Below are positions 1 to 64,000 of a DNA stretch of 64,000 nt, piece after piece (positions within the stretch are counted from its first letter, which is position 1; every line of letters begins with the position of its first letter). Where the stretch lies: positions 608,001 to 672,000 of the forward strand of contig CBDBHR010000029.1 in assembly GCA_965205865.1 (NCBI GenBank). Reading direction: 5' to 3'. This DNA is from a bacterium (GTDB lineage: Bacteria; SAR324; NAC60-12). The notes under the pieces are model-generated. The model saw only the letters and a list, made by a program, of their open reading frames with translations, ran no database searches and had not been told where the DNA came from. A program made the translations under genes and the position numbers.

Positions 1-128
1 TCTTGACAGGTATCACAAGCATAAAGATGCATTTGCAGAAGGATCCGCTGATACCAGGGTAATTTCTTATCCAATGACTCTGATACCAATTGTGCTACCT
101 TTTCACAATTCGCTCCAAACATCATCAT
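1..128 (-). CDS. zf-HC2 (anti-sigma-type zinc finger) protein, N-terminal part, runs off the window edge
   Basis: Manual translation MMMFGANCEKVAQLVSESLDKKLPWYQRILLQMHLYACDTCQ has the C...HxxxCxxC pattern; AGGAG RBS upstream. Confidence 0.7.
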   Translation of the reverse strand, partial: MMMFGANCEKVAQLVSESLDKKLPWYQRILLQMHLYACDTCQ

Positions 129-272
129 TCTTATGCTCCTGAGGTGAGGGAGTGAAAAAAATTTTCACTCCCTCGCTGACATATTCGTAGGGGATAGTCG
201 TACCTGCCTTTAAAATCTTACTGCTTCTCCAATGCATGATAATTTGAAAAATTCACTGACAAAAAAGTGATT

Positions 273-490
273 AACCTGAGTTCGAGATAAGAATTTAATA
301 AATTCAATATGTTATGGAATCTTCATATCTTAGAGAAAACTTGTCATTCCTGCGAAGCTTGTCCCTGCGAAAGCAGGGAGCAGGAATCCGGAGGTATGCA
401 GCCAGACTGAAATCCGGATCCCCGCTTTCGCGAGGATGACATATACACTAAGATAATCATATTATTGAAGATTTATGTCGAACTCAGGTT
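273..490. mobile_element. MITE-like element with AACCTGAGTTCGA terminal inverted repeats and an internal GTCATTCC...GGATGAC palindromic REP doublet
   Basis: 13-bp TIRs at 273-285 and 478-490; near-identical second copy at 61933-63869; no ORF. Confidence 0.8.
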
Positions 491-492
491 GA

Positions 493-987
493 TTATAGAT
501 TCTGGATAATCAGTGAGGATATATATTGAGGAGAAAAATCCTTTGTTTCAACAATCTGATCAGCCTGTTCATATAAAGGTGCGCGTTGTAGAAGCAACAT
601 ATGAATTCGCTCCTCAGGGTTCTCGGTTTGCAGCAAAGGTCGGTGAAGTGTACTTTTGAGCCGTAGTTTGATGTCTTCAATAGACGTTTTTATATAAATG
701 ATCGTTCCTATTCTTTTCATCACATCAAAATTACCTTCCGACACCACAACACCGCCTCCTGTTGCAATAACCGTATTTTGCGCCAACAAGAGTCTATTGA
801 GCAGTTTAGTCTCCAAATGCCGAAAATATTCTTCCCCTTGATGAGAAAAAATTTCAGAAATACTGCAATTTTGATCACTTTCAATTTGCTCATCCATATC
901 GAGGAAATGGTATCCAAGACGGTTGGCCAATTTACGACCAATTGTCGTCTTTCCTCCTCCCATCATGCCGATCAGTATCAGATTCAT
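493..987 (-). CDS. aroK: shikimate kinase
   Basis: GMMGGGKT P-loop, GEEYFR, ATGGG and RPLL motifs. Confidence 0.95.
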   Translation of the reverse strand: MNLILIGMMGGGKTTIGRKLANRLGYHFLDMDEQIESDQNCSISEIFSHQGEEYFRHLETKLLNRLLLAQNTVIATGGGVVVSEGNFDVMKRIGTIIYIKTSIEDIKLRLKSTLHRPLLQTENPEERIHMLLLQRAPLYEQADQIVETKDFSPQYISSLIIQNL

Positions 988-2078
988 TTTCCCTCAGGAG
1001 GCTGACAGTGATCTATCCAACCACCCCCCAACAATACTTCATCCTGATAAAAAACGGCTGCTTGCCCCGGAGACGCTGATCGTTCAGGAGTATCGAGAAT
1101 TAATTGAGCTGTGTTGTCATCCAGGGGAATAACAGTCGCTTTTACTCCTTTGTGGGCATAACGCAATTTGACAGTTACCGGAATCGGTTCCTGAACTGGA
1201 TCTATGGATACCCAATTCAAATCGGAAACCCGGATCGATTCGACATGCATATCTTGCAGTTTTCCCAAGACGATTTGATTTGTCTCTTTAAGAATATGGA
1301 TCACATAGTAAGGATCACTACTGCTGATTTGCAAACCCCGACGCTGTCCTACTGTATAGTAGGGAATGCCTTTATGACATCCTAAAATTTCTCCGGAAGT
1401 GGAAACAAAATCACCAGGTTCGGGTAAGGTTTTCGTTTGTTTGGCAATGAAATCCCGATAGTTCTGAGGAACAAAGCATATTTCCTGACTATCCGGCTTG
1501 TGTGCGGAAACCAATTCATGACGCGCCGCAATCTGTCGGACTTCCGGTTTGGAATAATCTGCTAAGGGAAACAGCAATCTTGGCAGTTCCTCGTTAGGAG
1601 TTCCATACAAAAAATAGGTTTGATCCTTGCGTCGATCTTGTGGTTTCGTGATTTGCCACTTTCCCGTGATGGGCTCTTTACCAACACGAGCATAGTGTCC
1701 TGTAGCCAAATAGGCGCAATCCAATTCGTCTGCCTTTTCCAGCAAATATCGGGTTTTTATTATTTTGTTGCACATGACGCATGGATTGGGCGTTCTGCCA
1801 TCAAGGTACTCTTGCACAAAATAATCAATCACGTTTTCTTTAAACTCATCCTGGAAATCAAGAACATAAAAAGGCACGCCCAGGTGGCTGCAAACAGCCC
1901 GCGCATCCAAGGCATCATTGAGAGAGCAACAACTTTTGTTTTGCCGTTCTTCAGGTGGCGCATCGTGCAGCTTCATGTGAATCCCAAGGACTTCATAACC
2001 TTGTTTTTGCAATAAAACCACTGCAACGGAGGAATCAACCCCACCACTCATGGCAACGGCCACACGTTTTTTATTCAT
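984..2078 (-). CDS. mnmA: tRNA 2-thiouridylase MnmA
   Basis: AMSGGVDS, TPNPCVMCN, ATGHY, DQTYFL, DSQEICF, PGQAAVFY motifs. Confidence 0.97.
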   Translation of the reverse strand: MNKKRVAVAMSGGVDSSVAVVLLQKQGYEVLGIHMKLHDAPPEERQNKSCCSLNDALDARAVCSHLGVPFYVLDFQDEFKENVIDYFVQEYLDGRTPNPCVMCNKIIKTRYLLEKADELDCAYLATGHYARVGKEPITGKWQITKPQDRRKDQTYFLYGTPNEELPRLLFPLADYSKPEVRQIAARHELVSAHKPDSQEICFVPQNYRDFIAKQTKTLPEPGDFVSTSGEILGCHKGIPYYTVGQRRGLQISSSDPYYVIHILKETNQIVLGKLQDMHVESIRVSDLNWVSIDPVQEPIPVTVKLRYAHKGVKATVIPLDDNTAQLILDTPERSASPGQAAVFYQDEVLLGGGWIDHCQPPEGK

Positions 2079-2214
2079 CTTGAAATTTTGAGAGCAAATA
2101 TTGTTAATCGGTGAGTAATTTTCGATCGATGGGAAAGAATTTTTATTGAGCGTCCTTTAATTCTTTCAAGCAACATATTCAATGCGTATGATCGCTTAAT
2201 CGTACTTGCATTTG

Positions 2215-2682
2215 TCAGTATCGCAATTCGGTCGATTGAACATATTCATGCATATAGGTAGTTTTCAGTGCTTCCAATGAAAATTCCGCACCGCCTTCAC
2301 TGGCCTGTTTTTCATAAAATGCAACAATGGCTTTTTGCATCAGGATCAGGCCTTCATCATCCGACTTTAGGACAATTTCTCCTTTATTGAGGGCATCCAC
2401 CGTTTGTGGAACCAATTCACAACATGTGATTGTTTTCAGGTTGGGGATCGCCAGTATTTCCTGGAGTGGCGTCATTGCCGAAAGTTTGCTTTCTGCCCGA
2501 TTGAAATGATGACATTGTCCCTGATTGTCCAGAAAACAAAAGAGATCCGTTGTTAAATCCTTATAAAAATGATCCACTTCATTGATACGATAACAACGAG
2601 AGACGGCGTGGATCCAATAAAAGTGACCGCTATGGAGAATACCCACTTTCTTCAGTCCGATCTCTTCCGGAAAATTCATCAC
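2215..2682 (-). CDS. hypothetical protein
   Basis: 155-aa ORF with GAGGAG RBS, no overlap with neighbours; no family recognised. Confidence 0.6.
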   Translation of the reverse strand: MMNFPEEIGLKKVGILHSGHFYWIHAVSRCYRINEVDHFYKDLTTDLFCFLDNQGQCHHFNRAESKLSAMTPLQEILAIPNLKTITCCELVPQTVDALNKGEIVLKSDDEGLILMQKAIVAFYEKQASEGGAEFSLEALKTTYMHEYVQSTELRY

Positions 2683-2992
2683 TGCTCCTCACAAACTTAA
2701 GGTTATACTATACTTCGGGAATCGATCCTGCTCAATACCTGAATTTAGAAACAAGTTGATGTCTACTTGTCTAAAATAAAAAACTGCATTTCAGATATTC
2801 GTATTTAACCACATTTCTCCATAAAAAGCCAAGTACCTATACGAATACTTCAGACGTTATGCCAAATTAAAAATTTACGGTGCGACGAGGTGTCAGTGTT
2901 TGATCATCCTCTGGAAAAAATACGCGTTGGATTCCGTGATGCAAACAGGTTTGGTGTTTTGGAGAATCGAGGAAGGAGAATGGGGGTCCAAA

Positions 2993-3010
2993 GGTCTGCC
3001 GAAGCAGACC
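2993..3010 (-). terminator. putative intrinsic terminator after atpE
   Basis: GGTCTGC-TTCG-GCAGACC hairpin (UUCG loop) followed by TTT on the minus strand. Confidence 0.65.
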
Positions 3011-3019
3011 CAGGATAAA

Positions 3020-3319
3020 CTATATTTTTCCTTGTAGAATGAAAGCGATGACCAAACCATAGATAACCAAAGATTCGATCAAGGCCAGTCCTACAATCAT
3101 CGGAGTAAAAATTTTGTCGGAGGCATTGGGATTGCGAGCAATTCCTTCCAACGCGGCATTGACAGCAATCCCCTGTCCAATCCCTCCACCCAAAGCAGCT
3201 AAGGAAACGGCCAAACCAGCTCCCAAAGCCAGTCCGAAGGTTGCCAATTCACCATCTGCCGCATACAAAGGAGCAGCGATGATCACCATAAAAAATGTGA
3301 AAAACCCTAACTTTTTCAT
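3020..3319 (-). CDS. atpE: ATP synthase F0 subunit c
   Basis: GGGIGQG, ARNP and LALIES (proton-binding Glu) motifs. Confidence 0.96.
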   Translation of the reverse strand: MKKLGFFTFFMVIIAAPLYAADGELATFGLALGAGLAVSLAALGGGIGQGIAVNAALEGIARNPNASDKIFTPMIVGLALIESLVIYGLVIAFILQGKI

Positions 3320-3351
3320 TTCAAAACCTTTTATAGATTAATCGATTGCGA

Positions 3352-4125
3352 TCAGTGTGCTTCACTCATCGCGCTTTCAAAATAAATTGCGGATAACAAA
3401 ACAAAAACAAATGCTTGTAAAAAAGAGATAAGAACTCCCAATCCCATAAACGGGATGGGCAATCCAACCGCAAGAATAGCAGTGAAAACTGCTACAACCT
3501 TGTGGTCACCCGTCATATTCCCAAAGAGACGAATGGACAAAGACATTGGTCGAACACAATGAGTGATCAATTCAATGGGGAACATCAACGGAGCTAACCA
3601 CCAAAGGGGTCCTGTAAACTGTTTGAGATAATGGGATCCATTAATCCTGATCCCCAAATAATGGGTCGTTACAAAAATTATCAAGGCGAAGGGGAGGGTC
3701 ACATTGAATTGATCCGTTGGTGGATTGAAACCGGGAATCAAGCCTAACAAATTCATGCTTAAAATGAACAAGGCGTATGTCCCCAATAAAGGAAACAGAG
3801 GTCTGGCCCCCACTCCATGCTGAATGATTCCAGAGAGAAAATTATAAATTCCTCTGATCATTACTTCAATAAAATGAGAAAAATTTGCTTTTCCGGAAGG
3901 TTCCAGCATGTCCGATTGTCGAAAAGGTTTTCCTCCAAAATAAGCAAATATGATGAGACCTGCGACCACAAACAGCATATCCAGAACAGGCAATGGATCG
4001 ATGCCCTTTTCAGCCAAAGGCTCTTCCAGAAACCCCAATACCAGATGCGACCAGGTCAATCCTCCTGCCCCAAAAGCGGATGGAGCAAAAAGGTACAAAA
4101 ATCCCATTAAGACGAATTTTTTCAT
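3352..4125 (-). CDS. atpB: ATP synthase F0 subunit a
   Basis: NLLGLIPG, RPMSLSIRLFGNM, LQAFVF motifs; start placed at MKKFVL. Confidence 0.95.
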   Translation of the reverse strand: MKKFVLMGFLYLFAPSAFGAGGLTWSHLVLGFLEEPLAEKGIDPLPVLDMLFVVAGLIIFAYFGGKPFRQSDMLEPSGKANFSHFIEVMIRGIYNFLSGIIQHGVGARPLFPLLGTYALFILSMNLLGLIPGFNPPTDQFNVTLPFALIIFVTTHYLGIRINGSHYLKQFTGPLWWLAPLMFPIELITHCVRPMSLSIRLFGNMTGDHKVVAVFTAILAVGLPIPFMGLGVLISFLQAFVFVLLSAIYFESAMSEAH

Positions 4126-4160
4126 GGATTTCCCAAGTTTCGATGATAGAGCAATTTGTT

Positions 4161-4589
4161 TCAAACCTTGGGGAGTTGAATAGAAGGAAACAAAGTGCGC
4201 TTAATTAACAAAATAAATACTGTTATCACAATGTTGGATAATCCAATCAAAATCCCAAGACCAGAGATCTGAAGATGAACAATTGCCAGATACAATACCA
4301 TCCCGGATAATCCCAGTTTCAAAAGATAAAAAACCAACATTCGCCGTTTCAAATCTTTAAAAAGCAAGAGCCGTAAAAGAATCCGGCGAGTGATGTAAAA
4401 ATTCAATCCAACAAGCAGACAACCTAACAAAACTGCGGGTACAAAGTCAAGCTGGAAAAATGCGGTTCCCGCGACAATCAACAGGCTCACCACGATCAAT
4501 ATAATCGTGATTTCGTTCAGGGTTGCAATTGTTTGAGGGGAAACGGGGGCAGCAGGGTTGCTGGTGTTGGAGTGTTGTTCGTTTTCCAT
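4161..4589 (-). CDS. atpI: ATP synthase protein I-like membrane protein
   Basis: Four hydrophobic segments; position directly upstream of atpB. Confidence 0.75.
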   Translation of the reverse strand: MENEQHSNTSNPAAPVSPQTIATLNEITIILIVVSLLIVAGTAFFQLDFVPAVLLGCLLVGLNFYITRRILLRLLLFKDLKRRMLVFYLLKLGLSGMVLYLAIVHLQISGLGILIGLSNIVITVFILLIKRTLFPSIQLPKV

Positions 4590-4600
4590 GGATTGACAAA

Positions 4601-4831
4601 CTATTTAGAGGAGGAGCTTTCTGTAGAGTTCAGTTTTTTAAGGAGGCGGAAAACGCTGCGGAATCCCGCGATTAGTCCGAAAATGAGAAACAACAATAGC
4701 AGCCAGGGTTCAGTATCAAATTGTTTGTCCAGAAAATCTCCCACAAATAGCCCTACAATTACTGAAATTCCCAATTCCAAGCCCATGGCGCTGAATTGAA
4801 TCCATTTACTATCCAATTTAAACCCTTTCAT
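4601..4831 (-). CDS. atpZ: AtpZ/AtpI-family small membrane protein
   Basis: GLFVGDFLDKQFDTEPWLLLLFLIFGLIAGF signature; first gene of the F0 cluster. Confidence 0.8.
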   Translation of the reverse strand: MKGFKLDSKWIQFSAMGLELGISVIVGLFVGDFLDKQFDTEPWLLLLFLIFGLIAGFRSVFRLLKKLNSTESSSSK

Positions 4832-5067
4832 GATAGAGCCTTTCCGGGAAGCAATCACCTGACCTGATACATATCAACGCCGTAACGCACTGAAATCAAT
4901 TGAAAATATTCAGCGAGAAATTGCATCCAGGTCACCCTGTTTCTAACACCCATTCTATTGGCAAAGCTTTAATTAGACAAGAATTTCCTTACCGTCGCGT
5001 TATTTCTTTCCCCTTAACCAACATCTCCTGTGTAGTTTCCAATCTGTACGCATTGGGGAAAAAGTGA

Positions 5068-5285
5068 ATAAGGCAGTTTTTGAGGATACGCCAGACATCT
5101 TCATGAGCATAAGCGCCACCTAAATGCGATTTTGTATGTCGTGAAAACGGGTTGTCAGTGGAGCATGCTTGCCCATGATTTACCTCCCTGGCAAAGCGTT
5201 TACGATCATTATCGCCGTTGGAAAAAACGCTGGACTGTGGAGCGAACATTCGCTTTTTGGCTCATGCCGAAGATGAACCGCTAAA
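5068..5285 (+). pseudogene. internally deleted IS5-family transposase remnant
   Basis: Manual translation LYVVKTGCQWSMLAHDLPPWQSVYDHYRRW joined directly to KRWTVERTF; both parts resemble the intact transposase at 16605-17390; ends approximate. Confidence 0.75.
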
Positions 5286-5292
5286 TATTTTT

Positions 5293-6430
5293 CGGAATGA
5301 TAGACATTAAGGCTTAAGCGATTAATGGTAAGTTAGGTCTCTTTCCTTGACTAATAGCATATTCCTTTCTGCAATCCGCTCATTTGTAACGTCGTGAGGT
5401 TTAACGATCTCACGGCGTTTATTTTTTGTCAATATCAACCCCCCAGGCAAAGTTTCAAGGTATCGGTGAACATGTTTTCATTGCGTCTATGGTTGTATTT
5501 GAAGCATGATTCGCCGATATAAAGATGCGCATACCGACGACTATACCAGTGATGTTGGCCATACCATGCGCGTTTTAAAAGACTCCAAAAACTCTCAATC
5601 GTGTTTGTGTGGATATTCCCGTCTACGAATTGCTTTTCATGATCAACAGAATAATGAAATATTTCATCTTTCATTGCTCGGTACCCTGAATATTGATCCG
5701 TCATCAAAACAGCCTTCGCCAGGTCAACGTGCTCCTTCAGCATCTCTTTGAAATTCTTGTTCGATAAGGACTTGTCATCAAAGAGCTCTGCCGCAACTCC
5801 CCCCTTACGCTCCGCAATACCTACAACAGGAAGCTTTTTTGTTCCCCTACCACGCTTGTTGTCATCATCCCTGTCTTCCTTCTTGTTCTCCTTCCTGGGC
5901 TTTCCTCCGACATAGGTTTCATCCATCTCGACGATTCCTTTGAATAGACGTTGTTGCTCGCCATCTTTTCCCATGGCTTCCCGGATTCGTTTCCCGAATG
6001 ACCAGGCAGTTTTGACACTCAAATCCAAGTCTCTTCCGAGTTGACGGTTTGAAATTGATTTCTTGGCATTCAAAACGAGAACGATCCCAAGGAACCATTT
6101 TCTCAAGGAAAGTTTGCTGTTATGGAAGATCGTATTGACGGTTGCCGAAAAAGAACGATGGCAGGATTGACATTGAAGCCGGCTTCTTTGGTTCTTTTCT
6201 TTGTGTCTCGACACCTTCTGGGAATGACAGTAGGGACACTCTGGTTTATCGCTCCATCGTAGATTTTCAAGATGCTTCAGTGCTTCTTCTTCTGTTGGGA
6301 ATTTATTGATTATTTCCATGAGACTTGTGCTTTTCATTTTCAATCTCCTCTGATAGATTCTTGTTTAATTCATTTGAATCTATCATAGCAGATTCCAAGT
6401 ATATGCTAAGCCTTTTTGTCTATCATTCCG
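5293..6430 (-). mobile_element. IS1595-family insertion sequence
   Basis: TIR CGGAATGATAGACA at both ends; 8-bp target duplication ATATTTTT (5285-5292, 6431-6438). Confidence 0.92.
5435..6343 (-). CDS. IS1595-family (ISXO2-like) transposase
   Basis: N-terminal CPYC...CQSC zinc ribbon; VEMDETYVGG, TD, HTNTIESFWSLLKR motifs. Confidence 0.93.
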   Translation of the reverse strand: MKMKSTSLMEIINKFPTEEEALKHLENLRWSDKPECPYCHSQKVSRHKEKNQRSRLQCQSCHRSFSATVNTIFHNSKLSLRKWFLGIVLVLNAKKSISNRQLGRDLDLSVKTAWSFGKRIREAMGKDGEQQRLFKGIVEMDETYVGGKPRKENKKEDRDDDNKRGRGTKKLPVVGIAERKGGVAAELFDDKSLSNKNFKEMLKEHVDLAKAVLMTDQYSGYRAMKDEIFHYSVDHEKQFVDGNIHTNTIESFWSLLKRAWYGQHHWYSRRYAHLYIGESCFKYNHRRNENMFTDTLKLCLGG

Positions 6431-6931
6431 ATATTTTTTTATAGCTGACCTCCTTTGTTGCGCAATTCTCCCTGTCCTGACTTGCTATAGGCTTTGCGCC
6501 GCGTAGTAGTGCTGAAATCATGCCTTGTTGTTTTAGGGAAGGAGAGGATTTCCGCTCGTTTGATTCAAAATTGGCTGTGGGAGGGTTCCCGCTTGATCAA
6601 TACCCTGGGAGGATGTGAAAACGATGGATCCTTGCCGGGAATCTTTTTTCAACGTTATTGAACTGAACGGCTTCTGACTGTCCCCGGATTTGAGCAGATT
6701 TATTGATTTTTTATTTTTTTTGCGAATCCCGCATTTATTTTGCCTTGGGGGGTTGACATTGGGTTTTTGTGTACTAGAATGATGCCATCATTGAGTTGTT
6801 TTAGTCACAGAGAAGGTTCTCGATTGATTGAGCAATATCGTGGGAGGACGTGAAAACGATTGATCTTCCCCGGGAATCTTTTTTAATGATATTTAACTAA
6901 ACGGGTTTTTCAGAGACCTGAATAGTTAGAC

Positions 6932-8747
6932 CCTAGCCGAAAAGGGTTTCGAAAATAGTAAATGTAACCAATTGGATTCTATTTGATTCAATATGACGAG
7001 AAAACGATTATTTTTGTTTTTTATTCGCCCACAGCACAGTTTTTATAGGGAAAAAATCTTTTTTGGACATACTTTCCTCGCCCCTGCTCATATTTCACAC
7101 TCCCCCATTGAATATTCAGGCCGCTTGTTTGAGTTGTCTTTTTTTCAACTCAATCATTTTGCAAAAATTATAGGTTAATGCTTTTTCCAGCAACTCTGCC
7201 CGAACGTTTTCAATCCCTCTGCGCATAACTTGTCCGAAATGGAAACGATGCTTAAGATGAAACATCAACGACTCTGCAGCAGATCTTCCATTTCGTGATT
7301 CCAAATAGATTTCACTTTCCCATTCTTCAATCGGGGTCATCTTTTTTCCCTTTGCCCCACTAATACTAAAAACCTTAACGCCTTTGCCCATCCACTTTTC
7401 TCTGATCGCCTGATTGGCATATCCATCATCAAGGCTCACTTCAGAGGGAATGGTGATGGTGCATCGCAAATGTTCAACAAGGGCAGGGTCGAGTTGCCCT
7501 GAATCAGCAGCATTGCCCTCCGGAGTAATTAACACGGAAATAAAACCATTTCCGCTCCTTCCTAATTGAGGCTTATATCCGATAAGCGCTTCTCGATCTC
7601 CCTTTTGAATATAAGCCGAGCTCTGATCGGAAAGACTCAATACTTTCTCAGTAGAAGGAACCTTCTTTTCTTCAAAAACTCTTTGATGACAGTAGATGAT
7701 TACCCGTTGCAAATTAGAAATATCTTCATTCATCATTTCAATGAGGCGAATCAAACGCGTTTTCCGAGAAGGGGGGAGAAGAGCTTTTTGGGCACGGATA
7801 TCCACCTTTGCCATTTCTTTTAAAAATTTCCCATGAGCGCTTTGAGCTTTCTTCAATAGGGTTTTGTAATGTTTTTTTCGCTTCGTTTTACTGTCCTTTT
7901 TACCTGTCTCAAAAGCAATCATCTTAGAGAGCTTATTCATCTCCTTGATGAGGAAATCAAAATTTCTTTCACTGATCTCAGCGATTCCAAATGTATCAAG
8001 GGAACGCCCTCGATGGTAGCTTCGCTCCACGAGACGAGTCAATATCGACGAATCAGTAGGCCAAGCTGTATTTCCTTTTACAGAGGTGCTATCCAGTTTT
8101 AAAATATCAAAATCGTCCAACTCTTCATCGAGAACCATTCGAATTTGAGCATCGAAAATAAACTGTCTGCTCTCGTTGCTGACAGCATTGACATTATCAA
8201 GGATTGTACTCGCTCCCGGCATTTTCAATCCACGGTTGAGCAGAAGCAGATGCAGTGTGATTGACTCTGAAAGAAATATTTGGGCCGTTTGGGATTTGAT
8301 ACTTCCTAAATATCCCCGAATCATCATAAAAAGGTAGACTAAAAAAGCCGACATCCGAGGACACCCTATTTCCAGCCTCAGTTCTTCCGGCTTCAATTCC
8401 TCATCTTCTACGGGAAGATGAGGAAGCCATGGATTCCGGGCTTCCTGCCATCGTTTATCCTCTAAACGCTCTTTCTTTTTATTTCTTGCGTATTTCTCCA
8501 AATCCTGTTCAATTTTGTCCAATATCTCCGGCTCTCGCTCAGACAATTGATCAAGTTCTGATAAGAAATTTTCAAATTCTGTATCAGGAGCGCTTAAAAT
8601 AAGATGTTTTTCTGCTCGAATGAATGGTTTCATTTTGGGTGCCATAATTCTTAATATTGAAGTTATTCACAGTGATTTCAATGAATTATGGCACTTTTTA
8701 ACCTCAAGTTTAAAGATATAATTCTAAAAAATACCTTTTCGGCTAGG
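6932..8747 (-). mobile_element. ISNCY/IS5-like insertion sequence
   Basis: 14-bp TIR CCTAGCCGAAAAGG at 6932-6945 and 8734-8747; no target duplication seen. Confidence 0.8.
7116..8645 (-). CDS. DDE transposase (ISNCY/IS5-like)
   Basis: LDSTSV..N..WPTD, SLDDGY, RSAAES motifs; similar layout to the transposase at 50567-52136. Confidence 0.85.
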   Translation of the reverse strand: MAPKMKPFIRAEKHLILSAPDTEFENFLSELDQLSEREPEILDKIEQDLEKYARNKKKERLEDKRWQEARNPWLPHLPVEDEELKPEELRLEIGCPRMSAFLVYLFMMIRGYLGSIKSQTAQIFLSESITLHLLLLNRGLKMPGASTILDNVNAVSNESRQFIFDAQIRMVLDEELDDFDILKLDSTSVKGNTAWPTDSSILTRLVERSYHRGRSLDTFGIAEISERNFDFLIKEMNKLSKMIAFETGKKDSKTKRKKHYKTLLKKAQSAHGKFLKEMAKVDIRAQKALLPPSRKTRLIRLIEMMNEDISNLQRVIIYCHQRVFEEKKVPSTEKVLSLSDQSSAYIQKGDREALIGYKPQLGRSGNGFISVLITPEGNAADSGQLDPALVEHLRCTITIPSEVSLDDGYANQAIREKWMGKGVKVFSISGAKGKKMTPIEEWESEIYLESRNGRSAAESLMFHLKHRFHFGQVMRRGIENVRAELLEKALTYNFCKMIELKKRQLKQAA

Positions 8748-9276
8748 ATCGAGCTATTCTTAAACAAACAGACTCCTATGTACCCCCCCGAGGTATACAA
8801 GAATGAAAACAGCTTTGAGGACTGGAAGAACCTGGTCGGCACCGGGCCCTATCAACTGACTGAATTTGTGGAGGGCAGCTCTATGACCTATAAGAAGAAT
8901 CCCAACTACTGGGGGGTTGACGAAAAATTCGGGAACCGCCTGCCCTATATTGACGAGTTAAGGCCCGTGCTGTTAGCAGAAGAGTCAGCACGTATTGCGG
9001 CATTGCGCACGGGTAGGATTGATTTCGTTGGTAACCCGGGAGACGCTCAGATATCGAATGTCGACATTATAGCGAGCCTCCAGAAGAGCAACCCTGAACT
9101 CGAATTTCATTTCGTTAAAGCGAATAAGGGCTCCTTCATATTTAACCAGTCTTTGCCGCCGACGCAGGACGTAAGAGTGCGCAAAGCACTGCAGATGGCA
9201 GTGGACAACGAGGCAATTAACGCTAGCATCCATAAGGGTTTAGGAGTTGTAGAGCCTTATGGGGTTTATATTCAAA

Positions 9277-10972
9277 CCTAAATCCTGCAATTGAATATTT
9301 TGATTGAGTTTCCCCCCACTCTTTGAGAGGTTTTTTTAAAAAAAAGGATTTGAGAGTTGAATTTCCATCAGTCCTTGCTCATAAAGGTTTTTCCGCCCTC
9401 CATTAGATCGTCATATTTTGTGATGATCTGATACCCGCTTTCGCGGGCACAAGATTCAAGACGTACTTCTCCCTGGATTTGGGAATCTACATCTCAGCAA
9501 AATGTATCCACTGGAGTGAAACAAAGGTTCCAGGTCTCTCCAACAGCGACCCATGCATCCCATTGAGCATTGTAAAGTGTTCTTTCCGGAACTCTCAGTT
9601 TTTGTTGACGAGCGCCACTCGTCCATTTTCCTGCCATTCGGACAAGATAGGTGCGCATGGTGGCCGGTTCCCAACGGCGCAGTATTGCGTTACCACTACA
9701 AAGGGCCATCCAGCGCAGCGTGTTGTAAGCGAGTATCGCGCATTGGAACAAGGCACTGTTGGCCCAAAAATCGTCGGTTTTAATCTGAGCCAGCGCAGTT
9801 TGATTTTTTGCTTCCTCAATCCATGTCTCAGCGACCGCCCTTTGGCCATACTCTTTGTGAGCCTGCCAGGGAGTGAGCGCGTCAGTGAGAACATAACAAA
9901 AATAATCGTACTCCTTCATCTCAAAGAGGGTGGCCATCCCTTTGAGTTCCTCCTCTTTCTCCCTGCGTACGGCCATGAATTTTCTTGACCTCCTCCAAGT
10001 TTCACATTGGTGGGAAAACTCACACCCTTCCCAAGCGGGCTGCCCCTTCACTTTTTGCCATTTTTGGGTTTCCAACAACGAGACAAGCCCCTTGAGTTTG
10101 ACCTTGATCAGATAGCCATGGCCTCGTTCTTCGAGGAAATCCAGCAAATCCCCCACAAAAAAACCACTGTCTCCACGAAACAGAGTGCGAGTCCGATTTG
10201 GAAGGTGAGCGAGAAGTTGCCGCATGAATTCAACGACTCCATTGCTGGTATAGGCACTCCCATCACGAAGCCAACCCTGAAGAATCTCCTTTGTCTCTGC
10301 GCAAAATGCCAGCAGAGGATGATACGAAGCTGCACCGCGTTTGTGGGGATTATATCCGACAGACACTCCTTGCTGCTTGCCGTAGGCCGTTTTCACAGTG
10401 GAGTCCACGTCAATCACAAGACAGTGTAACACCCCAACGATGCTTGTCCCACTTCGAAGCGCCTTACGCCAGATACCGGCTCGAATCCGATGGTTCAAGC
10501 TCTCCATCTCATTGATGTTTTTCTGTGTGAAAGTACGCAGTATCCGGCCGAATGTGGTTTCATCCGGAATCCTCAGCCAACCGGCCACACGACTCAAAAC
10601 ACGGTCGTTCCAAACTGTCACAATCGAACGAATCGAACGGGCGCCACCAACAATGCCGACCACCGACAAAATGACCATGTCCACCGCGTCATAAAGACCC
10701 GTGGCGCCACGCCGATGATCTACGGTCTGCTCTGTCTTTGAAACAATCCCTTCTTTGTGAAAAAATTTGACAACCGGAATCAAGCCTGCTTGCGCGGTCA
10801 GGTCTCTGCCTCCCTGGCTGATATGGATGTTTTTTGCTGTCGTTCTTGCCGATCTTGCGCTACGTTTGTTTTTCATGGTAATGGTGATCTCTTAAAATGT
10901 TGATTCTGGTGTTAACTATTTGAGTATATTACCATTTCCATGTTTGATTGTCATCTAATTGCAGGATTTAGG
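9277..10972 (-). mobile_element. IS1380-family IS, copy A (1696 bp)
   Basis: TIR CCTAAATCCTGCAATT; 5-bp target duplication TCAAA. Confidence 0.95.
9494..10876 (-). CDS. IS1380-family transposase
   Basis: IDVDST, YHPLLAF, FRGDSGF, AETWIEEAKN motifs. Confidence 0.93.
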   Translation of the reverse strand: MKNKRSARSARTTAKNIHISQGGRDLTAQAGLIPVVKFFHKEGIVSKTEQTVDHRRGATGLYDAVDMVILSVVGIVGGARSIRSIVTVWNDRVLSRVAGWLRIPDETTFGRILRTFTQKNINEMESLNHRIRAGIWRKALRSGTSIVGVLHCLVIDVDSTVKTAYGKQQGVSVGYNPHKRGAASYHPLLAFCAETKEILQGWLRDGSAYTSNGVVEFMRQLLAHLPNRTRTLFRGDSGFFVGDLLDFLEERGHGYLIKVKLKGLVSLLETQKWQKVKGQPAWEGCEFSHQCETWRRSRKFMAVRREKEEELKGMATLFEMKEYDYFCYVLTDALTPWQAHKEYGQRAVAETWIEEAKNQTALAQIKTDDFWANSALFQCAILAYNTLRWMALCSGNAILRRWEPATMRTYLVRMAGKWTSGARQQKLRVPERTLYNAQWDAWVAVGETWNLCFTPVDTFC

Positions 10973-11703
10973 TCAAAATCTTACAGATTGGGTCTGGCCA
11001 TATAAAGAATGGCCCGACGAGGTCAAGCGTGAGTATGAGTATCGCCCGGCAGATGCAGAAGCGTTGCTTGATGCGGCCGGATATCCACGAGGCGCCGACG
11101 GCTATCGATTCAAGCTCACGCTGAGCAATCTTGTGAGGTTTGAATCGACCTATGCAGAAATCGTCGTAGAGTTCTTCCGCGCCATTGGCGTTGATGCCGA
11201 GATCGTTGTTACTCCTGAAGCTGAGCAGTCCGCTGCCTTTGGAGCGGACACGCACGAGTGGCACATAATGCGTGGTCAGGGTATGGGGGAACGTCGCCCA
11301 GGGCTCTGGTTTGCAGGGCTCGCCACCCAAAACGTGCGTGACGAGAGCTACAGCAAGGTGAAGGACTCGCGTATCGAAACCTTTTATAATAACGCCAACA
11401 ATACTACGGACCTTGAGGAGTATTTTAGCAACATTCGAAAGATCGATGAGATCTTTGTAAGGGAGCACTTTGGCCTGGTTAGACCTGTAAGCCCCTTATT
11501 TCAGGTGGCCAAGCCGTGGGTGCAGGGTTGGCACGGTGAATGGGGTATGGGATACGCCGAGCGTCATACCCACTTTTCTCGCCTCTGGATTGATAGTGCG
11601 CTGAAGAAAGAAATGATGGGAAACTAGCAGTACACTCCTGTGGAGCCGGGGGGTGGTCGCTTGTGAGCGCGCTTCCCAGCTCCCATACTTGGGGCGCAAA
11701 CAC

Positions 11704-12723
11704 GTGAGTACCTATATCATCAGGCGGTTGTTGCTCATAATCCCCACGCTGTTCATACTGACCATCATAGTCTTTGCTACGGTCCGCTTTATCCCCGGCG
11801 ATACAATAGACGCAATGGTGGCTCAGATGGAAGCTGAGGGCAATCCGGGTTCCGTGAGTGCCAGAGACCGCGAAACTCTTGAGCGTATTATGGGACTGGA
11901 CGTGCCTGTCTACGTGCAGTATGGACGCTGGATCGGAGTGTTGTCGACCCCTGACTGGCGGCTTACCGGTGAGTCCCACTTTAGAGGTCTCCTCCAGGGC
12001 ACCTTTGGCCACTCACTGTATGGCGGAGGCACTACGGTAGAGGAGAGCATAATCGGGAGATTGCCAGTCACCATTGAGCTTGGTGTTCTGGCAATTGTAA
12101 TTGGTCTCGTCATCGCCCTGCCCGTCGGCGTCTACTCGGCGATCCGCCAGGATACCACCGCCGACTACGTCGGGCGAACCGTCGCCGTCATCGGCTTGGC
12201 AACGCCGAACTTCTGGCTGGCAACTATGGTCCTGCTCTACCCGGCACTCTGGTGGGGCTGGTCGCCACCGGTAGAGCTGATCCCCTTCAAGGAAGACCCG
12301 CTGGGAAATCTCGGGATGTTCATCATTCCGGCCGTGATTCTGGGGACGGCCCTTGCTGCCAGCACCATGAGGATGACGCGCACCATGATGCTGGAGGTGC
12401 TCAGGCAAGACTATATCAGGACGGCTTGGTCGAAGGGGCTCAGGGAGCGGATAGTTATAATAAGACACGCCATCAAGAATGCCCTCATCCCGGTAGTGAC
12501 GCTCGTCGGCCTGCAGCTCCCCATCCTGATCGGGGGCTCCGTTATCTTGGAGCAAATATTCGCTCTGCCGGGGATAGGCCGTCTGTTTGTGGTTGCGCTC
12601 GATGCAAGAGACTACCCGATCGTCTCCGCAATAAACCTGATTTTTGCTACCGCGGTTTTGGGGATCAATCTCATGATCGACCTGATTTACTCTTACTTGG
12701 ACCCCAGGATTCGGTATGAATGA
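11704..12723 (+). CDS. peptide ABC transporter permease (DppB/OppB-like)
   Basis: YIIRRLL start (GTG), EAA-like loop DYIRTAWSKGL, terminal LDPRIRY. Confidence 0.92.
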   Translation: MSTYIIRRLLLIIPTLFILTIIVFATVRFIPGDTIDAMVAQMEAEGNPGSVSARDRETLERIMGLDVPVYVQYGRWIGVLSTPDWRLTGESHFRGLLQGTFGHSLYGGGTTVEESIIGRLPVTIELGVLAIVIGLVIALPVGVYSAIRQDTTADYVGRTVAVIGLATPNFWLATMVLLYPALWWGWSPPVELIPFKEDPLGNLGMFIIPAVILGTALAASTMRMTRTMMLEVLRQDYIRTAWSKGLRERIVIIRHAIKNALIPVVTLVGLQLPILIGGSVILEQIFALPGIGRLFVVALDARDYPIVSAINLIFATAVLGINLMIDLIYSYLDPRIRYE

Positions 12724-13672
12724 GACACCATCCCCTATCCGTGAGCCCAAACGACGGGGCCGGTTTGCTGATTTTTGGATCAGGCTTTTCAAGGAGAAGC
12801 CTCTTGGCACTGCCTGCGGGGTGATCATCTTGCTCTTGATTTTGGTGGCGATCTTTGCCGATGCGCTGGCGCCCTATTCCTTTAGGGAAATGCACCTGAT
12901 GGACAGGCTTACAGGCCCATCATCCCAATATCTGCTGGGGACCGACCAGATGGGACGAGACTTGTTCAGCCGCCTGATCTTCGGGGCGCATCTCTCCGTC
13001 TTTGTCGGTCTGGCCGCCACCATGCTCAATGTCGTCATCGCTGTCCTCATCGGTGGCATTTCAGGATTCATCGGGGGTAAACTGGATCTGGCGGTGCAGC
13101 GCTTTGTTGATGCCTGGATGGCTTTTCCGGGACTGTTGCTCTTGCTGACCGTCATGTCCATTGTGGGAAGGGATCTCTTCCAGATCATCGTGGTGCTGGG
13201 GATCGCCGGAGGCATCAGCGGCTCGAGAGTCATCAGAAGCGCCGTGATCGCTATCAAAGAGAATGACTATTTTCTGGCAGCCCAGGCCGTGGGCACCCCC
13301 ACGAGCAGAATCCTGAACCACCATGTGCTGCCCAATATTATGGCACCCGTCATCATTGTCTTCTCCATTAACATCGGGGGGGTGATTATGTCTTTGGCTG
13401 CTCTGGGCTTCCTCGGCTACGGTCTGCCACCCACCATTCCTGACTGGGGCGGCATGCTCAGCCGGGAAGGGCGCCGGTACATGGAACAGGCCCCCTGGCT
13501 GGCGCTCTGGCCGGGGCTGTGCCTGACGATTGTCGTCTACTCTTTCAACATGTTCGGCGATGCGGTGCGGGACCTGCTCGATCCCCGACTGCGGGGCGGG
13601 CAGGGCAGCTACGGCGCCGCAAAGAAACGCAAACGAGGCCTCCTCGCCAGATTGATCAACCCCTTCTCTTAG
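12716..13672 (+). CDS. peptide ABC transporter permease (DppC/OppC-like)
   Basis: LGTDQMGRD, HVLPN, GDAVRDLLDPR motifs. Confidence 0.93.
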   Translation: MNETPSPIREPKRRGRFADFWIRLFKEKPLGTACGVIILLLILVAIFADALAPYSFREMHLMDRLTGPSSQYLLGTDQMGRDLFSRLIFGAHLSVFVGLAATMLNVVIAVLIGGISGFIGGKLDLAVQRFVDAWMAFPGLLLLLTVMSIVGRDLFQIIVVLGIAGGISGSRVIRSAVIAIKENDYFLAAQAVGTPTSRILNHHVLPNIMAPVIIVFSINIGGVIMSLAALGFLGYGLPPTIPDWGGMLSREGRRYMEQAPWLALWPGLCLTIVVYSFNMFGDAVRDLLDPRLRGGQGSYGAAKKRKRGLLARLINPFS

Positions 13673-13801
13673 CAGAGACGGTCTCATAGGAGCACAGAAT
13701 GAATTTTGGTATTGACAATGTAGGGGGCAAGTATATTTTACGCGGATCATCGCTCCAATTCCGGAGCGACTGAGTCCGATTAGAATGGTGAAAGGAGGGC
13801 G

Positions 13802-14716
13802 ATGATGAATCTGGAAGACTGGGATCTTACGAATATCAGTGACCTGACGCCGTTTTACAATCGGCAGATCGAACCCCTGCCGTATTGTTACCCGGTTTCG
13901 GTCGAGGAGTTTGACTGGGGGGTCCGGCACGATCGGTATAAGAACGAACTCTATCACCTGGACAGGCTTCACTCCCATCAGGTGATTGTGTCGAAACAGG
14001 GTGGTGAAGTGGTTGGATTTGTGCATATCAGTATCGAAAATGATGAGGATACAGGAAAGCAAAATGGCGTGATTCGTTTTTTGAGTTATGTGCCGGGCAA
14101 TCGGGAGGTCGGGCAGACGCTTTTAGACGAAGCGGAGTCTCGCTTCAGGGCAGCAGAGATCGGTCGGATTTATGCGTTTTTAACGCCGTATGTTTATCGC
14201 TTTTACTTTTTGGGCTATGGGGTTACAGAGCAGCAAGGGCATGTGACGGGTTTGCTCGGGATGAATGGCTATGAGATTGATCGGGGCGAGATTTTAATGG
14301 TCTGGCCCCATTTTGAGGTGACGGAGCCTGTCTTGAAAGATAGCAGTGTGGAGATTCAGGTTCAACCGTTCGACGGATATGGAATGTTGCCAGGGTTGGA
14401 GGTCTATGCGTTCCGCAACGGGGAACGCTTTGCGCAGTGTCAGAATTTTTCTGTAGGACATCGAATGCGGGCAGCCGAAGCCCAGGATCAGACCTTTATG
14501 CGATGGCTTGGGGTCAACGATTCGGTCCAGGGACAGGGGTGGGGACGGTATTTGCTCCAGCGGGCACTCTGGGAGGAACAGAAACTGGGATACAAACACG
14601 CGTTGATCAGTGCATCGACTCGAAACCACGAGGCACTGTTGTTTTATACCAATTACGGGTATCGAGTGACGGATACGTGGTATGAATATGTGAAAGGGGG
14701 GGAAGATGATTCATAG
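13802..14716 (+). CDS. GNAT-family acetyltransferase (tandem domains)
   Basis: VQGQGWGRYLL acetyl-CoA motif, NHEALLFYTNYGY. Confidence 0.85.
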   Translation: MMNLEDWDLTNISDLTPFYNRQIEPLPYCYPVSVEEFDWGVRHDRYKNELYHLDRLHSHQVIVSKQGGEVVGFVHISIENDEDTGKQNGVIRFLSYVPGNREVGQTLLDEAESRFRAAEIGRIYAFLTPYVYRFYFLGYGVTEQQGHVTGLLGMNGYEIDRGEILMVWPHFEVTEPVLKDSSVEIQVQPFDGYGMLPGLEVYAFRNGERFAQCQNFSVGHRMRAAEAQDQTFMRWLGVNDSVQGQGWGRYLLQRALWEEQKLGYKHALISASTRNHEALLFYTNYGYRVTDTWYEYVKGGEDDS

Positions 14717-14844
14717 ATCGGCAGGCGGGTTCAAATTTCGTGTTCCGATCAGCGGGTTCCGGCCATGTGTTAATCGTCGCAAGGTCATTCGTTTTTTGCT
14801 ACTAAACTGGATTACCGAGAGAACATGACCTAACGAGGTGAGTC

Positions 14845-15282
14845 ATGTTTAAAAAACTTGATCATATAGGCGTCGGAACCGCTGATTTCGAGAGATTCAT
14901 CAAATTCTATACAGAAATCCTGGGCTTCAAAGTTCGAGAGAGATGGAAAGTCGAACCGGGCACGGGCTCGGCGCAGGTGGATGAGCTTGCCAATCTCGTC
15001 CTCGAAGATGGCGCCGTGATAGAACTGTTTGGGTTCAACGCAGACGGACCCGATCCCGATTACAACAGGCCACCATTCGAAATGAGCTTTCGATTAATGG
15101 CCATCGAGGTGGAGGATATGCAAGAGGCTGAGGAATATCTCACCAGCAAGGGAATAGAAGTCCACCAAGCCCACAAGCTTAATCCAGCCAGATGGATCAG
15201 GGACCCAGACGGCAATATGCTCGTCCTGTTTCCCTCGTTTGTGTATGAAAATTACAAGAAATTGAACGAAGAATCGAAGTAG
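14845..15282 (+). CDS. VOC/glyoxalase-family protein
   Basis: LDHIGV...FYTEILGF, IELF, IRDPDGN motifs. Confidence 0.88.
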   Translation: MFKKLDHIGVGTADFERFIKFYTEILGFKVRERWKVEPGTGSAQVDELANLVLEDGAVIELFGFNADGPDPDYNRPPFEMSFRLMAIEVEDMQEAEEYLTSKGIEVHQAHKLNPARWIRDPDGNMLVLFPSFVYENYKKLNEESK

Positions 15283-15332
15283 AGTTCGACCCGTCGCTCA
15301 TTGGCCGAGGGGTCATAGCCGCTCATTCTAAT

Positions 15333-15797
15333 CTATCTCAATTCCTGTTCAACGAGCCCAGACCAATAGCTCACGCCAAGAGGCAGGATCTCCTCGTTGA
15401 AATCGTAGTTTGGATTGTGCGCATGGCAGCCGCCTGGACCACCTTCAACCCCGTTTCCGATAAAAATATAACAACCTGGAAGCTGGTTCAGCATCCAGAA
15501 AAATCTTCGGCTCCCTTCGAGGGCGGTTCATCACGAAGAATGTTTTCAGCACCAACGATTGCCGCTGCCGCAGCGGCCGCTTTTTCTGTTTCAATCTCTG
15601 TATTGATCGTCGGCAGATAACGCCGATCGTAGCTAAATTCGATTGCTACCCCATAGGCGACCCCAACGCCTTCAGCGATTTGCCGTAATTTACGCTCAAT
15701 CATGTCCTGAGTCTTGGGATTCAGGATGAGCATGGATGTCTCTGCGGATGCGGGTGAGTTCGTCGTGTGATGCTGCAATGCGGTTGTCAATAATCAT
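15333..15797 (-). pseudogene. M20 amidohydrolase with a large internal deletion and a frameshift
   Basis: AAGGAG RBS then MIIDNRIAASHDELTRIRRDIHAHPE joined at ~15718 to a C-terminal part (GAEDF, PGCYIFIGNG, HNPNYDFNEEILPLG). Confidence 0.85.
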
Positions 15798-15965
15798 GTA
15801 TGTCTCCTTTTTTGATTTAAGTCCCTATGGTACGTCTTTAGTTTCCTGGCTTATGAAATTATTTGCACAAATTGTTGTTCTCTTTCCAAAAAAACAAAGT
15901 CGATGTAACCCAGCGGTGACTCGCCAGTCAGGAGTTCTACTATATAACACTGATTAACTCGGATG

Positions 15966-16062
15966 AAAAGGTGTCAGGCCTTTGATTATTTGATTAGAAA
16001 GTGATTAGGAATGAGTCCAGTTTTTTTGCCCCCTTTTCATTTAATCAAAGGCCTGACCCTTT
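15966..16062. repeat. inward-facing pair of GGGTCAGGCCTTTGATTA motifs (REPIN-like mini element)
   Basis: AAAGGTGTCAGGCCTTTGATTA ... TAATCAAAGGCCTGACCCTTT with an AT-rich spacer. Confidence 0.75.
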
Positions 16063-16074
16063 CGGATTTTTTTT

Positions 16075-16566
16075 TCTATACTGATACGCATCCCGGAGTG
16101 GGATCCTCAGATGCAGATTAAAGTTAATGGAGAGGTTCCCTCTTGTGAATCTAAGCAGGGCTATGCCTGCATTAACAGTGAATGGCGAGATGGGGACAAG
16201 ATCGAGCTCAGCTTCAATTTTTCCCCAAGATTGGTGCGCTCCCAAGCCAAAGTCCGTTGCAACATTCGCCGGACTACTATCTTCCGTGGCCCCCTGTTGT
16301 ATTGCCTGGAAGCCATTGACAATCAGCCAGATCTCAATCAGATCATCCTGCCCACTCAACCTGCCTTTGAATGGCTTACCGACGAAACTTTGCTACCGGG
16401 CTGTCAGGCATTACGGGTTGGCGTAGAGCGCCTCCAAAGTGATTCAGAACAGCTCTACGGAGAGTCAAAGCCCGAACGTCAGTCAGTGAAGGCCACATTC
16501 ATTCCCTACTTCCTTTGGGCCAATCGAGGAGAAAATGAGATGCTGGTTTGGATCAACGAAAATTAA
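16075..16566 (+). pseudogene. C-terminal fragment of a GH127 (beta-L-arabinofuranosidase-like) glycoside hydrolase
   Basis: RIPEW, RGPLLYCLEAIDN, FIPYFLWANRG..EMLVWI; catalytic N-terminal region absent. Confidence 0.8.
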
Positions 16567-16589
16567 AAAAGATAATGATCATTATCTTA

Positions 16590-17477
16590 GAACCTGTTTG
16601 AAAGTCATTTAATTCTCTTTAACATCAAGCAAATCATAGCGACATAGATCATGTTTTCAGAGTTTTTTGTTTTTCTTTCATAATCGATGTTGAGTCTTCG
16701 ATACCATCCAAACCAGGAAAAGGTTCTTTCGACGATCCACCTTTTCGGTAGGACCTGAAAGCCCGTTCCTTGGAGGTTTAGAGTGATCTCAAGTTCACAT
16801 TGAAATCGATTCCATAACCATTGGGCTAATTCCCCTCGATAACCTCCGTCGGCCCAAATCATCTGAATCGAAAAGAACCAGCTAAACATCGATTCCAAAA
16901 GATCGTAAGCACTTTTGGAATCGGAGGCATTGGCATCAGTGACTTTAACCATGAGAGGAATTCCCGAGATATCGACAGCTACATGCCTTTTATGCCCTTT
17001 GATTCGTTTATTTCCATCAAAACCTCGACTATCAGCCAGTTCCGTGGTTTTGACGGATTGACTATCAATCATTGCAGCACTGGGTTCGGGAGCTCTGCCC
17101 ATTTCTATTCGGGTTTGCCGATGGAGAAACTGGTGAATCAGGAACCAAGTGTAGTTCTTGCACCATTTATTGTAGTGGTAATAAACACTTTGCCAAGGAG
17201 GAAAATCTTTGGGAAGCATTCTCCATTGACAACCCGTGGTCACTACATACAAAATGGCGTTTATGATAACTCGTAGTTCCCATTTACGAAGGTGGGCTCC
17301 ACGAGTTGAAAGTTCGGGAAGGTACTCTTGAAGTCTTTCCCATTGTTTATCACTGACATCACTGTTATAACCTGAACGTTCCATGTTCACTCCTTGTTAT
17401 TAAGGTTTCATTTTTCTCAAAATGAATGTGACATGGAACACTTCCAATAGGAAGCTCAACTTATTTCAAACAGGTTC
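16590..17477 (-). mobile_element. IS5-family IS (IS1031-like)
   Basis: TIR GAACCTGTTTGAAA; TTA target duplication. Confidence 0.92.
16605..17390 (-). CDS. IS5-family transposase
   Basis: TGCQWRMLP.DFPPWQSVY, IDSQSVKT, ADGGY, RWIVERTFSW. Confidence 0.93.
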   Translation of the reverse strand: MNMERSGYNSDVSDKQWERLQEYLPELSTRGAHLRKWELRVIINAILYVVTTGCQWRMLPKDFPPWQSVYYHYNKWCKNYTWFLIHQFLHRQTRIEMGRAPEPSAAMIDSQSVKTTELADSRGFDGNKRIKGHKRHVAVDISGIPLMVKVTDANASDSKSAYDLLESMFSWFFSIQMIWADGGYRGELAQWLWNRFQCELEITLNLQGTGFQVLPKRWIVERTFSWFGWYRRLNIDYERKTKNSENMIYVAMICLMLKRIK

Positions 17478-17648
17478 TTAGTGACATTCGTAACTGTCCC
17501 CGGATTTTCAGAAAAAGAAATTGGCAATTTTTTAAAAATGGGATAAGGCTTACCCTCTGTAGGGCTGTCGTTAAAAACATCTGACCCGATTAAATCTACG
17601 ACAATTTTTTATTCACCAGAGAGAAGTTCAAAGTGAGAAATCAAACAC

Positions 17649-18638
17649 ATGCCCGATCCCTCTCAAGATAAACTGCACAAGCAACATGATAAATTATTCA
17701 AAACAGTTTTTTCTGATCCAAAGGAGGCGTCCAGTTTTTTTAAGAGTTATTTGCCTACATCTTTAGTGGATCAAATCGACTGGACCTCTCTCCACCTAAC
17801 CGATAAGGAATATGTGGATGAAGCCTTTCAGGCAACTGAGTCGGACTTGCTGTATCAAGCACAACGGCAGGGTAGCAACCAGAGGATCATGATCTACTTG
17901 CTCTTTGAGCATCAGTCTGAACCCAGTAAATGGATTCGATTCCGATTGCTGAAATATTGCTGTCGGATTTGGGATGATTCGTTCAAGGTTTTTGCTGAGC
18001 AACAAAAGCTCAAGCCCATCTTTCCCATTGTGTTTTATCAAGGGGAGCGGACTTGGAATTTTTCCACAGAATTCCAGGAACTTATTGAGACCGAGGGCTT
18101 GGATCGGGAGTATCTTCCCCGATTTAGCCATTTTTTGGTCGATCAATCCGGATTTGGACTCGAATCGTTCCAAGGGGAAGTCAAAGCAAGAATTGCGCAA
18201 CTCTTGCTATCTCAAGCGTTTCATGGTCAAATACAAAAAGGATTAGAAATGCTGATCCGTCTGTTGGAAGAAGTGGAGAAAACCGGAGGAATTGATTATA
18301 TTCAAGTCTTTCTGCGTTATTTTTGGCACATTCAAGAGGAGGTGTCCCCTGAAACATTAGCGCAAGCTATTGAAGAATACTCGGACTCTCAACATTTAGG
18401 AGAACAAACGATGTCGATTGCAGAACAGTTGATTGCTCAAGGCGAAAAAAAAGGAATTCAGGAAGGAATCCAAACAGGAATTCAAAAAGGGTTGGATCAA
18501 GGCGAGTTGGTGGGTGAAATTCGATTCGCCCAAAAAATGTTAAAACAACCCCAATCTCCCAAAGAAGAACTCTTTCAAAAAACAGAGGAAGCGTTAAAAA
18601 ACCTGCTTGAACAATTAGAAAAACAGCTGCCCGAATAA
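17649..18638 (+). CDS. Rpn-family (YhgA-like) PD-(D/E)XK nuclease
   Basis: HDKLFK, ESDLLY, LFEHQS, PIVFYQG; C-terminal GIQEGIQTGIQKG repeats. Confidence 0.9.
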   Translation: MPDPSQDKLHKQHDKLFKTVFSDPKEASSFFKSYLPTSLVDQIDWTSLHLTDKEYVDEAFQATESDLLYQAQRQGSNQRIMIYLLFEHQSEPSKWIRFRLLKYCCRIWDDSFKVFAEQQKLKPIFPIVFYQGERTWNFSTEFQELIETEGLDREYLPRFSHFLVDQSGFGLESFQGEVKARIAQLLLSQAFHGQIQKGLEMLIRLLEEVEKTGGIDYIQVFLRYFWHIQEEVSPETLAQAIEEYSDSQHLGEQTMSIAEQLIAQGEKKGIQEGIQTGIQKGLDQGELVGEIRFAQKMLKQPQSPKEELFQKTEEALKNLLEQLEKQLPE

Positions 18639-19015
18639 GGAATCAAGCCTTTTATTAGACCACCACATTAAGCAGTGGGCAGACCGTTTTGACCCCATTT
18701 CATGCTTTGCGTGGGAACGAGAAAAATTTCACGCTCCTCTCAAATTAGCCCCATTGCCCTGCCTTTTTTGCTAGTTTTCTTCTGGAAAAAATCATACCAT
18801 GTCCCAAACTTCGGAACCTTCTAGAATCACCCTGAAGGACAATTTTCTTCACACTTCCTACTTTGTTAAAAAATAACGACGTTCTTCCTGGTTTCAAAAA
18901 GTGGCTTGAGCCATATCTGTTTGAAAACAGTGAATGGTTTTAGTGCGAAAATCGGAAGGGTGAAATCGAGGGAAATGGTCTGCAAATAAAACGATGCAAG
19001 GTGCCGTTTAAAATA

Positions 19016-20615
19016 GTCATCGTAAAGAACTGACTTATAGTGGTTTCCAGCCACCTTTCGTCATTCCTCCGGTACAGATCCGGACGTGCGCTGCTAACGC
19101 ATCCGGCTCCTGCTTCGAGTCAGACGCTCAAACGTTGCCGTTTGGCGCACCCTGCTTAAACCGCTCTCTGATTTTACCGGCCTCTGAGTTCCGAACACAG
19201 GAGGGCAAGCAGAATTCCTCTCAGCCAAGTCCCTTTGCTCCACAGGCTCCGTTGATTTCCTTTGCATTATTACTCTCTACAAATGATCTCATTGTTCGCC
19301 GCTTCATGCCGGGTAGAAATACGGCGCGCGCATGTTTAGGTCAACGACTTCCAATGTATCCCCCGTTTCCGGTTTCGTGGCAAAAGGGCGTCAGACCCTG
19401 CATCACGTTTCCGCAAGCCCCCCTCTCATCCCGGACGGTCGGATTTCCCGAGTCCGGTTGGCAGCAACAGCGTTTCCCCAGAAACCCTTCCCACCCAATC
19501 CGAAGCTTAAGCACTCGCCTGCATTCACCCCTGGAGTGAGTGATTTGATCTCCAGCTCGACATTCTTTGTGGTGACACTCTTGACCGACACAAGTTCGGC
19601 AGTGGTTCATGAAATGCCCGCCATTTACCGAGAGCCCCTTTGCCTTTTAGAGGTGTTACCTCCAAAAGGGAGATGTCCAAGCATCCCCTCGACCAGCGTT
19701 ACCCGGTCTTCATCGCTCATACGGACTCATGCGCCAGACCAAAATCCTCCTGCCGATTTCGGTGTTACCCTATACGGTAGGTCCTTGCAGGTTATTGCGA
19801 GTCCCTGCTGGAAGTTGGCCCTTCCCGACGTTATCTCTGTGGATCTTTCCCTGGATGCTTGGATCCATACTCCGGCTCCCTCCAAGGTGCCTGTTCCCAT
19901 TACTTCCCTTGGAACTTCGGCCTTCCCCGAGTAGCGAGCGGGTCGGCGGTTGGGCAACACACCGTCAAGCCAATTCACGACGGAAGTCTCTTTCGGAGCT
20001 GCAATCATTCACTAATGTTCAGGCCTCCAGGTTTGCTCGCCACCCTGTTGGCTCCCACTATGGACTCTCGTCCAAAGCAGACGGTGACTTTTACTTCCGG
20101 GCAGAACGCAAAGCAGTTACCTGCTAAGCGCACCGGATATGCTAGTCGCCCGAATGGGAAACTGACGACAGAGAGACTTTCACTCTCCAAAATCCACAGC
20201 CTTGTCGGCTGCTCACGCTACTACGAACTTGTCCGACTTCCTGAAGACGTAGATATCGGGGTTATTTATTAATTTTCCCGATCCGACTACCAATAGAATG
20301 TTGACAGTCGTCTTCAGGATCTCCCAGGTTCCGGTCAAGAAACTTCCACACATGCACCGGGTCTTTGACTCCGCCAGGCTCAGCCGAGACTCACGCTAAC
20401 GCCTTCGGTTGATATTGCCTTCCCCACCAAACCACAAGGTCAGCGCCTGAAACTATGATTTCGGAGCTCAATACCGAGCCTATGTTCTCCCCTGTCAACG
20501 CTTAGCGCCTATCCTTGCGAATAACCACTCATGACTCGGGGACTCGGCGGGTCGTTACTGCCTTACCGAGTAAGAGACTTTCACTCTCTATTTCTTGCCA
20601 GCTTTCCTGGCGCAC
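19016..20615 (-). mobile_element. ORF-less group II intron (692 nt once the nested intron is removed), outer intron of a twintron
   Basis: Starts GTGCG, ends TTTACGATGAC; near-identical to the RNA parts of 23162-25118 and to 41696-42387. Confidence 0.9.
19308..20215 (-). mobile_element. second, unrelated ORF-less group II intron (908 nt) nested in the outer intron
   Basis: 5' (G)TGAGC...GGAGAGTGAAAGTCTCTC; domain V-like AACCGGACTCGGGAAATCCGACCGTCCGGGAT; 3' end CTACCCGGC; removing it restores the outer sequence TAGCGATGAAG. Confidence 0.85.
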
Positions 20616-20721
20616 GGCCTGACCCCCTTTTTTATCAGTGGCCTGATTGCACACTCGTTTATTCCGACACAAAAATTCGGCGGCCATTTCGGATAAAATG
20701 TTGTTGAACTGAGCCGAGGTG

Positions 20722-20997
20722 TTACAGAAAAATGAGTGTTTGCTCACTATAGTCTCTGAGAGCGCGCAATCGTCTTTCCCCGGCAATCAGCTCATAACGT
20801 CCCTGATGCCAACGGACCACAATCGACTCGATTAACCCGTCTTGTTCAATATTGGCTGCTAATTCTTTAAGCGTTTGTTCGTCAAAATATTCACGATACT
20901 GGAAAGGAGAGGGCGCAATCTCATCAACCGGCAAGTATTCTATTCGCTCAACTCCTCCCTGCTTCCGGACTGTCATACGAATTACTTTCTTTTCCAT
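20722..20997 (-). pseudogene. ParB-like N-terminal domain fragment
   Basis: PSPFQYR..FD...LKELAANI...G, YELIAGERRLRA; no HTH or C-terminus. Confidence 0.8.
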
Positions 20998-21197
20998 ACT
21001 CCTCCTTCCCCTTTCTCGATTCTGTCATTCCGCACAATTCCGCGGATTTACCGCCCTTTCAGGACCATTTCGCTCAGAGGAGGAAGGAAGAATCGATACT
21101 TTTTAGAGCTCGACGTCTTTTTGTTTTCTGGGAATGGTTCTTAACTCAATCCTGATCTGTACCGCAACTCTTTCAATGGAAGGATTCTTTTTTGTGT

Positions 21198-21323
21198 TGC
21201 GAACGCAGTGGTAACAAGCGCCCACTCAACAGGGATGAGTGAAAGAAATGATGTTGAATTACTTATCGAAAAAACCTTGGCGATAGCGTGGGGTTGGCGT
21301 CTTTGTTCAGCGCCTTGTTCGAC
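21198..21323 (-). other. attC-like integron recombination site
   Basis: Minus strand GTCGAAC-AAGGC-GCTGAAC ... GTTACCAC-TGC-GTTCGCA, 126 bp imperfect palindrome, starting right at the toxin stop once the IS5 is removed. Confidence 0.6.
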
Positions 21324-21326
21324 TTA

Positions 21327-22252
21327 GAACTTATCCTTTAATAACTTGAAAATTGGTATTTCCTGCATTATTTTTGTCATCATGTTCAACCATAAACGCA
21401 TGGAGGCTATATGGCAAAAGTACAGTCGTGGGAAGTATCTGATTCATTTTGGGCCAGAGTGGAGCCACTGATACCAAAACCCAAACGTGACCCGAACAAG
21501 ACCTACAAGCGCAAACCCGGTGGTGGTAGAAAGCCAATGCCTGCGCGCCAAATTTTCGAGGGAATTGTATATGTTTTGCGCACCGGTTGTCAATGGAGAG
21601 CCCTTCCCAAGGAAAAATATGGGAGTCCTAGTGCCATCCATGCTCATTTCATGCGTTGGAATGAAGCGGGTTTCTTTTTGTCGCTTTGGCAAGCCGGACT
21701 TGCCGAATATGATGAGATGGAAGGGATCTCCTGGAAATGGCAAAGCATAGACGGCACGACTGTCAAAGCCCCACTGGCTCAGGAAACCGTTGGTCGAAAC
21801 CCGACTGACAGGGGAAAAAAAAGGGAGCAAGCGTCATTTGCTGGTTGACGGCCGTGGTGTCCCGCTGTCCCTCGTCGTAACCGGGGCGAACCGGCATGAT
21901 GTGACACAGTTGGAATTGGTCTTGGAGGAAATCGTCATTGCGCGGCCTGAGGGCATTGAACAACATCTGTGCGCAGACAAAGGCTACCACGGTGAGCCAG
22001 CATCACAGATCATTCGATCCAATGATTATGTGCCACATGTGAAAAAACGGGGTGAAGAGATTCAAGAAAAAAAAGCAAATCCCCAATACAGACCCAGAAG
22101 ATGGGTCGTCGAGGTGAGCCATTCATGGTTCAACAGATTTCGCAAGATAATGGTCCGATTCGAAAAATATAATCAAACTTATCTCGCACTGCTTCAATTG
22201 GCTGCAGCTATCATAACTTACAGGAAAGTTAATGTTATTTAAGGATAAGTTC
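21327..22252 (+). mobile_element. IS5-family IS (IS427-like)
   Basis: TIR GAACTTATCCTT; TTA target duplication. Confidence 0.9.
21411..22242 (+). CDS. IS5-family transposase in two ORFs joined by a probable -1 programmed frameshift
   Basis: ORFA 21411-21848 and ORFB ending at 22242 overlap at GGGGAAAAAAAAGGG (~21811-21825); SIDG, ADKGY, RWVVE motifs. Confidence 0.88.
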
Positions 22253-22543
22253 TTATATTCTGTGTTTCCAGTATTCCGGATCTCGATGCAGATGCATCAC
22301 AGCTACAATGAAAATTTCTTTGTCTTCTTCCGCATATAGGATTTCGTATGGAAACCTTCTGATCAGAGATCTTCTGATTTCACCTACTATCATTGGCCAC
22401 GCCTTGGGGTGTGTCAGAGTTCTTTCAATCGTTATTTAGACCTCTACCGCGAAGTCATATCCCAAGCCTGCTTCCTTCTCTTCATAGTATTCAATAGCCT
22501 GATCAAATTCTGATTCAGCTTCCGGATGAAACAAATATTTCAT
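22253..22543 (-). pseudogene. RelE/ParE-family toxin with an internal nonsense codon
   Basis: Manual translation MKYLFHPEAESEFDQAIEYY...GLGYDFAVEV*...RRFPYEILY...VAVMHLHRDPEYW; TAA at 22436-22438. Confidence 0.85.
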
Positions 22544-22764
22544 AAGGAAAATCTCTTCCAAATTTTTTTAAATACTTCATCTCCTGGAATAGCCGCCACC
22601 TCACCCGACCTCAACTCTTTCAGTCTCCGCTTTGCAACGGCTGCCCATTTTTGATCAATATCTGATTCAGGGGGGTTAAGGCTTTTCAGTAGCGAATCAA
22701 CCACGATCACCCTCTCTTCAACTGGAAGAGAAATCGCCTCCGCTATTAGGTCTTTGGTCTTCAT
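22540..22764 (-). CDS. addiction-module antitoxin component
   Basis: LPVEER..VDSLLKSL...IDQKWAAVAKRR..ELRSG pattern; overlaps the toxin start (ATGA). Confidence 0.85.
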   Translation of the reverse strand: MKTKDLIAEAISLPVEERVIVVDSLLKSLNPPESDIDQKWAAVAKRRLKELRSGEVAAIPGDEVFKKIWKRFSL

Positions 22765-22852
22765 CGTATCTCCAATATAATTTATGAAAATGTGAATGAG
22801 CATTGAGAAAGCAAGAATTTGTTGTTTCCAACTAGTCTCCTTAAGCATTGTA

Positions 22853-23146
22853 CCTAAATCCTGCAATTAGATGACAATCAAACATGGAAATGGTAATATA
22901 CTCAAATAGTTAACAGCAGAATCAACATTTTAAGAGATCACCATTTCCATGAAAAACAAAGGTAGCACAAGATCGGCAAGAACGACAGCAAAAAACATCC
23001 ATATCAGCCAGGGAGGCAGAGACCTGACCGCGCAAGCAGGCTTGATTCCGGTTGTCAAATTTTTCACAAAGAAGGGATTGTTTCAAAGACAGAGCAGACC
23101 GTAGATCATCAGCGTGGCGCCACGGGTCTTTATGACGCGCTGGACA
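22853..23146 (+). mobile_element. truncated IS1380 copy (left end only)
   Basis: TIR plus the start of the transposase; similarity stops at the AAAAAGGGGTCAGGCC motif. Confidence 0.88.
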
Positions 23147-23161
23147 AAAAGGGGTCAGGCC

Positions 23162-25118
23162 GTGCGCCAGGAAAGCTGGCAAGAAATAGAGAGTGAAAGT
23201 CTCTTACTCGGTAAGGCAGTAACGACCCGCCGAGTCCCCGAGTCATGAGTGGTTATTCGCAAGGATAGGCGCTAAGCGTTGACAGGGGAGAACACAGGCT
23301 CGGTATTGAGCTCCGAAATCATAGTTTCAGGCGCTGACCTTGTGGTCTGGTGGGGAAGGCAATATCAACCGAAGGCGTTAGCGTGAGTCTCGGCTGAGCC
23401 TGGCGGAGTCGAAGACCCGGTGCATGTGTGGAAGTTTCTTGACCGGAACCTGGGAGATCCTGAAGACGACTGTCAACATTCTATTGGTAGTCGGGTCGGG
23501 AAAATTAATAAATAACCCCGACATCGACGTTTTCAGGAAGTCGGACAAGTTCGTAGTAGCGATGAAGCGGCGAACAATGAGATCATTTGTAGAGAGTAAC
23601 AATGCAAAGGAAATCAACGGAGCCTGTGGAGCAAAGGGACTTGGCTGAGAGGAATTCTGCTTGCCCTCCTGTGTTCGGAACTCAGAGGCCGGTAAAATCA
23701 GAGAGCGGTTTAAGCAGGGTGCGCCAAAGGGCGAAGAGGAACCCCCATCTTCAATTCAACAATCTCTTTCATCACATCAACCCTGACTTACTGCGGAGAG
23801 CTTACTTTGATCTCAATCGCAACTCAGCGGCGGGAGTGGACGAGGAGACCTGGAATGAGTATGGCATAAATCTCCTGGAGCGGATTAACGATCTGCACGG
23901 GAGGATCCACCAAGAACGTTATCGTCCTCACCCTTCTCTGCGAGTGTGGGTTCCTAAACCGGATGGCCGTCAAAGGCCAATCGGAATAGCCGCACTTGAA
24001 GACAAGATCGTACAACAAGCCCTTGTTTGGACGTTGGAATCGATCTATGAGGAGGATTTCCTTGGGTTTAGTTACGGGTTCCGACCCGGACGAAGCCAAC
24101 ATCAAGCCTTAGACGCTTTGTATGTGGCCATTACCCAACGGAAAGTGAGCTACATCTTAGATGCGGATATTCAAGGATTTTTCGACACAATTCAGCATGA
24201 TTGGATGCTGAAATTTATCGAGCATCGAATCTCCGACAAAAGGATTCTGCGTTTAGCAGAGAAAACGTTGCGCGCCGGAGTCATCGAAGAGGGGAAGTGG
24301 TCTGAAACGGTGGTCGGAACACCACAAGGTTCGGTAGTGTCTCCAATCTATTCAAATATCTACCTGCACTATGTTTTAGATCTATGGGTTAATCAATGGA
24401 GAAGGCGGGAAGCTCGGGGGGAAGTTTACATCATTCGCTATGCGGATGATTTCGTCGTGGGTTTTCAATATTCTGAAGATGGCCAGAAATTTAATCGCCA
24501 ACTAAGAGAACGCCTCTCTCAATTTGGACTGACTTTACATGAAGAGAAAACACGCCTCATCGAGTTCGGGCGATTTGCCGCCGATAACCGGGAAAAACAA
24601 GGTCTGGGAAAACCGGAAAGTTTCGACTTTTCAGGATTCACTCATGTCTGTGACACTCGGATAAAGGATGGAAAATTCAAGCTCACCCGTCTCACCATTT
24701 CCAAAAGGTTGCGAAAGAAGCTCAAAGAGATCAAACTTGAAGCGAAACGCAAACGTCATGAAAATGCGCATGAACAAGGAAAATGGCTCAGGTCTGTTTT
24801 AAACGGTCTGTACAACTACTATGGAGTCCCCGGCAACCGGAGTTCCTTGAATGCTTTTCGCACGGAAATCCATCGGACGTGGTTCAAATCACTAAGACGG
24901 AGGAGTCACAAAGCAAAGAGGATGAACTGGGAACGCTTCAAAGTACTGGTCAAACTACACATTCCTTCTGTAAGGACAACCCACCCGTATCCGAATCAAC
25001 GTTTGAGCGTCTGACTCGAAGCAGGAGCCGGATGCGTTAGCAGCGCACGTCCGGATTTGTACCGGAGGAATGACGAAAGGTGGCTGGAAACCACTATAAG
25101 TCAGTTCTTTACGGTGAC
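23162..25118 (+). mobile_element. group II intron with RT/maturase ORF
   Basis: GTGCG start, domain V GAGCCGGATGCGTTAGCAGCGCACGTCCGGAT, ...GTGAC end; boundaries confirmed by comparing three copies. Confidence 0.95.
23602..25014 (+). CDS. ltrA: group II intron reverse transcriptase/maturase, no HNH endonuclease domain
   Basis: RPIGIAALEDKIVQ, SYGFRPGR, GTPQG, RYADD, domain X; ends HPYPNQRLSV; start uncertain. Confidence 0.93.
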   Translation: MQRKSTEPVEQRDLAERNSACPPVFGTQRPVKSESGLSRVRQRAKRNPHLQFNNLFHHINPDLLRRAYFDLNRNSAAGVDEETWNEYGINLLERINDLHGRIHQERYRPHPSLRVWVPKPDGRQRPIGIAALEDKIVQQALVWTLESIYEEDFLGFSYGFRPGRSQHQALDALYVAITQRKVSYILDADIQGFFDTIQHDWMLKFIEHRISDKRILRLAEKTLRAGVIEEGKWSETVVGTPQGSVVSPIYSNIYLHYVLDLWVNQWRRREARGEVYIIRYADDFVVGFQYSEDGQKFNRQLRERLSQFGLTLHEEKTRLIEFGRFAADNREKQGLGKPESFDFSGFTHVCDTRIKDGKFKLTRLTISKRLRKKLKEIKLEAKRKRHENAHEQGKWLRSVLNGLYNYYGVPGNRSSLNAFRTEIHRTWFKSLRRRSHKAKRMNWERFKVLVKLHIPSVRTTHPYPNQRLSV

Positions 25119-25130
25119 CCTTTGGTGCGC

Positions 25131-25262
25131 TTACCAATTGAAAGGGTTGATCAATCAGGCTAGGAGGCCTCGTTTGCGTTTCCTCTTTGTGGCACCATAA
25201 CTTCCATGAGCACCTCGCAGCTGCGGATCGAGCAAGTCTCTCACCACATCACCGAACAGGTT
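25131..25262 (-). pseudogene. 3'-terminal fragment of a DppC-like permease
   Basis: Translates NLFGDVVRDLLDPQLRGAHGSYGATKRKRKRGLLA*LINPFNW. Confidence 0.75.
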
Positions 25263-25475
25263 GAGAGTAGACGACAATCGTCAGGAAAAGCCCCGGCCAG
25301 AGCGCCAGCCAAAATTTCACGTAAGTTATTTTCTGATTGACATTGAACCAACATACCGGTAATTAGGAAGGATCTTTCCCGAATGCCATTCACGGGATCA
25401 AGGGTATCGGGAAGATTGACACACACGATTATTTCACGCAGATACTGCGTAACTTTAAACTAAAGGAGTCCAACA

Positions 25476-26594
25476 ATGCCTTCAATTTCAGGACCTGAAG
25501 AGGGTCCCGTCGCCGTCACCGGCGCATCCGGTTACATCGGATCTCATCTCGTTAAAAACCTGGTAGAAGCGGGATACAACGTTTACGCCTGCGTCCGCGA
25601 CACCAGCCGAACCGACAAGATCTCCTATCTCCATGCCATGGACGAGAAAGGACCTGGTAATATCGAACTGTATTCCTGTGACCTGATAAAGGCCGCAGAA
25701 GGCTCCTATGACGAAGCATTCGCGGGATGCTCCGCGGTATTTCACGTAGCCGCAGATATCGGTACCGATCCGACCTACGGCAAACCCTCGCCACAACGTA
25801 TATACGATGGATTGCTGGACGCCACTGGTGGCGTTCTCGAATCCTGCAGAAAAGCAGGCACCGTTAAACGCGTTGTCTACACGTCTTCATGCGCCGCAAT
25901 TATGGGGGGAGGTCGTTTTGCCGACTACATCTATACCGAAGAGGATTGGGTGGGGGGTTCTTATGAAAGTCTGGAAGAAAGACACACCTCTACCAATCCG
26001 GAAGGCAAAATATCTATGAACTGGACAGTTGAGCAAAAGGATTATGCCAAAGGCAAGGTCGATGCTGAAAAATTGGGCTACGCGTTTGGTGAGAAACATG
26101 GCATCGATGTGGTTTCCTGCTGTCCATGTCATGTGCTCGGCCCCTTGCTGGGGAAACCGCACAATACGATCTGGCAGCATCGGATTGGTCTCTTCCTCTC
26201 TGGCACGACCTTTCGCGACCTCACTTTTGCGCCAGTAGACGGTCCTGGTATGCGATGGAATATCATCGACGTCCGGGATATTGCCGAAGCACAACGCTTG
26301 ATGGCAACCAGCGAGGTTGCGCAAAATGGTTCAAGATACATGCTGGTCGCGACCGATGAGTCAGGGGAACTTTCCATGCGTATGCTGCTCGACCTGCTTG
26401 CTGAACTGTATCCGGAAATCGATGTTGCCAGAGATTATGACCCACCAGCCACTGATGCCAGACTACGGGCACGGTGTACCAAAGCCATCACGGAACTGGG
26501 TCTGAAAACCCATCATGTGAGGGATACCCTGAAAGCGACCGGCGATACGCTGATCGAGTTCGGCTGTATCACACCCGCTCGCAAGTCGAACTAG
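25476..26594 (+). CDS. NAD-dependent epimerase/dehydratase (dihydroflavonol-reductase-like SDR)
   Basis: VTGASGYIGS, VFHVAA, VYTSS, YAKGK, DVRDIA. Confidence 0.9.
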   Translation: MPSISGPEEGPVAVTGASGYIGSHLVKNLVEAGYNVYACVRDTSRTDKISYLHAMDEKGPGNIELYSCDLIKAAEGSYDEAFAGCSAVFHVAADIGTDPTYGKPSPQRIYDGLLDATGGVLESCRKAGTVKRVVYTSSCAAIMGGGRFADYIYTEEDWVGGSYESLEERHTSTNPEGKISMNWTVEQKDYAKGKVDAEKLGYAFGEKHGIDVVSCCPCHVLGPLLGKPHNTIWQHRIGLFLSGTTFRDLTFAPVDGPGMRWNIIDVRDIAEAQRLMATSEVAQNGSRYMLVATDESGELSMRMLLDLLAELYPEIDVARDYDPPATDARLRARCTKAITELGLKTHHVRDTLKATGDTLIEFGCITPARKSN

Positions 26595-26760
26595 TACACT
26601 GTCAGCTTGAAATTTACGGGTATGGTAGGGCGGGACTGCTGCTCCAGCGTACCGGTTCCCGCCAAAAAACGCCGGAGTTGGTACACCGCGCGGTAGTCCG
26701 ACCGGTACGCCGAGCGGCTACCATAAACAATGATGGGAATGCGCTAATTTACCTACCTTC

Positions 26761-27000
26761 TCAGAACCCCATCTCTTTCTTCAGTTCCTGATCGACCCAA
26801 ATTAAGGCGAGCCAGGGTTTGTTCACAGTTATGCCGAGATCAGTTTCCCCGTTGTGGCCCTTGATCCACGGCTGGGTGGCACCGAACGGGGGTGCCAGTG
26901 GCCCCCTGATCACCCACAGCATCTCGGCGACGCGCAGGTCGGCCTTCCGCACCCACTCCTTCTGTTCCTCCAGCGTGGTAGCGGCCAGCGCGTTCTCGAA
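26761..27000 (-). pseudogene. C-terminal fragment of a third family-5 substrate-binding protein
   Basis: QPWIKGHNGE...IWVDQELKKEMGF matches the C-termini of the two other SBPs; breaks at AAAAGGGACAGGCC. Confidence 0.8.
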
Positions 27001-27002
27001 GG

Positions 27003-27087
27003 AAAAGGGACAGGCCCCTTTATTCTCTTTTTCTCTAATCAAATGAAGGAATCCCTTGCAAATAATTAGTAACTGTCCCCGGATTTT
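27003..27087. repeat. inward-facing GGG(G)ACAG motif pair (REPIN-like)
   Basis: AAAAGGGACAGGCCCC ... GTAACTGTCCCCGGATTTT. Confidence 0.65.
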
Positions 27088-27111
27088 GGTAGCGAAAGGG
27101 ACAAAAACGAC

Positions 27112-28359
27112 TTACATCGTCCAGCGTCCGGAAGCGCAGGATCGATATCCTAGCGCTCGATAAGTGGCATCCAACAGGCCTTGGCCACGTTCATTGAGGG
27201 TTGTCCCGGGTCCCATTTTGTTCATGCAATACCCAAATGACATTTCGGCCACCGGATCGGCCATACCAAAGGAACCACCAAAGCCCGGGTGTCCAAAGGC
27301 GTCTTCGGACATCAACAAGCTGTCAAGGTTGTGCGGTTTCCCCTTTCGATTATCAATCGCTTTCATGAAAACCTCGGAAAAACGGGTCGGTATAAGGAGT
27401 GATTTATCCAATTGCGTCGCGGAAGCAACTGCCCCCATACGGGCTAAGCTATCCGCATCCACCAATTCGAGGTCTCCCAGGCTGCCGCCGCAAGCCTGCG
27501 GTGCATAAATACTGGCCATTCCCCTGGCATTGGCGATCCCACCGGCGGCCGGGATTTCGGCCCTGAAAGCCTCCGGGGATTGGAATGCCCCTGCAGTGTA
27601 ACCGCCGTCGTTGGTAACAATCTTGGCTTGAAGCCCTTCCGGGTCTGTGGCCACACTGGCAAAAAAGTCGTTTGGCGGATCGGGTTGTTCCGGAAAGATC
27701 ATGGCCGCCACCCGGGAATGGTGTTCGTCGGGTAATCCAATCCAAAAATCGACACCCAACGGCCCCGAGATCTCTTCCTGAAGGAACTGACCGACGGTTT
27801 TCCCAGTAACCCGTTTTATTATTTCGCCGTTCAGCCAACCGAAAAGAAGTGAATGGTACCCCTGGTCCGCACCAGGTTCCCACCATAGCTCTCCTTCTTC
27901 CAGCATTTTGGTCAGCACTTCCGGATTAAAGCAGCTGCCCTCCGGCATGGTTTCTTTGAGATGAGGTAAGCCGGCAGTGTGGTTTAGAAACATTTTTACC
28001 CTGGTATTCTCTTTCTGCTCTTTGCCATTTTCCGGCCAATAATTGGCAACCGGGGCATCCAGATCCAGCATTCCTCGAGATGCCAGAACGTGCATACAGA
28101 TTGCCGTGGCACCTTTGGTGCTGGACCATACAAGAGCCAAGGTGTCACGGGTCCAGGGATCCCGGGTTTCTGCGTTAGCTACACCACCCCACAGATTGAC
28201 CACGGTTTTACCCCCTTGAGTGACAAAAACGGAAGCGCCCACTTCTTTCCTGGCTCTGAAGTTGAGTTCGAATTGCGCAAGAACACCGGCAAAGGCAGGA
28301 TCGCAAAACCCGTTTACCTGGATCTCGCCGGATGGAGTTTGAATTGTTCGACTAATCAT
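27112..28359 (-). CDS. serine hydrolase, beta-lactamase/esterase (EstA-like) family
   Basis: WSSTK (SxxK), LNHTAGL, GYH, FGHPGFGGS. Confidence 0.9.
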   Translation of the reverse strand: MISRTIQTPSGEIQVNGFCDPAFAGVLAQFELNFRARKEVGASVFVTQGGKTVVNLWGGVANAETRDPWTRDTLALVWSSTKGATAICMHVLASRGMLDLDAPVANYWPENGKEQKENTRVKMFLNHTAGLPHLKETMPEGSCFNPEVLTKMLEEGELWWEPGADQGYHSLLFGWLNGEIIKRVTGKTVGQFLQEEISGPLGVDFWIGLPDEHHSRVAAMIFPEQPDPPNDFFASVATDPEGLQAKIVTNDGGYTAGAFQSPEAFRAEIPAAGGIANARGMASIYAPQACGGSLGDLELVDADSLARMGAVASATQLDKSLLIPTRFSEVFMKAIDNRKGKPHNLDSLLMSEDAFGHPGFGGSFGMADPVAEMSFGYCMNKMGPGTTLNERGQGLLDATYRALGYRSCASGRWTM

Positions 28360-28496
28360 GATTGTCCTCCTCGATGAATTTTAAGCACGGATTACTTATT
28401 TGCCTTTCAATCCCGGTGCGTTCTGTTTCGTCCGGCTTGATATATGACTTGACTATCTATAAACAAATTTCCGTTCACCCGGCTCCTTGGGTGCGC

Positions 28497-29465
28497 TTAC
28501 CAATTGAAAGGGGAGAGGAGCCGGGCCAGGAATCCTCGTTTGCGTTTCACCGCTGCACCATAACCGCCCTGCCCACCCCTCAGCCTGGGATCGAGCAAGT
28601 CTCTCAATGCGTCGCCAAACATGTTGATGCTGTAGATCACGATACTAAGGGCAAGACCAGGCCACAGGGCTAGCATCGGAGCTATCTCCATGTATTTACG
28701 CCCTTCTCCACTGAGCATACTACCCCAACTAGCAATCTCCGGAGGCAGACCATATCCCAGGAAGCCGAGGGCGGCTTCAGTCAGGATTATACTTCCTTTG
28801 GTTGTCGTATAAATCACAATAATGGGAGCCATAATATTAGGCATGATATGACGGACAAGTGTTCTTACGGTGCTGCTTCCGACAGCCTCCGCCGCCGACA
28901 CATACACATTCTCTTTGATACCGATGACGGCACTTTTCACTACCCTTGAGCTGTAAATGCCACTTAACACACCCAAAACAACTATTACCTGCATTAAGCC
29001 CTGACCCACCAGGGACATTACCGTTATCAGAAGGAGCAGAGCCGGGAAGACCACCACGGCATCAACAAACCTCTGTACTACCACGTCCATCTTACCGCCG
29101 AAGAATCCTGTAGGAACGCCTATCAATACAGCGATAACTAAATGGAGAGTAGTTGCCGTCAATCCGACAACTACCGAAATACGAGCGCCGTAGATAAGAC
29201 GGCTCAAGATATCTCTTCCTAACGCATCTGTACCGAGCCAGTACTCAGCTGACGCTCCCTCCAGCATGACCCTGAGGTTGATTTCATTCATGCCATAGGG
29301 TGCCAGGACGTCAGCAAAGATTGCAGTGAGAAGCAAGAGCAAAATGACAACCCCACACGCGGCCCCCAGTGGTTTCTCCTTTACCAACCTTAGCAGGAAA
29401 TCAACCAGCGGGGAATGCCTCTTTGCTTCGACTGTTTCTACACCTGCGCCGTCCACGCTACTCAT
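28497..29465 (-). CDS. peptide ABC transporter permease (DppC-like)
   Basis: LGTDALGRD, RHIMPN, GDALRDLLDPR. Confidence 0.92.
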   Translation of the reverse strand: MSSVDGAGVETVEAKRHSPLVDFLLRLVKEKPLGAACGVVILLLLLTAIFADVLAPYGMNEINLRVMLEGASAEYWLGTDALGRDILSRLIYGARISVVVGLTATTLHLVIAVLIGVPTGFFGGKMDVVVQRFVDAVVVFPALLLLITVMSLVGQGLMQVIVVLGVLSGIYSSRVVKSAVIGIKENVYVSAAEAVGSSTVRTLVRHIMPNIMAPIIVIYTTTKGSIILTEAALGFLGYGLPPEIASWGSMLSGEGRKYMEIAPMLALWPGLALSIVIYSINMFGDALRDLLDPRLRGGQGGYGAAVKRKRGFLARLLSPFNW

Positions 29466-29478
29466 GCCTTCACTCCCT

Positions 29479-30440
29479 TCAACTATACCGGATCCTCGGT
29501 TCCAGCCAACCATAGCTGATGTCAATTAGTAGGTTAGATCCTACTACAAGCACGGCGACAAACAGGTTTATCCCGGAAACAATAGGGTAGTCCCTCCGGT
29601 TTAAGGAATGCAACATGAGACTGCCCAGTCCGGGCAGGACAAATATCTGCTCAATGATGACCGCACCACCAATCAGATAGGGCAAATGAGTTCCTATCAG
29701 GGTGACTAAGGGAATCAGGGCATTCTTAAGGGCATGCCGAACGATGACCACCCTCTCCTTGAGTCCCTTTGACCAGGCGGTCCTTATATAGTCCTGCCGC
29801 AGAACCTCCAGCATCATCGTGCGCGTCATTCTCATGATCCCCCCACAAAGAAACATAGCCAGAATAGAGGCAGGAATTATGAACATGCCAAGGTTGCCGA
29901 GCGGATCCTCGCTAAACGGAATTAGCTTCATTGATGGCGACCACCCCCAGTAAAGTGAGGGGTAGAGCATTACCATTGTCCCAATCCAGAAACTGGGTAG
30001 AGAGAGAGAAAAACGATAGCAATACTTCGCCCGATGTAGTCGCCGATGGTATCCTGCCGTATTGATGAGTAGATTCCTGTCGGTATGCCTACCAGCAACG
30101 CTAAAATCAAAGCCAGGAAGCTGATCTCAAAGGTTACCCATACTCTTCCGAAGATTTTTCCGGCCACATCCTTACCACTACGCAAAGACTCCCCGAGACT
30201 GCCATGCAAAATGATGTCTCCTATCCAGCGTCGGTACTGCACGTGTATAGGTACATTCAGCCCAAGTTTTTCCTCAATTGCCTCGCGGTCAACCTTGTTG
30301 CCAGAAAAAGTTCCCATCTCACCTAGAATTACGTCTACCACGTCACCCGGGATGAAACGTATGGTAAGAAAGACGAGAATAGTTACCAATAATACTGTTG
30401 GTATAAGTAACAGTGATCTTCTGATTATGTAAGCAGTCAT
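29479..30440 (-). pseudogene. DppB-like permease frameshifted in a (CT)n tract
   Basis: ORFs 29970-30440 and 29479-29976 join into one frame (FLSLPSFWIG) if one CT unit at ~29998-30009 is removed. Confidence 0.88.
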
Positions 30441-30711
30441 ATTATTGAGCCTAACAAGTATTTCAAGTGACTATCCATCGCTTTTCGCTCCAGTCAATGG
30501 CTTTGGCATGGGTAGATACGTTAGCAGGGCCAAGCTCAGCGGTTTCGCCACCGACGTCCACTTGGTTGAAGGGAAACCAATAGCCAAACGAGTTAGAATC
30601 CCTGGTATCACCCCCAAATATCAAACTCAAGCGTACTTGAGAACCCCTCTGTCACTGAGGTCAGTGGCAGGCACTGTGGATGGTATCGGATATATCACAC
30701 AGGCGACGGGC

Positions 30712-30743
30712 ATTACAAGCCCATCCAGCGATGGGCTTGTAAT
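30712..30743. terminator. 14-bp perfect hairpin downstream of the SBP gene (terminator or mRNA-stabilising stem)
   Basis: ATTACAAGCCCATC-CAGC-GATGGGCTTGTAAT. Confidence 0.55.
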
Positions 30744-31095
30744 TTCATTCTCCTTGCAATGACACGAGAAGGCGGCTTCTAACGGCCCTTCTCTTCCTTC
30801 ACGTCTTGATAAACCCAGGTAAACCGCAATGGCGACGCAGGGCTATCAAGAAGGTCAATATTACTTTCTCCAAAGTAACCACCCACCCACGGCTGCCAGA
30901 AGGTATACTCGAAACCGGTAGGACCCCATACATTGAGGTGCTGGCCAATGAGGTACATATCGGCCTCTATAGCCCCATCCTTTAACTCTTCAATGGTAGT
31001 CGCCGCATTCACCTTCTCATCAATGAGGGCGTCATAGACTGGGTCTTTGAAACCGTGCCAGTTCCACGGGCCGTCTGTTACATAAAGTAATACTA

Positions 31096-32791
31096 CCTAA
31101 ATCCTGCAATTAGATGACAATCAAACATGGAAATGGTAATATACTCAAATAGTTAACACCAGAATCAACATTTTAAGAGATCACCATTACCATGAAAAAC
31201 AAAGGTAGCGCAAGATCGGCAAGAACGACAGCAAAAAACATCCATATCAGCCAGGGAGGCAGAGACCTGACCGCGCAAGCAGGCTTGATTCCGGTTGTCA
31301 AATTTTTTCACAAAGAAGGGATTGTTTCAAAGACAGAGCAGACCGTAGATCATCGGCGTGGCGCCACGGGTCTTTATGACGCGGTGGACATGGTCATTTT
31401 GTCGGTGGTCGGCATTGTTGGTGGCGCCCGTTCGATTCGTTCGATTGTGACAGTTTGGAACGACCGTGTTTTGAGTCGTGTGGCCGGTTGGCTGAGGATT
31501 CCGGATGAAACCACATTCGGCCGGATACTGCGTACTTTCACACAGAAAAACATCAATGAGATGGAGAGCTTGAACCATCGGATTCGAGCCGGTATCTGGC
31601 GTAAGGCGCTTCGAAGTGGGACAAGCATCGTTGGGGTGTTACACTGTCTTGTGATTGACGTGGACTCCACTGTGAAAACGGCCTACGGCAAGCAGCAAGG
31701 AGTGTCTGTCGGATATAATCCCCACAAACGCGGTGCAGCTTCGTATCATCCTCTGCTGGCATTTTGCGCAGAGACAAAGGAGATTCTTCAGGGTTGGCTT
31801 CGTGATGGGAGTGCCTATACCAGCAATGGAGTCGTTGAATTCATGCGGCAACTTCTCGCTCACCTTCCAAATCGGACTCGCACTCTGTTTCGTGGAGACA
31901 GTGGTTTTTTTGTGGGGGATTTGCTGGATTTCCTCGAAGAACGAGGCCATGGCTATCTGATCAAGGTCAAACTCAAGGGGCTTGTCTCGTTGTTGGAAAC
32001 CCAAAAATGGCAAAAAGTGAAGGGGCAGCCCGCTTGGGAAGGGTGTGAGTTTTCCCACCAATGTGAAACTTGGAGGAGGTCAAGAAAATTCATGGCCGTA
32101 CGCAGGGAGAAAGAGGAGGAACTCAAAGGGATGGCCACCCTCTTTGAGATGAAGGAGTACGATTATTTTTGTTATGTTCTCACTGACGCGCTCACTCCCT
32201 GGCAGGCTCACAAAGAGTATGGCCAAAGGGCGGTCGCTGAGACATGGATTGAGGAAGCAAAAAATCAAACTGCGCTGGCTCAGATTAAAACCGACGATTT
32301 TTGGGCCAACAGTGCCTTGTTCCAATGCGCGATACTCGCTTACAACACGCTGCGCTGGATGGCCCTTTGTAGTGGTAACGCAATACTGCGCCGTTGGGAA
32401 CCGGCCACCATGCGCACCTATCTTGTCCGAATGGCAGGAAAATGGACGAGTGGCGCTCGTCAACAAAAACTGAGAGTTCCGGAAAGAACACTTTACAATG
32501 CTCAATGGGATGCATGGGTCGCTGTTGGAGAGACCTGGATCCTTTGTTTCACTCCAGTGGATACATTTTGCTGAGATGTAGATTCCCAAATCCAGGGAGA
32601 AGTACGTCTTGAATCTTGTGCCCGCGAAAGCGGGTATCAGATCATCACAAAATATGACGATCTAATGGAGGGCGGAAAAACCTTTATGAGCAAGGACTGA
32701 TGGAAATTCAACTCTCAACTCCTTTTTTTTAAAAAAACCTCTCAAAGAGTGAGGGGAAACTCAATCAAAATATTCAATTGCAGGATTTAGG
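31096..32791 (+). mobile_element. IS1380-family IS, copy B
   Basis: Same TIRs as copy A; target duplication TACTA. Confidence 0.95.
31192..32574 (+). CDS. IS1380-family transposase
   Basis: 460 aa, near-identical to 9494-10876. Confidence 0.93.
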   Translation: MKNKGSARSARTTAKNIHISQGGRDLTAQAGLIPVVKFFHKEGIVSKTEQTVDHRRGATGLYDAVDMVILSVVGIVGGARSIRSIVTVWNDRVLSRVAGWLRIPDETTFGRILRTFTQKNINEMESLNHRIRAGIWRKALRSGTSIVGVLHCLVIDVDSTVKTAYGKQQGVSVGYNPHKRGAASYHPLLAFCAETKEILQGWLRDGSAYTSNGVVEFMRQLLAHLPNRTRTLFRGDSGFFVGDLLDFLEERGHGYLIKVKLKGLVSLLETQKWQKVKGQPAWEGCEFSHQCETWRRSRKFMAVRREKEEELKGMATLFEMKEYDYFCYVLTDALTPWQAHKEYGQRAVAETWIEEAKNQTALAQIKTDDFWANSALFQCAILAYNTLRWMALCSGNAILRRWEPATMRTYLVRMAGKWTSGARQQKLRVPERTLYNAQWDAWVAVGETWILCFTPVDTFC

Positions 32792-33386
32792 TACTATAGG
32801 AACTACGGGATAGTTATTGCCTTTTAGGCCAACTACCATACCGTCATAGTTTTCCCCCCTGCAGCTAAGCATCGACATAAAAGTGGCAAACTCCACCTGA
32901 TTAATCTCCAGCTCGATGCCAATCTCAGCAAGGTAGGAGGCAACTATTTGGGCCCACCCTACGTCCAGACCGCCGACCCATGAGTCGTTGATATGGTAGG
33001 TGGTCTTAAATCTAATGCCATCGGCACCAGGGGTATACCCAGCCTCATCAAGGAGTGCCTTTGCCTTTTCCGGGTTGTAGGTATGCTCCGCCTGAAGCTC
33101 TTCAGGCCACTCATCAAACGGTTTAAACCACCCGATAACGGCTGGCCCGCCAAAGCCCCTAGGTGTGGGGTCGGTTTTACCCTTGTAGTAGGTCTGGGAA
33201 ACGGTGGGGATGTCAATTGCCATCTGCATCGCCTTGCGCACCCTGTTGTCATCAAAGGGTGGCTTTGTGACGTTCAGGGCCATATTTTGCTTGTTTTGGC
33301 CTAACGGTCCTGCCCTGAATTGGAGTTCAGGGCTGTTCTCTATTAGACCCTCTGCCACTTTGGGTTCAACACCAATTAATATATCA

Positions 33387-35082
33387 CCTAAATCCTGCAA
33401 TTAGATGACAATCAAACATGGAAATGGTAATATACTCAAATAGTTAACAGCAGAATCAACATTTTAAGAGATCACCATTACCATGAAAAACAAAGGTAGC
33501 GCAAGATCGGCAAGAACGACAGCAAAAAACATCCATATCAGCCAGGGAGGCAGAGACCTGACCGCGCAAGCAGGCTTGATTCCGGTTGTCAAATTTTTTC
33601 ACAAAGAAGGGATTGTTTCAAAGACAGAGCAGACCGTAGATCATCGGCGTGGCGCCACGGGTCTTTATGACGCGGTGGACATGGTCATTTTGTCGGTGGT
33701 CGGCATTGTTGGTGGCGCCCGTTCGATTCGTTCGATTGTGACAGTTTGGAACGACCGTGTTTTGAGTCGTGTGGCCGGTTGGCTGAGGATTCCGGATGAA
33801 ACCACATTCGGCCGGATACTGCGTACTTTCACACAGAAAAACATCAATGAGATGGAGAGCTTGAACCATCGGATTCGAGCCGGTATCTGGCGTAAGGCGC
33901 TTCGAAGTGGGACAAGCATCGTTGGGGTGTTACACTGTCTTGTGATTGACGTGGACTCCACTGTGAAAACGGCCTACGGCAAGCAGCAAGGAGTGTCTGT
34001 CGGATATAATCCCCACAAACGCGGTGCAGCTTCGTATCATCCTCTGCTGGCATTTTGCGCAGAGACAAAGGAGATTCTTCAGGGTTGGCTTCGTGATGGG
34101 AGTGCCTATACCAGCAATGGAGTCGTTGAATTCATGCGGCAACTTCTCGCTCACCTTCCAAATCGGACTCGCACTCTGTTTCGTGGAGACAGTGGTTTTT
34201 TTGTGGGGGATTTGCTGGATTTCCTCGAAGAACGAGGCCATGGCTATCTGATCAAGGTCAAACTCAAGGGGCTTGTCTCGTTGTTGGAAACCCAAAAATG
34301 GCAAAAAGTGAAGGGGCAGCCCGCTTGGGAAGGGTGTGAGTTTTCCCACCAATGTGAAACTTGGAGGAGGTCAAGAAAATTCATGGCCGTACGCAGGGAG
34401 AAAGAGGAGGAACTCAAAGGGATGGCCACCCTCTTTGAGATGAAGGAGTACGATTATTTTTGTTATGTTCTCACTGACGCGCTCACTCCCTGGCAGGCTC
34501 ACAAAGAGTATGGCCAAAGGGCGGTCGCTGAGACATGGATTGAGGAAGCAAAAAATCAAACTGCGCTGGCTCAGATTAAAACCGACGATTTTTGGGCCAA
34601 CAGTGCCTTGTTCCAATGCGCGATACTCGCTTACAACACGCTGCGCTGGATGGCCCTTTGTAGTGGTAACGCAATACTGCGCCGTTGGGAACCGGCCACC
34701 ATGCGCACCTATCTTGTCCGAATGGCAGGAAAATGGACGAGTGGCGCTCGTCAACAAAAACTGAGAGTTCCGGAAAGAACACTTTACAATGCTCAATGGG
34801 ATGCATGGGTCGCTGTTGGAGAGACCTGGATCCTTTGTTTCACTCCAGTGGATACATTTTGCTGAGATGTAGATTCCCAAATCCAGGGAGAAGTACGTCT
34901 TGAATCTTGTGCCCGCGAAAGTGGGTATCAGATCATCACAAAATATGACGATCTAATGGAGGGCGGAAAAACCTTTATGAGCAAGGACTGATGGAAATTC
35001 AACTCTCAAATCCTTTTTTTTAAAAAAACCTCTCAAAGAGTGGGGGGAAACTCAATCAAAATATTCAATTGCAGGATTTAGG
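33387..35082 (+). mobile_element. IS1380-family IS, copy C
   Basis: Same TIRs; target duplication TATCA. Confidence 0.95.
33483..34865 (+). CDS. IS1380-family transposase
   Basis: 460 aa, same translation as copy B. Confidence 0.93.
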   Translation: MKNKGSARSARTTAKNIHISQGGRDLTAQAGLIPVVKFFHKEGIVSKTEQTVDHRRGATGLYDAVDMVILSVVGIVGGARSIRSIVTVWNDRVLSRVAGWLRIPDETTFGRILRTFTQKNINEMESLNHRIRAGIWRKALRSGTSIVGVLHCLVIDVDSTVKTAYGKQQGVSVGYNPHKRGAASYHPLLAFCAETKEILQGWLRDGSAYTSNGVVEFMRQLLAHLPNRTRTLFRGDSGFFVGDLLDFLEERGHGYLIKVKLKGLVSLLETQKWQKVKGQPAWEGCEFSHQCETWRRSRKFMAVRREKEEELKGMATLFEMKEYDYFCYVLTDALTPWQAHKEYGQRAVAETWIEEAKNQTALAQIKTDDFWANSALFQCAILAYNTLRWMALCSGNAILRRWEPATMRTYLVRMAGKWTSGARQQKLRVPERTLYNAQWDAWVAVGETWILCFTPVDTFC

Positions 35083-36185
35083 TATCAAGTTTGCCCGAGC
35101 TTAACGCGGCTAGTCTTGTCCCCATGTCGGGCATGATCAATACTTCGGCTTCGTCAACATAGGGTAACCTGTTTTCCGGGTAACGGGGGTCATAGGCCCA
35201 GTAGTCGGGGTTCTTGGCGAAGGACCACGAGGAACCGTCGACATGGTCGATTATTATGAAAGGCCCGGTGCCGATGGCGTACCGCCAGTCGTTCATACTT
35301 CCGTACATGTCAATCGGTTCGCGCGGTACTATTAGCGCTACCTCCTCCTCGTATAAAATTGTCGTCAGCGCTATGGAGCTTGGCCTCGATAGCTTAAACT
35401 CAACAGTATATTCATCCGTAGCCGTTACGGATTCTATCGGTATATTGTCTATAGTAGCCGCCCTGTCAGATTGCCCAACCTCCTCAAACTCGCCAAGACC
35501 GGTTAGCCGCTCGAAGGTGTATTCGACATCTTTAGCCGTCAGCTCCCGACCGTTCACCGGAGGTTTATTCTGCCAGTGCACCCCTTGACGGATGTGAATG
35601 ATGATGGTGGTTGAGTCGGGCGTTTCCCAGCCTGTAGCAAGATGGGTCACCATAACCTCGAAGGGCATATACTTGCTCGTAAAGTCAAACATATCCCGGT
35701 CTACTTTGAAGTCACCGATAACCATCTTTTCTAAGAAGAAACCCGATAAGGCTCTGGCTTGGATGGCCTCGTAGTAGTCGGTAGTCTCAGTATCATCTAC
35801 CATAAAGGTGGTGATTTTGCCACCATACTGTGGCAGCCCTACCATCTTGCCGGTTGCCGGGTCTTTGACCATCTCGGCCGCAATGGCCGAACTACTCCAA
35901 AGGACGATCAGACCCAGGATGAGGGCTGGCAGGGTTGCACTGAAGGTTGATTTGCTTTTTTGATGATCCATCTTTTTCCTTTCGATTGCATGTTCAAAAT
36001 TAAGGATTGCTTTAAAACCTGCTTTCGGTCCCGAAAGCACGTTGTCGAGGATTTCTCTACCCATTGGGTCTCCTTCATTTTGGAGTGATTAAAAACCGAT
36101 CCATTGGCTCCAGGATGGGGCCATGAACCCTGAGCTTTCAATGCTCTTGAGGAATTTCCATTGGCTGAAATGAACTGAGGTGAAA

Positions 36186-36400
36186 TTTAAGGATCTCTTC
36201 CCCTCGGACTAGGCGTCGCTTCCGCGTACGGCCCCGTCGAGATAACATAAGGGGGGACAACCCAATGAATTTGGGGCTTAGGACTTAGAACTTGGAGCTT
36301 GGAGTTGGGTGCCGGGTGCTTGGATTTTGGAACTGTGACTGGGAACTAGGAACTAAGTGCAGGGTGCAGGAATTGTACTCTCATATTAACCTCGTGTCAA
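36186..36400 (-). promoter_or_regulatory. sigma70 promoter + heptamer tract + structured leader, copy 1 (upstream of the SBP operon)
   Basis: TTGACA-17bp-TACAAT, then period-7 YYCYAAG-like units, then core ATCTCGAC...GTCCGAGGGGAAGAGATCCTT. Confidence 0.7.
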
Positions 36401-36838
36401 GTTATTTTTTATGCTCGAAACAGACATGTCATCTTAATTTCAGACTTTCTGACGGTACATCCGAAAAACGAAAGATCGCATGATTGCCTTTCTGTCAGCC
36501 CAAGGCGATTTCGTTGAAAATTATCAAAAAAGAAATAGAAAAACAAGCCGAAATTCTTAAAAACCGTCAGCCCAAGGCGATTTCTTGAAAACGATCACAA
36601 AAGAACGATGATGGCAATATCCTGGTAGATTTCATTATCCCCTTCAGTATCCTCTCAATATAACAATGTTTAGAGGAGGTCAATCGATTTTTTTGCTCAT
36701 CTTAACTCCTCAGTGGCGAGTGCTTGTCTCATCCAGGACTTGATCCTCGCTCCTATTTGTATCAGTCTTTGAAAATAGCGAAGGCATCCTTCCAGCATAG
36801 TATAACAATATTTAGAGGAGGTCAATAGATTTTTTTGC

Positions 36839-37081
36839 TCATCTTAACTCCTCAGGGGCGAGTGCTTGTCTCATCCTGGACTTGATCCTCGCTGCTCTCT
36901 GTGTCAGTCCTTGAAAATACTGGGCAATCCTGCCCTTCCCGGAACGAAAAGCATGGGATTCAGAGCGCATCATTTCAAGGAGTGATGCGCACTCGGCCAA
37001 TTGAAAATCAGGGATATGGGAAAGTTGTCTCTGGTCCTCATTCAATTGATAAAATTCAGTCCACTTAACAAGAAGATCCAC
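36839..37081 (-). CDS. hypothetical protein whose 3' end is repeated nearby
   Basis: 80-aa ORF; its 3' end (ARIKSRMRQALAPEELR) recurs at ~36698-36780 and inverted at ~41026-41106. Confidence 0.4.
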   Translation of the reverse strand: MDLLVKWTEFYQLNEDQRQLSHIPDFQLAECASLLEMMRSESHAFRSGKGRIAQYFQGLTQRAARIKSRMRQALAPEELR

Positions 37082-37137
37082 CTGCGGAGCAAAGCGGAGT
37101 CAGGTGAAACGACTGGTTGGAAAATCCTGTCCCAAAC

Positions 37138-37755
37138 TCATCGATACTTTTTCTTTTTCTCGACAACGACTCCGATTATTCGGTATTGTGTATTCTTGCT
37201 CAGCTCAATGTCCTCATATTTAGCGTTCAATGGATGCAGTACCCTTACTTTTCCATATTTCTTTAATTGTTTGAAAGTTGCTTCCCACTCTTCATTACAA
37301 ACCACAATATAATCATTGTGCCCGGCCTTGAGATAAGGATTAATCACAATGATGTCTTCTTGATAAAATTCTGGTTCCATGCTATCTCCCCGAACCCGCA
37401 AAGCAAAAGTTCCTTTGGAGTCTGTCTCCATAAAATCCCCATCCTCCTGTTGGGAATTCGCGCATTCTCTCCAATGACCCGCCTGTGTCCATGCCAGGAT
37501 CGGGATCTGTTTGATCCTGCCTTTTTGTTCTGGTTTTCTCTCTACAGAAAGATAGCCTGTTTCTCTGAGAAATTCTTCAATTTCGATGCGATAAGTCTCC
37601 AAGAACCCCATCACCATCTCAAAGGAAGGCACACTGCTGCCGTTTTCTATGTCTCGGATGTGGGTATGAGAGACGCCTGAGAGCTGGGACGCTTGGCGCA
37701 GCGATAATCCTGCTTGATTCCTTTTCTCCTTTAAAAAGACTCCAATCGTTTTCAT
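37138..37755 (-). CDS. XRE-family HTH repressor with S24 (LexA/CI-like) peptidase domain
   Basis: LSLRQASQLSGVSHTHIRDIENG HTH; QAG cleavage site; GDSMEP (Ser) and TFK (Lys). Confidence 0.92.
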   Translation of the reverse strand: MKTIGVFLKEKRNQAGLSLRQASQLSGVSHTHIRDIENGSSVPSFEMVMGFLETYRIEIEEFLRETGYLSVERKPEQKGRIKQIPILAWTQAGHWRECANSQQEDGDFMETDSKGTFALRVRGDSMEPEFYQEDIIVINPYLKAGHNDYIVVCNEEWEATFKQLKKYGKVRVLHPLNAKYEDIELSKNTQYRIIGVVVEKKKKYR

Positions 37756-37758
37756 AGT

Positions 37759-37821
37759 GTAAATCATATCTTACTTTTTTATTGGGACCAATTTTATTTT
37801 AAATGTAAGATATATATTACA
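37759..37821. promoter_or_regulatory. two GTAA-N8-TTAC palindromes, candidate operators
   Basis: GTAAATCATATCTTAC at 37759 and TGTAAGATATATATTACA at 37804, in the divergent intergenic region. Confidence 0.55.
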
Positions 37822-37919
37822 ATCATATATTTCTCAAGTTAAAGGACAAATTTCATGACAATGACACAATTCGAATATTTGAAATGAAAGATATAATGAA
37901 CGAATAGGAGAATCATTCA

Positions 37920-38390
37920 TTGATCTATAAGCGACGTCATCCCGAAAAAACAGAATACTATCGCATTATTTAAGCCAATTTTGAAGCATTTGAAAGGAAC
38001 TATCCGGAACTCTTTGAGGAGAATTATGGCTACCTGAGGAAAGACATCATGCCCGCCATTTACGCCTATCTGGACTGTGGAATTCCAGAGAACGGTGTGG
38101 CAAGGGTGAGGTGTGAATGTGGAGAAGACTTCTTTGTGGCTTTTTCCTGCAAAAAAAGAATGATTTGTCCCAGTTGCTCGACAAAAAGGTCCATCCTCTT
38201 TGGCGAGAAAGTCCGAGAAATCGTCAAGCCGTTTCCTCATCTTCATGTGACCTTTACTATCCCCAAAATCCTCAGAGGCTATTTCCGCAGAAACAGAAAA
38301 TTATTGAAATTGCTGACACAAAGTGCGAATTTCGCCATCAAACAATATTTTCACGAAACGTTAAGCATCAAGGACGGATATACTGGCGGA
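37920..38390 (+). pseudogene. IS91-like transposase zinc-binding domain, with nonsense codon, truncated by IS256
   Basis: YKRRHPEKT..., YLDCG...RVRCECG...FSCKKRMICPSC, HVTFTIPK. Confidence 0.82.
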
Positions 38391-39773
38391 GAGTTATTGT
38401 CAAAAGTGGTGTTTGAGTTAAAAATCAAGCGGCAATCCGGATTTCAGGAATCACCTCGATTCCATCAGAGAATTGTACACCTTCAATCACCTTTGCCAGG
38501 TAATCAAAGCCACGTAACTTTCTCCAATTCTTTTCTGCGCATTGTCCCAGCTTAAACATCATGTGCAGCATCCCTTCACGATTGAGACAGCCCTTTGATC
38601 TTTTGGTTCTGTGCCTTATGGTACCAAAGGTGGATTCAATCGGGTTGCTGGTTCGTATACTCTGCCAATGTTTAGCAGGGAAATCATAAAAGGCCAGTAA
38701 CTCTTCACGATCTTGCTGTAGAGAAAGGGTGGCCTTTGGATATTTATCCTGATAGGTTTCAATGAAGAGTTCAAAGGCTTTCTCCGCATTGATTTTAGTC
38801 TCTGCCTGCCAGATTTCATGTATCGCCTCTTTAGCTTTAGGCTGTGAGCTTTTGGGCAGAGAGTTAAGGATATTAGCTGTTTTGTGTACCCAGCAGCGCT
38901 GATGACGTGTCTGAGGATATACTTCATCCATGGCAGCCCAAAACCCCATGGCTCCATCACCAATAGCTAACTGAGGAACATTCATGCCACGGCTTTTGAG
39001 TTTCAGCAGAACCTCTCTCCAACTCTGAGTGGACTCTCGTACACCATCTTCGATGGCTAAAAAACGTTTCTGACCTCTTTCGTTGACTCCAATGATAACC
39101 AATGCGCAAAGTTTATCCTTCTCGGATCGAAGACCTGAATAGATGCCATCTACCCAGACATAGGCCCAGCGGTCTTCATCCAGTGGTGCCTCCCGCCAAC
39201 GTTGATATTCATTTGCCCATTCACTCTTGAGGCGTGAGACAGTGCTGGCTGAGAGGCCCTGTGCATCATGACCGACCAGGACTTTTAATGCTTCCCCCAT
39301 CTCTCCGGTAGAAACACCTTTCAGGTACAGCCATGGTAATGCTGCTTCCAGGGTTCTGGTTTTTCTGACATAGGGCGGAACCAAGGCAGAACGGAAAGTC
39401 AGTGCCTTCCCATCTTTTGAACGTACCTTGGGGATGCGGACACTGACTGGGCCTATACCTGTCAGGATTTCTCGTTTTGGCAGGTAGCCGTTGCGTACCA
39501 ACGCAAGCCTTCCATCATCGGCTATGCGTTGATGCTGAGACAAATACTCGCTCAATTCTGTTTCTACTGCCTGACGTATTAATTGCTGTGCCCCGTCTCG
39601 TAACAACTCGTTCAGAACATCTGAAACACTCTCTTTATTATCGAACTCTAAAATGCTGTTCTTTCCCATAGTGGCATATCCTTTTTATTTGGTTGATTGA
39701 TATTCGAAAATTCTAGTCAACCAGATATGCCGCCTTTTTTCAATTCCTCAAACACCAGATTCGATTATAGCTC
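38391..39773 (-). mobile_element. IS256-family IS
   Basis: Imperfect TIRs GAGTTATTGTCAAAAGTGGTGTTT / GAGCTATAATCGAATCTGGTGTTT; no target duplication. Confidence 0.88.
38425..39669 (-). CDS. IS256-family (mutator-type) transposase
   Basis: RNGY, WVDG, IGDGAMG, QRCWVHK, RTSNPIES. Confidence 0.95.
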   Translation of the reverse strand: MGKNSILEFDNKESVSDVLNELLRDGAQQLIRQAVETELSEYLSQHQRIADDGRLALVRNGYLPKREILTGIGPVSVRIPKVRSKDGKALTFRSALVPPYVRKTRTLEAALPWLYLKGVSTGEMGEALKVLVGHDAQGLSASTVSRLKSEWANEYQRWREAPLDEDRWAYVWVDGIYSGLRSEKDKLCALVIIGVNERGQKRFLAIEDGVRESTQSWREVLLKLKSRGMNVPQLAIGDGAMGFWAAMDEVYPQTRHQRCWVHKTANILNSLPKSSQPKAKEAIHEIWQAETKINAEKAFELFIETYQDKYPKATLSLQQDREELLAFYDFPAKHWQSIRTSNPIESTFGTIRHRTKRSKGCLNREGMLHMMFKLGQCAEKNWRKLRGFDYLAKVIEGVQFSDGIEVIPEIRIAA

Positions 39774-40018
39774 ATTCCTTGTTTTCCATATCCCAATTTT
39801 CTTTCAAAAGGATGTTCAAACTTTGGAGAAATGACTCTCATAAAAGTATCTGTTGCTTCAAGAATCCGTTTCCTTTGGGCGACAAGATGATTATCTGTTA
39901 CTGTTTCTTGATAGACTGCTTCAGGGATATATACTATCTCAAAAAGCTGGAAAAGAATGTCTAGCTGATCAACACTACTCAGTGCTATAAGAGGACTTGA
40001 ATTGGAAATGACAATCAT
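39774..40018 (-). pseudogene. PIN-like (DUF3368-type) toxin truncated by IS256
   Basis: VISNSSPLIAL...LFEIVYIPEAVYQE; cut at LGYG by the IS end. Confidence 0.8.
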
Positions 40019-40290
40019 TTTTTGATTTGTTCCATCAAGTGTTGGAAGGAGGAATAACTTTCACGCAATTCATCAGGCGCCGCATTTATAAATGAAAGTC
40101 CTTTTTTCCCCAACAACTCGAAAAACTCAGTATATGTAATGCCTAGCAGTTGTGCTGCTTCCCCAAGGCTTAGATTTCCATATTGACGTTGTTCCATAAT
40201 AAAATCTTCATACATAGTTCGGCGAACATCCTCAATACTCTCAAATTGACTGACTATTTCATCGGGAATTTCTACTGTAATCTTTGCCAT
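40015..40290 (-). CDS. UPF0175-family antitoxin-like protein
   Basis: LSLGEAAQLLGITYTEFFELL HTH; overlaps the PIN gene start. Confidence 0.82.
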   Translation of the reverse strand: MAKITVEIPDEIVSQFESIEDVRRTMYEDFIMEQRQYGNLSLGEAAQLLGITYTEFFELLGKKGLSFINAAPDELRESYSSFQHLMEQIKK

Positions 40291-40359
40291 TGGCTCTTCC
40301 TTTTTGATTACCTGAATTGGTTGCTATTTTTCATCTTAGAGTACAGTCTGCTCTTTTAT

Positions 40360-40677
40360 TCAATCAAGAGTTTTTCACTTCTCGAATTTCTCGCTTTCGC
40401 AATTCTTGGTATGGTTGCTCGCAAGCTAGATCAAAGGGAATGGTCGGAATAGTGCTGAAGAATAGCACGGTTCCATCAGCTTCTGGTAGGCATGAACTCT
40501 GCGTTCTCCCTCTGCGCGTCGTGCCAGCACCGCTAAACATCCTCGCAGCATCTCTTCAACGGTAATAATGCTTACTGCCAGCGAATCTGGGGAAACTGCT
40601 GCAAAACGAATCTTTAGTGTGGGATGCCCTCTCTCCAGTAGGCTGAGATGATCGGTATCAAAGATCCGTTCAACCAT
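40360..40677 (-). pseudogene. VapC/PIN toxin, frameshifted; antitoxin remnant upstream (~40674-40800)
   Basis: FDTDHLSLLERG, VSIITVEE.LRG; frame lost near 40470; 3' end approximate. Confidence 0.75.
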
Positions 40678-41405
40678 TATGTCCCATTCTCTGTTCGTTC
40701 GCGGTTGATTTCCTCGATGAAATCGTCGAAATCCGGGTCATCCGCCGATCGTCCGAAGGCCTTGAGCCATGGATGAGAGGATTCCAACCCTGGAATCTCT
40801 ATATCGCTTCTCCAGTGCGGTATTTTCGATCTGATGATCTCAATTATGTCTCAATCGTGCTATGATTGGCAAGTTTTCATTCTTCTCTGTTTCTTCGGCG
40901 GCTATCTTTTATTGGACGCAAAAATTCGCAGATATCCACTGCATCGTTATAGATGCTTGCCTCTCTTTCAAAAAAAGCGCTCTCTTCACTCAAGAGAATT
41001 TCTAAATGATTGATGCACTTGCTCCAATTTCAAGGATTGACACAGAGAAGAGCGAGGATCAAGTCCAGGATGACACAAGCACTCGCCCACTGAGGAGTTA
41101 AGATGAGCAAAAAAATCTATTGACATCCTCTAATATTTTATATAGACAGGATACTGAATGGGATCATGAAATTCACCAGGTTTTTGCCATCATAATCTCC
41201 CATTGGTCGAAATGACACGTTTTTTCTTTAAATCACGGGAAATCTCAAAGAGCCATGAAATCTACCAGGTTTTTGCCATCAAAGTTAATGAGTTGCCGTA
41301 TTTAAAGAAAAGCTTGAGAAACATTTCCAGAACGAGTAAACATATTTCCAATTTCCAAGGACAAAAGAGCAATTCAGAGAGTCACCATATTAAAAATAAT
41401 AAAGA

Positions 41406-41670
41406 TTGACAAAAGGGTAAAATGAGAGTAAGTTCAAGCACTCAGTTCTAAGTTCCCAGTCACAATTTCCAAGTTTCAAATCCCAAGTTCATTGGGTTCT
41501 ACACCGTGGTGTCATCTCGATGGGGCCGTCGGTACGCCCGATACGCGCACGGTGGTCCGCATACGGCGCATCGGCGTACCGGAAGCGGCGCCTGGTCTTC
41601 AGGGAGGGATCCTTAAGATTCCTCGTTCCAAATTCCAAGCCCCAAGTCCTACGTTCCAAGTTTCAGGAAC
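41406..41670 (+). promoter_or_regulatory. sigma70 promoter + heptamer tract + structured leader, copy 2
   Basis: TTGACA-17bp-TAAGTT; heptamers; core with an extended GC-rich hairpin; more heptamers after the core. Confidence 0.7.
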
Positions 41671-41695
41671 AGAAGGGCAAAAAAGGGGTCAGGCT

Positions 41696-42387
41696 GTGCG
41701 CCAGGAAAGCTGGCAAGAAATAGAGAGTGAAAGTCTCTTACTCGGTAAGGCAGTAACGACCCGCTGAGTCCCCGAGTCATGAGTGGTTATTCGCAAGGAT
41801 AGGCGCTAAGCGTTGACAGGGGAGAACATAGGCTCGGTATTGAGCTCCGAAATCATAGTTTCAGGCGCTGACCTTGTGGTCTGGTGGAAAAGGCAATATC
41901 AACCGAAGGCCTTAGCGTGAGTCTCGGCTGAGCCTGGCGGAGTCAAAGACCCGGTGCATGTGTGGAAGTTTCTTGATCGGAACCTGGGAGATCCTGAAGA
42001 CGACTGTCAACATTCTATTGGTAGTCGGATCGGGAAAATTAATAAATAACCCCGATATCTACGTCTTCAGGAAGTCGGACAAGTTCGTAGTAGCGATGAA
42101 GCGGCGAACAATGAGATAATTTGCAGAGAGTAACAATGCAAAGGAAATCAACGGAGCCTGTGGAGCAAAGGGACTTGGCTGAGAGGAATTCTGCTTGCCC
42201 TCCTGTGTTCGGAACTCAGAGGCCGGTAAAATCAGAGAGCGGTTTAAGCAGGGTGCGCCAAACGGCAACGTTTGAGCGTCTGACTCGAAGCAGGAGCCGG
42301 ATGCGTTAGCAGCGCACGTCCGGATCTGTACTGGAGGAATGACGAAAGGTGGCTGGAAACCACTATAAGTCAGTTCTTTACGGTGAC
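41696..42387 (+). mobile_element. ORF-less group II intron (692 nt), deletion derivative of 23162-25118
   Basis: GTGCG...GTGAC ends; ORF replaced by the junction GCGCCAAACGGCAACGTTTGAG. Confidence 0.92.
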
Positions 42388-42459
42388 TTTGATTAAATTG
42401 TATTTTGTTAAATTCTATGGTTAGCATTGCTCCAGACTTGAGAGCAACCGAGAGGAAAA

Positions 42460-43304
42460 ATGGCAAGAAAACGAAGAGTTCATTAACCGGGAGCGGTCTA
42501 TCATGTGATGCTTCGTGGCAATGGGGGGCAGGGCTTTTTTTTGATGATGATCGTTTTTATTTTGGAGAGTTACTTTTGGAGGGAGTGGCGCGTTTTGAAC
42601 ATCGTATCCACGGGTTTTGTTTTATGGGCAATCATGTTCACTTGGTGGTTCAAGTGGGTGTGATTCCGCTGTCTCGCATTGTTCAAAATGTGTCATTTCG
42701 TTATACTCGCTGGATCAACAAAAAACAAAAACGGATGGGAAATTTGTTTCAGAGGCGCTATAAAGCGATTTTAGTGGATGCCGATCAGTATTTATTAGAG
42801 TTAATTCGCTATGTTCACCTGAATCCGATTCGGAACGGGCTCGTCAACGATCCGAAACAATATTTTTGGTCAAGCCATGCCGTGTATACGGGAAAGAGAA
42901 AGATGCCTTGGGTTCATACAGAGTGGGTTCACGCTCAATTTTCCAGGCACTCAGGTCATGCTCGACGGATGTATCGTCGCTATGTTGAGGAAGCTATGGA
43001 GGACACCCTACCCCCCGAGTTCGAAAAAGGGAATAAAGAAGGAAGGATTTTGGGAGATGATCACTTTGCGGAAAGTGCATTACAACAAGCGGGAGAGCCC
43101 ATTCACCAAACATTGGAGTTGGAAGTCTGGGGAGAGCGTTGTGGTCGAGATGGTGTCACCTTAAGCAATGCCATTCAAATTTTGCTAAAACGCACCAAAA
43201 CAGACAAAGATTTGGTAAACAGAATGAAAGAAATTGAGGAAAAACTATTAATCTCTTTCGGGTCTAACTCGCCGCAGCCGCTCAGCGTACCGTTGCTGCG
43301 TTGA
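42460..43304 (+). pseudogene. REP-associated tyrosine (Y1/HUH, RAYT-type) transposase with an early stop and frameshift
   Basis: True start MARKRRVH*PGAVYHVMLRGNG, frame change in a T run at ~42535; MGNHVHL (HUH), LFQRRYKA, RYVHLNP, WSS. Confidence 0.88.
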
Positions 43305-43435
43305 AAAAAAGATAATCCGACAAAATACTCCGCTCGAGCGAAGCGAAAGTCGAGCCTCAACGAGAGAGCATGCTTCAGGATAGTTTATTTGAATAATGAA
43401 ACGTCAAATGAAATAATAAAAGGCCTGACCCCATT

Positions 43436-43810
43436 TTGCGCCATATCCTGATTCTCCATGTCCTGCCCAATATTATGGCGCCGATCATCATCATCTTCTC
43501 GATCAACATTGGCGGCGTCATCATTGCCGAGGCGTCGCTGAGCTTCCTCGGATTCGGGTTACCCCTCAAGATTCCCAGTTGGGGAGGAATGCTCAGCCGG
43601 GAAGGGCGTCAGTTCATGGAGATTGCCCCCCGGCTGGCGCTCTGGCCGGGGCTTTGTCTGACTCTTGTCGTCTACTCCCTCAACATGTTCGGCGACGCGG
43701 TGAGAGACCTGCTCGATCCCCGGTTGAGGGGCAGTGGGGGCCGTTATAGCACCACGATGAAACGCAAACGAGGCCTCCTGGCCCGACTGATCAACCCTTT
43801 CAATGGGTAA
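43436..43810 (+). pseudogene. C-terminal fragment of a DppC-like permease
   Basis: Begins mid-protein (HVLPNIMAP) right after CTGACCCCATTT. Confidence 0.88.
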
Positions 43811-43917
43811 TCAGAAAAATGAAAATAGCCTTTGCTCTTTCAAAGTAGTAGGGTTAAAATCATACTGCTCGATACAGCGGATCACTCAGCACTTTAAAAT
43901 CTATAAGGAGTATATGT

Positions 43918-44130
43918 ATGCCTACTTACATAACCCCGCTTGATACAAAAGAGGATGCCCTTGAAGTCGTCGGCGGTAAAGGCCGATCGCTTGCCAAATT
44001 GGCAAACACCGGTTTTCAAGTCCCTGGCGGTTTTCAGATAACCACGGCGGCTTATCGGCGTTTTGTCGCTGATAACGGCCTGCAGGAACAAATCATTGAT
44101 TTAGCCAAGCCCGCTGTCGTCGAGGGGAGA
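43918..44130 (+). pseudogene. N-terminal fragment of a PEP/pyruvate-binding (PPDK/PEP synthase-like) protein
   Basis: AAGGAG RBS; VGGKGRSLAKL...VPGGFQITT; similarity lost at an AT-rich palindrome at ~44127-44168. Confidence 0.8.
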
Positions 44131-44257
44131 GCTTTGATAAAATATTTTAAATTTTATGCGAAAGGCTCCTCAGTGAACTGCGGGAACGTGGTAAGTGAAC
44201 TCACCATGAGACAGACCCCGGTGCTGTGAGCGCAAACCTTAATCTTGAGTAAGACAA

Positions 44258-45100
44258 ATGGAAGCAACACTTGAACTCAATCAATACCTTTATGACCTCT
44301 AGGGCTACCTCGTCATCGAAGACGTGCTCACTAAGTTGCAGGTCGAGGAATTAAATGCGCTCATTGACGAGCGATTTCCCCCCTTTCCGGACAACTGGCG
44401 CGAGATCGTCCAAAAAGATCCTCAGGAAGCCATTCGCTTTTATCGATTTGGGATGGCCGGCGGTTCGCATGAGACCGGGCCGGGCTTTCTGGAGTGGGGC
44501 CAATCGTTTCTCGATTTAGTCGATCATCCGGTCGTCATGCAAATCCTGCGTTTGCAGTTAGGGGATTGTTTTCGCTTAGATCGGATCTTTGGGATGCGCA
44601 TGGAAAAGGGGATGCCGAACGGACGTTTGCATTCGGACTATGGGCACTCGGAACCCTATACCCGTGCCCAACCGAGTCAGTATTACGTTCAGCCAGCCTA
44701 TCAAGCGTTGCATGGCTTTGGTGTGGTGGTGTTCAATTTAACAGACAGTGGGCCCGAGACTGGAGGCTTGCGACTCATTCCAGGAAGTCACAACAGCCAC
44801 TTCAAGCTACCGGAGCAGATTCGCAACGAAGAATATGCCGACGTCGTGATCAGCCCGCGAGCGCCAGCAGGGAGTGTTACAATATTTTCAGAAGCAACCA
44901 CCCACGGCACAGCTTCATGGCAAACCGATCATGAACGCCGGACACTGCTCTACAAATACTGTGCGTCCCAATTGACCTATGCGCGCACCCGGGTCACAGC
45001 CCCCGAAGGACTCCTCTTGAGCAAACGTCAGCAACGCCTTTTAGAATCACCTGCAGCGGCCCATTCGTTCTTTCCCTCACTGTTCGACGAGAAAAGATAG
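44258..45100 (+). pseudogene. phytanoyl-CoA dioxygenase (PhyH) family protein with in-frame TAG at 44300
   Basis: YLYDL*GYLVIEDVL, LHSD, GGLRLIPGSH, THG, RRTL. Confidence 0.8.
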
Positions 45101-45184
45101 TCTCTGAAACAACCCGTCGAATATCTGAAAGAATGAGTGTGATATCCTCGACATTAAAGGAAGGGAGCATTCTTTTGAGCAAAT

Positions 45185-45562
45185 GTGTATTTTCTGGCAG
45201 CCAGGGCCGTGGGCGTCCCCATGTACCAAATCCTCTTCCGGCATGTGCTGCCCAACATCATGGCGCCCATGATCGTCATCTTCACCGTGACCATTGGCGA
45301 CGTGATCATTGCCGAGGCCTCCCTGAGCTTCCTCGGTCTTGGGCTTCCCCCCGATGTCACCAGCTGGGGGGGGATGCTCAGTTGGGAAGGACGCCGATAC
45401 ATGGAGAGGGTCCCGGCGCTGGCTCTCTGGCCCGGGCTTTCCCTGTGCATCGTTGTCTGGGGCACCAACTTGTTCGGCGACGCGTTGAGAGACCTGCTCG
45501 ACCCCAGCCTGAGGGGTGGTGTCGGGCGCTTTGGAGCCGCGAAGATGAAGAAGGCTCTATGA
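45185..45562 (+). pseudogene. C-terminal fragment of a DppC-like permease
   Basis: YFLAARAVG...RHVLPN...GDALRDLLDP; N-terminal part absent. Confidence 0.85.
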
Positions 45563-45651
45563 AATAACCTAAGGACGCCAACCTCCAGCGCTGCGGCCGG
45601 TCACCGGTGACGCAGTCCAAAACATTATCATTTAGAAAGGTAGGGATACTC

Positions 45652-46563
45652 ATGACTGATTTTAAAGCAATCGCCTCCTCGCTCGAGGAACAGGGCTTCT
45701 GCGTTATCCCGGAATTCCTGAGCCGTGAAGAGATCGACTTCCTCGTGGAAGAATTCGATGCAAGCCCAGACTATGGTCCGGAATCCGTGGCCACAGCGCG
45801 AATTGGGCGAAAAGAAGCCTTCGCAAAAATGCGTCCTCGCATGGAAGCGTTCGCCCAGGAGATCACCGGAGCCAAGGCCGCGCTCTATCAAATGCAATAT
45901 TTCCAAACTCCAGTAATCAACCACCCCTTTCATCAGGATCACGATCAATTTTTCATGACGGAGTACAATCGGACAAATCTCAATTCCTGGATTCCGTTGG
46001 TCAAGCCCTCGCGCACCGAGTGGGGACTGCACCTGATTCCCTTTGATCGGCTTGGCGAAAATTCGCCGCGACTCTTCAACCTCTGTCGGCGCTCAGGCGC
46101 GAGTAGACTGCTCTCGCTTCGTGGTGGGGGGACCTTTTACATCTCCGACTGGAGCGAGGTCACCTGGATCGAGGAGGGCCTCGAAGTCGAGGAGGTCATG
46201 GAGACGCCAGAGGTGGGCCCCGGCGACATGCTGCTGATGCGCTTCAACGTAATCCACGCGACACAGAGCAAGAATAGGAAGTGGATTCACCCAATCGATG
46301 CTACGCCTATGCCCGCCGCGACACAGACGACCGAGGATCGGCGCATCGCTGTGGCGTTACGCACTTGCGATCCGGAGACGCCGATCGACTGGCATCGGGT
46401 GGCCGCCAGTCACACACCGGTAAAAATTCTTGATCTCGTGACCGGAAGCCAGCAATCGGACCGGCATAGGTTGAATTTCACGGCTTTTCGACACAACCGG
46501 GAAAACAACTTCGGCACCACTCTGGGGGACATCGTGCCGACCCTGACTGGTGTGCGGGACTGA
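45652..46563 (+). CDS. PhyH-like 2OG-Fe(II) dioxygenase
   Basis: EQGFCVIPEFL, FHQD, WIPL, PGDMLL...IHAT. Confidence 0.75.
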   Translation: MTDFKAIASSLEEQGFCVIPEFLSREEIDFLVEEFDASPDYGPESVATARIGRKEAFAKMRPRMEAFAQEITGAKAALYQMQYFQTPVINHPFHQDHDQFFMTEYNRTNLNSWIPLVKPSRTEWGLHLIPFDRLGENSPRLFNLCRRSGASRLLSLRGGGTFYISDWSEVTWIEEGLEVEEVMETPEVGPGDMLLMRFNVIHATQSKNRKWIHPIDATPMPAATQTTEDRRIAVALRTCDPETPIDWHRVAASHTPVKILDLVTGSQQSDRHRLNFTAFRHNRENNFGTTLGDIVPTLTGVRD

Positions 46564-46587
46564 AAATCCGGGGACAGTTACTAATTT

Positions 46588-47523
46588 TTAAATGCTGGGA
46601 TCGGAATCTTTATCTTGGAGGAGAACACGGAGCCGTTCGACTTCCGCAAGAGCTTTTTCTTCTCTTTGCAAGGCGTCTTCTTTTTGTTGCCGCTCTTTTT
46701 CTTTTTGTTGTCGCTCTTTTTCTTCTCTTTGCAAGGCGTCTTCTTTTTGTTGTCGCTCTTTTTCTTCTCTTTGCAAGGCGTCTTCTTTTTGTTGTCGCTC
46801 TTTTTCTTTTTGTTGTCGCTCTTGTTGGAAGCTTTTCAGGAGGAACGGCTGGTAGAGGGGATCATCGATTAATTTTTCAAAGGCCACCTGTTTTTCTAAA
46901 TCCTGAAGACGAAATGCGAATCGATCCAAAACCCTGGAATGAATCACGCCGGGCTCTTTGCTCTTCATCCTTTCATAAACCCCCTGCTCATTGAGAGCAT
47001 AGAAGGCGGTATGCTTGCGCAAACGGTCTAATATATAATATTCCGCTACCCCCGCTTTGGCGTATTCTTCTTTTTTGTGAATCGTATCCCGTTCCACCTC
47101 CGAGGGAGTCGAGTCGGATAAAAACTCTATACAGAGGTCACACACCCCATGAAACGAACGATCCAACTGTTTGGCCTCGACAGGATTGGAGTGAAGAATC
47201 ACGGCCAGATCCGGTTTGCGAATACTCACCTTTTTCTTTCCCAGTTCCAAACGAAAGCCCATTTCCAATGCCATGATTCGCCCTTGAGGGAAGACGGTTA
47301 AATATTCTTCTAATAAGCGCAAGAACCATTGATACAGGGAGATGCTTAAAAAATCTGGCATGGGCTTTTCCTCCAAGAGTCCATTGTTCCATTCATATTG
47401 ACTATCCGGGTGTTCATAGTACGTCTTCCAATACTCTGCCTCACTCACCCTGAGGGGCTCCCTGGCAGATGGAGGAAACCGTGTAGGAGTGGTGTTGTTT
47501 TTGATGGATTCTAAAGAAGCCAT
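46588..47523 (-). CDS. Uma2-family endonuclease with a repetitive coiled-coil tail
   Basis: YEWNNG, RKPDL, DLCIEFLS.S, KKEEYAKAGVAEYYILD; tandem ERQQKE/DALQREEK repeats. Confidence 0.88.
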   Translation of the reverse strand: MASLESIKNNTTPTRFPPSAREPLRVSEAEYWKTYYEHPDSQYEWNNGLLEEKPMPDFLSISLYQWFLRLLEEYLTVFPQGRIMALEMGFRLELGKKKVSIRKPDLAVILHSNPVEAKQLDRSFHGVCDLCIEFLSDSTPSEVERDTIHKKEEYAKAGVAEYYILDRLRKHTAFYALNEQGVYERMKSKEPGVIHSRVLDRFAFRLQDLEKQVAFEKLIDDPLYQPFLLKSFQQERQQKEKERQQKEDALQREEKERQQKEDALQREEKERQQKEKERQQKEDALQREEKALAEVERLRVLLQDKDSDPSI

Positions 47524-48012
47524 GAGGTCCTCAATGGGAATGAGAAGTGAAATTTGTGGTCTTTTTAACAGGATAACATAGTGTGAGGAGGACTGCAATT
47601 TTCCATTTTTGTAATTCGGAGGCGCATTCATCGGTGAGTTGCTATATTCAAACAAAAAAAGCTTGACCCCTTCTGAAGCCTCAAAGAGGGTTAAAGAATT
47701 TCTGCTGGTCTTTTGTTTTCTTTTTTGATAATTTTCAACGAAAATGCCTTTAGTTGAAGGTTTTATTTCAATTTCGCTACTTATTTAGCCGAAAGTCATG
47801 TAAAATATTATATTCTCCCCAGAGGATTTTTAGAAACTGTCAACTGGGAATGGAAAAGTGCAAAAAATGTTGACTTCTGTATCTTAACATGAAAAAGTCT
47901 TTTCGTTGATCATCAGAAGACACTCCTGAATGAGTCGCCCTACTTAAAAAAAGTTTGACAAACGTTTGCGGAGCGATTATAGTTTCTACCAAGGATAAAA
48001 GGGCAAATGCGA

Positions 48013-49764
48013 CCCTGCAATTAGCAGTGTACCATCAAACATGGAAATGTAATAGTACTTGAATAGTTAACCCAGTTTCAACATTTTAACCTAGATCACC
48101 AATTGACCATGAAAAACAAAGAGTAGCGCAAGATCGGCAAGAACGTTTTTTTAAAAAAATCCATTTGAGCCAGTTGATTTCCATCAGTCCTTGCGCAAGC
48201 AGGCTTGATTCCGCCCTCCATTAGTCGTCAAATTTTTTCACAAAGAAGGGATTGTTTCGCGGGACAGAGCAGACCGTAGATCATCGGCGTGGCGCCATTT
48301 GGGTCTTTATGACGCGGTGTATCCATGGTCATTTTGAAACGGTGGTCGGCATTGTTCTGGCGACCCATGCGATTCGTTCGATTGTGACAGTTTGGAACGA
48401 CCGTGTTCTTGAGTCGTGTGGCCGGTTTTTGAGGATTCCGGATGAAACCACATTCGGCCGGATTTTACTGCGTACTTTCACACAGAAAAAGTCGCATGAG
48501 ATGGCCGAGCTTGAACCATCGGATTCGAGCCGGTATCTGGCGTAAGGCACTTCGAAGTGGGACAAGCATCGTTGGGGTGTTACACTGTCTTGTGATTGAC
48601 GTGGACTCGCACTGTGAAAACGGCCTGTTGGCAAGCCAAGGAGTGTCTGTCGGATATAATCCACACAAACGCAGGTGCAGCTTCGTCAATCATCCTCTGC
48701 TGACCGCATTTTGGCCATACTCAAAGGAGATTCTTCAGGGTTGGCTTCGTGATGTGAGTGCCTATACCAAAAATGGAGTCGTTGACTCCTTCATCTCAAA
48801 GAGGGTGCGGCAACTTCTCGAGTCACCTTCCAAATCGGACTCGCACTCTGTTTCGTGGAGACAGTGGTTTTTTTGTGGGGGACCATTGCTGGATTTCCTC
48901 GAAGAACGAGGCCATGGCTATCTGATCAAGGTCAAACTCAAGGGGCTTGTCTCGTTGTTGGAAACCCAAAAATGGCAAAAAGTGAAAGCCCGCTTGGGAA
49001 GGGTTTGAGTGATTAGCCACCAATCGTGAAACTTCGAGGAGGTCAAGAAAATTCATGGCCGTACGCAGGGAGAAAGAGGAGGAACTGTCTCAAAGGGATG
49101 GCCACCCTCTTTGAAGATGAAGAAGTACGATGAATTTTTGCTGGTTATGCACTCATCACTGAAGCTCACTCCCTGGCAGGCTCACAAAGAGTATGGCCAA
49201 AGGGCGGTCGCTGAGACATGGATGAGGAAGCAAAAAATCAAACTGCGCTGGTGGGGATTAAATCCGACATTTTTGGGCCAACAGTGCCTTGTTGCTTGCG
49301 CGATAGGCTCGTTTTCAACACGCTGGAGTCCACGTCCCTTTGTAGTGTAAACGCAATACTGCGCTTGGGAACCGGCCACCATGCGCACCTATCTTGTCCG
49401 AATGGCAGGAAAATGGACGATGGCGCTCGTCAACAAAAACTGAGAGTTCCGGAAAGAACACTTTACAATGCTCAATGGGATGCATGGAATCGCTGTTGGA
49501 GAGACCTGGAACCTTTGTTTCACTCAATACATTTTGCTGAGATGTAGTTCCAAATCCAGGGACAAGTACGTCTTGAATCTTGTGCGCCACCAAGCGGGTA
49601 TCAGACCATCGACAAAATATGACGCGTCTAATGGAGGGCGGAAAAACCTTTATGATCAAGGACTGATGGAAATTCAACTCTCAAATCCTTTTTTTAAAAA
49701 AACCCGGAATCAAAGAGGGGTCAGGTCTCTGCCTCAATGGCAAAATATTCAATTGCAGGATTTA
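48013..49764 (+). mobile_element. garbled IS1380 copy, probably a consensus artefact mixing both orientations
   Basis: Dense indels; patches of the opposite-strand IS sequence are interleaved. Confidence 0.75.
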
Positions 49765-49885
49765 TCTTGGTACTATAGTTTCTTCCAAGGATAAAAGGGC
49801 AATATGCGACCCTTCACTTTGCAGTCGTACCATCAAGAGGACATGAGTTTGAAATTAACCCGTTTCAAATATAAAATAAAAAAAA

Positions 49886-50085
49886 TTGACAAGAGGTTAA
49901 AATGAGAGTACGATCCCGGCACCCGCGCACCTAGCCCCTAGTTCCAAGTTTCCATTCTCAAGTTCTCAGTTCCAAGCACCAAGCACCAAGTTCCCCATCC
50001 CAAGTTCTACCCCCTTATCTCATCTTGACGGCGACGCCCAGTCCGAGGGGAAGAGATCCTTCAGATTCCTCGTTCCCCGTTCCAG
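49886..50085 (+). promoter_or_regulatory. sigma70 promoter + heptamer tract + structured leader, copy 3
   Basis: TTGACA-17bp-TACGAT; heptamers; core ATCTTGAC...GTCCGAGGGGAAGAGATCCTT. Confidence 0.7.
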
Positions 50086-50220
50086 GATTGGAACGTCACG
50101 GGGGAATTTGGACATCATCGACGCCTGAGTGCGTCTTTTTTTCATGCATTTCTTATCAGGAGCAGCCTATGGTGAAATGAAGTAAGCCGAAAATGAATTT
50201 TTATTCCTTCAACCTAAATA

Positions 50221-52538
50221 GTGCTTGGCCGAAAAATACTCAAATTGCTGATATTAAATGACAATTCTTCAATTTCACAGGATGAAGATTGGTTTGATGC
50301 AGTGTTCAGATGGCCAAAATCAGCAAAAAATGGGATTTTTATGAGTTTCTCCAAAATCTTCGTTTCTTGAAAATAGGTGAATACCATTAAATATCATGTA
50401 AAGTCTTTCATTAATTATATCAAGATGATAAACTGATACTTGTGACGCGAAGATTTGAGAAAACCCGAGTGCGCGCCACCTCGCATGAAGGGTCAATCGT
50501 TGCAGTTACAGTATCTTCGGACTGGTTTCTTTCGTTTTTCCGTAAATCTTCAAGATTTGAAATTTTATGCGCACCATAGGTGACCCCCAGATGAAGTTCG
50601 GCGAAGTCGACATTGCCGCCATCGAGTTGGATCTAAAATCCCGTGATGACATCCCCCCTATCCTTCGCGGTTTGCAATACATATACGCCACGCCAGCATT
50701 ACGCGCATCGGTATTCAAGGTTCTGGAACGAGTCATCCCCTCGCGAAGCGGTCCGGGCCTGAGCAACGAAGACAGGCATCGCAAAGCGGACCCCCGTCTT
50801 GGGCGTCCCGGGATGGAGCAGTGGAAGATTCTGGTGCTTGGCGTACTGCGCCTGGGTCTCAACACCGATTACGACCGCATCCATGAGTTGGCTAACCATC
50901 ACGACACCATCCGGCAGATGCTCGGACATGGTGGGTGGGAGGACAAAACGACATACAACCGGCAGACTATCAAGGATAACCTGCGTCTTTTCACACCTGA
51001 GATTCTCGATGAGATCAATCAGTTGGTTGTCAAAGCCGGACATGGGCTGGTAAAAAAAAACGCCCCAAAAGATGGGCCAACCCGAATTCGCACGGAGAAG
51101 AAGATTGAACTTCATGATTCAAGCAAGGCGCTACGTGCACGCTGCGACTCCTTTGTGGTTGAAACCAATGTACATTATCCGACCGACATCAACCTGCTCT
51201 TCGACGCCGTACGCAAGACGGTTGAAGAATGCGCCAGGCTTTCACGGAGTTGCCAGTTGGAGGGCTGGCGACAATATCGGTTCAACCTCAGGCAGTTCAA
51301 AAAGCAGTATCGTCTCATCCAAAAGCTCAGGCTCTCCACTTCGAAAGTTGAGCAAATAAAGCGTGCCCGTGAAGATAAAGAGGCGCAAGGAATATCTCAA
51401 ATACGTCCTCATGGCCAATGGGTATCAACTGCGAGTCCGGACAAGCCTGGAACTTTTGGAAAAACGGGTGCGCTCCTCCAAACTGCTACGCTTGCGGGAG
51501 TACATGGGCTATGCAAAAAAACTCATGAGCCAAATCATCCGCAGGGTGCGCTTCAACGAAACCATCCCTCATCATGAAAAAATCTTCTCCATCTTCGAGC
51601 CCCACACCGAGTGGATCAGCAAGGGCAAGGTGGGAGTGCCGGTGGAACTCGGACTCAGGGTCAACCTCATTGAGGACCAGGATCAATTCATCCTTCACCA
51701 TCAGGTGATGCGCAGGCAGACCGATGAGAAGGTGGCCGTGGAAATCGTCGAAGAAACCAAAAAACGCTTCCCCGAGCTTGCGGTCGTGAGTTGGGACAAG
51801 GGCGCTCACAGCCCACAGAATCAGCGTGAACTCAAAGCACTGCTGGATCTTGTCGTGCTTCCCAAAAAAGGCAAGTTGAGCAAAGCAGACCGGCAGAGAG
51901 AAGATTCCCGGGAATTCAAACTCCTGCGCCGCCAACACTCTGCGGTCGAATCCGCCATCAACGCTCTGGAAGTGCACGGACTCGACCGATGTCCGGATCA
52001 TGGAATCAAGGGGTTCGAACGCTATGTCGCTCTGGCTGTGCTTGCAAAAAACATCCACCGTCTCGGCACCGTCCTGCGTGAACAGCAAAAAGAACGGCAG
52101 CGTCGTAAACGAGGACCCTGCAAAAAAGCGGCCTGAACCCAAGAGTGACTCCCCATTCTGAAACAAGAGGGGAGGCCGGGAGAGGGGGCGAGTGTCCAAA
52201 AATAGAGGGGGTAACAAAAAATTAGGGATCCCAAAGAAAAATAGCTTCAATTCTCTAAAATCTCGACTTTGAACATTTTATTCAACTTTTGGGTTTAATA
52301 AAATCAATGTCTTACGAATCTGTATTGGAATTAATACAGGTCGTGTCATCAAAAATGGAAAACAGTAACCTGTATTAATTTTTTACAGAATTTCAACCAA
52401 TTGATATTATTGAATAATGAAAATTAAAAGAATAAATCGAATATCCAAAGTCCAGCTAAAATATGGCTTGTTCAAAAACAAATGTTCTCGCGGGTTCTAC
52501 ACCTCCTATTAGTAAAATTGTATTTTTCTGTCAGGCAC
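50221..52538 (+). mobile_element. ISNCY-like IS
   Basis: Imperfect TIRs GTGCTTGGCCGAAAAATAC / GTGCCTGACAGAAAAATAC. Confidence 0.7.
50567..52136 (+). pseudogene. ISNCY-family transposase, frameshifted near 51360
   Basis: RCDSFVVETNVHYPTD in ORF1; SIFEPHTEWISKGK, SWDKG, HSAVESAIN in ORF2. Confidence 0.85.
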
Positions 52539-53175
52539 TATTTATGCGGCTATTACGGGAGCTACTAATACACCCTGCAGGAAGAGGGTCTCTCACTCAC
52601 TCATTAGACGAAGGGTCAAGTAAAAGATAAACTATTCCAACCACAAATCAGGTAACATTTTTGTACGAAACCCTCAGAATTCGCTGCTTCAAATTGTTAT
52701 AAACGCACCATCATTTTCATTCAATGGATCTATTTCCTTCCAGTCAGAAAACACTCCAGTCATTCATCGGGATCTAGGAGGACCGGTCATCTGGGTCATC
52801 CCCAGGCCAACTGGCCCCAGAAAAACGGATGTACCTGGTTGTGTCCAAGTGGTGATACAGGCTTTTAGCTCACGAATCAGATCGTGTCCATCCCCTTGAT
52901 GGCTCACAACCAGGGCGTTGCTCAATTAGTTCAGATTCATTTGAGGGGTGGGAGACCGGTTTCCAATCAGGCTTTTGGCTCATCGTCCACCCCCATTGCT
53001 GGTTCACGGTCTCCGATTTCAATCGGTTTGAGTCTTTATTGACTTATTTAAATCCTTGAATAACACAACAACAAAGGCCTGATAAACATCTAGCAGGAGG
53101 TGAGACATCGTCCCAGATTATGGTAATATTTATTTTTCACCCATAAATATTTTTACCATAACAAGGAGATGTCTC

Positions 53176-53760
53176 ATGAGAGAATTATATGCAGGAATTG
53201 ATTTACATTCAAACAATAATTACCTTTGTATCATTGATGAAGCGGATAAGCGGCTACATGAAGTGAAATCAGAGAATAATCTAAGGGCGGTTTTGTTTGC
53301 TCTGTTTCCTTATAAAGATGATTTAGTAGGAACGGTGGTGGAATCGACGTTCAATTGGTATTGGTTAATCGACGGACTGATGGAAGCGGGATATCAGGTT
53401 CATTTGGCCAATCCAGCTAAAAATGTTCAATATTCTGGACTGAAACATAGCAATGATAAATATGACGCTTTCTGGTTGGCTCATCTTCTGCGGCTTAATA
53501 TACTGGCGGAAGGTTATATTTATCCGAAAGAAGAGCGCGCGGTTCGAAATGAAAATAGTTCCCGCTGATCTTCCTTATATGCTTAAAAATGAGGACACGA
53601 TTATGGCCTTGGAGAGCAATCTCATGATGATCCATATTCTGAAGGAACGAATAAAACAGGTGGAAAAGCGGATTCGTCAACGGATCCAATTAAAACCAGA
53701 GTTTAAAAAATTGTTAACCGTCTCAGGGATCGGAACAATCCTCGCCTTAACCGTTTGGAA
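53176..53760 (+). pseudogene. IS110-family transposase remnant (internally deleted, truncated)
   Basis: YAGIDLHS, VVEST, HLANP, NDKYDAFWLA; later LLTVSGIG. Confidence 0.85.
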
Positions 53761-53872
53761 ACTGCATTGCGGTATCGGTTACTTATGCGGGTTGAGTGCT
53801 TCCTTGCCGTATGTCTTTCTGATAATCAAGACAATCCTTCCCTTGAATTTCGAATGTGAGATCGAAAATCTT

Positions 53873-54856
53873 TTATTGGGATCGGTACGCCAGAAGCATG
53901 GTATTGACGATACTGTGGATATCGCTGTTTTGCGCTTGCCAGTCCAATAGTTGATGAGCTTTTTGAGAATCTGCCACAACAATAGGAGGATCCCCGGACC
54001 TTCGCGGTCTTATTTGTACAGGGAAATCCACTTCTGAAAGATCTTTGCTCACCTGAAGCACTTGCATCACGCTCAAACCCAAGGACGCGCCCAAATTGAT
54101 AACCTCGCTTTTGTTCTCTTTTTCCAAGTAATGTAGGGCACGGACATGAGCATCGGCCAAATCGTTGACGTGGATATAGTCTCGAATTCCTGTACCATCA
54201 GGAGTATCAAAATCCTGACCAAAAACTGGAACGAATTCGCGTTTCCCCATGATGGTTTCCATAACTATAGGGAATAAATTTAGTGAATTTTGCTCCAGCC
54301 CTTTCACCCTTCCTTGCAAATCATAACCGGCAGCGTTGAAATAACGCAGACTGACCGAACGCAGTCCTCGCAGTCGATCATACCAATGTAAAAGTTGCTC
54401 GATTTCCAGCTTTGTATAGCCGTAAAAACTAATTGGATGCGTGGGGTGCTTTTCATCCATTGGTGTGTATTGAGGCAATCCATAAACAGCAGCTGATGAA
54501 GAAAAAATGATTTTTGCTATTCCAGCTTTGACTGTTGCATTTAAGAGATTGATCGTCCCTGTCAAGTTATTTATTGCATACTTTTCAGGGTATTGCATCG
54601 ATTCTCCCGTTGCTTTCAAAGCTGCAAGGTGGATGACCGCATCCATTTTCTGCAAAGCTTGTTGAATTTGAGCAGAAAAAAGAATATCTCCCTGGATGAA
54701 TGGGACTTCTGGAAAAAGATTCGTTTTCAAACCCGTACTTAAATTATCAAATACAATGGGCTGATGACCTGCGTCCAGTAATGCTTGTGTCACATGGCTT
54801 CCAATGTAGCCTGCTCCACCAACCACAAGGACTTGCAACGAGGAGGAATTGTTCAT
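53873..54856 (-). CDS. galE: UDP-glucose 4-epimerase
   Basis: GGAGYIGSH, FSSSAAVYG, YGYTK, LRYFN, DGTGIRDYIHV. Confidence 0.95.
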   Translation of the reverse strand: MNNSSSLQVLVVGGAGYIGSHVTQALLDAGHQPIVFDNLSTGLKTNLFPEVPFIQGDILFSAQIQQALQKMDAVIHLAALKATGESMQYPEKYAINNLTGTINLLNATVKAGIAKIIFSSSAAVYGLPQYTPMDEKHPTHPISFYGYTKLEIEQLLHWYDRLRGLRSVSLRYFNAAGYDLQGRVKGLEQNSLNLFPIVMETIMGKREFVPVFGQDFDTPDGTGIRDYIHVNDLADAHVRALHYLEKENKSEVINLGASLGLSVMQVLQVSKDLSEVDFPVQIRPRRSGDPPIVVADSQKAHQLLDWQAQNSDIHSIVNTMLLAYRSQ

Positions 54857-54983
54857 TTCGGCACTTTCACTCTGAGTAATTTTATAACTATTTTACCTAT
54901 TCAGACCAAAGATTTTTATATGATCACGAAAGGAATGCCCAATCCGAAGGGAGTTTGCTTTATAGCCCAAGTACGAGTTTGAT

Positions 54984-57764
54984 TTGAACGATGCCATTTC
55001 TCTATTTTGCGTGTTTTCTATTTTTCTCATAATGAGGTATATTTTTATTTCAAAAGAAAGTAAAGAAAAGTATAGTACATTTTTCAGAGATAAATGGATG
55101 AGATTTTTGTTTGATTTGCTAAGGTGGATGAGAAAATGCGGGGATCAAAAAACCGGCCTCCGCTGGGAGATCTTTTTTTTATGGAGCCTTCTCATTTTCC
55201 CTGGTCCAATTCTCTTGGGACAAGAGACATCGGAGCAATTCATATCAACCAGATTGGGGACCTATTCCGTGAAACGCTCCCCTCCCACCTTGAGCAATCT
55301 TAAAACCATTCCTCTATTCGCAGATATTGCTCCCAGATTTCCAAATAGACCCTCTTGGCGCGAAACTGCAAATCCTCCAGGATTTATTTTTTTTGCCAAC
55401 GCTGAAGATCTGTATCAATCGGCACTTGACCGTTATAATAAAAGGGAGTTGCGCAATAGCCTGGATGAATTTGATGAAACGATTCAAAAATTTCCGGAAA
55501 GCCAATTTTACCAGGCAAGCTTATTTTGGAAATCCCAGATTTATATCCTGCTTAAACAATATGATGATGCTCAAAAAATCTTGCTACAAATCATAGAAGA
55601 CGGAAAACATTCGGAATACTTGCTGCGAAGTGCGCATATCCAGATTTGGCTCACTCTTTTTCGGGGAGACGCTCGTCAAGCAATCGACTATGCGAATCAA
55701 TACACTCAAACCATTCTAATGCCTGAAATTCTTGAAGAAATATTGCCTCTCCAAATCTTCGCCTATCTTAAAGAAAATCAGCATGTCGAAGCACTGAATT
55801 CCTTGTTGAAACTGCAGGAGCAATTTCCTCAGAACTCCCAATACTTTGAAAATACAGTTCAAATCGCGCAACTTTACCACCGACTCCAACAGTGGGACCC
55901 CGTCGACCCCCTGATTCAATCAGTCCACTCGCGTTTTAGAAACCATCATCAAATGGAACATTTGCTCTTGATCGGTTTATCCAGTGATCTACAAAGAAAG
56001 AATTGGCAAGCGGCCCAACAGAAATTGAGTTGGATGGAAGAAAATGTCATTCAAAAAAGAGACCTCTTTGCGCAAGGGTTTTTCTACTTCAATTTATGGC
56101 AGAATAATCCCGATCAGGCTGGACTGGGGTTGGACCAATTTTCCACGGACCAATTGAAAAGTGAAAATTTGCGTTTTCTGTTTCACTATGCTTTTGACAA
56201 GCAATGGTTCACCTTTCTAACTAATTTTGATTATGATGAATCCCTTATTTCAAAATGGGGACTGAATGCCCATTGGATTCTAGGATATGCTCATGACCAG
56301 TTGAAAGTACATGAAGAAGCTCATTTGGAATATCAAAAGGCTCTATCCTACGTGAAACAACCAGCTTGGAAAGAAAAACTGTCCTTTTATTTAGCATCCC
56401 TCGAGTTGCAAACCAATAATTTTGAAAAAGCCAGTAACCGACTGAATAGAATGTTGATTGATTACCAACAATCTCCGAAAAAATCGGAATATGTCTTTTG
56501 GTATGGCATCGCTCAGGGAGAATTAGGATCCTCCATGGTGCCTCTTATTCTCAAACAGGTCAATCCTACGCATGAAAGATTGGATGACAGCTTCTTTTAC
56601 CTGCAGCGTTTCTACCATGACGAACAAAATTGGGAGCGAACACGCTTTTATTTCAAAAAATTGATTTCATCCTTTCCTCAGACCCCATTTTTGTTGGATG
56701 CTTATTACTATCATGCAGACGCATTGTTTGCCATCCAACAGTATGAAGATGCAAACCAGGTATTGGAAGATTGGCGAAAAATGCAGCCTCGCGAAGAAAT
56801 GCCAACATCAATGAGAGTACTCTGGGTTCGTGTTCTGATGGAACTGAGACAGTTTTCGGAAGCCAACCTGTTATTGGAGCAGATAGAAGCCAGTGCTTTG
56901 AGTTTTGAAATGATTCAATTGAAAATCCGGTCCCTTATGGAACTGGGACGATTTGAAGCCGTGGTGGAAACCATTACCCATGTTTTGGAACGATCCTGGA
57001 ATGCGGAGCAATTGGGCTATCTCTATTTCACACGTGCCGAATCGGCTTATGTTTTGCCACATTCGGAGCAGACTATTCAGTTTTATCGTCAAGCACTCGA
57101 ATATAATCTCCATGGCGATGTGCGTTATCTCTATCATAAACTGGCAAAATTGACTTATGTTACCGGGAATTATGTGGAGTTTTTAGAATCGAGTGAAAAG
57201 GTTTTGCAAGGTCCGCCGGATCAGATGAGTGTCAATGTTCTCATTCTTCTCATCGAATATTATTTCCAATCGGGAAACAAAAACCGGGAACAGCAATATT
57301 TGCAAACATTGGCCATGAATTATGAACTTCAATTGAGCCGAGGTCCATTTTCTCCCTCAGCTAAAGCCGAGATACTCTTCGAATTGGCGATCGTGAAAAA
57401 AAGATTGGATTTGTATCAGGAAGCACATCAACTTTTGGATCAAATATTGGCCCTGGATGATTCGAATATACCCTCTTTTGACGTACTTAAAGAAAAAGGT
57501 GACATCGCGCTCCTGGCCAAACAATTCAATCAGGCAGCTGCCCTTTTTTTGAAAGTAATTTATCTGGATGCGAATGCTCAACCTGTTGAAAAATTCAATC
57601 TCCTCAGAAAAATTGCTTTTAGTTATGAACAAGTAAAAAAATTCAAGCAAGCCGAATCGGTTTACCAAAAGATGTTGCAGGAATTCGAAGATCAAGACCT
57701 TCAGAAACAAGCCAGAGATTACCTGGAAAGATTGAAAGTTTTTCCACGTGAAACACAAGAATGA
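54984..57764 (+). CDS. large TPR-repeat protein, probably exported
   Basis: Repeated TPR-like helices and a hydrophobic N-terminal segment; true start probably 55097-55128. Confidence 0.8.
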   Translation: MNDAISLFCVFSIFLIMRYIFISKESKEKYSTFFRDKWMRFLFDLLRWMRKCGDQKTGLRWEIFFLWSLLIFPGPILLGQETSEQFISTRLGTYSVKRSPPTLSNLKTIPLFADIAPRFPNRPSWRETANPPGFIFFANAEDLYQSALDRYNKRELRNSLDEFDETIQKFPESQFYQASLFWKSQIYILLKQYDDAQKILLQIIEDGKHSEYLLRSAHIQIWLTLFRGDARQAIDYANQYTQTILMPEILEEILPLQIFAYLKENQHVEALNSLLKLQEQFPQNSQYFENTVQIAQLYHRLQQWDPVDPLIQSVHSRFRNHHQMEHLLLIGLSSDLQRKNWQAAQQKLSWMEENVIQKRDLFAQGFFYFNLWQNNPDQAGLGLDQFSTDQLKSENLRFLFHYAFDKQWFTFLTNFDYDESLISKWGLNAHWILGYAHDQLKVHEEAHLEYQKALSYVKQPAWKEKLSFYLASLELQTNNFEKASNRLNRMLIDYQQSPKKSEYVFWYGIAQGELGSSMVPLILKQVNPTHERLDDSFFYLQRFYHDEQNWERTRFYFKKLISSFPQTPFLLDAYYYHADALFAIQQYEDANQVLEDWRKMQPREEMPTSMRVLWVRVLMELRQFSEANLLLEQIEASALSFEMIQLKIRSLMELGRFEAVVETITHVLERSWNAEQLGYLYFTRAESAYVLPHSEQTIQFYRQALEYNLHGDVRYLYHKLAKLTYVTGNYVEFLESSEKVLQGPPDQMSVNVLILLIEYYFQSGNKNREQQYLQTLAMNYELQLSRGPFSPSAKAEILFELAIVKKRLDLYQEAHQLLDQILALDDSNIPSFDVLKEKGDIALLAKQFNQAAALFLKVIYLDANAQPVEKFNLLRKIAFSYEQVKKFKQAESVYQKMLQEFEDQDLQKQARDYLERLKVFPRETQE

Positions 57765-58432
57765 CGGATTTTAAAATCATTGCAATTGATGGTCCCACTG
57801 GAAGTGGAAAAAGCACCATTGCCCGGCTTTTGGCTCAGGAAAAACAATTTCTTTATGTGGACACTGGGGCCATGTTTCGATGTCTGGCATATGTTTGGAA
57901 ACGGCAAGGGATGAATGAGAGCGAAGCGGCATTGCAACAATTAGAGCTGGACACAAACATTCGATTTGAGCCAAGGGGTAGAGTCTTCTGCAACGGCGTG
58001 GATATCAGCCATGCAATTCGAAAAGAAGAAATCTCGCAGATGGCGTCACAGATCAGTCGATTTTCCGGGATTCGATTCAATATGAAAGAACGGCAGCGTC
58101 AAATTGTAGAAGATGCCAAAGGGGCTGGAAAATACGAGGGAGCCGTTCTAGAAGGTCGTGATATAGGGACAGTCGTTTTTCCCGATGCAACGTTTAAGTT
58201 TTTTTTAGACGGAGATCAAGGTGTTCGAGCCCAACGTCGTCACCAACAGTTGCTGACCCAAGGAGAAGATCTACCCTATGAAAAAATTTTCAATGCTTTG
58301 GAAATCCGTGATGCCCAAGACAGTACTCGTGAGCTTGCCCCCTTGCTGCCTGCCAAAGATGCAATCCACGTGGATTCTACTCATTTGTCTATTCCGGAAG
58401 TACTGAAAACGATCAGTGAGCGAATCAATTGA
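57761..58432 (+). CDS. cmk: cytidylate kinase
   Basis: IAIDGPTGSGKST, DTGAMFR, EGRDIGTVVFPDA, RD..D..R..APL. Confidence 0.96.
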   Translation: MTDFKIIAIDGPTGSGKSTIARLLAQEKQFLYVDTGAMFRCLAYVWKRQGMNESEAALQQLELDTNIRFEPRGRVFCNGVDISHAIRKEEISQMASQISRFSGIRFNMKERQRQIVEDAKGAGKYEGAVLEGRDIGTVVFPDATFKFFLDGDQGVRAQRRHQQLLTQGEDLPYEKIFNALEIRDAQDSTRELAPLLPAKDAIHVDSTHLSIPEVLKTISERIN

Positions 58433-58510
58433 TTCCGGAATTTTTTTAGTTGTGATCTTTCCCGTGAATTTTATCATTATCCTCACTATTATCTTCCTCT
58501 TGAGAAAGTC

Positions 58511-59719
58511 ATGAAAGCCGTGATATTGGCCGCAAATCGAAGTGAGCGGCTCAGCCCATTCACTGAAACTCGGCCCAAACCAATGATCCGCATTGCCGGA
58601 AAATATATCTTGGAAAGCACCATTGAATTTTTAAAAGAAGTGGGGATTCGGGACATTCTCTTGGTAGTCAATTATAAAAAGGAGATGATACGAGATTATT
58701 TTGCCCATGGGGATCATTTTGGAGTCAATATAGAATATGTGTTTCAGGAATCGATCGAAGGGATTGGACATGCATTGCGCTTATGTGAAGCGGCTTTAGG
58801 CAGTCTTGAACCATTTCTTTTGGTTTATGGAGACGTGCTGGCCGATGGCAACATCTTTCATGAAGCTCTGAAAGTCCACTACGAAACGGGAAATGATTTG
58901 GCCGTTGTGACATTGCCTCCTTCTTCTGAAGAATTTGGCAATGTATACTTGGATCACGAAATGAAAATCCGCCGCCTTATTGAAAAACCTCGGGAAGGCC
59001 AGCGGGCCAATTATGTGTTTTCCGGAATTTTTGTGCTTTCTTCTTGCGTTTTCCGACACTTGGTGACGTATCAAAACGATATGGAGCAATGCTTTCAGGC
59101 ATTGATTCGCGACAATGGACTGCAGGCAACACTATGGGAAAATGGATGGATCGATATCATTTATCCGTGGCATATCTTGGAAGCCAATAAGATGATGATG
59201 AATCTTTGGCAGGAAGCCCGAGTTCATGATTCGGTACGCATGAAAGGACAAGTTCATCTGGAAGGACCTCTCATTGTTGAGAAAAATGTGGTGATTGAAT
59301 CCGGCACTATTCTTCAAGGCCCTTGTTACATTGGACAGAATTCCTATGTGGGAAACAATAGTTTGCTACGCCACTATAGTGTCTTGGGTCCCGATTCAAT
59401 TATCGGTTATGGCTGTGAATTGAAAAATTGTGTTTTGCTGGGAGCCAATTCCGTCGGAAGACTGTCTTTTGTGGGGGATAGCGTCGTGGGAGAGAACGTG
59501 AAACTGGGATCAGGGATTACTACAGTCAATCATTGGTCTGATTTTTTAGAAATCGATTATACCTCTCATGGCAAGACAGTCAACTCCAGACTGAAAAAGC
59601 TCGGTTCTTTTATAGGTGACAACGTGATCATTGGTGCCCGGCATACCCTCGCTCCGGGGACTGCCATTCAGCCGAATGAAGTGATTCCTAATAATCTCTC
59701 TCTTCCCTCTAATCGTTAG
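58511..59719 (+). CDS. bifunctional sugar-1-phosphate nucleotidyltransferase/acetyltransferase (archaeal GlmU-like)
   Basis: TRPKPM nucleotidyltransferase domain, W.DI.YPW..LEAN, hexapeptide repeats, RLKKLGSFIGD; directly upstream of glmS. Confidence 0.85.
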   Translation: MKAVILAANRSERLSPFTETRPKPMIRIAGKYILESTIEFLKEVGIRDILLVVNYKKEMIRDYFAHGDHFGVNIEYVFQESIEGIGHALRLCEAALGSLEPFLLVYGDVLADGNIFHEALKVHYETGNDLAVVTLPPSSEEFGNVYLDHEMKIRRLIEKPREGQRANYVFSGIFVLSSCVFRHLVTYQNDMEQCFQALIRDNGLQATLWENGWIDIIYPWHILEANKMMMNLWQEARVHDSVRMKGQVHLEGPLIVEKNVVIESGTILQGPCYIGQNSYVGNNSLLRHYSVLGPDSIIGYGCELKNCVLLGANSVGRLSFVGDSVVGENVKLGSGITTVNHWSDFLEIDYTSHGKTVNSRLKKLGSFIGDNVIIGARHTLAPGTAIQPNEVIPNNLSLPSNR

Positions 59720-59728
59720 GGAACATTT

Positions 59729-61549
59729 ATGTGTGGAATTAGCGGGATCGTCAGTACGAACAATATTGCGAAAGATTTATTGAGTTCAATCCGTAATTTG
59801 GAATATCGGGGATATGACTCGTGCGGGATGGCTACCTTCAAGAATGGAAAAATTCTTACAAAAAAAAACACAGGGACGGTTGATGAAGTCGATAAAAAGG
59901 AACAACTGAGTCTAATGACGGGCACGGTGGGCATTGCTCATACACGCTGGGCAACTCATGGCGGGGTGACTCAAGATAACTCTCATCCGCACTTTTCGGC
60001 CAATGAGGAGTTTGCCATTGTGCATAATGGCATTTTTACCAATTATCAAGAATTGAAAGAGAAACTCCTCGGGGAAGGCACGATTTTTCGATCGATGACT
60101 GATTCGGAAGTTTTTGCTCATTTGATCGAACGGGCTTATAAGCAATGCCATAATGTGGAAGAAGCCTTTGTCACAGCTCTCAATCAAGTCGAAGGAGCCT
60201 TTGCTACGGCAATGCTCACCGTTCATCAACCCGAGTATCTGTATTGCGCAAAAAATATCTCCCCTTTGATTTTAGGCATGGGTGAGGACCGTCATTATAT
60301 TGGATCCGATATCAATGCATTTCTCGAATTCACCAAGACCGCGATCTCCCTTGATGACGACGATTACGCCATTCTCAGCAAAGATCAGTATTGGATCAAA
60401 AATGCGAAAACCCGGCGACCCGTCCAAAAACAAACCTTTACCATTAATTGGGATATAGAAACGACGAAAAAAGGTGGCTATTCTCACTATATGCTCAAAG
60501 AAATTTTTGACCAACCCCACACTGCCAAGCAAGCATTGAAAATAGAAATAAGAAAAATCAGGAAAATGGCGGCCATGGTCCAACAGTCTCGGCAATGCTT
60601 TTTGGTAGGTGTGGGAACTACTTTTTACGTGGCGATGGTCGGACAGTATTTATTTACTCAATTCGCCAGACGCTATCTGCCTGCTGTGAGCTCGGATGAA
60701 TTCCAAGATAATGCCATTCTGACAAAAGCCGATATGATGCTGACCGTTTCTCAATCAGGAGAAACCTATGATACTAAAATGGCTATCAACTTTGCCCGAA
60801 CTCAACAGACTAAAACTGCGGCAATCGTCAATGTGATGGGTTCTGCCATCAGTATGATGGTCGATCATGTCATCATGCAGGACTCTGGCGCGGAAATATG
60901 CGTGGTCTCCACGAAAGCCGCCTTTTCCCAGATGATCATACTATTGCGAATTGTACTGGAACTGGCTCTCACTGAAACGCAACTATCCCCAAGCGACTAT
61001 GAAAAATATTGTAATATTCTCAGTGAATTTCCTGAAATCATTGAAACGGCTTTGAATGAACAATCCGGATTCATTCGCAATATGGCCCGTCAATCCAGTC
61101 AAGTGCATAACTGGTTGTTTCTTGGTTGTGGAATTTATTACCCGATTGCTATGGAATCCGCCTTGAAAATGAAAGAAGTGACGTATCTACATTCAGAAGG
61201 AATGTCGACTGGTTTTCTGAAACATGGCACCCTCGCCATGATAGATGATTCTTTGTATTCTTTGTTTTTTATCCCCCCTCCTGAACAACAGGAATTGCAC
61301 CATCGTACCCTGGTCGCTGTGGAAGAAATCAAAGCGCGGGGAGGGACTGTATTGGGATTTGTTTTTGATGGGGATAGTAAAGCAATCGCCTTGCTGGATC
61401 ATTGGATCCAATTGCCTCGAGTACATTATTTGGTCGCTCCTTTCTTGCAATTGATTATGGCACAACTTTTTGCCTACTATACCGCTTTGGATTTAGGTCG
61501 TAATATCGACAAACCCAGAAATTTGGCCAAATCCGTCACCGTAGCTTAA
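59729..61549 (+). CDS. glmS: glutamine--fructose-6-phosphate aminotransferase
   Basis: MCGI, LEYRGYDS, AHTRWATHG, SQSGET, PRNLAKSVTV. Confidence 0.97.
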   Translation: MCGISGIVSTNNIAKDLLSSIRNLEYRGYDSCGMATFKNGKILTKKNTGTVDEVDKKEQLSLMTGTVGIAHTRWATHGGVTQDNSHPHFSANEEFAIVHNGIFTNYQELKEKLLGEGTIFRSMTDSEVFAHLIERAYKQCHNVEEAFVTALNQVEGAFATAMLTVHQPEYLYCAKNISPLILGMGEDRHYIGSDINAFLEFTKTAISLDDDDYAILSKDQYWIKNAKTRRPVQKQTFTINWDIETTKKGGYSHYMLKEIFDQPHTAKQALKIEIRKIRKMAAMVQQSRQCFLVGVGTTFYVAMVGQYLFTQFARRYLPAVSSDEFQDNAILTKADMMLTVSQSGETYDTKMAINFARTQQTKTAAIVNVMGSAISMMVDHVIMQDSGAEICVVSTKAAFSQMIILLRIVLELALTETQLSPSDYEKYCNILSEFPEIIETALNEQSGFIRNMARQSSQVHNWLFLGCGIYYPIAMESALKMKEVTYLHSEGMSTGFLKHGTLAMIDDSLYSLFFIPPPEQQELHHRTLVAVEEIKARGGTVLGFVFDGDSKAIALLDHWIQLPRVHYLVAPFLQLIMAQLFAYYTALDLGRNIDKPRNLAKSVTVA

Positions 61550-62017
61550 AGCCTTCCCTATCCCTTCCTCACTCTCGAGTTTCGATACGTCTCCCTAAAA
61601 ATTCGTAATTTTGACGAATAAATGCTTTCTTTGGACCGGTTTTTATATTGATTACAAATAAACCCCTTTTGAAAGATTGAGGAAATGGAAATGTTCCCTG
61701 CCGCTCTATTTTTTCCCTTCGGACAAATGACAAAAATCGTGATTGCTTGATTTGAAACTGGCCATGCTCCATTTTTTCTGAACGTTCAGAAAAAAAGGAT
61801 GCCGGAGAAGATCAATGCGCAATTGTCGAATGGAAGCGAATGTTTGCGATTAACCCTCTGTCGTTGATAAAAATCCTAAGTCCGCAAAAATTATGGCTTC
61901 TAAAATCGACGCTGCGGTTTTTTTTTGTAAATAACCTGAGTTCGAGATAAGAATTTAATAAATTCAATATGTTATGGAATCTTCATATCTTAGAGTAACC
62001 TTGTCATTCCTGCGAAA

Positions 62018-63754
62018 CAGGCTGTTGCAGATTTTATTTGCTTTTTCCAGGTGGATTTTGCTACACTTTTCATAGTCTAGTATCTGGTTTGAGTCCACTT
62101 TTCATATAACCATAGTAAAAATGGATTTCTATTATGGGTTTTCTGAGTAATGATCGTTCCACCCTCCAATTATCCACCACCGATTTGAACCACTTGATCC
62201 CGGATAACGATAAATGCCGTTTTGTGGTAGATTTCGTTTCCCGCTTGGATTTATCCTCGCTTTATGGCTCCTACAAATCGCAAGGGGGGGATGCCTATGA
62301 TCCGGCGATTCTGTTAGCGACCTGGTTTTATGCCTACAGTGAAGGCATTGAGAGTAGTCGTGTTTTGGAGAAACTTTGTAAACGCGATCTTTGTTATATC
62401 TATGTTTCAGCGCATCTGACCCCCGACCACTGTGCCTTGAGCCGGTTCCGTCGTCGTCATTTGCAACGCCTGCCCTTCTATTTTGAGCAATTGATTCAAA
62501 TGGCCATTGATCAGCAGGTCTCCGGTTTCGCTGAAATAAACCTTGACGGTTCGAAGCTGAAAACCTCTGCCAGTAAGAAACGCTCGAAAAATGCAGAACA
62601 ATTAGAACGTCTTTTAGAAAAAACGCGTCAATCGATCGCCTCCCCTCTAAATTGCGAGTCTGAAGATCATCAAGGCGATGAAGAAGACTTAGCCGCCCTT
62701 CGTGGCGAAAAAGCCCGTCTTGAGCAATTCGAAGCAACGATTCTCCAATCTCAGCAAGATCTTCAAGCGCGTCAGCAAACCCTCAAACCCGAACATCGGG
62801 ATGGCCATAAGATCAATCTGACCGATGCCGACGCACGCATGATGCCCTCGATTAACACACCCGGTTATAATGTGCAGGCAGCCGTCGATCGTGCCACTCA
62901 TCTGATTGTGGCCGCTGAGGTGGTCTGCGAAGCCAACGATACCCAACAATTTGCGCCGATGCATCAACAGGCAGAAACCCACCTTCCCGAAGATCGGCAA
63001 CGTCGTTATAATATGGATGCCGGTTATCATAGTTTTGAGCAACTCAACTATATCGAGCAGCATCAGATTGATGCCGTCATTGCCGACCCGCAACCGCAAA
63101 ATAGAGCCAACCCTCTCCAGCCGACCCCCCTGGAAGAATTACTGCAAAACGATCGAAAGCTCGAACGTTCTGATTTTTTCTTCGATGCAAAAAATGATGT
63201 CTATCAGTGTCCCAATGGGCAACAGCTCTCCTTTCAGCGTAACTTCAAGCGGGGCCAGGCCCAAGGGAGCACCTATCAGGCCCCATCCTGTGAAGATTGT
63301 CCCCTCGCTCAGCGGTGTCTGCCCCCGAAGAATCGCTCGCGACTCAAACAGATCCATCGCCAAGAGCGCGAGCCCTACGCCGAAGCCATGCGCAATAAAT
63401 TGCAAACCCCAGAAGCCAAACAACGACTCAAAACGCGCATGAGTACCGTCGAACCGGTCTTCGGCAACTTGAAGGCCAATCTCGGTTTTACCTCATTTCG
63501 ATTTCGAGGGCAGAGACAAGTCAAAGGCGAATTTATGCTCATGGCCATTGCTCACAACCTCAATATTCTCTATCGCCTCCTTGAGGTGATTCGATTGATT
63601 CGCTTTCTCTACGCTTCATACGCAAAGGTTTATATGATTCTAACAATTTTAAAGATCAAAAACCATTTCATCATTATGATGAGAATTGGGATCATACCCC
63701 GTTCTCACTGATTGTATGACCCGTTATGCAGGCAAAAAAATCTGCAACAGCCTG
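62018..63754 (+). mobile_element. IS1182-family IS
   Basis: TIR CAGGCTGTTGCAGATTTT; 4-bp target duplication GAAA. Confidence 0.92.
62134..63711 (+). CDS. IS1182-family transposase
   Basis: SSRVLE, PDH..LSRFR, LDGSK, TDADAR, YNVQ, DAGY, VEPVFG. Confidence 0.93.
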   Translation: MGFLSNDRSTLQLSTTDLNHLIPDNDKCRFVVDFVSRLDLSSLYGSYKSQGGDAYDPAILLATWFYAYSEGIESSRVLEKLCKRDLCYIYVSAHLTPDHCALSRFRRRHLQRLPFYFEQLIQMAIDQQVSGFAEINLDGSKLKTSASKKRSKNAEQLERLLEKTRQSIASPLNCESEDHQGDEEDLAALRGEKARLEQFEATILQSQQDLQARQQTLKPEHRDGHKINLTDADARMMPSINTPGYNVQAAVDRATHLIVAAEVVCEANDTQQFAPMHQQAETHLPEDRQRRYNMDAGYHSFEQLNYIEQHQIDAVIADPQPQNRANPLQPTPLEELLQNDRKLERSDFFFDAKNDVYQCPNGQQLSFQRNFKRGQAQGSTYQAPSCEDCPLAQRCLPPKNRSRLKQIHRQEREPYAEAMRNKLQTPEAKQRLKTRMSTVEPVFGNLKANLGFTSFRFRGQRQVKGEFMLMAIAHNLNILYRLLEVIRLIRFLYASYAKVYMILTILKIKNHFIIMMRIGIIPRSH

Positions 63755-63899
63755 GAAAGCAGGAATCCAGAGGTATGCAGCCAGACTGAAATCTGGATCC
63801 CCGCATTCGCGAGGATGACATATACACTAGGATACTCATATTATTAAATTCTTATCTCGAACTCAGGTTAAATATTTATCTGAACATGCTAAAAATTTT

Positions 63900-64000
63900 C
63901 GGAATGATAGACATTAAGGCTTAAGCGATTAATGGTAAGTTAGGTCTCTTTCCTTGACTAATAGCATATTCCTTTCTGCAATCCGCTCATTTGTAACGTC
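63900..64000 (-). mobile_element. end of a second IS1595 copy, runs off the window
   Basis: Matches 5293-5393. Confidence 0.9.

Follow-up and report, generated by a model that had tools for sequence, protein, structure and literature searches.

GGGG(A/T)CAG repeats around a TIRYT pseudogene in SAR324 DNA match the terminal repeats of known TIRtrons and carry group II intron insertions and truncated-gene junctions

The GGGG(A/T)CAG motif that recurs in the 64,000-nt stretch of SAR324 DNA analyzed here (the window) is, judged by its sequence, the already described terminal repeat of TIRYTs, and the gene between two of its copies is a dead TIRYT, a member of a RAYT-like Y1 HUH transposase family. 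The motif copies probably form the terminal inverted repeat (TIR) family of this TIRtron, with homing of a group II intron and deletions at the repeat tips layered on top. An earlier note on this DNA had proposed a candidate HUH-driven DNA-shuffling system; the motif system is not new, because motif and gene match the TIRtron and TIRYT, named since 2013.

Results

The window contains 10 matches to GGGGWCAG compared with 3.23 ± 1.94 expected, a count reached in none of 100 shuffles, and the enrichment is real. Exact matches beyond the positions reported previously are found at 49717 and 62416, both within IS elements. Of 14 motif positions reported previously, 11 are solid and 47661 is plausible, with 17581 and 18688 no better than chance, as they are absent among the matches to the 14-mer described below. 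The reported lack of the motif in the housekeeping flanks was reproduced in the window, but this says little because only ∼0.7 copies are expected there. The repeats fall into two variants (Table 1). The C-type repeat (eight copies) reads AAAAGGGGTCAGGCC, then TTT(G/T)ATTA or CCTTT. Its 14-mer, AAAGGGGTCAGGCC, has 16 matches in the window with up to 3 mismatches (5.85 expected) and eight with up to 2, at 15967, 16050, 20616, 23148, 27003, 41682, 43422, and 49714, the last of which lies within a degenerate IS1380 copy and was treated as chance. The copy at 47661, with 3 mismatches to the 14-mer and 13 of 14 bases identical by eye to the 41685 copy (c3), is probably a C-type repeat. The A-type repeat, AAATCCGGGGACAGT(T/C)A, is present in four copies (6674, 17490, and 27069 on the minus strand and 46564 on the plus strand) compared with 0.05 expected; 15 bases are invariant and the similarity ends by ∼22 nt. 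No TIRYT gene adjoins an A-type copy in the window, and the shared core, the pairing with C-type repeats in dimer D2 and around the Uma2 gene, and the hybrid copy u3 suggest that this variant belongs to the same TIR family. The repeats occur as singles, dimers, and pairs around the TIRYT gene and the Uma2 gene, the latter enclosed by the A-type copy at 46564 and the 47661 copy as had been claimed. The description of the motifs as non-hairpin is correct for the A-type copies, none of which formed a hairpin on folding, but not for the C-type, where six of seven copies form a weak hairpin (−1.7 to −7.6 kcal/mol) with WCAG in the loop. The inverted arms of dimer D1 (26 nt, 85% complementary) fold at −20.8 kcal/mol (z −5.8), whereas folding gave no long hairpin for D2 (z −0.85). 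About 25 nt separate the A-type side of D2 from the stop of a beta-lactamase-family gene.

Table 1. Repeats, intron copies, and adjoining genes in the window
Feature	Position	Strand	Evidence or context
A-type repeat, single copy	6674..6691	-	Motif search
Dimer D1: C-type u2 (+), u3 (-)	15966..16072	.	Long hairpin; u3 tip abuts GH127 fragment
GH127 C-terminal fragment	16072..16566	+	PF20736 profile positions 45-94, PF20737; start ~16072
A-type repeat, single copy	17490..17507	-	8 nt from inverted repeat of IS5-family element (16586-17481)
Group II intron copy c2, ORF-less	19016..20615	-	RF02005 167.9 bits
Second intron nested in c2, 908 nt	19308-20215		RF02003 33.2 bits, E 3.1e-5, below cut-off
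C-type repeat c2, 5' part	20616..20632	-	3' part from 19015 downward
IS1380-family fragment, first 305 nt	22842..23146	+	Ends at c1 tip; full copies read ...GGACA then TGGTC
C-type repeat c1, 5' part	23146..23161	+	3' part CCTTT from 25119; tip fused to truncated IS1380
Group II intron copy c1, full length	23162..25118	+	RF02005 167.8 bits; RF00029 28.8 bits, below cut-off
dppC fragment 5, last ~58 aa	25134..25338	-	tblastn; collinear with SBP fragment
SBP_bac_5 C-terminal fragment	26770..27000	-	tblastn against the window's own SBP, E 8.9e-10
Dimer D2: C-type u4 (+), A-type (-, core 27073-27080)	27003..27095	.	u4 tip abuts SBP fragment
dpp-operon leader/promoter region	41385..41635	+	Abuts left side of TIRtron; blastn, alignment
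TIRtron: intron-split left repeat, TIRYT pseudogene, right repeat	41679..43437	+	Inverted C-type repeats around gene
C-type repeat c3, 5' part (left TIR)	41679..41695	+	3' part from 42388
Group II intron copy c3, ORF-less, 692 nt, inside left TIR	41696..42387	+	RF02005 151.8 bits
TIRYT pseudogene (RAYT group 1/TnpA-Y1 subclass 2.1)	42460..43304	+	Y1_Tnp E 1.1e-10
C-type repeat u1 (right TIR)	43408..43437	-	Tip abuts dppC fragment 3
dppC fragment 3, aa 198-318	43442..43810	+	tblastn, profile
A-type repeat, left boundary of Uma2 ORF	46564..46581	+	Begins at stop codon of PhyH-family gene
Uma2-family ORF, 355 aa	46588..47655	-	PF05685 E 4.2e-16; between A-type 46564 and 47661 copy
Probable C-type repeat	47645..47673	-	5 nt upstream of Uma2 start; inverted relative to 46564

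The inward-facing copies indeed enclose the RAYT-like gene once the intron is removed, when the inverted C-type repeats of the TIRtron are alignable over about 26–50 nt and the GGGG of c3 lies 83 nt upstream of the TIRYT ATG. These repeats are ∼28 nt long and bear the published GGGGWSAS signature at their outer ends. The gene retains the HVH and YVHLNP motifs (HUH and Y---NP), and it had rightly been called a pseudogene: an in-frame TAA is present at codon 9 (42484–42486), a frameshift lies in a T-run at ∼42534–42543, and, compared with P0002, the DnaA_C-like HTH has been lost through a 46-aa deletion. P0002 is the closest intact relative among the matches listed, and its Bac_DnaA_C domain (residues 223–287) spans the stretch deleted in the window copy. 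The score with the NCBIfam RAYT model NF047646 is 59 bits, below the 80-bit cut-off. There are 539 relatives at E ≤ 1e-3, and 112 of 120 among the matches listed combine PF01797 with PF08299. A search of the window found no second TIRYT gene.

According to the available text of Di Nocera, De Gregorio & Rocco 2013 (PMC3733652), the TIRs on either side of TIRYT genes have GGGGWSAS in common, and TIR families occur as singles, dimers, and groups. These TIRtrons and TIRYTs equal TnpA-Y1 subclass 2.1 of Quentin et al. 2018 (PMC6006769), for which the available text gives a DnaA_C/HTH tail, GGGG[AT][CG]A[CG] repeats, and no formal evidence of mobility; TIRYTs are also RAYT group 1 (Bertels et al. 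2017, PMC5581495). Both the published consensus and the flanks of RAYT homologues bear out the earlier assignment of the motif to the RAYT-like gene: GGG(G)WCAG is positioned 49–118 nt upstream of the start codon in 9/9 plasmid TIRYT homologues (nine of 11 records found), with an inverted downstream partner in six, and the Sporomusa plasmid copy is exactly GGGGTCAGGCC. A distant homologue, at locus L003 of a Clostridia MAG, has GAAACGGGGGACAGACCCCCGTTTC palindromes on its flanks; these are repeated ∼14 times over 14 kb and sit between intact-looking ORFs. The scan of genome contigs returned six loci, all distant.

The copies at 20616, 23146, and 41679 had been taken as plain sites but are the 5' junctions of copies of one group II intron, and c1, c2, and c3 are alike beyond the motif because this intron follows each. 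RF02005 has three matches in the window (152–168 bits), all in C-type repeats. The three intron copies have a common 16-nt 5' exon, differing 3' exons, and exact boundaries, the insertion point being 3 nt after the GGGGTCAG core, where it splits the repeat. Intron c1 encodes an IEP (23602–25014; TIGR04416, 339.8 bits) in which RVT_1 was the only domain found at E ≤ 1. Its EBS1 loop (23342–23350), GUGGUCUGG, pairs with UCAGGCC, the last 6–7 bases of the repeat before the insertion point, and in three other lineages the same loop shows covariation with the 5' exon; a search of the intron for EBS2 did not locate it. The occupied copies are the three best-matching C-type repeats, one of them being the TIRtron's left TIR, and none of the four A-type copies, which are without GCC, is occupied. 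This pattern suggests that C-type repeats serve as homing sites for one endonuclease-less group II intron through EBS1–(U)CAGGCC pairing.

Of the eight C-type tips, four are no more than 4 nt away from a truncated gene, an outcome matched by 0 of 200,000 random placements, with the list of truncated ends drawn up in part after the junctions had been seen. Motif tips are thus junction points, as the earlier note had stated, and its four breakpoints hold (IS1380 at 23146, GH127 at ∼16072, DppC at 43442, and SBP at 27000). Each of these four repeat units has an ordinary intergenic context on one side and its other tip fused to the truncated gene; on its inner side, c1 is separated by 8 nt from the dppC fragment 5 stop codon. 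The outer flanks of the other four C-type copies (c2, c3, u2, and 47661) and of all four A-type copies are not at truncated genes. The junctions fit deletions starting exactly at repeat tips. The TIRtron is flanked, in the same orientation, by a dpp leader on the left, homologous to the region upstream of the SBP gene at 36064 and to 49870–50200, and by a dppC 3' part on the right, and these collinear dpp-operon flanks point to in-place deletion, not to assembly from unrelated pieces. At least five dppC copies or fragments with 63–77% protein identity are found in 40 kb, IS copies or fragments in the region number at least 12, and at least four breakpoints are without the motif (about 20750, 25338, about 44170, and 45182).

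Discussion

The region is probably a group of clustered dpp-like operon paralogues undergoing destruction by the IS copies. A TIRYT supplied in trans, of which intact relatives exist, would cut single-stranded DNA at the repeat tip and rejoin it to nearby DNA, as modelled on the cutting and rejoining of single-stranded DNA by IS200/IS605 TnpA and E. coli TnpA-REP. By this analogy, the chance that such cutting made the deletions appears even. To our knowledge, DNA cleavage has never been shown for any TIRYT, and we know of no documented adjacent deletions by Y1 HUH transposases.

The tip-flush junctions could alternatively have arisen by homologous or illegitimate recombination between repeats or hairpins, without TIRYT catalysis and with repeats at both deletion end-points, which we consider possible but rather unlikely. 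The many short repeats, the strong hairpin of D1, and the dead local TIRYT are compatible with such recombination, and after a two-copy deletion the single remaining copy would directly adjoin both flanks, as at the TIRtron. Against this, a second repeat would be needed inside each lost gene, four times, and the repeats are just ∼25–30 nt long and diverged; at c1 the partner would have to lie inside IS1380, full copies of which have no repeat there.

The assembly of the island from unrelated gene pieces by HUH cutting and joining at the motif, as the earlier note proposed, resembles gene capture by Helitrons and ISCR elements, with which the window shares an HUH enzyme and gene fragments adjoining an element end. 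The four tip-flush fragments, the bracketing of the Uma2 gene by two inverted copies, and the multiple dppC copies are what such a process might leave, yet we consider it improbable. Rather than foreign pieces that were captured, the fragments are local remnants in collinear order: collinear parts of dpp-like operons flank the TIRtron and the 27000–25134 remnant, indicating decay in place, and tblastn of the window did not find the complementary fragment halves at other motif copies. The motif-free breakpoints and the IS load also speak against this claim, as do the intact-looking ORFs between the L003 repeats, and no Rep-helicase or IS91-type gene was found in the window.

Although three of the copies mark junctions of the intron, c1 follows a dppC stop codon at a distance of 8 nt and forms a 7-bp stem and then a T-run on the sense strand of that gene, and related Rhizobiales introns have a GGGGTC(A/G)GAACAAG 5' exon with no TIRYT gene nearby, it is most improbable that the motif is a group II intron target or terminator hairpin unlinked to the tyrosine transposase, given the signature at matching distance upstream in all nine plasmid TIRYT loci, the lack of an intron gene among the features annotated in these 2-kb plasmid stretches, the intron-free state of the A-type and four C-type copies, and the consensus published for TIRYT repeats in the available text of PMC3733652 and PMC6006769.

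Compared with TIRtrons as described in the available parts of those papers, the window shares a long Y1 HUH protein of RAYT-like type that has HUH and Y---NP motifs and, in intact relatives, a DnaA_C-type HTH, as well as inverted GGGGWSAS repeats at a fixed short distance that occur as singles and dimers. It differs from these descriptions in its HTH-less pseudogene, two repeat variants paired with one another, three repeats occupied by a group II intron, a repeat pair bracketing Uma2, and four repeat tips fused to truncated genes. REPtrons likewise place a domesticated-looking Y1 transposase between inverted short repeats, doublets of which fold as a hairpin, as D1 does; in the window, however, there is no GTAG/CGTC tag, single copies form weak or no hairpins, and the protein is about twice as long with an HTH tail. 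REPtrons, RAYTs, and REPINs with classical GTAG REPs were reportedly the subject of work by Nunvar in 2010, Ton-Hoang in 2012, and Bertels and Rainey in 2011. The Y1 HUH chemistry and probably the use of single-stranded DNA as substrate are shared with IS200/IS605 elements, which have sub-terminal hairpins, a short TnpA, and no terminal inverted repeats, whereas the window element has TIRs.

Among repeat-homing group II introns, RmInt1 homes into ISRm2011-2, and class C introns insert after terminators or attC sites. A Pseudomonas putida group II intron is REP-associated in two of nine copies, according to the available text of PMC1525189. The window intron resembles these introns in being endonuclease-less, in targeting a multicopy element, and in having ORF-less derivatives mobilised in trans; it differs in that its target is a TIRYT terminal repeat. 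The intron targeting of TIRYT repeats and the tip-flush deletions are each a modestly new lead. Whether through TIRYT cutting or through recombination between repeat copies, the outcome would be erosion of neighboring genes and not the construction of an island.

The repeat family and the units that it bounds

GGGGWCAG occurs 10 times in the window against 3.23 ± 1.94 expected, a count reached in 0 of 100 shuffles, and the motif family proposed in an earlier note on this DNA is real. The repeat exists in two variants. The C-type consists of an A-run, GGGGTCAGGCC and then TTT(G/T)ATTA or CCTTT; its 14-mer AAAGGGGTCAGGCC has 16 matches in the window with up to three mismatches (5.85 expected) and eight with up to two, one of the latter (49714) lying inside a degenerate IS1380 copy. 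The A-type reads AAATCCGGGGACAGT(T/C)A and is present in four copies against 0.05 expected in the window, with 15 bases invariant among the four and no common sequence past ~22 nt. Copy u3, one of the unoccupied C-type copies u1 to u4, is a hybrid with a C-type core and the A-type outer flank AAAATCCG, and thereby links the two variants as one family. Of the 14 positions listed earlier, 11 are solid and 47661 is plausible, whereas 17581 and 18688 are indistinguishable from chance. In this window the family is dispersed as singles and two dimers, comprising eight C-type and four A-type copies. With the A-run and GGGG taken as the outer side and CAG onward as the inner side, four units are enclosed by inward-facing pairs, namely the TIRtron (the transposase gene with its terminal inverted repeats, TIRs), the dimers D1 and D2, and a unit around a Uma2 ORF (see the table). 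The left TIR of the TIRtron, with an intron taken out, is alignable with the right TIR over ~26–50 nt.

Folding of the window copies gave energies of 0 to −7.6 kcal/mol for singles, and one of 11 beats 98% of shuffles. C-type singles mostly form a small hairpin in which the A-run and the Gs pair with Cs and a T-run, leaving WCAG in the loop, and this hairpin is weak (−1.7 to −7.6 kcal/mol in six of seven copies); no hairpin was found in the A-type copies. Given these folds, the description of the motif as non-hairpin holds for the A-type and only roughly for the C-type. Dimer D1 folds into a single long hairpin (−20.8 kcal/mol, z −5.8), as in a REPIN, where two inverted copies make one long hairpin, whereas D2 has no long hairpin (z −0.85) and is unlike a REPIN in this respect.

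Inverted repeats of the Tn3 family begin GGGG. They were rejected as an identity for the repeats, since the A-run is itself within the inverted repeat and a target duplication is absent, and IS3-type TG...CA ends were rejected because the gene breaks would fall on the wrong side. Composite units from c1 to 27073 and from c2 to 15966 had no supporting evidence (c1, c2 and c3 being the intron-occupied C-type copies). Two other repeats lie close to members of the family. A direct repeat of ~75–90 nt is present in two copies between IS1595 and ISNCY elements, and its copies end at the A-type repeat (first copy) and at the inverted repeat of ISNCY (second copy). The Uma2 ORF contains a 21-nt unit seven times in tandem (overlapping 69-nt windows), which encodes a repetitive charged tail in the C-terminal region of the protein (355 aa).

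Positions of repeat units, introns, truncated genes and neighbouring elements in the window
Feature	Position	Strand	Description
TIRtron	41679-43437		Repeat pair C/C
Dimer D1	15966-16072		Repeat pair C/C
Dimer D2	27003-27095		Repeat pair C/A
Uma2 ORF unit	46564-47673		Repeat pair A/C
Intron c1	23162-25118		Full length; 470-aa intron-encoded protein
Intron c2	20615-19016	minus	Derivative as c3, plus nested 908-nt element
Intron c3	41696-42387		ORF-less 692-nt derivative
Nested element in c2	19308-20215	minus	908 nt, ORF-less; in domain IV, same orientation as host intron
Tip c1			First 305 nt of IS1380 copy; intact copies read differently from that point
Tip u3			GH127 C-terminal fragment
Tip u4			SBP C-terminal fragment
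Tip u1			dppC residues 198-318
IS1380 family	9271-10973	minus	Complete
IS1380 family	31095-32792		Complete
IS1380 family	33386-35088		Complete
IS1380 family	22842-23146		305-nt fragment
IS1380 family	~48000-49770		Degenerate
dpp-like paralogues/remnants	8688-13672; 27112-36064; 25134-27000; 41385-43810; 45182-45553		Peptide transporter
dppB, second dpp operon	29479-30440		Frameshifted
dpp leader	36100-36420	minus
dpp leader	41385-41635	plus
dpp leader	49870-50200	plus
~120-170 nt repeat	36608-36919		Tandem, upstream of second dpp operon
~120-170 nt repeat	41028-41193		Inverted, upstream of third leader
~75-90 nt direct repeat	6607-6680; 6842-6918		First and second copy
21-nt tandem array	46632-46826		In Uma2 ORF
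IS1182-like element	62134-63711
IS1182-like solo ends	379-496; 5284-5393		Compared with 63758-64000

The transposase gene and its relatives

The gene inside the TIRtron encodes a RAYT-like Y1 HUH tyrosine transposase, or TIRYT (Y1_Tnp domain, PF01797, E 1.1e-10), and both the HUH motif (HVH) and the Y---NP tyrosine motif (YVHLNP) are kept in the translated ORF when it is aligned with its relatives. An in-frame TAA at codon 9 (reading from ATG 42460), a frameshift in a T-run near 42534–42543 and the loss of 46 residues relative to the intact 328-aa relative P0002, inside a DnaA_C-like region, mark it as a pseudogene, as had been suggested. The C-terminal helix-turn-helix of the long TIRYT proteins (Bac_DnaA_C, HTH_23 or HTH_28) is not intact in the window copy, which differs from the family in this respect. 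In P0002, the closest intact relative, PF08299 matches residues 223–287 at 30.3 bits, just under the cut-off of 31.5, and this region spans the stretch absent from the window copy; we take this as a sign that the window gene has decayed and not that it lies outside the TIRYT family. The family is large, with 539 of 1319 candidate proteins matching at E ≤ 1e-3. Among the matches listed, the relatives are ~311–328 aa long, and by our count PF01797 occurs together with PF08299 (DnaA C-terminal helix-turn-helix) in 112 of 120. The window holds no second TIRYT gene or fragment. A search of genome contigs with P0002 matched 113 stretches, only six of them confirmed, all distant and none a close relative, and no plasmid matched the TIRtron in blastn.

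In the available text of Quentin et al. 2018 (PMC6006769), TnpA-Y1 subclass 2.1 consists of long proteins with a Y---NP motif and a Bac_DnaA_C, HTH_23 or HTH_28 tail and with REP-like hairpins absent nearby; it is equated there with the TIRYTs described by Di Nocera et al., and GGGG[AT][CG]A[CG] is given as common to most of the inverted repeats around these genes. TIRYTs are the largest RAYT-like group, subclass 2.1 being reported in 14.9% of strains. The accessible portions of Di Nocera et al. 2013 (PMC3733652) name the units TIRtrons, give the repeat consensus as GGGGWSAS, and describe the repeat families as moderately abundant and occurring as singles, dimers or groups. Within these portions of the two papers, no binding or cleavage of the repeats by a TIRYT is reported, and no activity or mobility is shown. 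The window locus resembles these elements in its Y1 HUH core with both motifs, in a gene lying between terminal inverted repeats rather than REP palindromes, with singles that fold weakly or not at all, in GGGGWSAS repeats whose spacing from the gene is short and much alike between loci, and in a repeat family that is also scattered through the window as singles and dimers. It differs from the classical REP/RAYT unit (REPtron) in that its repeat copies lack the 20–40 nt imperfect palindrome tagged GTAG or CGTC and in that its gene scores 59 bits against NF047646, the NCBIfam REP-associated tyrosine transposase equivalog, below the cut-off of 80. The window locus differs from IS200/IS605 elements, which have a short TnpA, sub-terminal hairpins and no terminal inverted repeats, in the protein length of its relatives and in having such repeats.

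GGGG(A/T)CAG is compatible with the published consensus, and in the window TIRtron, with the intron taken out, GGGGTCAG lies 83 nt upstream of the ATG. A tblastn search of plasmids with P0002 yielded 11 records at 30–38% identity, of which nine loci were examined, the exceptions being an Acetoanaerobium record and a further plasmid of R. rubrum. GGG(G)WCAG is found 49–118 nt upstream of the start codon in all nine, and an inverted partner lies just downstream of the gene in six; the three Skermanella plasmid loci have direct copies, upstream only. The Sporomusa repeat starts with GGGGTCAGGCC, as found in the window C-type, and that of a P. aeruginosa plasmid starts with AAAGGGGACAG, the A-type core. 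One of the six distant loci, in a Clostridia MAG (L003, TIRYT 37% identical to that of the window), has GAAACGGGGGACAGACCCCCGTTTC palindromes, folding down to −13 kcal/mol, to either side of the gene and at six more places in 14 kb, several dimeric and all inter-ORF or beside tRNA genes. The presence of the motif in the flanks of the homologues supports the earlier view of it as the site of the transposase. This relationship is already known, and the locus is a real, well-observed instance of a known, little-studied system. As a separate observation, the spacer between two tRNA genes at L003:2130 holds a single copy, AAATGGGGACAGTTACT, with 13 consecutive bases in common with the window A-type, despite the low identity of the two TIRYT genes.

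A group II intron inserted in the repeats

Three C-type copies are occupied by a group II intron, for which RF02005 has three matches in the window (152–168 bits); RF00029 (domain V/VI) reaches only 28.8 bits, below its cut-off of 40. The intron begins GTGCG and ends AC. The intron-encoded protein of c1 matches TIGR04416 (reverse transcriptase/maturase) at 339.8 bits against a cut-off of 300, with no endonuclease domain at E ≤ 1, and its ORF is absent from c2 and c3. The three share the 5′ exon AAAAAGGGGTCAGGC(C/T) and have three different 3′ exons, each starting exactly past the last intron base, which argues for retrohoming into three separate targets and not for segmental duplication. EBS1 lies in the variable loop of a hairpin in the Rfam model, here GUGGUCUGG (23342–23350), which forms base pairs through GGUCUG(G) with (U)CAGGCC, the exon bases from −7 to −1. 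Among plasmid relatives the loop covaries with the 5′ exon: CUUGU accompanies ACAAG in four Rhizobiales loci, UGAUCG accompanies CGAUUA in Cupriavidus, and ACGUUAU accompanies GUAACGU in Caballeronia. The occupied repeats are the best 14-mer matches (0, 1 and 1 mismatches); C-type copies that hold no intron diverge from it upstream of CAGGCC, and GCC is absent altogether from the A-type copies. For EBS2–IBS2, bases −7 to −13 have no convincing partner, and several EBS2 candidates were rejected for their overlap with the EBS1 pairing or their position within conserved helices.

All four Rhizobiales plasmid introns (L007:915, L008:916, L012:4001 and L013:4001) have the 5′ exon GGGGTC(A/G)GAACAAG, which resembles the TIRYT repeat core, with no TIRYT gene beside them within the fetched flanks. 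The available text on a P. putida group II intron describes it as adjoining REPs in two of nine copies (PMC1525189), and our literature search, as far as the texts were accessible, found no report of an intron in a TIRYT repeat. The element nested in c2 starts (G)TGAGC...GAGTGAAAGTCTC and matches RF02003 at 33.2 bits (E 3.1e-5), below threshold; if this element is, as seems probable, a group II intron too, c2 would be a twintron. Group II introns that lack an endonuclease prime from nascent strands at replication forks, and the intron described here would be expected to do the same. Its insertion 3 nt past the core splits the repeat and probably disables that copy as a TIRYT substrate. Specialisation of an intron on the TIRYT repeat is one of the new elements, known from one window.

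Truncated genes at the repeat tips

At four of the eight C-type tips, the tip being the outer GGGG-bearing end, a truncated gene ends 1–4 nt away. With 10 truncated ends and eight tips, 0 of 200,000 random placements matched these four coincidences, a figure that is indicative only because the list of truncated ends was partly made after the junctions were known. The motif does stand at these four gene breakpoints, as first noticed from the sequence. None of the remaining four C-type tips and none of the four A-type tips adjoins a truncated gene, and motif-free breaks occur at about 20750, 25338, about 44170 and 45182. A ParB_N fragment beside c2 was not counted, as it breaks off ~117 nt away from that tip. 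Neither Pfam, applied to 62 small ORFs in the flanks, nor blastx of seven flanking regions with the window's own ORFs as targets yielded a family or a significant non-self match for the outer flanks of c2 and u2, of the A-type repeat at 6678 or of the copy at 47661; the outer flank of c3 is identifiable at the DNA level only.

The 250 nt to the left of the TIRtron are homologous to the region upstream of the SBP gene starting at 36064 and to the leader near 50 kb, and are oriented as if a dpp-like operon began there. The right flank, which shares this orientation, is the 3′ part of dppC. The TIRtron thus occupies the place of an SBP gene, dppB and the 5′ 60% of dppC, which are missing. On the minus strand, the SBP fragment (27000–26770) is collinear with dppC fragment 5 (25338–25134), an epimerase segment lies between them at the place expected for dppB, and repeat c1 is 8 nt past the stop codon of dppC fragment 5. 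Each of the four tip-flush units has normal intergenic sequence on one side (after a stop codon or in a leader) and its other tip fused to a truncated neighbour; judged from the sequence, such one-sided fusions appear to be the signature of deletions starting at the repeat tip inside a dpp-like operon cluster. In the window, dppC is present as two complete genes and three fragments, and the leader in three copies. The idea of a DNA shuffling system, in which cut-and-join events assembled the island from gene pieces, is not borne out, since the flanks are collinear dpp remnants and no complementary gene halves were found at other repeat copies in the window.

Within the cluster, the dppC genes and fragments are 63–77% identical at the protein level, and the accessory enzyme gene after each dpp-like operon differs (GNAT, beta-lactamase family, PhyH family). 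In each leader, of ~250–300 nt, a TTGACA box occurs together with a conserved GC-rich block and runs of TTCCAAGT-like repeats. Rfam returned nothing at E ≤ 1 for the 36-kb copy and nothing for the other copies in a window-wide gathering scan; the leader may act as a regulatory RNA or as an array of sites bound by a protein. Copies of the ~120–170 nt repeat are 87–93% identical. The cluster carries at least 12 IS copies or fragments. The IS1380-family element (1703 bp) is present in three essentially identical complete copies with 5-bp target duplications, which are ordinary insertions, two of them within one SBP gene. The solo ends of the IS1182-like element, 90–98% identical, adjoin the shikimate kinase gene and the island's left edge. 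The nearest named relatives of the window GlmS are SAR324 cluster bacteria (74% identity).

Discussion

The biochemistry of IS200/IS605 TnpA and of E. coli TnpA-REP is established: these enzymes act on single-stranded DNA, recognise a repeat, and cut and rejoin through a tyrosine. By analogy, a TIRYT would do likewise at its own repeats. We give an even chance to the deletions at the tips having been made in this way by an intact TIRYT supplied in trans; P0002 is evidence that intact relatives exist. Recombination between repeat copies would also produce deletions, and we regard it as a rather unlikely origin of these four; the remaining probability falls to other routes. A more far-reaching reading, put forward tentatively and held as somewhat improbable, combines enzymatic cutting with the intron: the four tip-flush junctions would be footprints of in-trans TIRYT cutting exactly at the GGGGWCAG tip and rejoining nearby, giving adjacent deletions and occasional bracketing of cargo such as Uma2, and a group II intron lineage would have specialised in parasitising the repeats, splitting them at the DNA level.

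Besides the intron, what is new is the pairing of the two variants, including around Uma2, and the four tip-flush deletions, all known from one window. Three leads come from the locus. The first is a defined 16-nt repeat tip at which four deletions have their junction and into which a group II intron homes. The second is the pairing of one repeat variant with the other, which hints at left and right ends, and the third is a pair of repeats enclosing a gene other than a transposase. If the deletions were not made by the enzyme, the locus would be an ordinary mobile-element graveyard. If they were, TIRYT repeats would be agents of gene loss and not neutral repeats, and cutting at the tip, if true, would provide the first genomic evidence of TIRtron repeats as live breakage-and-joining sites.

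Follow-up and report, generated by a model that had tools for sequence, protein, structure and literature searches.

Analysis of a 64,000-nt window of bacterial DNA (the whole stretch under study, with positions counted from its first letter) revealed three copies of a group II intron. We consider it reasonably probable that they represent an endonuclease-less RF02005 intron family, with one autonomous and two ORF-less copies, which prefers as its landing site the repeat found at a RAYT-like unit and at a REPIN-like doublet. The three window copies are independent insertions and not segmental duplicates, and the repeat itself, 23 bp long, occurs as inverted copies on either side of a decayed RAYT-like gene and in the REPIN-like doublet (Table 1).

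Table 1. Positions of the intron copies, their landing sites and neighbouring features in the window.
Feature	Position	Strand	Details
Copy 1, ORF-less derivative, 692 nt of intron plus 908-nt nested insert	19016..20615	-	RF02005, 167.9 bits; deletion junction 19138/19137
Copy 2, full-length autonomous group II intron, 1957 nt, GTGCG to GAC	23162..25118	+	RF02005, 167.8 bits over 23196-23418
Copy 3, ORF-less derivative, 692 nt	41696..42387	+	RF02005, 151.8 bits, extra broken pairs; deletion junction 42265/42266
Nested insert, 908 nt, within domain IV of copy 1	19308..20215	-	RF02003, 33.2 bits (below cut-off of 49), E 1.8e-5
RT/maturase encoded by copy 2, 470 aa	23602..25014	+	TIGR04416, 339.8 bits (cut-off 300); YADD codons 24439-24450
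Domain V of copy 2	25025..25056	+	From fold; domain VI follows, bulged A 8 nt from 3' end
Hairpin loop GUGGUCUGG of copy 2	23342..23350	+	9-nt loop in Rfam alignment; EBS1 GGUCUG at 23344-23349
Same EBS1 loop in copy 3	41876-41884	+
EBS1 loop in copy 1	20427-20435	-	Reads GGUUUG
5' exon motif of copy 1, AAAAAAGGGGGTCAGGCC	20616..20633	-
5' exon motif of copy 2, AAAAAGGGGTCAGGCC	23146..23161	+
5' exon of copy 3, AAAAAAGGGGTCAGGCT	41679..41695	+	5' half of left inverted repeat; 3' half TTTGATTAAAT resumes at 42388
RAYT-like Y1 (HUH) transposase gene, decayed	42405..43304	+	PF01797, 42.1 bits (cut-off 23); ATG at 42461
Right inverted repeat of RAYT-like unit, AAATGGGGTCAGGCCTTTTATTA	43414..43436	-	Unoccupied 23-mer site
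REPIN-like doublet, two inward-facing repeats	15966..16064		Unoccupied 23-mer sites at 15966-15988 (+) and 16042-16064 (-)

Intron copies and their reverse transcriptase

The three matches to RF02005 (group-II-D1D4-6) in the window all exceed the cut-off of 49 bits, and no intron fragments were found there besides these copies. Their ends were set by aligning the copies to one another, which gave the termini GTGCG...GAC in every case, in agreement with those of mobile group II introns (5' GUGYG and 3' AY). Copies 1 and 3 are, respectively, 98.4% and 97.7% identical to copy 2 in the alignment; both lack the RT gene and carry an identical 1265-nt deletion. As this deletion is found at different sites, the ORF-less derivative appears to have moved to new sites, an indirect sign of retromobility. 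The original prediction had omitted that copies 1 and 3 are without the RT gene and that copy 2 is the only autonomous one.

The insert nested in copy 1 is probably a second, ORF-less group II intron, which would make copy 1 a twintron, and its fold includes a D5-like hairpin with a 2-nt bulge. No other copy of this insert was found in the window or in the loci compared with it.

Regarding the ribozyme, which amounts to approximately 690 nt once the ORF is subtracted, the D1d helices of domain I are backed by covariation among 12 sequences, and the fold of copy 2 presents a D5-type hairpin with a 2-nt bulge together with a long D6 carrying a bulged A. The D5-D6 model RF00029 scored 28.8 bits in copy 2 (25023-25118) and 25.6 bits, copies 1 and 2 both falling below its cut-off of 40. 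The domain V loop of copy 2 reads UAGCA if a U.G pair closes it, while the minimum free energy fold gives a 3-nt loop. A second hairpin with a 10-nt loop is also present, and in a scan for alpha/alpha-prime partners the best column reached at most 4 of 10 sequences. IIE/IIF ribozymes are described as having alpha-prime in the terminal loop of the DId3 hairpin, a 5-nt domain V loop and a size of 450-700 nt (PMC3753933). A mapping of RF02005 to an RT class was not found in the accessible parts of PMC12350094 or 10.1101/2024.12.10.627823.

The RT encoded in domain IV of copy 2 aligns with positions 3-352 of the 353 of the TIGR04416 profile. As predicted, no endonuclease (D/En) domain was detected in it, RVT_1 being its sole Pfam family at E<=1. 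Moreover, PDB alignments of this protein to group II RTs stop by residue 451, and the T.el4h RT (562 aa) could be aligned just to its own residue 422. Endonuclease-less group II lineages comprise classes C, D, E and F, as well as some CL introns.

The landing motif and its pairing with the intron

Each copy begins directly 3' of AAAAA(G)GGGGTCAGGCY, as had been claimed, in contexts that are otherwise unrelated: beyond the 16-18-nt motif upstream, the flanks of the three copies have nothing in common, and nothing at all downstream. Open reading frames across the reconstructed empty sites never exceeded 106 aa from stop to stop, and the sites therefore look intergenic. Allowing one mismatch, GGGGTCAGGC occurs 11 times in the window, whereas 100 shuffles gave 3.17 on average and never more than 9, and three of its four exact copies adjoin an intron. 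The longer 23-mer AAAAGGGGTCAGGCCTTTGATTA, allowing three mismatches, was found three times against 0.00 expected, and these are the three unoccupied sites of Table 1. Excising copy 3 in silico restores the same 23-bp repeat, which confirms the earlier match between its emptied site and the three unoccupied ones, and brings the full repeats in the window to only four.

Copy 3 splits the left inverted repeat of the RAYT-like unit (41679-41695 and from 42388 onward) and has the same orientation as the gene. In the translation of the latter, an HVH motif and a RYVHLNP tyrosine motif are visible, which we take to be those of Y1 transposases. The gene is damaged by an in-frame stop after 8 codons, by a frameshift some 20 codons further on, and by the absence of approximately 46 aa of a DnaA_C-like domain; intact relatives exist (P0001-P0003 and P0005). 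Relatives of the gene combine PF01797 with PF08299, and JGI gives the name RayT to 11 of the 120 listed. The REPIN-like doublet, in turn, folds into a single long DNA hairpin of -20.8 kcal/mol. Attribution of the motif to a RAYT system, as originally proposed, is favoured by the inverted repeats around both gene and doublet, but is tempered by the decay of the gene and by the curated RAYT model NF047646, whose 59 bits remain under the cut-off of 80, a score that the broken state of the gene lowers.

The proposal that the intron has specialised on this dispersed repeat finds one clear case among the three window copies (copy 3) and one likely case in a related metagenome-assembled genome (MAG), whereas the resemblance of copies 1 and 2 to the repeat is confined to its 5' half. 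The small number of full repeats in the window, four, and its single, decayed RAYT-like gene also speak against it. Their 3' exons are without TTTGATTA, so the 3' half is present at one site out of three; copy 2 is followed by CC plus TTTGGTG, and copy 1 only by a T-rich stretch.

Regarding the pairing between intron and exon, one loop column of the alignment, holding GGUCUG in copy 2, shows full complementarity to positions -1 to -6 of the respective exon in 8 of 10 sequences, against 2 at most for columns that do not overlap it. The set comprised copy 2, L002 and eight plasmid relatives, with copies 1 and 3 omitted as near-duplicates. We accordingly place EBS1, as read from this comparison, in the GGUCUG loop, the same alignment column holding it in the plasmid relatives. 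In copy 2, IBS1 is CAGGCC (23156-23161, plus strand), and the two form 6 bp, one of them G.U. The original prediction was right that the intron pairs with the motif, but it had done so through other elements, namely AGCCTG (23397-23402) as EBS1 and GACCTT (23336-23341) as EBS2, which do lie at those positions without being EBS loops. In fact, GCCUGG (23398-23403) pairs with UCAGGC (23327-23332), with all six pairs covarying on both sides and 100% of cells pairing in 12 sequences, and CCUU (23338-23341) forms the 5' side of a stem whose four pairs all change on both sides in the same number of sequences. Moreover, a 6-mer complementary to one of some 7 exon registers is expected approximately 5 times by chance in a domain I of about 255 nt if G.U pairs count (0.375^6 x 255 x 7). 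A scan for EBS2 against exon positions -6 to -18 yielded no column above 4 of 10 sequences, those four (L010, L005, L007 and L008, at the large D1d bulge) not including the window intron; no EBS2 was thus found that would account for the conserved A-run and G-run upstream.

The MAG OZ242383.1 contains four intron matches, of which three are complete, ORF-less and approximately 90% identical, with a deletion junction 6 nt off, and the fourth (L001) is a truncated 5' fragment of about 85 nt. Persisting in a second genome at this identity, the ORF-less derivative seems to behave as a lasting non-autonomous lineage. The EBS1 loop in the MAG reads AGCCUG and its exon ends in GGCT, with an A-U pair where the window has G-C; the pairing includes a U.U mismatch. 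The unoccupied MAG site, GGGGTCTGGCT followed by TGA, shows the same local variant as the occupied one. No Y1 transposase was identified by Pfam in the 14 MAG ORFs scanned, all from L001 and L003.

Proposed mechanism and alternative explanations

In the mechanism that we propose, RT produced from the full-length copy would bind excised intron RNA, either full-length or ORF-less, and the resulting particle would locate its DNA by pairing of EBS1 (GGUCUG, in the domain I hairpin loop) with CAGGCY. Reverse splicing would take place directly 3' of CAGGCY, and the intron would then be copied into DNA, nascent strands at replication forks presumably serving as primers where no endonuclease is available, as endonuclease-less introns are described to prime from replication forks (PMC4424553). 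The preferred landing site would be the repeat AAAA-GGGGTCAGGCC joined to TTTGATTA, that is, the inverted ends of the RAYT-like Y1-transposase unit and of the REPIN-like doublet. We infer mobilisation of the ORF-less copies in trans and fork-dependent priming; likewise, the repeat, and not any site with its 5' half, would be the natural homing site, and whatever recognises exon positions -7 to -16 enters the scheme by inference too. What tells against this scheme is that CAGGCC is intact in all three unoccupied repeats, even though they are empty.

The main alternative to a preference for the repeat is an intron specific for the motif, which would read about 16 nt of 5' exon (IBS1 and contacts at -7 to -16) anywhere, the RAYT-flanking repeat being incidental. 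Copies 1 and 2, having just 16-18 nt of the 5' half in common with the repeat, speak for it. So does the A5-6 G4-5 T stretch 5' of IBS1, which is perfect at all occupied sites and deviates at each of the three unoccupied repeats (GGTGT, AGGGT and AAAATGGGGT), suggesting that the intron itself may read these positions. RmInt1-type IEPs are reported to read distal 5' exon positions (PMC4615759). Nevertheless, with 4^16 ~ 4e9 possible sequences, chance should not produce a 16-nt match again in a genome of only a few Mb, and copies 1 and 2 therefore most likely lie in repeats of this family that have diverged. In addition, what remains when copy 2 is taken out is a 7-bp palindromic version of the repeat, and the occupied and unoccupied sites of the MAG have a genome-specific variant in common. 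On these grounds, we regard recognition of the motif irrespective of the repeat as somewhat unlikely.

Recognition could also be directed by structure, as in class C introns, the target being a small terminator- or REP-like hairpin between A-run and T-run, and not a sequence. Reconstructed and unoccupied sites do fold as A-run/GG...CC/T-run hairpins, and palindromic sites are used by plasmid relatives, with L007 and L008 located directly after CTGT-N8-ACAG and L006 inside a 14-bp inverted repeat. However, most of these hairpins are very weak (-10.8 kcal/mol at the copy 2 site, but between -1.4 and -4.0 at the remaining five), the intron is inserted within the 3' arm and not after the hairpin, and the occupied MAG site shows no hairpin on inspection. 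A conserved loop sequence, GGGGTCAGG, would be unneeded if structure alone were recognised, and EBS1 pairs over a full 6 bp here, while IIC introns are described as being without part of EBS1 (PMC3753933). Purely structural targeting is, in our view, very improbable. Even less credible is that the copies were spread by segmental duplication or recombination along with their flanks: in the MAG, the 5' flanks of three copies are identical over 70 nt or more and two copies lie in tandem 2520 nt apart, so duplication does occur there, but the unrelated flanks of the window copies, among which the long shared stretches that would have told against the original prediction are absent, refute it for the window.

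Returning to the preferred reading, should the repeat be the true homing site, REP/RAYT-type repeats would join insertion sequences, terminators and attC sites as intron refuges, being abundant, outside genes and handled as single-stranded DNA. A non-autonomous group II intron would also have been shown to last long in nature, a situation that reviews call rare in bacteria. In practical terms, having EBS1 correctly placed in RF02005 introns helps to annotate and retarget these compact elements. A bolder extension, which we consider unlikely as it stands, is that an ORF-less-dominated, endonuclease-less lineage has turned into a parasite of a REP/RAYT-type system, with EBS1 tracking the genome-specific repeat variant (GGUCUG with ...CAGGCC in the window, AGCCUG with ...GGCT in the MAG); by landing where the Y1 transposase must bind, the intron might hinder or tune the spreading of its host system, and the two would exploit the same single-stranded, hairpin-prone DNA at forks.

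Comparison with known systems

Homing into the inverted repeats of another element is already known from RmInt2 in ISRm17, the RAYT-type target being what is unusual; in the portion of the group II intron and REP/RAYT literature surveyed, no description of an intron homing into RAYT-flanking repeats was found. RmInt2, also endonuclease-less, uses the two inverted repeats of ISRm17 as homing sites, and its ORF-less donor is mobile in assays when the IEP is supplied separately (PMC4615759). The window intron resembles it in being endonuclease-less and multi-copy, and in its probable targeting of another element's inverted repeat, with two opposed sites per element. It differs in its RNA family (RF02005) and in its target, a RAYT-like Y1 (HUH) unit and a REPIN-like doublet instead of a DDE insertion sequence; moreover, a single repeat holds an intron here, and in the window the natural ORF-less copies are more numerous than the full-length one. 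RmInt1 homes into ISRm2011-2 and into ectopic sites resembling its IBS (PMC5894124), and shares with the window intron a probable home site in another mobile element; its occasional use of look-alike sites could by analogy explain copies 1 and 2. Unlike the window intron, for which no EBS2 was found, RmInt1 has a defined EBS2-IBS2 pairing and known IEP contacts.

Class C (IIC) introns insert at intrinsic terminators and attC sites (PMC4424553), and have in common with the present intron the lack of an endonuclease and insertion at small, repeated, hairpin-prone motifs outside genes. Membership in class C was nevertheless rejected: instead of a position downstream of a terminator or attC stem-loop and a shortened EBS1, we found 6-bp pairing and insertion in the 3' arm of mostly weak hairpins, together with a conserved target sequence and the RF02005 match. 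REP-type repeats are also landing sites for insertion sequences, with 100% association tabulated for ISPpu9, ISPpu10, ISPa11 and ISPsy8, and the same table places 2 of 9 copies of a group II intron of Pseudomonas putida KT2440 at REP (PMC1525189), a weak earlier report for a group II intron. In contrast to these cases, the link in the window is base pairing with the repeat, and the occupied repeat directly flanks the RAYT-like gene.

Finally, ORF-less bacterial group II introns that rely on a related IEP in trans are described as rare (PMC4424553). Copies 1 and 3 resemble them in having no ORF and in occurring alongside an ORF-bearing copy that is 98% identical, but differ from those known in that the deletion derivative appears to have moved to new sites and to persist in a second genome at approximately 90% identity.

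Intron copies and the encoded reverse transcriptase

The window holds three matches to RF02005 (group-II-D1D4-6), with scores of 167.9, 167.8 and 151.8 bits in Rfam (cut-off 49), and all three intron copies start with GTGCG and end with GAC. Across the 692 nt that all three possess, identity between copies is 97.7-98.4% (11-16 differing positions in pairwise alignments), and one 1265-nt deletion, corresponding to positions 571-1835 of copy 2, is common to copies 1 and 3. The computed fold of copy 2 gives a D5 and a long D6 carrying a bulged A, in keeping with expectation; scores for RF00029 were nevertheless 28.8 and 25.6 bits, under the cut-off of 40.

Features of the window and their positions
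Feature	Positions	Strand	Length	Basis
Intron copy 1	19016-20615	-		sequence and pairwise alignments
Insert in domain IV of copy 1	19308-20215	-	908 nt	
Intron copy 2	23162-25118	+	1957 nt	sequence and pairwise alignments
Reverse transcriptase gene of copy 2	23602-25014		470 aa	
Intron copy 3	41696-42387	+	692 nt	sequence and pairwise alignments
Facing repeats (REPIN-like doublet)	15966-16064			
CGGAT beside the doublet	15961-15965, 16065-16069			
Third unoccupied repeat	43414-43436	-		
ORF beyond copy 3	42405-43304			
RAYT-like gene	42440-43304	+		
Small ORFs upstream of copy 3	39740-40677	-		
Regions dense in insertion sequences	5435-22242, 31192-39669, 62134-63711			
DDE_Tnp_1_4 genes	9494-10876, 31192-32574, 33483-34865		460 aa	

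Only copy 2 contains a reverse transcriptase (RT) gene, the product of which matches TIGR04416 with 339.8 bits (cut-off 300). As originally stated, this RT is devoid of an endonuclease domain: RVT_1 is its sole Pfam family at E<=1, and matching to group II RTs in the PDB ends by residue 451. Its relatives comprise two clusters, of 40 member sequences at 99% identity and 41 at 90%, and a single protein at 82% that is named after Deltaproteobacteria bacterium TL4. Moreover, the family is very large, with at least 7958 proteins at E<=1e-100 among 8000 candidates scored.

The insert in copy 1 is weakly matched by RF02003 (33.2 bits, where the cut-off is 49) and contains a D5-like hairpin, with ~118 nt beyond that hairpin. 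No ORF was found in it, nor a further copy of it in the window or the fetched loci. Probably, then, copy 1 is a twintron in which the insert represents another group II intron, itself ORF-less and with uncertain ends.

The window is also unusually dense in insertion sequences, of the IS1595, IS4/IS5, Mutator/IS256 and YhgA-like types, with three identical DDE_Tnp_1_4 genes, and contains solute-binding-protein and ABC permease genes in pieces. The small ORFs upstream of copy 3, read from their translations alone, look like PIN/VapC-type toxin-antitoxin pairs.

Insertion sites and the dispersed repeat

Each intron copy is preceded by AAAAA(G)GGGGTCAGGCY, and the flanks otherwise share nothing. 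This comparison bears out the earlier claim that all three copies lie directly after one motif in unrelated contexts. As the flanks are unrelated beyond the motif, segmental duplication is excluded for the window copies; long shared flanks, which had been named beforehand as its mark, were looked for in the window and none were seen. In addition, the decamer GGGGTCAGGC, allowing up to one mismatch, occurs 11 times in the window, whereas 100 shuffles gave 3.17 occurrences on average and 9 at most; three of its four exact copies adjoin an intron.

The 23-mer AAAAGGGGTCAGGCCTTTGATTA, allowing up to three mismatches, is present in three unoccupied copies in the window, against 0.00 expected. Taken singly, the repeats form weak hairpins (-1.4 to -4.0 kcal/mol). 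Two of the unoccupied copies face one another and, given that the pair folds into a single long DNA hairpin (-20.8 kcal/mol), look like a REPIN-type doublet. The CGGAT found on both of its sides could be a 5-bp target duplication, or chance; target duplication is not expected from a Y1 transposase. The third unoccupied repeat lies 110 nt beyond the ORF that follows copy 3, and a mirror-image repeat, ~65 nt upstream of the ATG of the same ORF, is interrupted by copy 3.

This ORF encodes a Y1 transposase (PF01797, 42.1 bits, cut-off 23), for which NF047646, the curated RAYT model, gives 59 bits, under its cut-off of 80. At E<=1e-10, 441 of 1068 candidates are relatives of the RAYT-like protein. 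Of the 120 that were listed, most combine PF01797 with a DnaA_C-like domain (PF08299), and 11 were named RayT by JGI. Set against its intact relatives (P0001-P0003 and P0005), the RAYT-like gene shows decay: a stop interrupts the frame after 8 codons, the frame shifts ~20 codons further on, and ~46 aa of the DnaA_C-like domain present in P0002 (79% identical) are missing. The same internal gap is found in P0001 (96% identical), with the start intact. "RAYT-associated inverted repeat" is a fair description within the window, with the limits that the gene is dead and that no more than four full repeats are visible.

The proposal that the intron has specialised on this dispersed repeat was supported in part, and the observation behind it was confirmed in part. 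In its favour, copy 3 sits inside a full repeat; against it, copy 1 has only the 5' half of the repeat in common. Copy 2 occupies a palindromic variant: its empty site, reconstructed as AAAGGGG-TCAGG-CCCCTTT, forms a perfect 7-bp palindrome (-10.8 kcal/mol) that amounts to the repeat plus two extra C, then TTTGGTG. CAGGCC is kept in all three unoccupied repeats, each of which deviates at -8 to -13, where all occupied sites are perfect; this hints that exon positions -8 to -13 may matter to the intron.

Pairing of the intron with its 5' exon

The exon-binding sites originally put forward in domain I, AGCCTG (23397-23402) as EBS1 and GACCTT (23336-23341) as EBS2, were correctly located, but both are helix strands according to covariation in 12 sequences. 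For AGCCTG, the helix pairs 23327-23332 with 23398-23403 (6/6 pairs changed on both sides, 100% of cells pair), and for GACCTT the stem pairs 23338-23341 with 23351-23354 (4/4 pairs changed on both sides, 85.4% of cells pair). The observed covariation score was reached by none of 500 shuffles, the structure being derived from the Rfam model and not from the 12 sequences alone.

Eight plasmid-borne relatives (L004-L011), with RTs 52-55% identical by tblastn among the matches listed, all match RF02005 (177-201 bits). Every domain I column was scanned for 5-mers able to pair, G.U included, with positions -1 to -6 of the exon belonging to that sequence, using ten sequences: copy 2, a locus of MAG OZ242383.1 (L002) and the eight plasmid relatives, with copies 1 and 3 omitted as near-duplicates. 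The peak fell on the first D1d hairpin, whose 9-nt loop is fully complementary in 8/10 sequences, with L002 and L005 short by one mismatch; columns not overlapping the peak reach at most two sequences. The window's version of the loop reads GUGGUCUGG (23342-23350), and its GGUCUG forms 6 bp, one of them G.U, with CAGGCC of the exon. A scan for EBS2 over exon positions -6 to -18 in the same ten sequences gave no consistent column (at most 4/10 anywhere), so that no EBS2 was found that would read the exon A-run and G-run.

Related introns and comparison with known systems

A scan with the 28 nt that open the intron, run on a collection of genome contigs that does not include the window's own genome, yielded four matches, all in MAG OZ242383.1 (L001-L003), whose copies are ~90% identical to the window intron. 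Three are complete, ORF-less and 698 nt long, with a deletion junction off by 6 nt relative to the window; since they share long flanks, they were counted as one site, with a 5' exon ending in AAAGGGGGTCTGGCT and a 3' exon starting with TGATGG. These three ORF-less copies, at L003 3360-5907 and L002 3696-3723, belong to a repeated unit whose flanks are identical; two lie in tandem, 2520 nt apart. The fourth copy (L001) is truncated and preceded by GGGGGGCAGGCT. L003 also contains an unoccupied GGGGTCTGGCT continuing into TGAATG, and thus the variant motif exists in this MAG without the intron. EBS1 of the MAG intron is AGCCUG, whose A matches U at -1, where the window pairs G with C; its pairing with the exon end (IBS1) retains a U.U mismatch at -5. 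The 14 ORFs tested, all from L001 and L003, included no Y1 transposase.

Plasmid-borne members of this RNA family were observed at palindromic sites as well. At L007 and L008 (both around 763) the intron adjoins imuA and directly follows CTGT-N8-ACAG, a sequence resembling a LexA box; at L010 (around 773) it follows CTGT-N8-CCAG, and at L006 (around 755) it occupies the loop between the arms of a 14-bp inverted repeat. L005 and L009 adjoin IS66-family tnpA/tnpB, ~100 nt upstream of the annotated genes. The L009 exon ends in CGCTTA, then C, and resembles, on the other strand, the GTAAGCG tip of IS66 ends. L009 would then be a further instance in which this intron family has inserted into another element's end.

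Precedents are found in the literature. According to PMC4424553, introns that lack an endonuclease (classes C, D, E and F) take their primers from replication forks, those of class C go into terminators and attC sites, and ORF-less bacterial introns are rare and occur beside related IEP-encoding copies. Features that mark IIE/IIF ribozymes are given in PMC3753933. In two other papers (PMC4615759, PMC5894124), both inverted repeats of ISRm17 are homing sites of RmInt2, and RmInt1 homes into ISRm2011-2, with look-alike ectopic sites. Moreover, insertion sequences are known to target REPs, and a table in PMC1525189 gives 2/9 copies of the Pseudomonas putida KT2440 group II intron as REP-associated. 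Given the RmInt2/ISRm17, RmInt1/ISRm2011-2, class C and REP-target precedents, the principle is already known; what is new is the type of target and the persistence of a non-autonomous form.

Follow-up and report, generated by a model that had tools for sequence, protein, structure and literature searches.

A non-coding unit that recurs three times on one bacterial contig raises the question of whether its parts, a promoter, a tract of degenerate heptamers and a core, form a regulatory RNA or a neutral relic. Across the window, i.e., the whole 64-kb stretch of DNA analysed, the unit was found at 36400 (minus strand), 41406 (plus) and 49886 (plus), which confirms the three sites of shared layout reported by the first-pass annotation, and no further copy was detected on either strand. 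All three copies have the same order of parts: an A-rich tract with a TTGACA-N17-TAnnnT promoter, heptamers, the core, and downstream hairpins. Stop-to-stop frames across the copies have no start codon or frame in common, in agreement with the earlier statement that there is no credible ORF, and no spurious ORF encoding a translated leader was found in the protein collection. A 14-kb segment contains all three copies, which come from a single IS-ridden region of a single genome, and the window is rich in mobile DNA: IS elements of four or more families, group II introns in three copies, and further repeat families. Taken together, the results presented here point to a probable regulatory leader RNA specific to this lineage, with support limited to these three copies, and "leader or sRNA" is the most economical reading.

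The promoter block TTGACANNAGGKTAAWATGAGAGTA had exactly three matches in the window with up to three mismatches permitted (0 expected from 100 shuffles). Copy 1 has a TTGACA-17-TACAAT promoter with the conserved spacer AGGTTAATATGAGAG (36372–36400, minus; 11/12 consensus matches), and the sequence directly 5' of its −35 box reads as an A-rich, UP-element-like tract (36401–36415, minus). Copy 3 has TTGACA-17-TACGAT (49886–49914, plus; 10/12 consensus matches), likewise with an A-rich run on its 5' side, and the alignment places such a run at the equivalent position in all three copies. Copy 2 aligns as a promoter remnant (41406–41434, plus), with TTGACA and the spacer intact and TAAGTT, which by base count matches three of the six consensus positions, in place of the −10 box. 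This remnant is missing from the promoter-scan output, and in the alignment its −10 region appears to have arisen by a deletion that fused GAGAGT with the tract. Of the promoters originally proposed for all three copies, those of copies 1 and 3 are thus near-consensus sigma-70 promoters, whereas in copy 2 the −10 box is lost.

Downstream of the promoter, the tract follows the consensus heptamer YYCCMAG, with an AG every seven bases, a high C content and little G. Self-identity at lag 7 is 0.57–0.61 (z 5.0–7.9) and is also high at lags 14 and 21, and a window scan confined heptamer-dense stretches to the three copies; runs of four AG at 7-nt spacing numbered five in the window against 1.44 expected, and four of these fell inside the tracts. 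Phasing by hand yielded 31 units in total, 13 in copy 1 (36270–36359, minus), 11 in copy 3 (49928–50004, plus) and 7 in copy 2 (41439–41487, plus, delimited by phasing and period), so that copies 1 and 3 fall within the 9–16 heptamers first estimated and copy 2 falls below. As already noted in that annotation, heptamer order differs between copies, being reshuffled in the alignment while the order of the parts is kept. Position-specific conservation is uneven: C3 is kept in 27/31 units, C4 in 24/31, A6 in 29/31 and G7 in 24/31, compared with only 17–18 of 30–31 units for positions 1, 2 and 5 (17/31 at position 2). AG ends 23 of the 31 heptamers, and a single G lies outside position 7 across all units.

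The tract lacks predicted structure, with folds near zero (0 to −8.1 kcal/mol) and copies 1 and 3 essentially unfolded in the models (minimum free energy −8.1, z +0.26, for copy 1 and −1.8 for copy 3). Ranked by C-minus-G among ~128,000 78-nt windows, the copy 3 tract is 3rd and the copy 1 tract 5th, and their chains of YC dimers with 9–13-nt linkers reach 7 and 8, respectively (window 99th percentile, 7). The suggested resemblance to a Rho-loading site therefore extends to copies 1 and 3, which are rut-like by both measures, but not to copy 2, whose short tract has a YC chain of 4 and falls outside the top 12 C-minus-G windows. In the copy 1 folds, the final heptamer pairs with an inverted copy of itself to give a small hairpin, CCCAA-AUUCA-UUGGG (36261–36275, minus); a hairpin of this type is also present in copy 2 and missing in copy 3.

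In copy 1, the core comprises ATCTCGAC, a GGAA-capped hairpin, CGCCTAGTC, CGAGGGGAA and GAGATCCTT (36189–36243, minus; 103 bits). At the variable position, copy 2 carries an extended, GC-rich hairpin of ~60 nt, an insert unique within the window (41514–41614, plus; 90 bits; −47.2 kcal/mol), and in the short core of copy 3 the variable hairpin is reduced to GGC-GAC-GCC (50022–50061, plus; 80 bits). The inner stem does vary between copies as described, with 3, ~9 and ~25 pairs at one fixed position. Matches to the 3' core pattern CGCCYRGTC..GGGRRG(N)GATCCTT number exactly three in the window (0 expected), and a covariance model of the core, run with filters off on both strands, recovered only these copies within the window, at 80–103 bits (next best match 14 bits, E 0.22).

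These cores had been described as a conserved structured RNA closed by a helix, ATCTY/GRGAT, kept through G-U changes, a description that is not supported. The proposed helices comprise 12 pairs, all paired in all three copies, with three G-U changes, each on one side only, and no compensatory change among the three sequences. In the covariation test, shuffled values were identical in 500/500 runs, and three sequences therefore have no statistical power for covariation. Core folding energies are no better than those of shuffles (z-scores of −1.15, −1.58 and +1.00 for copies 1, 2 and 3), and the minimum-free-energy fold does not use the ATCTY/GRGAT helix. Two rival closing helices, CCCCUU/GAGGGG and CUYG/CGAG (the latter from the minimum-free-energy fold), fit copies 1 and 3, and the former loses 3/6 of its pairs in copy 2. 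Copy 2, the source of most of the core "variation", looks like a decaying copy.

The sequences 3' of the core and the neighbouring genes differ between copies. In copy 1, a terminator-like hairpin of 10 pairs, including G-U, is followed by GGUUUUU (36091–36129, minus; −14.7 kcal/mol, z −0.40) and lies ~15 nt 5' of the Shine-Dalgarno sequence; a simple terminator scan did not call it. The Shine-Dalgarno AAGGAG (36070–36075) and an ATG at 36064 open the gene for an SBP_bac_5 solute-binding protein (35078–36075, minus), this segment encoding its N-terminal 328 aa, and the scan placed no other promoter between the unit and this start. Two 1.7-kb IS copies split the gene, with its C-terminal part at 32774–33400; permeases are located at 28497–30440 and a beta-lactamase-family gene at 27112–28359. 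The assignment of copy 1 as an SBP-permease operon leader hence stands as regards position, directly 5' of an SBP_bac_5/permease operon, but the SBP gene is IS-split. In copy 2, heptamers resume 3' of the core, where a second tract with a GTTCC/GGAAC hairpin (41615–41679, plus) is cut at 41680 by a repeat-family D4 unit bearing a group II intron (GTGCG at 41697); a permease fragment with 71–79% identity to the permeases of the other operons lies 1.8 kb 3', beyond the intron and an IS200-like insertion. In copy 3, a tail shared with copy 2, AGATTCCTCGTTCC, a hairpin (50062–50110) and a terminator-like site span 50062–50142 (plus; −29.8 kcal/mol, z −2.33). The latter, an intrinsic-terminator-like GACGC-loop-GCGTC stem followed by T7 (50120–50142), lies 234 nt 3' of where the −35 hexamer begins; an IS begins at ~50200, only IS fragments follow, and IS elements occupy both flanks. 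Copies 2 and 3 had both been regarded as cut off, which is true of copy 2, whereas copy 3 retains its hairpin and terminator-like site before the IS. The three copies occupy the places expected for leaders of peptide/nickel-type transporter operons, with a gene behind only copy 1. IS elements or the intron have disrupted every one of the three associated operons, and any function of the unit may therefore be historical.

Relatives were sought beyond the window. Relaxed Rfam searches returned nothing at E 2.4 or better, nor did any part of the window reach a gathering score, and the unit thus matches no known RNA family. The strict core pattern yielded no genuine copy in 185,579 species genomes; its four matches were chance hits, all in unrelated sequence without a tract. 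Searches of plasmid and phage collections gave short chance matches at most. Between the copies themselves, promoter and core blocks share 67–97% identity, compared with 65.5–78.7% for the permease genes of the paralogous operons in the same comparison, and nucleotide alignment of the two binding-protein genes gives nothing. The non-coding promoter and core are therefore kept at least as well as the best-conserved coding DNA, which argues for constraint.

The anatomy, the three copies, the period with its position-specific conservation, the lack of predicted structure in the tract and the place of copy 1 before its operon are direct observations. We tentatively favour, as a candidate only and with some doubt, a 5' leader that attenuates transcription, its unstructured tract serving as the platform onto which Rho, or a protein reading NAG-N4 repeats, would load. 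Such a leader would have been passed on by inheritance or copying among paralogous ABC-transporter operons of the peptide/nickel type (SBP_bac_5), and would most likely control them through premature transcription termination. The strong sigma-70 promoter and its A-rich upstream tract would start an RNA of ~230–300 nt, the first 50–100 nt of which would be the G-poor, C-rich, unstructured run of heptamers, followed by the GC-rich hairpin core and then by the hairpin and U-run 5' of the ribosome-binding site. The tract may load a trans-acting factor, whether Rho or an oligomeric protein that binds single-stranded RNA and reads the in-phase C..AG. Tract occupancy, together with core folding, would decide whether RNA polymerase passes the hairpin and U-run and enters the operon. 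We infer this mechanism in all its steps, along with the identity of the factor and the activity of the promoters in transcription.

Part of the similarity between copies could have arisen without selection. Homology among the three loci runs several hundred bases 5' of the promoter, into intergenic modules that are even more alike (85–93% identity) and tandemly duplicated in copy 1, and recent recombination could thus explain some of the resemblance. The loci would then be paralogous intergenic DNA with an ordinary promoter, a degenerate heptanucleotide microsatellite born of slippage and a palindromic "core" without an RNA-level role, kept similar by duplication and gene conversion in a decaying IS-rich region, a neutral origin that we consider unlikely, if deserving serious weight. 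It agrees with the destruction of all three downstream operons, the lost −10 box of copy 2, the unremarkable core folding energies and zero compensatory changes, and the lack of relatives in the species-genome, plasmid, phage and protein searches. Intergenic heptamer arrays of unassigned function are also known, the cyanobacterial STRR repeats among them. Such arrays occur in other bacteria (PMC4679880). Against such an origin, uniform microsatellite decay does not predict the uneven heptamer conservation (A6 versus position 2) or the near absence of G outside position 7, the promoter and core have kept their identity while the binding-protein genes diverged past nucleotide alignment, and the promoter-tract-core-hairpin order persists in 3/3 copies despite the reshuffled heptamers. 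A small mobile or promoter-bearing, MITE-like repeat that landed three times here is highly improbable: the abundance of mobile DNA and the clustering within 14 kb would suit it, but equivalent positions in the three copies lack terminal inverted repeats (each region has only unrelated 10–15-nt inverted matches), homology fades gradually into different upstream modules without sharp borders, the copies fall short of near-identity, and the plasmid and phage collections hold no match.

Two further readings accept an RNA but assign it another role. As a metabolite- or ion-sensing riboswitch, the core would be the aptamer, possibly pseudoknotted through CCCCUU/GAGGGG crossing AUCUY/GRGAU and with a stem of variable length, the hairpin and U-run the expression platform, and the tract an accessory. 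A variable-length hairpin at a fixed position between invariant flanks, the invariant single-strand stretches rich in purines and in GC (GGGA, CGCC, GTC), terminator-like elements 3' in copies 1 and 3 and the transporter operon behind copy 1 would all fit. However, the three closing helices exclude one another and none fits better than the rest, the inner stem is largely missing in copy 3, and neither an Rfam family nor a copy in the species genomes was found; with a structured core unsupported and copy 2 apparently decaying, the riboswitch originally raised as a candidate is not shown, and we regard it as quite improbable. A stand-alone sRNA, possibly a protein sponge, is improbable too: copy 3 would be a complete gene for a ~220-nt RNA whose 11 motifs titrate an RNA-binding protein, and in copy 1 this RNA would be extended into the operon by read-through. 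CsrB/RsmZ and CrcZ, which titrate partner proteins, are the model, and many repeats of one short motif in unstructured RNA are a sponge design. The near-consensus promoter and A-rich run of copy 3, its GC stem and T7 at 234 nt and the lack of a gene 3' point the same way. Nevertheless, copy 1 lies directly 5' of a Shine-Dalgarno and ATG with no promoter between, the IS elements flanking copy 3 mean that its lack of cargo may be secondary, the motif is unlike known sponge motifs (GGA occurs on the untranscribed strand only), and no partner protein was identified among the window's ORF translations that were scanned.

For the favoured attenuating leader, several known systems offer partial parallels. 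In the trp leader, many in-phase NAG triplets are bound by TRAP, a ring-shaped oligomer that controls attenuation, and the unit likewise has many such triplets in a putative leader. TRAP triplets are (G/U)AG with 2–3-nt spacers, whereas the triplets of the unit begin with A, C or U and are separated by 4 nt; no TRAP-family protein was seen in the window, and none of the HutP, TRAP, CsrA, Hfq or cold-shock families was found among 101 ORF translations from it, a few of which were scanned twice. As in rut sites, for which C-minus-G and regularly spaced YC dimers are named descriptors (PMC6144790), the tract is ~80–100 nt long, C-rich, G-poor and unstructured, with spaced YC dimers in a 5' leader; rut sites, however, need neither a strict period nor a conserved AG, while here A6 and G7 rank among the most conserved positions, and the copy 2 tract is too short. 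TAACTGA direct repeats of Beggiatoaceae, Cyanobacteria and Bacteroidetes are also intergenic tandem heptamers 5' of genes, with candidate binders that include cold-shock proteins, one heptamer each; they are exact, mostly in 2–6 copies and a few nucleotides from the start codon at 169 loci (PMC4679880). The unit's heptamers are instead degenerate, at least 200 nt from the start codon, right after a promoter and coupled to a conserved core. The Haemophilus influenzae hmw repeat, (ATCTTTC)n, is transcribed within a 5'-UTR, matching the predicted position of the heptamers, and acts in cis on expression, but it is exact and phase-variable and pairs with a G-rich arm further 3' to form a long hairpin that RNase III cleaves (PMC12721329), whereas the unit's repeats are degenerate and its predicted folds lack long-range tract pairing. 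HutP differs in its cargo, histidine catabolism versus an ABC transporter, and no HutP-family gene was among the window ORFs scanned; the unit has 7–13 heptamers, pyrimidine-rich spacers with a conserved C, and a GC-rich core of 40–100 nt with no U-run directly after it. The HutP model RNA carries XAG three times with a U4 spacer, its A and G specifically recognised, and the Bacillus subtilis hut leader/terminator binds HutP at 3+3 triplets around the terminator stem, with a 12–17-nt linker (PMC2425495). The unit resembles these sites in its NAG triplets with 4-nt spacers, hence a period of 7. The HutP sites occupy single-stranded RNA preceding a GC-rich stem, beyond which lies another XAG-rich region, and copy 2 of the unit likewise has tracts on both sides of its core.

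The proposed leader is a composite unit that occurs three times in the window, at 36400 on the minus strand and at 41406 and 49886 on the plus strand (copies 1, 2, and 3), and direct reading of the sequence confirmed the layout described in the first-pass annotation. Four parts follow one another in identical order in all three copies: an A-rich run with TTGACA, a 17-nt spacer, and a −10 hexamer; a run of C-rich heptamers immediately after this promoter (the tract); a GC-rich candidate-hairpin segment (the core), reading ATCTYGAYG, a hairpin of variable length, and CGCCYRGTC-N-GGGARG(A)GATCCTT; and a tail that is again heptamer-like, with hairpins at its end. The spacer is invariant at 13 of 17 positions and ends in ATGAGAG, and copy 2 has lost its −10 box. 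Exactly three matches were found in the 64 kb for the promoter block, and likewise for the 3′ core pattern, with none expected from shuffles, and a covariance model built on the core, applied to the window with filters off, found the three copies (80–103 bits; next match 14 bits) and no fourth. Heptamer-dense stretches in the window were likewise confined to these loci. No conserved ORF crosses the unit, stop-to-stop frames differing among copies, and an ATG in the core of copy 1 is missing from copy 3; a leader-peptide attenuator was rejected, as the leader has no short conserved ORF equipped with SD and start codon.

The heptamers are strictly phased. Lag-7 identity in the tract is 0.57–0.61 (z 5.0–7.9), the signal returning at lags 14 and 21, and phasing by coordinates yields 13 in-phase heptamers in copy 1, 7 in copy 2, and 11 in copy 3, with the consensus YYCCMAG. 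Four positions are kept (C3 in 27/31, C4 in 24/31, A6 in 29/31, and G7 in 24/31), and positions 1, 2, and 5 carry the consensus in only 17–18 of 30–31 heptamers. AG ends 23 of the 31, including runs of 4–5 consecutive heptamers in each copy; the preceding base is A in 18, C in 9, and T in 4 (n = 31), never G, and the sense-strand tracts hold a single G outside position 7. Folding predictions leave the tracts essentially without structure: their minimum free energies (MFE) are 0 to −8.1 kcal/mol, the same as shuffles, and in predicted folds of the full leaders the tracts stay mostly unpaired.

The first-pass annotation had likened this tract to a Rho-loading site. Using descriptors from excerpts of PMC6144790 (C>G skew and YC dimers), we required C above G without interruption over ~78 nt, YC dimers with 9–13-nt linkers for six subunits, and little structure. 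The likeness holds for copies 1 and 3, which rank 5th and 3rd in C-minus-G among ~128,000 78-nt windows, carry YC chains with such linkers of 8 and 7 (99th percentile of the window, 7), and have tract MFEs of −8.1 and −1.8 kcal/mol, but not for copy 2, whose chain reaches only 4.

A different comparison is offered by HutP, whose model RNA, as given in excerpts of PMC2425495, contains three XAG triplets spaced by U4, the A and G being the recognised bases, and whose two XAG-rich sites lie on either side of a GC-rich stem. Here NAG recurs every seven bases, the spacing of that model RNA, and the tract supplies three or more XAG triplets separated by 4 nt. The wider arrangement differs: in place of two XAG-rich sites on either side of an intrinsic terminator's GC-rich stem, with a linker of 12–17 nt, a clear 3′ tract is present only in copy 2, and the core between the sites spans 40–101 nt without a U-run, terminator-like hairpins lying further downstream. 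No HutP-family protein was found among 101 ORF translations from the window, a few of which were scanned twice. TRAP-type sites consist of (G/U)AG triplets with 2–3-nt spacers, whereas the tract has a 4-nt spacer and never G before AG. Two further candidates were rejected, a CsrA/RsmA sponge, which would carry many GGA motifs on the transcribed strand, GGA being found here only on the antisense strand, where no conserved promoter occurs, and an hmw-type repeat, whose units form a long hairpin with a G-rich arm further 3′, the tract here being mostly unpaired in folds. Section 17 of PMC4679880 names, among candidate binders, proteins of cold-shock type, each binding a single heptamer. TAACTGA repeats and the hmw 5′-UTR repeat are analogies to the unit, not relatives, and literature searches on heptanucleotide or heptamer repeats in leaders turned up analogies only, with no description of this unit.

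Support for the conserved structured core of the original proposal is weak. The proposed helices (ATCTY/GRGAT, GAY/GTC, and GGGC/GCCT) pair at 100% over 12 pairs in the three sequences, but the changes comprise three one-sided G–U substitutions and no two-sided or compensatory ones; shuffles gave an identical result in 500/500 runs, a control that cannot differ from the observation because there are only three sequences. Folding z-scores of the core (−1.15, −1.58, and +1.00) are no better than those of shuffles. An alternative closing, CCCCUU/GAGGGG, holds in copies 1 and 3, has 3/6 pairs broken in copy 2, and would form a pseudoknot with the first-pass helix, and MFE folds use a third, CUYG/CGAG. 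The best hint of RNA structure is a hairpin of variable length at one fixed position, which comprises 3 pairs in copy 3, is a GGAA-capped stem in copy 1, and in copy 2 gains a ~60-nt GC-rich extension seen nowhere else in the window. In copy 3 (50031–50043 and 50118–50131), the core segment CGACGCCCAGT is, by eye, similar to the terminator 5′ arm (CGACGCCTGAGT), so that the 3′ arm of the terminator might pair with either one, as a possible alternative-pairing switch.

Downstream of the core, copy 1 extends ~125 nt further; this stretch includes a 10-pair hairpin followed by GGUUUUU, uncalled by a simple terminator scan, then AAGGAG ~15 nt on and the ATG at 36064. This start codon opens its cargo, an SBP_bac_5 gene (the solute-binding protein of a peptide/nickel-type ABC transporter) split by two identical 1.7-kb IS copies, 3′ of which lie permeases and a beta-lactamase-family gene. 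Copy 2 continues into a second heptamer tract and a hairpin and is cut at 41680 by a repeat carrying a group II intron, beyond which an IS200-like gene is followed by a permease fragment and PhyH-family genes. In the tail of copy 3 (z −2.33), a strong hairpin and a GACGC/GCGTC stem with T7 precede IS sequence; with IS remnants on both sides, this copy leads to a terminator and no gene. By these neighbours the cargo is clear for one copy of three, probable for one, and absent for one. A paralogous ABC operon at 8688–14716 has lost its start to IS elements, and its leader is therefore not examinable.

Altogether, the window has three paralogous SBP_bac_5/permease operons in a span of 40 kb (8688–14716, 27112–36064, and 43436–46563), each with a different accessory gene (GNAT, beta-lactamase family, and PhyH dioxygenases) and each interrupted by IS elements, an intron, or frameshifts. 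A gene for a LexA-like repressor (HTH_3 and Peptidase_S24; 37138–37767, minus strand) immediately precedes the intergenic region of copy 1, in the same orientation. The 1.7-kb IS, encoding a 460-aa DDE_Tnp_1_4 transposase, occurs in 100%-identical copies at 9271–10973, 31095–32792, and 33386–35088, two of them in one SBP gene with insertions 2.3 kb apart, and in an older degraded copy at 48031–49705; the identical copies point to very recent transposition bursts. Three group II introns (RF02005, 152–168 bits) are present at 20359–20581 (minus), 23196–23418 (plus), and 41730–41952 (plus), with 15–17 identical nt upstream of the GTGCG 5′ end (41680–41696 = 23146–23160), so that either the mobile unit begins before the intron or the same target sequence was used thrice. 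In an ORF with a Uma2-family domain (46588–47655, minus), at least seven tandem 21-bp repeats (46632–46826) would encode a 7-aa repeat. No HIP1 sites were found.

Further non-coding similarity extends upstream. A second conserved module, 200–500 nt upstream of copies 1 and 2, is found at 36608–36788 and 36801–36916 (minus; in tandem at copy 1) and at 41012–41193 (plus). It is 85–93% identical between occurrences, has no Rfam match, and includes GAGGAG-N6-ATG with a 6-codon frame overlapping A7, as well as a promoter-like TTGACC-N17-TACTAT facing the leader. Other blocks are shared between 36502–36561 (minus) and 47691–47750 and, as matched by eye, between 41300–41375 and 47940–48030. The IS remnant at 48031–49705 splits the upstream region of copy 3; before that, the intergenic region there resembled those of copies 1 and 2.

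Searches beyond these loci identified no relative. At the gathering threshold, Rfam release 15 matched the whole window only at the 3 group II introns, and with the threshold relaxed to E up to 10, copies 1–3 and the region 5′ of copy 1 yielded only chance matches (E 2.4–9.3, 4–16 bits); in agreement with the proposal of a new element, the unit thus matches no known RNA family. Scanning one genome per species across 185,579 species with CGCCYRGTCN{2,6}GGGRRGN{0,1}GATCCTT returned 4 loci in four unrelated MAGs, against about 10 matches expected by chance on our own estimate. None has a heptamer tract or 5′ core half, and 3/4 lie in apparently coding sequence; we judged them to be chance matches. 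The window's own copies were not returned, hence the source genome is not in this collection, in which the 3′ core pattern revealed no relative of the unit. Comparisons by blastn of copies 1, 2, and 3 with plasmids and of copy 2 with phages gave short chance matches or none, and a comparison of the translated leader frame with the protein collection, meant to reveal spurious ORFs elsewhere, gave no candidate.

Several rival explanations bear on these data. As a neutral relic, the unit would persist by descent without a function, and we regard this as the serious competitor: all three operons are pseudogenised, copy 2 lacks its −10 box, and the 85–93% identity of the other upstream modules and their tandem duplication at copy 1 indicate that recombination has been active in the region. 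On the other side stands the degree of conservation. Identity between copies is 67–82% in the promoter block, 69–81% in the 5′ core, and 71–97% in the 3′ core, compared with 65.5–78.7% for permease genes of the paralogous operons and no DNA alignment at all for the binding-protein genes; a non-coding unit as conserved as the best-kept coding DNA suggests constraint. Of the other rivals, a riboswitch would be consistent with the fixed-site hairpin, less so with shuffle-like folding energies; an sRNA, whether stand-alone or a sponge, would suit copy 3, with its terminator and no gene, better than copy 1, which leads into a transporter gene. A mobile repeat would fit dispersed copies in IS-rich surroundings, but no inverted repeat is common to all three. 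The first-pass annotation had held that a known MITE would undermine its proposal, and a MITE was rejected: shared terminal inverted repeats and sharp borders are both absent, homology running on into different upstream modules.

The most economical reading is that the unit is a candidate lineage-specific 5′ leader that would work by attenuation, with the tract as a putative loading platform for Rho or for a repeat-reading protein. C-richness, lack of structure, and YC spacing favour Rho; near-invariant A6, well-kept G7, and strict phase favour a repeat-reading protein of HutP/TRAP design or cold-shock type, a gene for which was not found among the window ORFs scanned. The underlying observation is confirmed, the original interpretation is supported in part, and the unit is best described as a clearly delimited, unclassified candidate with clear coordinates, not a demonstrated regulator. 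If functional, it would tie its design to nutrient-uptake operons in a lineage without close relatives in public genomes, since even the nearest full-length binding proteins found in the protein collection share only ~55% identity. We also consider, as an unlikely extension, that the tract is an array for an undescribed oligomeric RNA-binding regulator reading C-N2-AG per seven nt over 7–13 consecutive heptamers. With the GC-rich core, such an array would make up a new attenuation (or sponge) system that depends on a protein and controls peptide/nickel-type ABC transporters of a sparsely sampled lineage; in design, it would be a larger relative of the HutP and TRAP systems. A functional unit would represent either a built-in, strictly periodic Rho-loading site or a new design among the few bacterial leaders that, like those of HutP and TRAP, are read via repeated short RNA motifs.
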